From an uncultured Rhodobacterales bacterium (GTDB taxonomy: Bacteria > Pseudomonadota > Alphaproteobacteria > Rhodobacterales > Rhodobacteraceae), in NCBI GenBank assembly GCA_964489925.1, contig CAZBBZ010000002.1, positions 1 to 26,717 of the forward strand: a DNA stretch of 26,717 nt, written 5' to 3'. The notes below the pieces were generated by a model, which searched no databases, was not told the origin of the DNA, and saw nothing but the letters and a program-made list of their open reading frames with translations. A program made the position numbers and the translations under genes. Below are positions 1-26,717 of the stretch, in pieces (position 1 is the first letter of the stretch; each line of letters starts with the position of its first letter).

Positions 1-2
1 GG

Positions 3-428
3 AACCATATTTTGGCCGGTGGCATCCGGCCGCATTATTATTGCCTGCCTGTGGCGAAGCGAGAAGTGCATCGTTTGGCCTTGGTCAAAGCCGCAACAAG
101 TGGGGATGGGCGGTATTTTCTGGGCACCGATAGCGCGCCTCATGTGGATGCGGCGAAAGAAACGGGTTGTGGGTGTGCCGGATGTTTTACGGCGAGCAAC
201 ACCATGTCTTGTCTCGCCCATGTGTTTGAAGCGGCGGGGGCTTTGGATAAGCTGGAGGCTTTTGCCTCGCTGAATGGTCCGGCTTATTACGGATTGGCGC
301 CGAACGCGGATAAGATCACCTTGCGCAAGAGCGACGCAGCGGTTGCCTATCCATCGCATATCAAGACGCCAGACGGTGACGTCACGGTGTTTGATCCGGG
401 CTTTGAACTTTATTGGAAGGTGCTTTGA
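3..428 (+). CDS. pyrC: Dihydroorotase, C-terminal part (5' truncated by window edge)
   Basis: Frame is open from base 3 ([21 protein letters not shown]...FLGTDSAPH...GCAGCF...[15 protein letters not shown]), matching the type II (E. coli-like) dihydroorotase motifs RPHxYCLP and GTDSAPH. TGA at 426-428. Confidence 0.95.
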
Positions 429-862
429 TGACATCGCAACGTGTGACCTTGATTACGCTTGGCGTAGAGAGCCTTGAGCGCGCGAAGGCGTTCTATGCGG
501 CTTTAGGCTGGGAGCCGCATCCATCCGATGTGGACACGGTCGTATTTTACCAAATGCAGGGGGCCGTGCTGGGGCTTTTCCCACTGGATGAACTGGCCAA
601 GGATCAAGGACGCGCGGATGCGCCGCTTGGCACAGGGGCCTCAACACTGGCGCAGAACTTTCCGACAGAGGCCGAGGTGGATGCGGCCTATGCCTTGGCG
701 TTGAAGGCGGGCGCCACAGCGTTGAAAGCCCCTGAAAAGGTATTCTGGGGCGGGTATTCGGGATATTTTGCGGACCCGGACGGGCATGTTTGGGAAGTGG
801 CGATGAACCCGTTTTGGCCCTTGGCGGATGATGGGTCGCTGACCTTGCCGGACAAGGCGTGA
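428..862 (+). CDS. VOC family (glyoxalase/bleomycin resistance-like) protein
   Basis: [28 protein letters not shown]...KAPEKVFWGGYSGYFADPDGHVWEVAMNP is the typical VOC signature. The ATG at 428 overlaps the pyrC stop (TGATG), so this start is preferred over 413. Confidence 0.9.
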   Translation: MTSQRVTLITLGVESLERAKAFYAALGWEPHPSDVDTVVFYQMQGAVLGLFPLDELAKDQGRADAPLGTGASTLAQNFPTEAEVDAAYALALKAGATALKAPEKVFWGGYSGYFADPDGHVWEVAMNPFWPLADDGSLTLPDKA

Positions 863-1482
863 CGTTAAGCCTGAACGATCTGGCGCTATATGCAGGCGCT
901 TTGCTGATTTTATTCCTGACGCCGGGACCCGTTTGGGTGGCCTTGATCGCGCGCGCCTTGACCGGGGGGTTTAACGCGGCTTGGCCCTTGGCCTTTGGCG
1001 TGGTGGTGGGGGATGTAATTTGGCCCTTGCTCGCGATCCTTGGGGTCACGGCAATTTTGAGCGTGTTCAGCGGGTTTTTGGTGGTGATGAAATACATCGC
1101 CGTGGTGATGTTCTTGGCCATGGGTGTAATGCTGATCCGCAAATCCGGCACGCTGGTGGGCGAAAATTCGGCGCTGACCAAACCGGGGATGCTGGCGGGG
1201 TTTCTGGCCGGGCTCGCGGTCATTATCGGCAATCCCAAAGCGATTTTGTTTTATATGGGTCTGTTGCCGGGGTTCTTTGACATGAGCGCTTTGACGGGTG
1301 TGGATATTGCCGTGATTTGCTTGCTGTCCGCGGTCGTGCCCTTGGCCGGGAACTTGGTGCTGGCCCTGAGTTTTGAGCGGGTGCGGCGGTTTTTGCAGTC
1401 CGAAACCGCCCTGCGGCGCACAAATATTGTGGCGGGTGTGATGCTGATCGGCGTGGCTTTGGTGATCTTGTTGTTGCAGTGA
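859..1482 (+). CDS. LysE/RhtB family amino-acid exporter
   Basis: TPGP motif near the N-terminus, GNPKAILFY motif, about six hydrophobic segments, 207 aa. The GTG start overlaps the upstream stop (GTGA). Confidence 0.92.
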   Translation: MTLSLNDLALYAGALLILFLTPGPVWVALIARALTGGFNAAWPLAFGVVVGDVIWPLLAILGVTAILSVFSGFLVVMKYIAVVMFLAMGVMLIRKSGTLVGENSALTKPGMLAGFLAGLAVIIGNPKAILFYMGLLPGFFDMSALTGVDIAVICLLSAVVPLAGNLVLALSFERVRRFLQSETALRRTNIVAGVMLIGVALVILLLQ

Positions 1483-1501
1483 GGCTGGCAAATTGATCGG
1501 G

Positions 1502-1517
1502 GGCCAGTCGCCTGGCC
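1502..1517. terminator. Small hairpin between convergent lysE and caspase genes (possible terminator)
   Basis: GGCCAG-TCGC-CTGGCC, a 6-bp GC-rich stem in the 52-bp convergent gap. No clear U-tract on either strand. Confidence 0.25.
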
Positions 1518-1534
1518 AACAGCTAGAAATATTC

Positions 1535-1800
1535 CTAACAACTAAACCCGCTGCAGCCGCTTCCGCCGCCGCTATCATTGCTACTGCCACTATTGCTGCT
1601 GCCATTGTCGTCGTCATCATCGTCATCACGTCGATTCCGACGTGCGCGTCGCTCAGCGGCTTTCTTTGCGGCGGCCTGCTCTGCGGCTTTTACCGCTGCC
1701 GCTTGTTGTGCTGCCGCTTTTTGCGCAGCTTCCTGTTGTTCTCTGGCACGCCTTGCCGCTGCCCTCTGTTGGGCGATTTTGCGTCGTTCCGCTTGTTGCG
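1535..1800 (-). repeat. Low-complexity coding tail of the caspase gene (Ala/Gln/Arg-rich helix, Asp7 tract, Ser/Gly/Asn repeats)
   Basis: Encodes QQRAAARRAREQQEAAQKAAAQQAAAVKAAEQAAAKKAAERRARRNRR-DDDDDDD-NGSSNSGSSNDSGGGSGCSGFSC. The Asp codons at 1607-1627 are mixed GAC/GAT. Confidence 0.7.
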
Positions 1801-3286
1801 CACGAAACGCAGCAACATCGTCGTCGCTAATGGCGCGCCGCAGACGTATTAGAGTGGATTGCGTTGCCTCTCCGCTTGATGTCAGGCCGACTTGTTGTTC
1901 ATAGGTTTTGATGGCCGTGCGCGTGCGACTGCCAAAAAGACCATCAATCGGTCCCGGTTTGAAACCTAGGATGGTGAGCCGTTCTTGGATGTCACGCAAT
2001 TCGTTTCGCTTCAGTGGTTCCTCTGTCGGTACGACAGGTAGCGCGTCAGATGTCGTTGCGGCAAAACCCGTAGGAACCGCACTTGGGCGGTATCGGTTGA
2101 CCGGCAAAGACGCGAGCAAGCGAAGTGTTTGGTTCGCGGATGCAGCGCTTTTTTGCGCGATAGGGGCGAGGTCACGCCCCACCTTCGGCGCTTGATCTGA
2201 CAGCGCAAATTGTTGCGCCTTTGGCTCTGCTTTTTGGGCCGCTTCGTCTAGGGCTAGCGGTGGGGATGGTGCCAATTCAGGTTCGGGGGTTGGCACGCTT
2301 TGATTGAGTTTGTTCAAACGGTGCTTTGCAAAAGGGGCAAAGGCGCTATCGGGATAAATTTCCAGAAAGGTTGACAGAAGGTCCGGGTCGCGGGTGTCTT
2401 TGATCGAATTCCAAACGGCTTCTTGTTCTGCCAAATTCATCCGCGGCGCGTCGGGGGCAAGCGCGGGTTCTGCTTGCGGTGTTTGCTTTGGTTCGACAGG
2501 AGCCGACGCATTCAAGAACAGTTTCCTTGAGGAAAGAGAGCCATACCAAAACGGCTCTTGCTGGCCCCCGGTTAATCCATGCACACGGTCGCGCACCGAG
2601 CGCAGAAACAACCCGATTTCGAGGTTTGGCGTCTTTAATGCGTGAAGCAATGCTTCTGTATAGGGCGAATTCCGATCGTCCCCGTCGTAGGCGACTGTGC
2701 CCGCTTTGGCGGCATAAGCCACCACCGTATTCAATTTGGGCTCAACCGACGCAAGCCCTCGGCCGATAGACCGCGTGCCACCCGCCATTTGGTTGGCGAA
2801 GGGATTGTTGCGACAGGCATCCAGAATGACGAGGCTTAGTTCGGACGCCCCACTTGCCGCAAACACCACGTTATCAAGGGGAATGGTCTCAAAGGGGATG
2901 TCGAGATCGCTTTGCAGACGGGCATCGGTTGGGATCAAATAGTTTTGCTTTTCCACTTCAATTCCGTGTCCCGCAAAGTACACGATGGCGACCGCAGAGG
3001 TGCGCGCGTCTTGCTGGAAATCACGCAAGGCGCGCAACATTTCGGACTGGCTTGTATCCAGCTCGACCACCACTTCATACCCCAGATCGCTCAACGTGGC
3101 CGCCATGTCTTGGGCATCATTCTTGGGGTTCTTAAGTGCTGTCACCGCAGTATAAGAACTGTTCCCGATAACGAGCGCGACACGCCTTTCTGACGCTGCT
3201 GACCCAGATATGCCGACAAACATAAAAAGGATAAGCGCACTAAAGGCATATCGCACCGCTAAATCGGCTTTATCTTTGATCCCCAA
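1535..3286 (-). CDS. Caspase-family (peptidase C14) protease with N-terminal signal peptide and peptidoglycan-binding domain
   Basis: TTG start with AAGGAGG 7 nt upstream; hydrophobic N-terminal signal; RRVALVIGNSSY, LKNPKNDA, YFAGHG (His107), ILDACRNNPF (Cys158), AYAAKAG and NSPYTEALL motifs. Residues ~425-483 (IQERLTILGFKPGPIDGLFGSRTRTAIKTYEQQVGL) match PG_binding_1. Low-complexity C-terminal tail. Confidence 0.9.
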   Translation of the reverse strand: MGIKDKADLAVRYAFSALILFMFVGISGSAASERRVALVIGNSSYTAVTALKNPKNDAQDMAATLSDLGYEVVVELDTSQSEMLRALRDFQQDARTSAVAIVYFAGHGIEVEKQNYLIPTDARLQSDLDIPFETIPLDNVVFAASGASELSLVILDACRNNPFANQMAGGTRSIGRGLASVEPKLNTVVAYAAKAGTVAYDGDDRNSPYTEALLHALKTPNLEIGLFLRSVRDRVHGLTGGQQEPFWYGSLSSRKLFLNASAPVEPKQTPQAEPALAPDAPRMNLAEQEAVWNSIKDTRDPDLLSTFLEIYPDSAFAPFAKHRLNKLNQSVPTPEPELAPSPPLALDEAAQKAEPKAQQFALSDQAPKVGRDLAPIAQKSAASANQTLRLLASLPVNRYRPSAVPTGFAATTSDALPVVPTEEPLKRNELRDIQERLTILGFKPGPIDGLFGSRTRTAIKTYEQQVGLTSSGEATQSTLIRLRRAISDDDVAAFRAQQAERRKIAQQRAAARRAREQQEAAQKAAAQQAAAVKAAEQAAAKKAAERRARRNRRDDDDDDDNGSSNSGSSNDSGGGSGCSGFSC

Positions 3287-3322
3287 CCCGTGCCCTCCTT
3301 GGCATGCAATGCCGCAACTGCC

Positions 3323-4327
3323 CTAGTTGTTGGAGCCTCTAAACAGTCCGCTGAACGAGATCGGTTCGTTGCCGCTGCCCTTAATTGCTGTTCCAGACCC
3401 ACCGAATGAACCGATTGCTTCGCGGTAGGACGCATTGCCGACAAACCGCCCCGACAAGGTGCTGCTTGAAACGCTGATAGAGCTTATCGGGTCTGCGCCA
3501 GTGCCGTTGACCGATGTAAATTGAATGCCATTCGTGGCTGATATTGTGCCATCTGACATCATCGTGCCGTTTGTCAGCGTAACGGTTGGTGCCATTTCTT
3601 GGTTATCGGGGTCACCAGTTGCGCGAAACAAGTCGCCCGAAATTGTGTTGTTGTTGAAGTTTGCGGTCAGGTTCGTCGTGCCGCCAAACATCCGGCGCCC
3701 GTCTGACGTATAAAGATCCCCTGCCCCGGTAAAGGTGGCGATACCACCAACAGCGCCGGTTGCAGCCACGTTTAGATCAATGGGCCATCCGTAGAGGAAA
3801 TTCCCGCGGATGCGATGCTGTGTGAACGTGGGCGAAAACACTTCCGTTTCATTTCCGTAGATGCGACCCCAAATGCCGCCAGCATTGTTGCGGTGGATTT
3901 GCAATCGATCCCCTTGATCAGATTGATAAATCCACTCGTAAACAATCGTCGGCGATGTTCTGATCAAGACGGGGCCAGAAACAACAGTATAGCTTGCTGT
4001 ACCGCTCGGCGTGACGACATTGACCACGCGTTCATTGGATTCATCAACGTAGACCCCGATTTCATCGTGAGAAACCTCTGTGTTTCCTTCCGCGAAAGGT
4101 CGCACTCTGAGGTTTGGCAGGCTGTCGCTGATTTTTGATCGCGAGAAGAACCCAGTAAACAGGCCCGCGCCTTGCTCAACCTCTGGTGTACCAACATTGG
4201 CTGGTGCCGCGTTCAAAGGCACAAATCCAATCTCGTCACCGATGCTTTTGACGCCATCGGTGCCGCCGCCGCCACAAGCCAATAAACCAAAACAAGCAAA
4301 ACCGAGAAAAGTAGATTTCATAAACAT
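3323..4327 (-). CDS. Lipoprotein with transferrin-binding-protein (TbpB/HpuA)-like C-terminal beta-barrel
   Basis: ATG at 4327 preceded by GGGGGA; lipobox LLAC (Cys18) followed by a Gly-rich linker. The C-terminal half is Gly/Thr/Ser/Asn-rich with alternating beta-strand patterns (ATFTGAG, TNLTANFNNNTISGDL, LSGRFVG, EAIGSFGG) typical of TbpB-like barrels. Lipoprotein status is more certain than the family call. Confidence 0.7.
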   Translation of the reverse strand: MFMKSTFLGFACFGLLACGGGGTDGVKSIGDEIGFVPLNAAPANVGTPEVEQGAGLFTGFFSRSKISDSLPNLRVRPFAEGNTEVSHDEIGVYVDESNERVVNVVTPSGTASYTVVSGPVLIRTSPTIVYEWIYQSDQGDRLQIHRNNAGGIWGRIYGNETEVFSPTFTQHRIRGNFLYGWPIDLNVAATGAVGGIATFTGAGDLYTSDGRRMFGGTTNLTANFNNNTISGDLFRATGDPDNQEMAPTVTLTNGTMMSDGTISATNGIQFTSVNGTGADPISSISVSSSTLSGRFVGNASYREAIGSFGGSGTAIKGSGNEPISFSGLFRGSNN

Positions 4328-4351
4328 TTGGTATCCCCCGAAAAGAATCAA

Positions 4352-4544
4352 TTAATTTCACAACCATAGCAAGTAAAATTGGATGTTTCTAGGTTTTGCA
4401 TTCAACCTTTACGTTATAAGATGTGTGATCGGTGAGCCCCGTAGCTTCCAAATTACATTTAACCTTTGTTGCGATAGATAAAGACGGTTTTCCTGTACTT
4501 TGACGGCACCCTCGATGCGCCGATCAACCTAAAGTTTAGATGAT
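4352..4544 (-). promoter_or_regulatory. AT-rich intergenic region, probable own promoter of the lipoprotein-caspase unit
   Basis: 193-bp non-coding AT-rich stretch between the tagF stop and the lipoprotein start region. Contains the imperfect direct repeat TGCATTCAACCTTT (4397-4410) / TACATTTAACCTTT (4454-4467). Confidence 0.4.
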
Positions 4545-4988
4545 TTATGAAACCTCGGCTTTGCTCCACAGTAGCGGTGGGGCGATATTGCTGGCTTTGG
4601 AATGCGGCGGGTTCGGTAAAGACGCGAGCTTGTCCAGCAACGCATCTGGCAAAGACCTATGAGAGATCGCGTCCAGTGCGATGGGGGCGGCAAGGTCCGC
4701 CCATTGATCCGCGCTTGCCCGATCAACCTGTTCAACTGCGCAACAGACCGCGAGCGGAAACGCCCGACCGATCTTATCGTGACTTGGCAGGATCAGCAGC
4801 AACAGCGATGATTTGGGGCCTTGGATCACGGCCCGCATGCCGCCTTCGGGCCAGTTGTCCGGCTTATGCAGAGGTGAGACAAGGTTTTGTGTCACCCACC
4901 GGTCCAAAACAGGGCGCAGGCCCGGACCAAGTCCACGGCTTACAAAATCGCCGCTCGCGGGCAGCTTACCAAAAAAGCCAACGCTCAC
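4545..4988 (-). CDS. tagF: T6SS-associated protein TagF (short, stand-alone)
   Basis: GFFGKLPASGDFVSRG at the N-terminus and the PSHDKIGRAFPL motif are TagF/ImpM hallmarks; position directly after tssM. GTG at 4988 is the only in-frame start. Confidence 0.88.
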   Translation of the reverse strand: MSVGFFGKLPASGDFVSRGLGPGLRPVLDRWVTQNLVSPLHKPDNWPEGGMRAVIQGPKSSLLLLILPSHDKIGRAFPLAVCCAVEQVDRASADQWADLAAPIALDAISHRSLPDALLDKLASLPNPPHSKASNIAPPLLWSKAEVS

Positions 4989-5011
4989 TATTCAAACCCA
5001 CCATGCACGCC

Positions 5012-8000
5012 TTAAAACCCTTGCGGGCAGGTGAACCCGGAAAACATGCCGAGGTCGAACGGGTTCTGAACCGAATTTGCACGCAGATCAAAGACGGCAC
5101 GATGTGCTCCGGCGGCCAATGTCAGGCGAAACACCTCTGGTAGTGGCGTTGCCTTAAGGTTGCCGCTTCGGATCATGCGCAAAAACGCCCAGTTGCCGGT
5201 TTGTGATGTGATCACCTCTGGCGTGCCATCCACAGGCGCAAAGCTGAGCGTGATCATGTTGGTGCCATCCGGTCCGGGCCACGTCATTGGCGTTGGCCGC
5301 ACCCCTGCGTTGAAATACGTCATAGCCTGACCATCAACATTCAGAATGACACGACTGGCTGCGGGCGTCAGGTCTTTTGGTTCCAGCGAAAAGGCCATAA
5401 CCGGCCCTGCACCACCGGGAAATAACGCCATTTGCATAGCGCGCGCGTTTTGAAACGGCACGAGCAAGGACGGGTCGAGGCCAATGTCATTGCGCCACGC
5501 CCATGGGGTTTGAAACTCGTCGATAAACGGGGCGAGGTGATCCTTGGTGTAGGTGTCGATCAACTCTCCGGGGCCGAACAGCCGGGCAAAATCGGCGACA
5601 TTGACATCAATCGGGCTGGTTTGATCAAACGGGTAGCGCCCGCGCGTCGCCGAGGTACAAAACGCAAGAACATCTGCCCGCCAGCGCGCGTCAAGCTGGG
5701 CGATAATCGCATCTCGGGTAAAATCGATCGTGTCCCCGGCAATGCCTTTCACCCAGTCTGAAATCGGATCCGGCAAAAACGCGGCTTGATCGGCAATCAT
5801 CCCGGTCAGGTTGGGCAGCCCGCCCCGCTCTAGCAGGGCGGCTTTGGGATCGGTACTGGCAGCGACTGTTTGCAACTCGTTTGACAGCGCGGTCAATGCG
5901 GCCACTGTGTCGTCGATCAGCGGCGGCTTACCGTCGACTTCTTGCACAATGGCGCGGATCGGTTTGAAATGCAGCGCAACCGGCGCGCCGGGTTCGGCAA
6001 AGGTTTGCCCCGTCCCACCGCTTGATTTGGCGAGCTTGGCTCCCTTTTTTGCGAGTTTGCCGACTTTACCTAGACGTTTGGTCGCGGCTTGGAATATCCC
6101 TTTTTTCGCTTTGCTCCCGTCGGCAGCTTCGCCTGCCTGTTCATCGCGGGTCAGATTTGTCTGGCGCACGACCTCATCCAATAGCCGTTTGAGTGCGCTA
6201 TCCTCAGATGACAGATCCTTTAGATTGATGCGCGCCTCAGCAAGATCGGACATTGGCGTCAAACGGACATCACGCAAGAAACCGTCCCACTGGGCAATAA
6301 AGTCATCGTAGTAAAGCTTACTGATGTCAGCTTGCAGCGTCGCGGGCGAGGCGTCGGAATTTTCCGCACAGCCGCCCTCAAACACCGCGCGATCAAGGAT
6401 CGCTTGCGCCGCAACATTGGGAATTGCCGGATCAATGACCTGATGAAACGCCTCATAGGTAAATGCGCCCGAAAGCCCGACCCGCAGCGTTTTTTCAGAC
6501 AGGCGGGTGAGCACGCGGGTTCCGTTGGGGCCGGCATGCTCTGCAGGAATCCAGTCGGTCAGGGCGGTCACTTCTGGTTGCGCCATCAACGCGCGATAAG
6601 CGCGTGTAGCGAGGGGGATTGTGCAGATACTATCAAGTGCGGCCTGAACCAGTTCTGGTTCTGCTTTTATGCGGTCCTCTTCGGATGCCATCCGTTTGAT
6701 GGCGGCGATTTGGTGGTCGATCGCAACCTCTGTCGGAAAGATATCGATGGGGGCAAAGTCGGGCAAGTCGGTTTGCCACCAAGTTGTAACGAAGTCCTCA
6801 TCATAGGCCGCAAGCCCTGTCATCATCTGATAAGATTTCAACGCCCCAAGCAGAAAATCAGGGTCGCGGCTGTGGCGCCACATGGTTGCTTCTAATGTAG
6901 CGATCATGCGCGGCTCTAGGATGTTGCGCAACGTATGCTCATAAGCAAGCGATTGGGCCTGTGTCAGTTCGTCCAGTGCCGTCGGTCCAAAGGCGGCAAA
7001 CGGGCTGTCTTGTACCTGCGTGCCTGCGTTCAGTGTCTCGCTCGCCGCTTCAAGAGCGAGGTTAAGGTCAAGCGGTTCGGTCGGTGCTTGCCGTGCGGCC
7101 ACATTAGCAAGGCGCGCGGAAAGTTTGGTCAACTGGCGTTCCTGATCGTCCAGACCACCCGAATAGCGCAGATAGGAAAACACGAACATGGCTGTTGCCA
7201 ACATGCAAACCAGCGTGGCGCTTGCCAAGGTGCCACGCCAAATCTTACGGCGACGGTCTTCGGCCTTGGGGTCAAACGTACCAAGGCCAGCTTCTGGGAA
7301 AATCAGATCGCTAAGCAAATTGCGTAAAAAGAAAGAGCGCGTTTGTCCGTGGGCGCGCGGCTTTGGCGGGGTGATTTGCAAGCCAATGGCCCGGCTCATG
7401 CCTTGCACAAGTTGATCAATCGGCGAGCCTTCTTGCGTGGCCGACGTGAAATAGAACCCCCGCAGCCAAGGGCTATCTTCGTAGCGGCTTTCCCCAAACA
7501 CAGCATCAATCAAATGTTTCAGAGGCCCAACAAGTTGTTCAAATTGGCTGGGGAAGCGGAAGCTTGCGCCGCGATCCTCTAGGCTTTGATCCCCGGCCAA
7601 GCGATGCACCAGCTGATCTTCAAGTTGGGCTTGCAACGCCTTGGTTTCCTGCCCAACTGCCGCGCCATCCACACGCGTATCTGCGGGCAGCGTAGCGCCC
7701 CAAACTTGTTCTCGCTCACGGGTGGACAAATCCGCAAAAAATGGCTCAAACCCTGCGATCAAATCAGCCTTGGTGATCATCAGATAGACCGGAAGGCGTA
7801 GCCCCAGTTCATCTTGCAGCTCAATCAGCCGCTTACGGATTTCGCGGCCATGTTCGCGGATTTCGCTTTCGGGGCCTGCGAGTTCTTCCACCGAAAGCGT
7901 GACAATCACGCCGTTGAGCGCGCGGCGCCCGCGATGTTTGCGCAAAAGCGACAAAAAGCCTTTCCATTCGGCGGCATCAACATCGGGATCACTGGCTTGC

Positions 8001-8560
8001 TGCACATAGCGCCCAGCCGTATCCACCAGCACCGCCTCTTCGGTAAAGAACCAGTCGCAATTGCGTGTGCCCCCGACGCCCTTGAGGTCATCGGATAGAT
8101 CAATGGGGAAATGCAGTCCCGATTGGCGCAACGCCGTGGTTTTTCCTGTACCCGGCGGGCCGATAATCACATACCACGGCATGTCGCGCAGAAACTTGCG
8201 CCCCCCCAGTTTAGAGCGCTTCATCTGGTCAAGTATCTCGGCAAACTTGCTGTTCACTTCAGCGACGTTTTCGGCACCCGGCTCGCCCGGCTCTTCTGGT
8301 TGCGGAGTCACCAATTCAGAGACGAACACGCGGTTCTGGCGCGCGGCTCTTATCTGGCGAACCAAGACCCGCAACAGCCAAACGATCCAGAGCACGCCGA
8401 TGGCGACGACCTTGGCAACCGGACTATCAAGCGGAGCGATCTCGCCAAATTTGACAAGACCGCCAAACAGCCAGATCAGCACCGAAAAGACCAACAGCCC
8501 GATCATCGTCCAGAACAAGCGGGAAATCAAAAAGGCGAATACGGATTTCAGGATGCGCAT
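5012..8560 (-). CDS. tssM: T6SS membrane subunit TssM (IcmF)
   Basis: 1182 aa; N-terminal TM helices, MPWYVIIGPPGTGKTT Walker A, TRNCDWFF, DTAGRY, LNGVIV, RLPVYLMITKADLIAGF, LRGFYFTSATQEG and GRYPF motifs. Confidence 0.97.
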   Translation of the reverse strand: MRILKSVFAFLISRLFWTMIGLLVFSVLIWLFGGLVKFGEIAPLDSPVAKVVAIGVLWIVWLLRVLVRQIRAARQNRVFVSELVTPQPEEPGEPGAENVAEVNSKFAEILDQMKRSKLGGRKFLRDMPWYVIIGPPGTGKTTALRQSGLHFPIDLSDDLKGVGGTRNCDWFFTEEAVLVDTAGRYVQQASDPDVDAAEWKGFLSLLRKHRGRRALNGVIVTLSVEELAGPESEIREHGREIRKRLIELQDELGLRLPVYLMITKADLIAGFEPFFADLSTREREQVWGATLPADTRVDGAAVGQETKALQAQLEDQLVHRLAGDQSLEDRGASFRFPSQFEQLVGPLKHLIDAVFGESRYEDSPWLRGFYFTSATQEGSPIDQLVQGMSRAIGLQITPPKPRAHGQTRSFFLRNLLSDLIFPEAGLGTFDPKAEDRRRKIWRGTLASATLVCMLATAMFVFSYLRYSGGLDDQERQLTKLSARLANVAARQAPTEPLDLNLALEAASETLNAGTQVQDSPFAAFGPTALDELTQAQSLAYEHTLRNILEPRMIATLEATMWRHSRDPDFLLGALKSYQMMTGLAAYDEDFVTTWWQTDLPDFAPIDIFPTEVAIDHQIAAIKRMASEEDRIKAEPELVQAALDSICTIPLATRAYRALMAQPEVTALTDWIPAEHAGPNGTRVLTRLSEKTLRVGLSGAFTYEAFHQVIDPAIPNVAAQAILDRAVFEGGCAENSDASPATLQADISKLYYDDFIAQWDGFLRDVRLTPMSDLAEARINLKDLSSEDSALKRLLDEVVRQTNLTRDEQAGEAADGSKAKKGIFQAATKRLGKVGKLAKKGAKLAKSSGGTGQTFAEPGAPVALHFKPIRAIVQEVDGKPPLIDDTVAALTALSNELQTVAASTDPKAALLERGGLPNLTGMIADQAAFLPDPISDWVKGIAGDTIDFTRDAIIAQLDARWRADVLAFCTSATRGRYPFDQTSPIDVNVADFARLFGPGELIDTYTKDHLAPFIDEFQTPWAWRNDIGLDPSLLVPFQNARAMQMALFPGGAGPVMAFSLEPKDLTPAASRVILNVDGQAMTYFNAGVRPTPMTWPGPDGTNMITLSFAPVDGTPEVITSQTGNWAFLRMIRSGNLKATPLPEVFRLTLAAGAHRAVFDLRANSVQNPFDLGMFSGFTCPQGF

Positions 8561-8563
8561 TGC

Positions 8564-9919
8564 CTAAACCCTCTTTTGCACGATAATTTCGATGCGGCGA
8601 TTGCGCGCTCGACCTTCACGCGTGGTGTTGTCGGCGATTGGTTCGCTTGCCGCCCGTCCTTGCGATGTGATGAGGCCCGCAGGCACGCCCGCCTTGACCA
8701 ATCGGTCGGCAAAAGCGCGTGCGCGCGCTTCGCTTAGACCCTGATTGGATTGAAAAGGGTTGGACCGTTGCACGGGCACGCTGTCTGTGTGGCCAATGAT
8801 TTGCAACTGGCCAATGACGTCGATGTTCTCGGTGATCACGCGCGCGATTGAGGCCACGAGGCTTTCATATTCGCTGTTTATTTCTGCCTTAGAGGACCGG
8901 AACAACTCCGGGCTGGTGGACTGCACAACAACAACCGTAAGCGACACGTCCTCACGCCCGGTCAGGGCGGAAATGGTGGCGGGCGGCGCGTTTTGTGCAA
9001 ACAGCGGCAACAGCTCTAAGATCAGCGGCTCTGGCACCGGCGCTGGTTCTTTGACGGTCTCAATTATGGGGCGAAAGATGCTGGCCCGCTCTGGCGGGGG
9101 CAACACCGCAGCCAGGGTGTAAAGTTGCTCACCTTTATTGGAAAGACGGATGCTTAGCCCGACATAGATTGCTGTGACCAGCCCCAATGCGATCATCCCA
9201 ATCGCCCAAAGCGGGATGATAAATCGGCTTGGCTCATCATCGGCGATAACGCCGCGCCAATGCGGGGACAGCGGTTGATCCTGATCGACGCGGTTTCCTA
9301 AATTACGAGCCAGTTGGCTGCGCAGGCGGGTTAACTCTGCGGTTCCCCCTTGGCCGGCAATGCGGTGTTTGCCACGAAACCCCATCGACAGGCAGACAAA
9401 GACAATTTCCGCCAGACCGGGATCCCGGTCTGGATAGGCCAGCAGATCATCGGCCAAATCAAAGAACCGCTCGCCTGCATCCACGTTGCCGTAAAGTTCA
9501 GCAACCAGCGGCATGCGCGGCCATGCCGATTGCCCGCCCCACGGCGTGTTAAGCGCTACATCATCAAGCAGCGCGGCGACGAACCATGCGGCCTTATCCG
9601 CTTGACTCAATTGCACCCCGCTTGAGACCGCCGCATCGCGCGCGTGGGTCAGATTATCCAAAAGCCGGGTGCGCAAAATATCAGGGTTCTCGGGTGCTTG
9701 GGCAACTGCCAACTCTGGGGCTAGCCCCAACAGCACTGAAAATGCGTTGATCAAAGGGTTGTCATGCGCGCGGGTATCGCGCAGGCGCGCAGGCGCGGTT
9801 GCCACGTTTCCCGGCGTATGGCCATGTTGCGAGCCTTGGGAGCTTCGCGGTTTGCTGGCCGGTCTGATCCGCGTGCGACCGGCGTCGATGTTCAGGCCAA
9901 ATGGATCTTCTTCTGCCAT
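8564..9919 (-). CDS. tssL: T6SS TssL (DotU) long form with C-terminal OmpA-like peptidoglycan-binding domain
   Basis: DotU motifs (LLDDVALNTPWG, AGERFF, CLSMGFRGKHR), one TM segment, and an OmpA domain (GHTDS...NQGLSEARA...GRARNRRIEI). ATG 9919, 2 nt after the tssK stop, is preferred over the ORF-track start 10048, which overlaps tssK. Confidence 0.95.
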   Translation of the reverse strand: MAEEDPFGLNIDAGRTRIRPASKPRSSQGSQHGHTPGNVATAPARLRDTRAHDNPLINAFSVLLGLAPELAVAQAPENPDILRTRLLDNLTHARDAAVSSGVQLSQADKAAWFVAALLDDVALNTPWGGQSAWPRMPLVAELYGNVDAGERFFDLADDLLAYPDRDPGLAEIVFVCLSMGFRGKHRIAGQGGTAELTRLRSQLARNLGNRVDQDQPLSPHWRGVIADDEPSRFIIPLWAIGMIALGLVTAIYVGLSIRLSNKGEQLYTLAAVLPPPERASIFRPIIETVKEPAPVPEPLILELLPLFAQNAPPATISALTGREDVSLTVVVVQSTSPELFRSSKAEINSEYESLVASIARVITENIDVIGQLQIIGHTDSVPVQRSNPFQSNQGLSEARARAFADRLVKAGVPAGLITSQGRAASEPIADNTTREGRARNRRIEIIVQKRV

Positions 9920-9921
9920 GG

Positions 9922-11256
9922 CTATCTGCTCACCGCATAACAATCGATATCCGGTTCTCGCTCCAGTTTGCCCGCCACGCCCAAGACAAATCCGGGGGCG
10001 TCCGCCAGCATCGACCAATGCGGCGAAGCGCGATCCAGTTCTAGGCAAAGCCGCTCGCCATCAAAGGGAATTTCGCGCGGCTGAGAATGCAATGGCTTCA
10101 GAGCAATGCCGGGCAGCTTGGAGGTCCAAAGATCATCAAAATCATCCGCCGAGCCGACCGTCGCTTGATTAACAAAAATCTTCCGCATCATTTCATCGGA
10201 CATCTCAGAGCCGATGCGCAACACAATGCGGCTGTTGGCGATCAGATCCGGGTTGTCGATGCGGATGGTCCAGATGTTGTCGGCATGTCGTTTGACTTCG
10301 AGGCTGCGCGATGACGGCTCGACGTGGCGCAGCGACAAAACGAGCGATCGCAATGTGGTCTTGAGCGTATCCAAGGCTGGCTGTGGGTCACGGTGATCAT
10401 AAGCAGGAAGTTCAGACAGCCGTCGCGAAGAAGAGCCATAGGTCGCCATGCGGCCCGCCATACTGGACAGTTCCCGGAACAATTCGGACGGATGCAGATT
10501 ATTTTGTGTCAAAATATGCGCGAGACGCGGGCTGAGTGTATTGGCCAATTCAAGAATCAACAGATTTTCCATCGAAGCCCCGGTGCCATCAAGCACAATG
10601 CCCCCATGCGCCTCGGCAATTCGGTTAAGGCCAGTGATCATTTCCTTTAGAAATTCGCCGTACCCGGGCATCGCCGATATCTGAAGCGCAGGCGCCAGAA
10701 AGCTGTCGTCTAAGATCACGCCGCTGTCCGCGTCCAGCCCGTCAATGCGCGCGATCGGCAGGCTCGTGTAACCATCCAGCGTGTCGCCGGGCAAAAGCAG
10801 TTTTGGCGCAAGGCGGGCAATTTCAACGTCCGCCGCTTCTGCGCCGCCGCGAATGGCGTCTTTTACGCTCACGATTTCACCGCGCAACCGCGTCCCTGAA
10901 GGGTCGCCATGGGCGGGGTCGATCTGCGTGGCGTCCGCGCGCGTTACAGGCAGCGCAAGGCTTACCAAACCGGCATCGGTCTTGGCGCTAATCGGCACAG
11001 GCGCCACATCAACGCTGATGTCGGGAATGGCAAAGGGCGTGCCGTCGGGAAAAATGCCCGCACCGTGTTCGATACCAACAAGACCAGCTTCCAGCGCGTT
11101 GCCATCAAGACGCAACGCGCTAAACCCCCAGCATTGAAATGACGTTGCGCGCAGGCTTTGGCGCACCAGCCATTCGGTATGGCGATCTTGTTGTTGAAAA
11201 TGCTGTGTTCGAAGAAATAGCCCTTCGGACCAGACCACTTTGTTGTTGTTTGCCAT
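9922..11256 (-). CDS. tssK: T6SS baseplate subunit TssK
   Basis: KVVWSEGLFLRTQHFQQQDR, GIFPDGTPF, LPGIALKPLHSQPREIPF motifs; 444 aa. Confidence 0.96.
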   Translation of the reverse strand: MANNNKVVWSEGLFLRTQHFQQQDRHTEWLVRQSLRATSFQCWGFSALRLDGNALEAGLVGIEHGAGIFPDGTPFAIPDISVDVAPVPISAKTDAGLVSLALPVTRADATQIDPAHGDPSGTRLRGEIVSVKDAIRGGAEAADVEIARLAPKLLLPGDTLDGYTSLPIARIDGLDADSGVILDDSFLAPALQISAMPGYGEFLKEMITGLNRIAEAHGGIVLDGTGASMENLLILELANTLSPRLAHILTQNNLHPSELFRELSSMAGRMATYGSSSRRLSELPAYDHRDPQPALDTLKTTLRSLVLSLRHVEPSSRSLEVKRHADNIWTIRIDNPDLIANSRIVLRIGSEMSDEMMRKIFVNQATVGSADDFDDLWTSKLPGIALKPLHSQPREIPFDGERLCLELDRASPHWSMLADAPGFVLGVAGKLEREPDIDCYAVSR

Positions 11257-11293
11257 CGGTTGCGACGTTCCTAAAATTTATAGCCCAAAGTTC

Positions 11294-11743
11294 TTAAACG
11301 GTATCCAGCGATATCCCCGAAGGCGCGACCAAGATCATCAATCCTGTGCTCGCACTGGGAACCGTCATTTTGGCACGAAACTGCTTGCCTGCTGGCGCGC
11401 GATAGCCCGCGACGATGCCGATCAGAGCGGCTTGATCTTCGATTGCAATTGCTGCGTTGGCCGTGCCGTTTGGGGCGACCACGATTTGATCGCGGCGCAG
11501 CAATTCACTCCCCAAGGCCGTTGCAGGGTCCTGAAGGGCAAAGAAATCCGCTCCATCAAACGCATCCGCGGCTTTTAGCTGTAGCACCGTAAGGGTCAGG
11601 GGGCGCTCGGCGCCATCCGGACCAAGGTTCATGCCAGATGCCGCGCGCGCGCTTACGTTCAGGGCGACCGAACGGTCCATGCACCCCGCAAGTCCGACAA
11701 CTGCGGTCCCACCACACAAAAACAAGCGACGATCTATCACCAT
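11294..11743 (-). CDS. tssJ: T6SS outer-membrane lipoprotein TssJ
   Basis: Lipobox LAGC; MNLGPDGAERPLTLTVLQLK, FDGADFFAL and IGIVAGYR motifs; located between tagH and tssK. Confidence 0.92.
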   Translation of the reverse strand: MVIDRRLFLCGGTAVVGLAGCMDRSVALNVSARAASGMNLGPDGAERPLTLTVLQLKAADAFDGADFFALQDPATALGSELLRRDQIVVAPNGTANAAIAIEDQAALIGIVAGYRAPAGKQFRAKMTVPSASTGLMILVAPSGISLDTV

Positions 11744-11745
11744 GC

Positions 11746-13059
11746 CTAATCCCTCTCTTTTGCGTTTTCGTTTTTGTTTTCGTAGGCGTTGCGAAAATCC
11801 GCGCCGACTTCACCCAAAAACCGTTTCTCTGCCGCTTGAGCGATGTCCTGATAGCGCTCTTGATAAAGCTGCCACATCTTTGCCGAGCGCCCGCCTGCCA
11901 CAAGCTGTTCAAGCAGGCCCGTTTCGGCCAAGTCGCGTTCAACCTCTTCGGGGTCAAACCGGTCGATCATACCGCGCAAGGCCGTTTGCAGCGCGTCCCA
12001 TGTGCGAACCTGATGGTCGGCGAGATCGCGGTAGGCGGCTGGTACGGCTTTTTCGCCAGACAAATAGCTGTCGTTGCGACCAAGAATGAGGGCAAGCATG
12101 GCTTCATCGGTATTGGCGAGAAATTTCAGCGGATTGACATCTGCATTGGCAATCACCGTTTGCGCGGCACGGATGTTGCGCTTTTCTTTGGCGCGGCTGC
12201 GCAGCAGAAACATCAACCCGTCCACAAGGTCACGAAACCGAGCGCCAAGCGCCTCCATCGCTTCGGGCGTGTCCGCTGCTGATTGAGTTCTGTCCAGCCC
12301 CAATCCTTTGAACAGCGCATCCATCATCTGTTGATGACCATCATGCGTTGCCGCTGGGTGGGGCGGTTGTGGTGCGATGTCCAATGCGGGCTGCAACGCA
12401 GGCTCTACCGGGGGCGGTGGCGACGGGTCTGAGGACGCAGGCGTTTTGGCCGTGGCGCCAAAATACCCAGAGCCACTGGTCGGGGCGCGCGACGGGGTTT
12501 CGTTATGGTCTGACTTTATCAAGTCCAGCTCAAACGGGTCACTTTGCGCAAACGGACGGGGCGGTTTTGCGTCTTTCTCGGGCACCTTTGCAGACGCTGC
12601 CGCGCCCGGCCGTAGTCCAAAGGGATCAGGCAAATCCTTAGGGCGCTCTTTTGGTTCACCCAAGGCATCGGGGGGCGTACGACCAAAATCAAAGCCATTT
12701 TCACTTTTTTCGCTTGCCTGCGCGTTTGACGTTTCACTTTCGGTTTGTGCGTCGAGGTCGACGCGTATGACAAAATCACCCAAGCGCAGACGCATCTGAT
12801 GCGCCAATGGGATTTCGTTGCCAGTGCCAAGGGGCACGTCAGAGCCATCAACAAACACGCCGCCGCTACTGGCGTCGATCACGCTAATCGCGCCGGATTG
12901 ATCCGTGATAATGCAGTGCTTGCGCGATACAAACTGTTCTGGATCATCAAGGCGCCAGTCGCAGTCATCGCCGCGCCCGATTTCCAATTGTCCCCCTGCA
13001 TAGCTGCGGGACGTGACGCTTTGCGCACATGGCGCGTGCTCTAACACCAGGGTCAGCAT
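11746..13059 (-). CDS. tagH: T6SS FHA-domain protein TagH (Fha)
   Basis: N-terminal FHA (IGRGDDCDWRLDDPEQFVSRKH), Pro-rich linker, and a conserved C-terminal domain (TVIANADVNPLKF, DLADHQ, RFDP, KMWQLY, FRNAYE). Confidence 0.93.
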   Translation of the reverse strand: MLTLVLEHAPCAQSVTSRSYAGGQLEIGRGDDCDWRLDDPEQFVSRKHCIITDQSGAISVIDASSGGVFVDGSDVPLGTGNEIPLAHQMRLRLGDFVIRVDLDAQTESETSNAQASEKSENGFDFGRTPPDALGEPKERPKDLPDPFGLRPGAAASAKVPEKDAKPPRPFAQSDPFELDLIKSDHNETPSRAPTSGSGYFGATAKTPASSDPSPPPPVEPALQPALDIAPQPPHPAATHDGHQQMMDALFKGLGLDRTQSAADTPEAMEALGARFRDLVDGLMFLLRSRAKEKRNIRAAQTVIANADVNPLKFLANTDEAMLALILGRNDSYLSGEKAVPAAYRDLADHQVRTWDALQTALRGMIDRFDPEEVERDLAETGLLEQLVAGGRSAKMWQLYQERYQDIAQAAEKRFLGEVGADFRNAYENKNENAKERD

Positions 13060-14105
13060 CAGGCTGCCCTTCTGAGTTCAGCTTGCGGTGACGTGATGGC
13101 CGCAAAGCACAAATCATCCGCATCACCCCCCGGTGTGGCGCGCAGCCAAGCGGTCCGTCCCAACTGGCTCGCCCCGAGGCGCGCGGTGGGCACTTCGTCC
13201 GCGCAAAGGATTAGCCGCAGATCAACGTCGAGTTCCTGACCAAGCGCAAAAGTGATGGCATGGCACAAGCGTTGCCAAAGCGCGTGATCTGTTAAAAGCG
13301 CGGTAAAGGCGTTCAAGCGCAACGGGCCGACCCGCAGTTCAATACGCGACAGACGCTCAAAACTGCGCGCACCGACAACCGCGCCGCTACCAAGACCGCT
13401 GTGAACCGTCCCAAGCCGCGATTGCAACGGAATCGGGATGTCCAGCCAATGGCCCTTAAATTCGCGCAAAGTCACGCGCGCATTCAGGATCGTTTCAAGA
13501 TAAGCGCAAAGCCGTTCCGGTCCCTGCTGTTCTTGCGCCAAAGACGTGGCGTGGTTGCGTTTCGGCGCGTCAATCGCATCCTCGCCTGTGACGGTACCGG
13601 GCAGACCGATACCTGCAAGCGCACTTAGGGTGACGGCAATGCGATTATCCGCGTCGCGTCCCACCTGCACCGCAGGTCGTGCGTCGGCCCATGCGCGCCA
13701 ATAGAGTGCAAGCATGCGGTGCTGAACAATATTGACCAAATCAAGAAACGACGTGTCGCTAAGCGCGGCAGCATCGTCACCAGCAAACCATCGGTTGGAT
13801 AAGCGTTCCATCACCCAACGGGTCATGTGAAGCGGCATCGGCCCTTCGGGGCCAAGCAGCCCCATGATGTTGACCGCCACCTGCACCGACGTTTCGTCGT
13901 CACGCGGCATGGTCACATTCGCCACGTCGCTTGCCGCGAAACTTAAACGGGGGGACTGCCCCAGACGAGCAGGCTCACGCTCGGGGCCGCCGGATCGACC
14001 AAATCGCGCGTCGCCTTTTTCAATCAGCGACAGCAACTGGAAAAAATCCATGTCCCCACCGGGGTTGCTTAGATCGCTGGGCGTTTGCCGGGCGTCATCG
14101 GCCAT
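13059..14105 (-). CDS. tssG: T6SS baseplate subunit TssG
   Basis: DFFQLL, MGLLGPEGPMPLHMT, FLDLVNIVQHRMLALYWRAW, REFKGHWL and RIELRVGPL motifs; directly after tssF. Confidence 0.94.
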   Translation of the reverse strand: MADDARQTPSDLSNPGGDMDFFQLLSLIEKGDARFGRSGGPEREPARLGQSPRLSFAASDVANVTMPRDDETSVQVAVNIMGLLGPEGPMPLHMTRWVMERLSNRWFAGDDAAALSDTSFLDLVNIVQHRMLALYWRAWADARPAVQVGRDADNRIAVTLSALAGIGLPGTVTGEDAIDAPKRNHATSLAQEQQGPERLCAYLETILNARVTLREFKGHWLDIPIPLQSRLGTVHSGLGSGAVVGARSFERLSRIELRVGPLRLNAFTALLTDHALWQRLCHAITFALGQELDVDLRLILCADEVPTARLGASQLGRTAWLRATPGGDADDLCFAAITSPQAELRRAA

Positions 14106-15937
14106 GCGACCTCCTGTTGTTTTTGGGCAAGCCGCGTTTGGGTGCGCACGAAAGAATTTATACCGACGTGACGCGCGAAAAGCTGTGACAGCAGTGCTGA
14201 TAGCAGAAGATCAGCATGACCCGACAACAAGGTCTCATCCACATCAAGGGTCACTTCGATACCGCGCCCAAAGCTAAGCGGGCCAGCAAGTTGCAAGCGC
14301 TCGACAACCGGACGCGCATGTACGGCCGTGATTGATCGACCATGACGTTCCAGCGTTGGGTCGCCACGATCGGCGTAGAGATTGATCAGCGCGCGCAAAG
14401 GTTCACTATCTTTGCCTGTTGTGGCCAGCGAGATGTGGTTGAGGCTAAGTTGCGACACCCAGCGCCATGTCAGGTCGTCCATTTTGCGATCCCCGCCGGA
14501 GCCTTGCGGCAAACTGGCGCGCAGGGATGGGCGGGGACGGCGAAACGGGGCAACCAAGGTGACATCGCCAACCGGATCACCTGTTTCCAGCGTCAATTCG
14601 GGCTTATCGTCAAGGATCGGTAAGTCCCGGTTTGTACAAAGAGCGCGAATATCGAGACGCTTGAGCGGATTTACGGCTTTGGAATTCGGTGGTTTTGCAA
14701 CCGAAACATAGGTGTCATCGCCAGTGTAGCTGGTTCGGGTCTGTCCACGACGTATTTCGTCATCGCCGGGCCGTCGCGGACGACGTTCCACGGAATAAAC
14801 ATAGCCTGACCCGCCCCGTTGCTCGACCGAATAAAGCGGTGAAATACGGGCCTGCGGCCCGGTCGTATCCGCATCTTCGACCCGGATAATGCGAAAGATT
14901 TCATAGTCGCGCGGGCGTGTCCGGTCCGCGTGCACAAGATGAGCAGATTTTTGGGCATCCAGTTCAACAAGGTTACATTCGCGCTCAAACAAATTGATCA
15001 AGGGCGTTGCAAAAAGCTGAAAGTCACGCGTCTTTAGCGTGTTGAGGTCCGGGTGCTCGCGGTTGAGCAGCACCAAAATTTCAATCGGGCCTTCATGCGC
15101 TGTGCGAATGGCGTTCGACAGGCCGGCGAGCCGTAGGAAATGAAACCGTTCGGGCATCAAAAAATACTCGCGCAACAAGCGATAACCCTCAAAGGCGTGG
15201 CGCACGCGCGGGCTAAGTGCTTCGTCATCGCTGATGCCGATCATTTGCGGTGGGGCGATCGGCTCAAACGGGGCCTTTGATCCTGCTGGGCGCACAAGAA
15301 CCTGCGTGCTTGATCCAAACACTGCATCAAAGATCGCAGCCGCTTTGCCGCTGGCACCAAAATAGAGGTCCAAAACATCAAGGCTTAACTCGGCCAAGGT
15401 CCCCGGACCCGTGCGGGAAAGTTCAAACCGCAAGCCCGCTTCTGAGCCGGTCGTCTTAACCCCGGCCGCGCTGATCGCGCCGGGGTCCTGAAGATAGTCA
15501 ACGCCACTGATCGCTATCGGCCACAGTTGCACGTCTTGGCGCGTTGTGTAGGTGGCCCGTGTAGCAAGCCCATCGCGCAACCCCGCGACCAACCGGGTGC
15601 CGCGATTTACCGTATGACCATCCAGCATGCCATCAACCTGCGGGCCGGGCGCGAGCTGTGCAATCGACATCGCGGGGCCAGGGCCCGCCAGATCCGGGTA
15701 AAGCGTATCTAACAGGTTTACGACATAGCGGCTGGCCTCGCCGTCCACCTTTAGACGCGTACGTGCGCCCAAATAGGCAACCCCTTCCAACAGGCGTTCA
15801 ACGTAAGGGTCAGGACAAGGGGTGCTTTCCAGCGAAAGATTGCGCGCGACATTGGGATGGATTGCGGCAAATTCGCCTGCCAGATCGCGAATATGGCTTA
15901 GCTCTTCTTCGTAATACGCAAGGAATGCCCGATCCAT
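14069..15937 (-). CDS. tssF: T6SS baseplate subunit TssF
   Basis: FLAYYEEELSHIRDLAGEFAAIHP, CPDPYVERLLEGVAYL, GYRLLREYFLMPERF, FATPLINLF, CTNRDLP and FARHVGINSF motifs; 622 aa; overlaps the tssG start by 37 nt. Confidence 0.97.
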   Translation of the reverse strand: MDRAFLAYYEEELSHIRDLAGEFAAIHPNVARNLSLESTPCPDPYVERLLEGVAYLGARTRLKVDGEASRYVVNLLDTLYPDLAGPGPAMSIAQLAPGPQVDGMLDGHTVNRGTRLVAGLRDGLATRATYTTRQDVQLWPIAISGVDYLQDPGAISAAGVKTTGSEAGLRFELSRTGPGTLAELSLDVLDLYFGASGKAAAIFDAVFGSSTQVLVRPAGSKAPFEPIAPPQMIGISDDEALSPRVRHAFEGYRLLREYFLMPERFHFLRLAGLSNAIRTAHEGPIEILVLLNREHPDLNTLKTRDFQLFATPLINLFERECNLVELDAQKSAHLVHADRTRPRDYEIFRIIRVEDADTTGPQARISPLYSVEQRGGSGYVYSVERRPRRPGDDEIRRGQTRTSYTGDDTYVSVAKPPNSKAVNPLKRLDIRALCTNRDLPILDDKPELTLETGDPVGDVTLVAPFRRPRPSLRASLPQGSGGDRKMDDLTWRWVSQLSLNHISLATTGKDSEPLRALINLYADRGDPTLERHGRSITAVHARPVVERLQLAGPLSFGRGIEVTLDVDETLLSGHADLLLSALLSQLFARHVGINSFVRTQTRLAQKQQEVAWPMTPGKRPAI

Positions 15938-16656
15938 TAGGCTTCCTCCAGCGTTGTGGTGGCCTGTCCGTTGTCCAGATCAATCGCGGTGGAAAGGCGC
16001 AAACGCTCTGGTACGGGTGACAACAGCAAGATGCCATCAATGCCAATGCGCATGCCGGTTTTGTCGTCAATCGTTACTTTGACTTTGATTGTGTTTGGCT
16101 TGAGGCGTGGCTCAAAGGTTTGCAATACGTCGCGCAGGTCACGCTCTAGCGTTTCCTTGTCGAAATCCGATCCGCGACGCCCCGAAAACGAAGGCACGCC
16201 ATAATTTATCACGCTACGCCGCACATGCGGAAAATCCGCTAGTTGATCGACGGTTGATTGCACTTTGCTCTGTTCACGGGGCGTCAGTAGAAATTCCGCT
16301 TCCATCCGCTCTATGTTGAACAGCATTTCAATGTCGCGCCGCACCGCTTCTCGCAAGGTATCGCTGTCAACGAGGATACCCGTTTCTTCGAGCTTGCGAC
16401 GATGCTGGGATTTGGCCACCAAAATGTGAAGCCGTTGGCGCATTTCGTCGTCAAGGTCGCGGCATTTTTCAACCGCGCGCGCACCACCTGCTACGATTTT
16501 ATTCACATTATGCTGCGCGCCGATCTCTTTTTCGAGATCCGCGCGCAGGCTGTCTGTTTCAGCGGCAACACCGGGCAATTCATCCACAAGCCGATCCCAA
16601 AGGGACGGTTGGACAAGCTCTTGGCGCGCTGTTGCATCTGCGAATTCTCGGGCCAT
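15937..16656 (-). CDS. tssE: T6SS baseplate subunit TssE (gp25-like), long form
   Basis: QPSLWDRL, LREAVRRDIEMLFN, SVINYGVP and FEPRL motifs; position between hcp and tssF; carries a ~65-aa insert. Confidence 0.9.
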   Translation of the reverse strand: MAREFADATARQELVQPSLWDRLVDELPGVAAETDSLRADLEKEIGAQHNVNKIVAGGARAVEKCRDLDDEMRQRLHILVAKSQHRRKLEETGILVDSDTLREAVRRDIEMLFNIERMEAEFLLTPREQSKVQSTVDQLADFPHVRRSVINYGVPSFSGRRGSDFDKETLERDLRDVLQTFEPRLKPNTIKVKVTIDDKTGMRIGIDGILLLSPVPERLRLSTAIDLDNGQATTTLEEA

Positions 16657-16676
16657 TTTGATGCCTTATGTGCCCG

Positions 16677-17159
16677 TCAAACGCCGCTTGCGATGTCATA
16701 TTCGATCTCGTGCTCATCACCAGCGGAATGATCATCGGCCTGCACGGTGTATTTGATCTGGACCTCTTCAAACGTGAAGCTGACAGATTCTTCGATCACC
16801 AGTTCATCGTCGGCTGTTGGCAGAATTGAGTAATCAGAAATAATCACATTGGTCATCGTGATGACGAGATAATCCAAATGCGCCTCGCCAGAGTCCTTGC
16901 GCACCGCCACTTTCACCTCGTCAAAGGATTTGCCCTGCATGGCTGCGAGCGCGAGGTAAGGGGAAGACGCGTCATAATATTTGGCGCAGGTCAATTCGCC
17001 GACAATGGCACGCGCTTTCGAGCGCCCCTTGCCTGTTTGCGCCGATGCACCTTGGCTGACGTTCCAAAGAATGCGGTGAACATCAATTTCATCTTCATGA
17101 TCCGCGCGCACGCTTTCGCCAGCGACGTCTGGGACCAATAGGTTGCCTGTTAGAGCCAT
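16677..17159 (-). CDS. hcp: T6SS tube protein Hcp (TssD)
   Basis: 160 aa; GES...HEDEIDV, KYYDASSPYL, YLVITMTNVIIS and EESVSFTFEEVQIKY motifs; strong SD (AAAGGAGA); immediately after tssC. Confidence 0.95.
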   Translation of the reverse strand: MALTGNLLVPDVAGESVRADHEDEIDVHRILWNVSQGASAQTGKGRSKARAIVGELTCAKYYDASSPYLALAAMQGKSFDEVKVAVRKDSGEAHLDYLVITMTNVIISDYSILPTADDELVIEESVSFTFEEVQIKYTVQADDHSAGDEHEIEYDIASGV

Positions 17160-17183
17160 AATAAGTCTCCTTTGGGTTCAGGT

Positions 17184-18692
17184 CTAAGATTTTACAGAAG
17201 GAAGTTCCGAGACGAGCCGCAGGCTCGCATTGATCCCTTCAAGTTGGTAATGTGGTCGTAAGAAAAAGCGGGCGTTGTAATAACCGGGGCGCCCTTCGAC
17301 GCTATCGACTTCCACTTCCGCTGCCGCGAGCGGGCGTTTGGCTTTGGCTTTGTCATCCGCCATCGCCGGGTTCGCCAAGACGTAGCGGTTAATCCACTCG
17401 CTGAGCCAAACCTGCATATCGCCGCGCTCTTTGAAGGTACCCACCTTATCGCGCGCAATGGCTTTGAGATAATGCGCAAATCGGCTAACCGGGAACAGAT
17501 ACGGCAAATTGGCACTGAGGCGCTCATTTGCTTGTGCATCCGGGTCTACCAGCTTGCCTGCTCTGGTTTCATCATCCTGCAAAGAATGCGCCCCGATAAA
17601 CGCGGCAAGATCGGTGTTCTTGCGGTGCAACACCGGCATCATGCCCAGCTTGGCCAGTTCCGCTTCGCGACGGTCATCAATCGCAATCTCTGTCGGGCAT
17701 TTCATCGCGATCGAGCCATCATCGGTGGGAAAGCTATGCACCGGCAAATTTGTCACCGTGCCGCCAGATTCAACGCCGCGTATCTGTGTGCCCCAGCCAT
17801 AAAGCTTGTGGCTGCGGTTGATATTGACGCCCATCGCAAAGGCGGCGTTCATCCACACGTAGTGGTCATGTTTGCCGTCGATTTTCTCTTCAAAATCAAA
17901 CCCCTTCACCGGCGTGGTTTCTGCACCGTAAGGCAAGCGCCCCAGCACACGCGGCATGGTCAGACCAATGTAACGAGAATCTTCGCTTTCGCGCAGCGAC
18001 TGCCAACTGGCGTAGTCAGGAGAGGACACAATGCCCTCTAGGTCTTGCGGGTTGGGTAATTCCTGCCAGCTTTCCATTTTGAACAACTGGGGAGCCGCCG
18101 CTGCAATAAACGGGGCATGGGCAGAGGCGCAGATGCCCGAAAGTTCGCGCAGCAAGCTGACGTCTTGGGGCTTGTGCGAAAACTCATATGCCCCGACCAA
18201 AGCGCCAAACGGTTCGCCACCAAATTGGGAGTATTCAGCCGCATAGATTTCTTTGTAGATCGGGGATTGATCCCACATTTGACCCTCAAAATCCTGCAAG
18301 ACATCGCCGAGTTCCTGTTTCTTCAGGTTCATGACGCGGATTTTCAGTTTTTGATCCGTCTCGGTGTTGTTCACCAAATAATGCAGGCCACGCCATGTGC
18401 CTTCCATCTGGCGCACATCTTCTGAGTGAAGAACTTCATTCATCTGTTCGGTCAGCATTGAATCGATGCTGCCAATCAGGGATTTGATGGATTTTATCGC
18501 ATTTCCGGAAATCGTCGCGGTGCCAGATCGTTCCTTTGCGGCGAGCGCGAGGTTTTGCACGAGTTTCTGGACTTTCTCACCTTCGGCATCTTTGACGCGA
18601 AAGTCCTTTTCCAGCAGATCGGTAAATTCGCCAAGGTCCAGCGCTTCTGCCTCGGCGGTTTTCTCAATAACTTGTTCGTCTTGCTTGGCCAT
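17184..18692 (-). CDS. tssC: T6SS contractile sheath large subunit TssC (VipB)
   Basis: EGTWRGLHYLV, FGGEPFG, SAHAPFIAAA, RYIGLTMPRVLGRLPYG, KCPTEIAIDDRREAELA, RFAHYLK and RPHYQLEG motifs. Confidence 0.98.
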   Translation of the reverse strand: MAKQDEQVIEKTAEAEALDLGEFTDLLEKDFRVKDAEGEKVQKLVQNLALAAKERSGTATISGNAIKSIKSLIGSIDSMLTEQMNEVLHSEDVRQMEGTWRGLHYLVNNTETDQKLKIRVMNLKKQELGDVLQDFEGQMWDQSPIYKEIYAAEYSQFGGEPFGALVGAYEFSHKPQDVSLLRELSGICASAHAPFIAAAAPQLFKMESWQELPNPQDLEGIVSSPDYASWQSLRESEDSRYIGLTMPRVLGRLPYGAETTPVKGFDFEEKIDGKHDHYVWMNAAFAMGVNINRSHKLYGWGTQIRGVESGGTVTNLPVHSFPTDDGSIAMKCPTEIAIDDRREAELAKLGMMPVLHRKNTDLAAFIGAHSLQDDETRAGKLVDPDAQANERLSANLPYLFPVSRFAHYLKAIARDKVGTFKERGDMQVWLSEWINRYVLANPAMADDKAKAKRPLAAAEVEVDSVEGRPGYYNARFFLRPHYQLEGINASLRLVSELPSVKS

Positions 18693-18696
18693 GATT

Positions 18697-19233
18697 TTAG
18701 TCCTCCGCGCTTGCAGCGTTTTTCAGGGCTTCTTCGGCAGCTTGTGCCAAAAGCGGCTCTGTGTTGAGCAACTGGGCGATGCGTTTTTCGGCATCAACCT
18801 TGCCATCCATGTAGCCAAGCAGTTCTTCGAGTTGGCCACGCATCTTTAGAAGTTCGTTAAGTGCCGGTACTTGTTGCGCCATTTTGTCGGGCGAGAAATC
18901 ACCCATGCTAGTGAAACTGAGATCGACAAACAGCTCGTCGTCCGCCTCTTCGCCTTCTGCAGTTGGGAGCGTGTTTTTGACGCGGGTTTTGACCCGTGGC
19001 CCCAAGGCTTCCATGAATTTGTTAAAGCGACCCGCGTCGGTTTCAACAAAGGTGCGTTCACCAACCGGCTTTTGGGCTTCGCGCGTCTCAGATTGGCCCG
19101 CTAGATCGGCCATGACGCCCATCACAAAGGGCAGCTCGATCGTCGTGGGACTGCCGTAATGCTCGACGTCATAGGCGATCTGCACACGTGGTGCGCGGTT
19201 GCGTTCAATTACTTTTTGTTTGCTTTCTGCCAT
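18697..19233 (-). CDS. tssB: T6SS contractile sheath small subunit TssB (VipA)
   Basis: RAPRVQIAYDVE, ELPFVMGVMADLAG, DFSPDKMAQQVPAL and LLGYMDGK motifs. Confidence 0.97.
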   Translation of the reverse strand: MAESKQKVIERNRAPRVQIAYDVEHYGSPTTIELPFVMGVMADLAGQSETREAQKPVGERTFVETDAGRFNKFMEALGPRVKTRVKNTLPTAEGEEADDELFVDLSFTSMGDFSPDKMAQQVPALNELLKMRGQLEELLGYMDGKVDAEKRIAQLLNTEPLLAQAAEEALKNAASAED

Positions 19234-19268
19234 GGAAATTGCCTTTCAAAACTGTTTGCAAAGTGGGT

Positions 19269-20426
19269 CTATTTTTTCTTGCCATCCTCAAGCCCGGCGG
19301 CGGCGCGGAACTCTTTCATTCCCGCAGGCGCGATTTCTTCCATCAATTCCAGAAAATCCATCGAGACCATGCGATGCATGCGCTGCGCCAGATGCGGAAT
19401 GGGACTTGAGGGTTCGGTGCGCTCGTAAAAGGCGATAATACCTTCCAGCGCGTGTTCAACGTCGCGCCGCGACCCGATGCTTTGTGGCATCACGCCATTT
19501 GAGGCCCCATTTATGGTCCCATTGGTCGCCCCGTTGGGGGCCGTACTGGTCGTGGTCGTCGCTGGTTTTTCCATCCCATTCGGCGCAGAAACTTGTGGTA
19601 TATCGTCTGTCGTGTCCGCGCTTGCCGCCTCCAGTGTTTTTTGTATCCGCGACAGCATCTCGACTGTCTCTGGCAGGCTTAGCCCCCCTGCCGTGTCTAG
19701 CTTGGCCTTGGCGCAGAACGCCGCACAAAGCGCGCCCGCCTTTTCCTGTGCTGCGATCACCTGATCCATCATTTCGGCCATCGCTTCTGGCGTTTCGGCG
19801 GCAAATGCGCGCGTCCCGGCGCGCACCCGGTTGACGCGCGTCTCGTGCTTGGCTTCATGTTCTTCAAGCTCGGCAGCGGTTGCTCCGCTGTAGCGTGACT
19901 TCAGATCGAAAAAACGCAGCGTGCCAATTTCCAGATCTTCGCCCGTTAGGGGACCAATGCCGCGCGGCGTCAAAACAACCGTACATTTCAAATCGCCCAG
20001 CAGCCCGTTTTCGTCATTCTCGATCTGCTTGAGCGCATTCAAGCGCCGTTGCACTTGGTCCGCTGGAGCGCCACTTTCGCGCAATTCTGGATGCAACTCG
20101 TCCCAGTGCTGCTCAAGCGTGCGCACCAAAACGTCAAATCCCTTCGTCAGCCCCTCAAAGCCATCAATCGCGAAACTCGCACGCAGGATCTTGACCATCA
20201 AACGTAGGTCGCGACCCTCTTTGGCTAAGGCCTGACCCTCACTGGCGATCTTGTCCCAATCCACCTGCGCTGCACCCGCGTTTGGAGTGCCATCTTGATT
20301 GCTGCGCAAGCTTCGCTCGGCTGGATCAAACAGCCGCTCAATCGCGTGAAAGCGCGCGTCGTTCCTCAAATCCTGCCCAGAAGGGTTATCGCCCTCAATC
20401 GGCAAAAGGAGGGCATCGTAATCCAT
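19269..20426 (-). CDS. tssA: T6SS TssA (ImpA family)
   Basis: ImpA_N domain (LLLPIEGDNPSGQDLR...VDW...GRDLRL...HWDELHPEL) and C-terminal SRRDV...FYERTEPSSPIP...MDFLELMEEIAP. ATG 20426 with a GGGG SD-like element is preferred over 20450. Confidence 0.93.
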   Translation of the reverse strand: MDYDALLLPIEGDNPSGQDLRNDARFHAIERLFDPAERSLRSNQDGTPNAGAAQVDWDKIASEGQALAKEGRDLRLMVKILRASFAIDGFEGLTKGFDVLVRTLEQHWDELHPELRESGAPADQVQRRLNALKQIENDENGLLGDLKCTVVLTPRGIGPLTGEDLEIGTLRFFDLKSRYSGATAAELEEHEAKHETRVNRVRAGTRAFAAETPEAMAEMMDQVIAAQEKAGALCAAFCAKAKLDTAGGLSLPETVEMLSRIQKTLEAASADTTDDIPQVSAPNGMEKPATTTTSTAPNGATNGTINGASNGVMPQSIGSRRDVEHALEGIIAFYERTEPSSPIPHLAQRMHRMVSMDFLELMEEIAPAGMKEFRAAAGLEDGKKK

Positions 20427-20676
20427 CGATTCGCCCCAAATATTTTTCAACTATTTGGTAACTATTACAGATCGGCCTGATTCTTGCAACGATTTCACAC
20501 CTGCGGTGTGTTCAATAAAACCCCTTAAAAATAGGCCTTAGCGTAACTCATCCTTTGTCAGCGCCCAAAACGAGAACAACCAATGGTGGAATTACCCTCA
20601 ACATTGGTCCGAAATTTTTTGGTCACTTAACGGCTTGCACCACCTGCGAGACCATCTAGTTTCAGGGGGTCAAAAC
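20427..20676 (-). promoter_or_regulatory. 250-bp intergenic region, probable internal promoter for the tssA-tagF operon
   Basis: AT-rich, non-coding, and the only large gap in the minus-strand run from clpV to tagF. Contains the direct repeat AACTATT-N4-AACTATT (20449-20466) and the inverted repeat CACACC-N3-GGTGTG (20496-20510). Confidence 0.5.
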
Positions 20677-23382
20677 TTAGGAAAATCTGTAGGAAAAGCC
20701 CTCGTCCGCACCGCTGACCGTCACGGCGTTCAGGCTTTCTTGGGAAAGCGAACGCGTCAGAATTTGACGGCTGAGTTCGGGGAGCAAAGTATTGGTCAAA
20801 ATCGCGTCGATCATACGCCCACCACTTTCAATTTCCGTACAGCGATCCTTGATCAACTGGATGGCGCTGTCTTCGATATTCAGCGTGGCGCCATACCCTT
20901 CGGCCAGTCGGGACGCGATGCCGCGCAGCTTGTGACCGGCGATTGCTTCGATCATTTTATCGGACAATGGATAATATGGGATCGTCACGACACGTCCCAA
21001 AAGAGCAGGAGGAAACACAGTCAACAGGGGCGACCGCAAAGCGGCGGTCAAAGCTTCGGTGTCAGCGGTTTTTTTGCCATCTTGGGTCATCGCCATGATC
21101 TCGTCGCTGCCAACATTGGAGGTCAACAGGATCAGCGTGTTCTTGAAATCAATGCGACGGCCTTCGCTGTCATCCATCATGCCTTTGTCAAAGACCTGAA
21201 AGAATATCTCATGCACGTCCGAATGGGCTTTTTCCACCTCATCCAACAAGACCACCGAATAGGGGCGACGGCGCACGGCTTCGGTTAGAATGCCCCCTTT
21301 GCCGTACCCCACATAACCCGGTGGTGCGCCCTTGAGCGTGCTGACGGTATGGGCTTCTTGAAACTCGCTCATATTGATCGAAATGAGGTTGTCTTCGCCG
21401 CCATACATTAGGTCCGCAATGGCCAAGGCAGTTTCGGTTTTGCCAACCCCCGAGGGGCCGCACAGCAGAAACACGCCAACCGGTTTTTCTGGAGCGCCAA
21501 GACCAGCGGTCGACGTCTGGATGCGGTTGGCGATCATTTCCATTGCGTGATCTTGCCCGACCACGCGCTCTGCCATATCCGCGGCAAGTCCCAGCGCGCG
21601 TTCGCTGGTTGAAGATAACATCCGCCCCATCGGAATGCCCGTCCAACTTTGAACAACGCCCGCAACGGCCTGTTCATCAACAGAAGGCAAGATCAGCGGA
21701 TTTTCTCCTTGGGCATCGGCCAGTTCCGCCATTTTAGCGCGCAGTTCCGTGAGCGTCGCATCGCGATCAAAAGGTTCGGTTTCTGGTGGTGCGTCTGGTG
21801 GTTCGGCATCCGCTGGTTCATCTGCGCTGCCAGTGTCATCAATGGTTTGCCCCGATGCCCGCAGTTTTGCGCGCAGCTCTAGCACATCATGCACCAACGC
21901 TTGCTCGTTTTCCCAACGCTCGTTCGCGCTTAAGAGGGCGGCGTTTTCCACCTCGATCGCCGCATCCACTTCGGCGCGCCGCTCGGTCACATCAATGCCG
22001 ATCTCGCCTTCGCGCTCTATGATACCGGACTCAATTTCAAGGGCGGAAAGGCGGCGCTGAATATCTTCCACCTCAGCGGGCGTTGCATGCTGGGAAACCC
22101 CCACACGCGCGCAAGCTGTATCCAGCAACGAGATCGCTTTGTCGGGCAGTTGGCGGGCAGGAATGTAGCGGTGCGAAAGCTTTACCGCCGCCTCAATCGC
22201 CTCATCCAGCACTTCGACGCGGTGGTGCTTTTCCAATACGCCGGTCACGCCGCGACACATCAAAATGGCTTTATCATCGGACGGCTCGTCAATCTGGACC
22301 GTCTGAAAACGCCGCGTCAGCGCCGGGTCGGGTTCGATGTGCTGTTTGTATTCCGCCCAAGTGGTCGCTGCGATGGTGCGCAATTCGCCACGCGCCAAAG
22401 GTGGCTTCAAGAGATTGGCCGCATCGCCCGTACCCGAGGCGCCCCCGGCACCGATCAGCATATGCGCTTCGTCAATGAACAATATGATCGGCGTCTCGGA
22501 GGATTGCACTTCTTCAATCACCGACTTTAGCCGTTTCTCGAACTCCCCCTTCACCGAGGCGCCTGCCTGCATCAGTCCGATATCGAGCATCTGCAAATCG
22601 ACGTTACGCAATTGCGGCGGCACATCGCCCTTGGCCAGCCGCTGCGCAAAACCTTCGACCACTGCGGTTTTGCCTACGCCTGCTTCGCCCGTGAGGATGG
22701 GGTTGTTTTGCTTGCGGCGCATCAGAACGTCGATGATTTGGCGAATTTCGACGTCGCGCCCAACGATCGGGTCCAAGGCGCCGTCACGTGCGCGCTTAGT
22801 CAGATTGGTCGCATAGGAGTCCAGAGCCGATTGGCCACCGGGTTTCGGCTTTTTGGCTGCTTCAGCGCCATCTTGAGGCTCGCCTCGTTCCAAGGAACTG
22901 GCGAGCAATTCGTCAAGTTGATCGGCCATTGCGGACGCATCAATCTTGTCAAATTCCAGACTGATCTTGAACATCAAGCCCTCAAGAACCGGCAAATTGA
23001 GCGCAGCAAGTAGGATGTAGGCCGAACGCACTCCATCGTCGCCAAACTCAAGTGAGCCGAAGTTCCACGCTTCTTGAATGGCGCGAAAAATGTGGTCAGA
23101 GAACTCTTCAACCGCGCTTGCGCCATGGGGAAGCGCATCAGTAGCACGCAGCAAATCGCCGGTTAACTTATGTCTATCCACCCCGGCTGCATCCAGCAAA
23201 ATATCGAAATCTGAACGCTCACTGTCAGCAAGTTCTGTTAAGAAGTGAACAAGCTCAACATAGGGATTACCGCGTTTTTTGGTTGCCTGAGCAGCATCCG
23301 AAAACGCCTTAAAACAGATTGGGTTCAGTTTGCCGACAAGCTCTTTTCGTTTGACGGTTTCTTGCGATCCACGAGGTGCCAC
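20677..23382 (-). CDS. tssH: T6SS AAA+ ATPase ClpV (TssH)
   Basis: ClpV N-terminus (LVGKLN...RGNPYVELVH), two AAA+ modules (GEAGVGKT / FIDEAH and GPSGVGKT / LLDEVEKAH), TTWAEYK and GAPPGYVGYG motifs; GTG start with GGAGG SD. Confidence 0.97.
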   Translation of the reverse strand: MAPRGSQETVKRKELVGKLNPICFKAFSDAAQATKKRGNPYVELVHFLTELADSERSDFDILLDAAGVDRHKLTGDLLRATDALPHGASAVEEFSDHIFRAIQEAWNFGSLEFGDDGVRSAYILLAALNLPVLEGLMFKISLEFDKIDASAMADQLDELLASSLERGEPQDGAEAAKKPKPGGQSALDSYATNLTKRARDGALDPIVGRDVEIRQIIDVLMRRKQNNPILTGEAGVGKTAVVEGFAQRLAKGDVPPQLRNVDLQMLDIGLMQAGASVKGEFEKRLKSVIEEVQSSETPIILFIDEAHMLIGAGGASGTGDAANLLKPPLARGELRTIAATTWAEYKQHIEPDPALTRRFQTVQIDEPSDDKAILMCRGVTGVLEKHHRVEVLDEAIEAAVKLSHRYIPARQLPDKAISLLDTACARVGVSQHATPAEVEDIQRRLSALEIESGIIEREGEIGIDVTERRAEVDAAIEVENAALLSANERWENEQALVHDVLELRAKLRASGQTIDDTGSADEPADAEPPDAPPETEPFDRDATLTELRAKMAELADAQGENPLILPSVDEQAVAGVVQSWTGIPMGRMLSSTSERALGLAADMAERVVGQDHAMEMIANRIQTSTAGLGAPEKPVGVFLLCGPSGVGKTETALAIADLMYGGEDNLISINMSEFQEAHTVSTLKGAPPGYVGYGKGGILTEAVRRRPYSVVLLDEVEKAHSDVHEIFFQVFDKGMMDDSEGRRIDFKNTLILLTSNVGSDEIMAMTQDGKKTADTEALTAALRSPLLTVFPPALLGRVVTIPYYPLSDKMIEAIAGHKLRGIASRLAEGYGATLNIEDSAIQLIKDRCTEIESGGRMIDAILTNTLLPELSRQILTRSLSQESLNAVTVSGADEGFSYRFS

Positions 23383-23440
23383 GGAAGTCTCCCTCCAAAA
23401 TAAACCTTGTTTTTGAATGCGATGAAATATTCAATTGAGA

Positions 23441-23460
23441 ATCTATAACACACTATAGAC
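23441..23460. promoter_or_regulatory. Palindromic operator in the divergent clpV/ppkA promoter (lux-box-like)
   Basis: ATCTATAACACACTATAGAC: perfect 6-bp arms TCTATA/TATAGA with a 6-bp spacer, fitting NNCT-N12-AGNN. Located at the midpoint of the 133-bp gap. Confidence 0.45.
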
Positions 23461-23515
23461 CAGTTTTTTCGATGACGCGATAGTTTTGAAAACGACCCTT
23501 AATTAGGAGCCAACG

Positions 23516-25609
23516 ATGATCGCAGAAATGCCGGGCGATATTTTTAGGACGGGGCAAATTCTGAACAACACTTACGAGATTCTCGGGGTGTTGGGGCGGG
23601 GCGGTACCGGTGAAGTTTATCTTGCGCGAAATCAAGTGGTCGAGCGTAACGTCGCCATAAAGGCGCTGAATCTGCAGTTTTCGGGCAATGCGGAATATCT
23701 GGAATTGATGAAGCGCGAGGAAGAAATGCGCGACATCGTTCACAATGCGGTGGTGCGCTATTCAGAGTGCTCAAAGTCCGATCAGGGCCATGTATTCTTG
23801 GTTATGGAATATGTTGACGGCATCTCATTAAGCGACGCGATGTCGGAACGGCGTCTGTCGAGCAAAGAGCTGATGATTATCGCGCATCGTGTGCTGGAGG
23901 GCCTCGTGGCTGTGCACGCGCATGGCATCGTGCATCGTGATCTGTCGCCGGACAATATCATCCTGCGCGACGGTCAGGCTGAGCGCGCAACGATCATTGA
24001 CTTTGGAATTGCCAAAGATACTGCCGCTGGCGCGCGCACGATTGTCGGCAACGAATTCGCCGGAAAATATGAATATGCCGCGCCTGAGCAGTTAGAGGGC
24101 CTAGCGGAGTATCGCACGGATCTTTATTCACTTGGCGCGTCGCTTTTGGCCGCGCATCAGCGAGATGTGCCGTTTGTTGGCGCTACACCGGGCGAGATTA
24201 TTAGGCGCAAGCAAGAACCGCTTGATACAACCGGGGTCGAGCCGCCGTTAAACGCGGTGATTGCTTTGCTATCCGCACCAGCGCTCAACGATCGCCCTCG
24301 TGATGCGGCGGCGGCGCTTGAAACGGTTGGGGGTCACTTGGCCCGCCAAGGCGAACCGTCTTCGTCAAAGGACAAGCGCGATAAACCGGGTCGGAAATCT
24401 GGGGCGCTCAAATGGCTTTTGCTGCCGGGTCTTGCTGCGGCGGCGGCTGCGTTTTGGTTTGGCTTTATGGCCGAAGAACCTTTGCCGATGGCGGCTCCTT
24501 TTGCGATGTCAGCGAGCTTTGAAGGTACAGGGAACGCCACGATAACGGCACATGCGCCCGATGAAATTTCGGCGGATTTGTTGCGTGAAGCTTTTGCAAG
24601 TTCAACCCAAACGACGTCGTTGCCCGGCAACATCACCTTGGCCCAAGGGGTGCCGTCCGAGGCGTGGTCCGCGCAGGTGTCGGACCTGTTGGGTCTGCTG
24701 GCCTCACTCGAAAACTGGACGCTGGACGTTGCGGACCAAAGCGCCACGATCAACGGACTGGCGCGTAATTTGAACACGCGTGCCACATCACAAGCGGCCA
24801 TCGAAAACTGGTCTGCGCAAGCTGGTTTTGACATGCAAATGAGCCTGATCGCTGGGCCAGAATTTTTGCAAAAACGCGATGTTTTGGCCGCGATTGAGCC
24901 GTTTCAGACCTGCGGCAAGCTTGACGTGGTTGGCGCGGAAGTGGACGGCGCATTCCCGCTTTTTGATACGCTGAAAATTCGTGGCGATCTGGCGGATGCA
25001 AATGAAGCCCCCGCATTGCAGGCCGTGTTGACCCCTCTTGTGGGTGATCGGAACATCAAAATGGAAACCGTCACCTTGAACGCGGATCTTTGCGCCATTC
25101 GCAACGTCTTGCCAGCGGCTGAGAGCTCTAGTCTGTTGATCTGGATGGGGGATGGTGAAACGGGTGAGATTTCTTTGACCGGTGCTTTTAAGACCGGGCA
25201 AAACCCAATCGTTGAAGTGCATTTGCCCGATGCGCGGCCCGACACGTCACTTTGGGTCATGGTTGTGGACAACACCGGCAAGGTTTACCACGTTTTACCC
25301 AATATCAATCGCACTGAGCATCAGGTTGGCAAACTGGGCGAAGTGTTAGGCGGCGTGCGTCAAGTTCGCGTGCTGCATTCCGTAGACGAGTTCAAACAGA
25401 ACAACGATCTTTTGGCCTTTGAGATTACCGAAGGCGACTATGGAAAAAGCGAGGTCATTGCGATTTTAAGCAAAACAGAATTGTTTGATCTGCGCCGCCC
25501 CAGAGACGAAAGCGTGTCATCATTTGCTCAAGCATTGGAAGAGGCGCTGGCAGGGCGCGAGGATCAAATTATTGCGGTTTCCAGCCGGATCATTGATGCG
25601 CGACCTTGA
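23516..25609 (+). CDS. ppkA: Membrane Ser/Thr protein kinase (PpkA-like) with periplasmic region ending in a probable DUF4384 domain
   Basis: AGGAG SD; Hanks motifs GRGGTGEVY, VAIK, HRDLSPDN, DFG, APE and DLYSLG; TM helix at ~299-318; C-terminal FKTGQNPIVEV...LWVMVVDNTGKVYHVLPN resembles DUF4384. The ppkA symbol is assigned from T6SS context and is not proven orthology. Confidence 0.85.
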   Translation: MIAEMPGDIFRTGQILNNTYEILGVLGRGGTGEVYLARNQVVERNVAIKALNLQFSGNAEYLELMKREEEMRDIVHNAVVRYSECSKSDQGHVFLVMEYVDGISLSDAMSERRLSSKELMIIAHRVLEGLVAVHAHGIVHRDLSPDNIILRDGQAERATIIDFGIAKDTAAGARTIVGNEFAGKYEYAAPEQLEGLAEYRTDLYSLGASLLAAHQRDVPFVGATPGEIIRRKQEPLDTTGVEPPLNAVIALLSAPALNDRPRDAAAALETVGGHLARQGEPSSSKDKRDKPGRKSGALKWLLLPGLAAAAAAFWFGFMAEEPLPMAAPFAMSASFEGTGNATITAHAPDEISADLLREAFASSTQTTSLPGNITLAQGVPSEAWSAQVSDLLGLLASLENWTLDVADQSATINGLARNLNTRATSQAAIENWSAQAGFDMQMSLIAGPEFLQKRDVLAAIEPFQTCGKLDVVGAEVDGAFPLFDTLKIRGDLADANEAPALQAVLTPLVGDRNIKMETVTLNADLCAIRNVLPAAESSSLLIWMGDGETGEISLTGAFKTGQNPIVEVHLPDARPDTSLWVMVVDNTGKVYHVLPNINRTEHQVGKLGEVLGGVRQVRVLHSVDEFKQNNDLLAFEITEGDYGKSEVIAILSKTELFDLRRPRDESVSSFAQALEEALAGREDQIIAVSSRIIDARP

Positions 25610-25686
25610 GCGGAATTATCCGCTACTGGGCGTCGGTTCATACATTTTTTGGGGCATTTCCAAAACCTAGCGGACCAATCAAACGG

Positions 25687-25715
25687 TTGACAGAAAGATG
25701 CGAATTTTACAGAGT
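25687..25715 (+). promoter_or_regulatory. Possible sigma70-type promoter upstream of the TpsB gene
   Basis: Perfect TTGACA at 25687-25692 in an AT-rich gap. The -10 region is poor (TACAGA/CAGAGT depending on spacer). Confidence 0.3.
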
Positions 25716-25768
25716 GAACACGTAAATAGATACATTTTTTCAACTAAAACAATTATGAAGTGTGCGCT

Positions 25769-26717
25769 ATGCATCTGAAATACAATAGAAAATCTATGTC
25801 TTTTCGGGTCATGCAACCATTGCTTGTATTGGCCGTTCTTGGGCTATCAGCATCGCAAACCAATGCACAAAGTGCGGCACAACTCGCACCTGATGGGTTT
25901 GCACCAGAGCTTCGGCAACTAGAGGGGTCGATAGAATTTTCTGGGGCGCCGGGGCTTTCCGCGCCGCCCGGTGCGGACCAACTTTTGGTGACCCTAAGTG
26001 ATGTAAACGTCACCGGCACGCTGGACGGCATGCAAGTTGTCACAGACGAAGTTTTTGCGTCCCTCATCGGTCAGAACGTGCGGGTCGTGGACATTTTTTC
26101 CTCCGCACAAGACCTTGAAGCCGCCTATGCAGCGGCTGGTTTTGTTCTGACGCGGGTTGTGCTTCCAGCACAGGATTTGCGCAATGGTGGCACCTTGCAG
26201 ATTTCTGTCGTCAACGGCTTTGTGGAGGCCATTGACGCAACAGATGTTCCCCCGGAAGTTCGGGATCGGCTGCTCGCGTTGACAGAGCCTTTGGTGGAAA
26301 AGGATTCGATCCGCCTAAGAGAACTTGAACGCCGCTTATTGATCGCTGGTGATACCTACGGCGTGGCTCTGGGATCGGCGCTATCAACAGGTGAGCGGCC
26401 CGGCGGAACGGTGATCGTGCTTGATCCGCAATATCGGAGCGTGACCGGCTTTGCCAGTATGAACAACCGCCTATCCGATCCGCTTGGAACTGTGCGCCTT
26501 GAGGCCGGGTTTGAAGTCAACTCGGCGTTCAAACAGGGCGAGGTGATCTATGGGCGGCTTTCTGGCTCGCCAGATTTGGTTTCCGCCGATCCCAAGATGC
26601 GCACGCTTGCGTTGGGTGGTGTTGTGCCGATTGGCATTGATGGTCTTTTGGCGAGCGTTGAGGGCACCACCAGCCAAACCAAGCCTGACACGATCGGTTT
26701 GGCCACCGAAAGCTCGT
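25769..26717 (+). CDS. ShlB/FhaC/HecB family two-partner secretion (TpsB, Omp85) transporter, 3' truncated
   Basis: Not in the ORF track because no stop lies in the window. Manual translation gives an open frame of 316 codons: signal peptide (MQPLLVLAVLGLSASQTNAQ), POTRA-like AQDLEAAYAAAGFVLTRVVLPAQDLRNGGTLQISVVNGFVE, a second POTRA (RELERRLLIAGD), then barrel strands (GFASMNNRLSDPLG...). Alternative starts at 25796 and 25811. Confidence 0.88.
   Translation, partial: MHLKYNRKSMSFRVMQPLLVLAVLGLSASQTNAQSAAQLAPDGFAPELRQLEGSIEFSGAPGLSAPPGADQLLVTLSDVNVTGTLDGMQVVTDEVFASLIGQNVRVVDIFSSAQDLEAAYAAAGFVLTRVVLPAQDLRNGGTLQISVVNGFVEAIDATDVPPEVRDRLLALTEPLVEKDSIRLRELERRLLIAGDTYGVALGSALSTGERPGGTVIVLDPQYRSVTGFASMNNRLSDPLGTVRLEAGFEVNSAFKQGEVIYGRLSGSPDLVSADPKMRTLALGGVVPIGIDGLLASVEGTTSQTKPDTIGLATESS

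Follow-up and report, generated by a model that had tools for sequence, protein, structure and literature searches.

Exported proteases of the caspase family (Peptidase_C14) that keep an intact catalytic dyad and carry Sel1/TPR and/or peptidoglycan-binding modules are recurrent accessory genes of the T6SS type described here. The link of these caspases to the T6SS and its kinase is real and general, and is found in many genomes of Rhodobacterales and Rhizobium. A sequence-only reading had tied an exported caspase and a kinase with a DUF4384-like end to the T6SS, and the neighborhood survey bears this out in many genera. The same reading was aware of no earlier account of the module, and no published description of a caspase–T6SS link was found in the literature; the words caspase and protease are absent from a 2026 review of T6SS accessory factors (PMC13584744).

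The window, i.e. the whole stretch of DNA analyzed, is 26,717 nt long and is one entire contig of a MAG (genome 84% complete). All genes named in the sequence-only reading were found where it had placed them (Table 1). Gene calls and profile matches show the minus-strand order caspase with peptidoglycan-binding domain, lipoprotein, TagF and the T6SS core through ClpV, the TssM to ClpV block occupying positions 5012–23382. The plus strand has the Ser/Thr kinase followed by TpsB, which is truncated by the contig end. The start of TssL is likely residue 44 of a 494 aa open reading frame, from which the 451 aa product of near relatives aligns.

Table 1. Features of the window and the matches on which their names are based.
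Feature	Position	Strand	Basis
Exported caspase-family protease (583 aa)	1535..3286	-	Peptidase_C14 (PF00656) 142.5 bits, cut-off 21.4, residues 34–251 (Pfam); PG_binding_1 58.5 bits
Lipoprotein (334 aa from ATG)	3323..4327	-	lipobox LLAC, then GGGG
AT-rich 217 bp spacer, tagF to lipoprotein gene	4328..4544	-	sequence read
TagF (147 aa, TagF_N only)	4545..4988	-	PF09867 59.8 bits; TIGR03373 64 bits
TssM	5012..8560	-	TIGR03348 1136 bits
TssL with C-terminal OmpA domain	8564..9919	-	DotU and OmpA domains
TssK	9922..11256	-	PF05936 351 bits
TssJ lipoprotein	11294..11743	-	PF12790
Fha (TagH), phosphopeptide-binding partner in the kinase pathway	11746..13059	-	FHA and T6SS_FHA_C domains
TssG, TssF, TssE	13059..16656	-	PF06996, GPW_gp25; TssF named from a Pfam match on a near-identical relative contig
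Hcp, TssC, TssB, TssA	16677..20450	-	Pfam; TssC named from VipB proteins of relatives (84–92% identical)
ClpV (TssH)	20677..23382	-	TIGR03345 1216 bits
Ser/Thr kinase, TagE/PpkA type	23516..25609	+	Pkinase 123 bits, residues 20–225 (Pfam)
TpsB (ShlB-type) transporter, N-terminal half, rest cut by contig end	25760..26716	+	POTRA_2

Among 30 kinase-bearing genomes, 35 of the 79 caspase genes are within 45 kb of the kinase where about 1.7 (1.65) are expected, an excess of about 20-fold; these genomes are related by descent and the counts are therefore non-independent. The distances concentrate around 25 kb, a position that corresponds to the distal end of the T6SS cluster. At least one caspase is within 45 kb of the kinase in 25 of the 30 genomes, about a third of which were chosen with their ±10 kb content already known, and the remaining five, some of them fragmented assemblies, have none within this distance. 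Where genomes were chosen on contig size alone the count is 15/18. Caspases are multi-copy in many Rhodobacteraceae and over half of the counted copies are outside the 45 kb range. Rhizobium croatiense and Sinorhizobium glycinis each have a single full caspase match, and it is the T6SS-linked one. No caspase is listed at the T6SS of two T6SS-positive relatives (G009 and G005; n = 2) that do not have this kinase type.

In the caspase tree at least five well-supported clades have all or most of their members, from different genera, adjacent to a T6SS, and each of these clades has partner genes of its own. The adjacency label changes seven times on the tree compared with 12.4 times in shuffles, and 0/500 shuffles were as low. 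The motifs AGH[GA] and D[AS]CR are kept in 18/18 aligned T6SS-adjacent caspases. Nearly all of these have a signal-peptide-like N-terminus; the two that do not, as read from the open reading frame start used, may have had this start taken too far upstream.

M15_4 peptidases and OmpA-like proteins are the commonest neighbors of the T6SS-linked caspases. The gene order in Litoreibacter is caspase, OmpA, PP2C-M15-IcmF-like-VgrG and TagF-TssM, and in Rhodovulum iodosum caspase, PP2C, M15, IcmF-like and VgrG genes succeed each other on the same strand, the caspase open reading frame abutting PP2C. Yoonia and Paracoccus methylarcula have OmpA-TpsB-TpsA-caspase, and a second T6SS subtype has caspase-M15-OmpA-kinase-PP2C-TagF-TssM. 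Three units recur, namely caspase with OmpA/M15/PP2C, OmpA-TpsB-TpsA-caspase and kinase-TpsB-TpsA-caspase; the proposed trio of caspase, lipoprotein and kinase is not conserved as a unit. For clade C, in which the Rhizobium caspases are included, there is also synteny with a glycosyltransferase-like gene, and this gene may be the true partner of the clade C caspases. In one close relative an FGE-sulfatase gene follows the caspase, and the FGE-sulfatase domain is fused to some caspase paralogues. DUF4384 is known both as a fusion to orthocaspases and on kinases (PMC6426788).

The caspase of the window has a signal-peptide-like N-terminus followed by Peptidase_C14, with the dyad His107 (in AGHG) and Cys158 (in DACR), a conserved helical W..YP..A..RL motif and PG_binding_1. 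Beyond PG_binding_1 there are an Ala/Gln/Lys/Arg-rich stretch, an acidic run and a C-terminal Gly/Ser/Cys tail. The gene is the final one of the T6SS island, with convergent LysE and glyoxalase genes beyond it. Its TTG start is preceded by AAGGAGG and is separated from the lipoprotein gene upstream by 36 bp; the short gap and strong ribosome-binding site suggest that the two are co-expressed. In the tree this caspase clusters (97/89 support) with paralogues from loci without T6SS linkage, and its nearest relatives are in unrelated gene contexts. The genome has a second caspase, on contig C224, and this one is a member of the conserved kinase-TpsB-TpsA-caspase operon that begins in the window. 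The window caspase is a putative paralogue from a neighboring clade, sited at the tagF-side border of the island. In the closest relatives this border has a caspase adjoining OmpA and PP2C.

The kinase has a single hydrophobic (transmembrane) segment at about residues 297–320 and a 378 aa C-terminal region beyond it. The AlphaFold2 model of the periplasmic part (pLDDT 94.3) displays three BON-like units and an Ig-like sandwich resembling DUF4384 proteins. The DUF4384-like end claimed for this kinase is not upheld by Pfam, where PF14326 scores 13–15.6 bits against a threshold of 27, nor is the precomputed family present on any of 120 kinase homologues. It does stand at the level of predicted fold: the best AFDB matches are clusters named "DUF4384 domain-containing protein" (E-value 1.3e-13, TM by hit 0.69, model residues 134–377), the structures on both sides of the comparison being predicted. 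A Cys466/Cys526 pair is invariant in the kinase alignment. All 80 kinase loci fetched are T6SS-linked (80/80), usually in the order ClpV(-), kinase(+)-TssA, and the Rhizobium kinases are 33%–44% identical to that of the window. The window kinase is thus of the TagE/PpkA type that is conserved with the T6SS in Rhodobacterales and Rhizobium.

The operon that begins with the kinase continues beyond the window. The C-terminal half of the TpsB barrel and the TpsA N-terminus are on contig C334, and TpsA, a caspase-Sel1 gene and DUF6484 are found on contigs C334 and C224; in a near relative the full kinase-TpsB-TpsA-caspase set is on one contig. POTRA_2, a ShlB barrel and then a TPS-domain protein, which together define two-partner secretion (TpsB/TpsA), are present in the window plus C334 and on the relative contig. 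The contig chain in this genome is C2-C334-C224-C77. Contig C77 has a PP2C phosphatase gene, which in relatives adjoins the kinase or TagF gene, beside genes for an OmpA-like wall binder, an M15 (TagX-like) wall peptidase, an IcmF-like protein and VgrG. With kinase, Fha and TagF in the window and PP2C on C77, the island by its gene content holds a complete set for control by threonine phosphorylation. The window is most of a T6SS island that appears to be variable in occurrence: neither of two same-genus genomes searched has a T6SS.

The lipoprotein has the lipobox and flexible linker expected of a Slam-dependent surface lipoprotein (TbpB/fHbp class). Its best Pfam score is a sub-threshold match to TbpB_B_D (E-value = 0.059, 14.3 bits, cut-off 26), its ESM look-alikes are TbpB_B_D clusters (0.96), and it probably belongs to the TbpB/fHbp beta-barrel class; the AF2 model has a pLDDT of 40 and is unusable. 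There is no Slam or TonB-dependent receptor gene next to it in the window, and one SlipAM (Slam) homologue is present in the genome on an unrelated contig, C416. Among 5.8 billion proteins a single homologue was found, 84% identical and in the same gene order, so that, contrary to what had been supposed, the lipoprotein does not belong to a conserved module. It has no homologue in 60 relatives and is in no other T6SS locus examined. It is an insertion specific to this lineage, placed between tagF and the caspase gene. Linkage of the caspase–lipoprotein pair to the T6SS in relatives holds for the caspase class and not for the lipoprotein, and in the clade of the window caspase itself the other members sampled are not T6SS-linked. 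GC content at 3–5 kb is 0.52–0.53 compared with 0.56–0.59 in the flanks. The spacer upstream of the lipoprotein gene may be the promoter region of the pair; a consensus promoter was looked for in its 217 bp and none was found.

The best explanation, to which we give about an even chance, is that the exported caspases of this recurrent T6SS accessory class act periplasmically on the kinase pathway to time T6SS assembly. There are two here, the conserved C224 caspase that closes the kinase-TpsB-TpsA-caspase operon and the window paralogue at the tagF-side border. Tethered to the wall or associated with a filament, they would intervene in the kinase pathway from the periplasm. The BON/DUF4384 sensor of the kinase, the OmpA-like partner or the TpsA filament may be substrates, and cleavage would set the timing of kinase-driven assembly. 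The window caspase would be translationally linked to the orphan TbpB-like lipoprotein, itself at most a lineage-specific add-on. By domain logic the FGE-sulfatase fusions and neighbors, together with DUF4384 on caspases and kinases, count for this explanation, whereas the grouping of the window caspase with non-T6SS paralogues counts against it. That grouping would fit the view that abundant mobile paralogues gather at T6SS island edges, which are variable, and are co-inherited but functionally untied, the window pair being a recent arrival. The orphan lipoprotein, the reduced GC at 3–5 kb, the varying caspase position among loci and the missing T6SS in both same-genus genomes agree with it. 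We nevertheless consider it improbable, given the excess of caspases near the kinase, the single-copy caspases located at the T6SS in several genomes, the several distinct clades each syntenic with the T6SS, the abutting caspase and PP2C frames in R. iodosum, and a linkage that holds from Rhodobacterales to Rhizobium at a kinase identity of 33%–44%.

An unlikely reading is also that the caspases are in-trans maturation proteases of the two-partner-secreted TpsA filament, T6SS adjacency resulting from the TpsAB operon beside the kinase with no T6SS control. The caspase genes of clade B come immediately after tpsA, with a 4 bp overlap of stop and start codons in Paracoccus lutimaris and P. methylarcula, the kinase-TpsB-TpsA-caspase order is found in this genome and its near relative, and caspase-like peptidases are known to process secreted polymorphic toxins (PMC3482391). 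However, most T6SS-adjacent caspases (clades A, C, D and E) adjoin OmpA, M15, PP2C or kinase genes and not TpsAB, and the window caspase and TpsB are at opposite ends of the island. The sequence-only interpretation, which is partly supported as a whole, had the TbpB-like surface lipoprotein sense the outside and signal to a wall-anchored caspase that activates the kinase. The 36 bp spacing with its ribosome-binding site, the TbpB-like look-alikes and the Slam homologue elsewhere in the genome are consistent with this, but a lipoprotein known from two sequences, missing from all other T6SS loci examined and with no usable fold model, makes it very doubtful. Effector and immunity genes are usual at the borders of T6SS clusters, and PAAR-toxin, DUF2169 and DUF6484 modules adjoin some caspases, so that the enzymes might be defensive or antagonistic in the periplasm (degrading incoming effectors, or toxins) and not regulators. 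This is the least probable reading: no small immunity-like gene is consistently paired with the caspases, the conserved neighbors are regulators and wall-binding proteins, and the Sec signal peptide speaks against T6SS export.

Like the island described here, the H1-T6SS of P. aeruginosa is encoded with a membrane Hanks kinase (TagE/PpkA), PP2C, Fha and TagF, and has periplasmic or envelope proteins encoded beside the kinase. The Pseudomonas kinase has a vWA periplasmic domain in place of the BON-like repeats and DUF4384-like sandwich, and the Pseudomonas system has no caspase-family protease. The PpkA-TssL-Fha pathway of Agrobacterium tumefaciens and tagE of Rhizobium etli Mim1 similarly belong to alphaproteobacterial T6SS with TagE, TagG, TagH and TagF. 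We know of no upstream signal for these kinases, and no mention of a caspase was found in the literature on their pathway. The R. etli kinase is of the same family as the window kinase (44% identical over full length) and adjoins tssA; a tssA-tagE deletion mutant is mentioned (PMC10215855). In Serratia the periplasmic protein RtkS, which is lineage-specific, takes the place of TagQR as upstream regulator and acts on the TagE periplasmic domain (PMC13584744). RtkS is not a protease, whereas the caspases would hypothetically act on the kinase as proteases.

TagX (M15/VanY-type L,D-endopeptidase) and TagL/TagN/TagP are likewise envelope accessories that cut or bind peptidoglycan. The window caspase itself has PG_binding_1, but differs from these accessories in that the caspase fold cuts proteins and not peptidoglycan. 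Orthocaspases and metacaspases share the p20-type domain with its His-Cys dyad, and Sel1/TPR, FGE-sulfatase and DUF4384 are typical accessory domains of the orthocaspase family. The orthocaspases studied so far are known as cytoplasmic enzymes with ties to stress, phage defence or cell death, unlike the predicted exported, wall-binding and T6SS-linked caspases described here.

The H1-T6SS has the TagQRST input, and in the island described here none of TagQ, TagR, TagS and TagT was found. The window is a whole MAG contig, and TagQRST genes just outside it therefore had to be sought genome-wide. As the sequence-only reading had noted, the window has no TagQRST-like gene, nor do C77, C224 and C334; this absence is based on an FGE-sulfatase search for TagR and on gene reading for TagQ, TagS and TagT, in a genome that is 84% complete. 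The genome has one FGE-sulfatase gene, of a domain type that we take to be that of TagR, on contig C269, where no T6SS core gene or ABC-transporter-like neighbor was recognized. The absence is not the special trait it was thought to be, TagQRST having been studied in Pseudomonas only (PMC13584744). One of the neighbors on C269 resembles the glycosyltransferase-like protein found with the caspases of clade C.

The window is the entire contig C2 of a metagenome-assembled genome that is 84% complete and consists of 590 contigs. ORF listing and profile searches place a caspase, a lipoprotein, the T6SS core and a kinase in it, thus the gene content described by the sequence-only reading is correct. 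The island ends with the caspase, since the plus-strand amidohydrolase, glyoxalase and LysE genes end facing it. The TssL open reading frame (494 aa, positions 8564–10048) overlaps tssK; its true start is probably at 9919 because the 451-aa TssL proteins of relatives align from residue 44.

Features of the window, followed by fetched loci (L) of genes that accompany caspases in other genomes
Feature	Position	Strand	Basis
Amidohydrolase, glyoxalase, LysE genes	below 1482	+	
Caspase	1535-3286	-	ORF listing, profile searches
Lipoprotein	3323-4327	-	ORF listing
TagF	4545-4988	-	ORF listing, profile searches
TssM, TssL-OmpA, TssK, TssJ, Fha, TssG, TssF, TssE, Hcp, TssC, TssB, TssA, ClpV	up to 23382	-	
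Ser/Thr kinase	23516-25609	+	ORF listing, profile searches
ShlB-type TpsB, first 319 residues, cut at contig end	25760-26716	+	
~143-aa partner	L053:11025-11456; L046:9974-10402; L084:5939-6364; L072:15213-15719; L121:11053-11466		
Glyco_tran_28_C partner	L157:10615-12891; L158; L159; L095; L058; L148/L149; L018		
FGE-sulfatase/caspase loci	L161:2934-6480; L165:7765-9786; L010		

The kinase displays a Hanks domain, one transmembrane segment and a 378-aa C-terminal region. In an alignment of 55 homologues the pair Cys466 and Cys526 is invariant, which fits a periplasmic location of this region. A model built from the same alignment reached a pLDDT of 94.3. In fold searches with this predicted structure, its N-terminal units match BON domains, e.g. 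OmpATb/Rv0899 and DolP, and residues 134–377 match AFDB clusters named DUF4384 (E-value 1.3e-13, TM by hit 0.69). The DUF4384 assignment of the sequence-only reading therefore stands as a fold match; by Pfam the score is below the DUF4384 cut-off, and none of 120 kinase homologues carries the family in precomputed annotation. The nearest matches are in Litoreibacter, Ruegeria, Rhodovulum and Paracoccus. The periplasmic region is 38%–57% identical across Rhodobacterales and the full-length kinase shares 44% identity with its counterparts in the Rhizobium and Sinorhizobium species found. All 80 kinase loci fetched are T6SS loci, mostly with ClpV on the minus strand followed by kinase-TssA-TssB on the plus strand. 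A tagE gene adjoining tssA, in agreement with this order, was the target of a deletion in R. etli Mim1 (PMC10215855).

Exported caspases recur beside T6SS clusters with this kinase type in Rhodobacterales and Rhizobiales. In every relative with a full-length kinase on a long enough contig, caspase homologues are found 2–12 kb from the kinase or TssA. Within 10 kb a caspase is present at 11 of 80 kinase loci, where core genes fill most of that space. When all PF00656 matches and the kinase were mapped in 30 genomes, 35 of 79 caspase genes were no more than 45 kb away from the kinase (genome size predicts 1.65), and 25 genomes had at least one such caspase. The distances concentrate near 25 kb, at the far end of the T6SS cluster. 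A subset picked for long contigs alone was positive in 15 of 18 genomes. The sole full caspase match in the 6-Mb genomes of Rhizobium croatiense and Sinorhizobium glycinis is the T6SS one. Two T6SS-positive genomes without this kinase type (G009 and G005) had no caspase at the T6SS among the matches listed. The link of caspase, kinase and T6SS that the earlier interpretation proposed thus holds across relatives and in 25 of the 30 genomes.

The common build of these caspases is a signal peptide, a C14 domain and Sel1/TPR repeats, often with a weak or clear peptidoglycan-binding domain. All 18 T6SS-adjacent caspases aligned keep the catalytic dyad, with a signal-peptide-like start in nearly all. 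Litoreibacter is the closest relative, with core proteins mostly 50%–90% identical, and has the order caspase, OmpA, PP2C-M15-IcmF-like-VgrG, TagF-TssM to ClpV, kinase. Rhodovulum iodosum has caspase, PP2C, M15, IcmF-like and VgrG genes in sequence on a single strand. A second T6SS subtype, with a kinase 35%–38% identical, shows caspase-M15-OmpA-kinase-PP2C-TagF-TssM. Shimia and others show a kinase, a 451-aa protein, a caspase and a 143-aa protein. In Rhizobium, a Sel1-caspase and a glycosyltransferase-like gene are upstream of a VgrG. Pfam searches found no families in the conserved neighbors of 451, 235, 143 and 168 aa. The ~143-aa protein is directly 3′ of one T6SS-adjacent caspase clade in six genomes; copies are 39%–56% identical to that of G016, and a 235-aa protein precedes in some. 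A glycosyltransferase-like protein of 750–790 aa (Glyco_tran_28_C) accompanies a caspase clade that includes Rhizobium and Sinorhizobium. ORF calling is crude in high-GC DNA, and loci L043, L139, L150 and L166 were read from tblastn positions because several calls there are wrong-strand artefacts.

The window caspase displays a hydrophobic N-terminal signal as read from the sequence, a Peptidase_C14 domain (142.5 bits) with His107 in AGHG and Cys158 in DACR, and a PG_binding_1 domain (58.5 bits). The start codon is TTG with AAGGAGG ahead of it, 36 bp past the lipoprotein stop codon. The C-terminal end (window positions 1535–1660) is unusual, with an acidic run and then a Gly/Ser/Cys tail ending in GC-x-x-FSC, in which no family was recognised; the tail may be a sorting or modification signal. 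The end motif GCGTFSC also closes a same-genus homologue that is without the catalytic domain (L162:7737-8837). This truncated homologue, from the T6SS-less genome G002 (C114:7737-8837), is 48% identical and retains the C-terminal two thirds; the p20 catalytic part is deleted, with no trace upstream.

In an ML tree built from 48 caspase domains, T6SS-adjacent members from different genera make up all or most of at least five well-supported clades, and the adjacency label changes 7 times on the tree versus 12.4 in shuffles. The window caspase is in none of these clades. It groups with five paralogues (support 97/89; from G005, G017, G022 and G025) that come from genomes or loci without a T6SS, and the group is sister to a ten-member, all-adjacent clade that holds the Litoreibacter border caspase. 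Gene contexts of its relatives are unrelated to T6SS. Because the tree places it with non-T6SS paralogues, the window caspase may have replaced, as a paralogue, the caspase that such a border normally holds, or it may have arrived by chance. One genome of this group, G022, which shows neither TssK nor a T6SS, has two clear tandem caspase genes 36%–40% identical to that of the window (C41, L164, 8265-15290), a weak third (25%) and, between them, a 487-aa gene that is possibly a fourth. These adjoin an OmpA-like gene, and a response-regulator-like gene is nearby (N-terminus read only).

Contigs C2, C334, C224 and C77 of the window's genome were chained by homology. C2 ends inside tpsB, and C334 has the remaining tpsB and the start of tpsA. 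On C224 the end of tpsA is followed by a C14-Sel1 caspase of 654 aa and DUF6484; a 353-aa gene and a PAAR toxin come next, on the other strand. C77 has an adaptor-like gene, DUF2169 and OmpA, then PP2C, M15, IcmF-like and VgrG genes. Given this chain, the genome has two T6SS-border caspases, and its conserved one is that of the kinase-TpsB-TpsA-caspase operon, whose start is in the window. The PP2C phosphatase, seemingly missing, is thus present in the genome. The block at positions 1857–9161 of C77 (L144) has OmpA on the minus strand, PP2C, a TagX-like M15_4 peptidase with an N-terminal hydrophobic segment, an IcmF-like protein of 814 aa whose N-terminus is DotU-like and which has no full TssM profile match, and VgrG; the block is also present in Litoreibacter, Rhodovulum, Ruegeria, Yoonia and Paracoccus.

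The reported absence of TagQRST from the window holds, and none was found in C77, C224 or C334 of this 84% complete genome. FGE-sulfatase is the TagR domain type, and a TagR search of the genome gave a single gene of this type; it is on contig C269, where no T6SS core gene adjoins it. A Glyco_tran_28_C homologue adjoins this gene. Caspase paralogues of G005 and G041 have an FGE-sulfatase-like stretch within or just beside the caspase open reading frame, which suggests a fusion.

The control set of this T6SS comprises kinase, PP2C, Fha and TagF, and its conserved neighbors include exported caspases whose catalytic residues are intact. Three circumstantial points suggest that the caspases may have a periplasmic role in the kinase pathway, on its sensor side. 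Proteins that bind or cut the wall are their steady neighbors, as is the phosphatase; a domain network links the two protein classes, since caspases as well as kinases carry DUF4384 and FGE-sulfatase (for DUF4384, PMC6426788); and in one close relative, an uncultured Ruegeria, the gene right after the T6SS-border caspase encodes an FGE-sulfatase. We propose, as a tentative and rather unlikely reading, that in Alphaproteobacteria the T6SS kinase is switched on from upstream by the exported caspase. Tethered to the wall or to a filament, this protease would sense envelope damage or cell contact and cut the BON/DUF4384 sensor of the kinase, or an inhibitor bound to it, and this cleavage would lead to T6SS assembly.

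The caspases may instead process the TpsA filament. Yoonia sediminilitoris and Paracoccus methylarcula have the order OmpA-TpsB-TpsA-caspase, and in P. lutimaris the stop codon of TpsA and the start codon of the caspase overlap; the Rhodovulum and Shimia orders place other genes beside the caspase. They may also be passive cargo of the ~46-kb island, which in the genus is apparently variable or acquired, since same-genus genomes G001 (85% complete) and G002 (89% complete) show neither TssK nor kinase. An effector or immunity role is a further, unlikely reading.

A sensor made of lipoprotein and caspase was the proposal of the sequence-only reading. The lipoprotein has the lipobox LLAC followed by GGGG, and its single homologue among 5.8 billion proteins (84% identical) is on a metagenomic contig in the identical order TagF-lipoprotein-caspase. 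No homologue was found in 60 relatives, including the two same-genus genomes, thus the expected co-occurrence failed and the lipoprotein is to be dropped from the module. GC falls to 0.52–0.53 at positions 3001–5000, i.e. the lipoprotein gene and the AT-rich spacer to tagF, which fits a recent insertion; promoter and terminator sites at 1300–5200 are no commoner than in shuffled sequence. Pfam and NCBIfam gave nothing at threshold (TbpB_B_D in Pfam, E-value 0.059), and language-model look-alikes are TbpB_B_D/fHbp clusters (0.96). The TbpB/fHbp-like fold remains a lead because the AF2 model, from an alignment of two rows, reached only pLDDT 39.8. The genes of interest are then the caspases, the OmpA-like protein, the M15 peptidase, TpsAB and the kinase.

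To our knowledge, activators of the T6SS kinase are known from Pseudomonas and Serratia only. A conserved, exported caspase with an intact dyad beside the kinase is a concrete candidate, open to genetics in the tractable and harmless Rhizobium etli, Ruegeria, Paracoccus and Shimia. The known roles of bacterial caspase homologues are cytoplasmic, in cell death and phage defence. If the proposed switch is true, they would gain a periplasmic signalling role, a proteolytic, caspase-based step would govern a bacterial weapon, and two-partner-secreted filaments would be tied to T6SS control. T6SS accessory factors were reviewed in 2026 (PMC13584744); the review covers TagE, TagG, TagH, TagQRST, RtkS, TagX and others, and the words "caspase" and "protease" are absent from it. 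A 2012 survey describes caspase-like domains as processing peptidases inside polymorphic toxins (PMC3482391); unlike those internal domains, the present caspases are stand-alone T6SS neighbors. Searches of open-access text, including metacaspase, Peptidase_C14, DUF4384 and Rhizobium T6SS, found no description of T6SS-linked bacterial caspases. We regard these caspases as a new class of T6SS-associated accessory gene.

Pairs of kinase-domain and caspase genes 6–11 kb apart are also present off the T6SS locus examined, in genomes G035 (C4:50672-58128) and G022 (C89:6428-19202). Because these pairs are away from that locus, and G022 showed no TssK, the pairing of caspase and kinase may be wider than T6SS.
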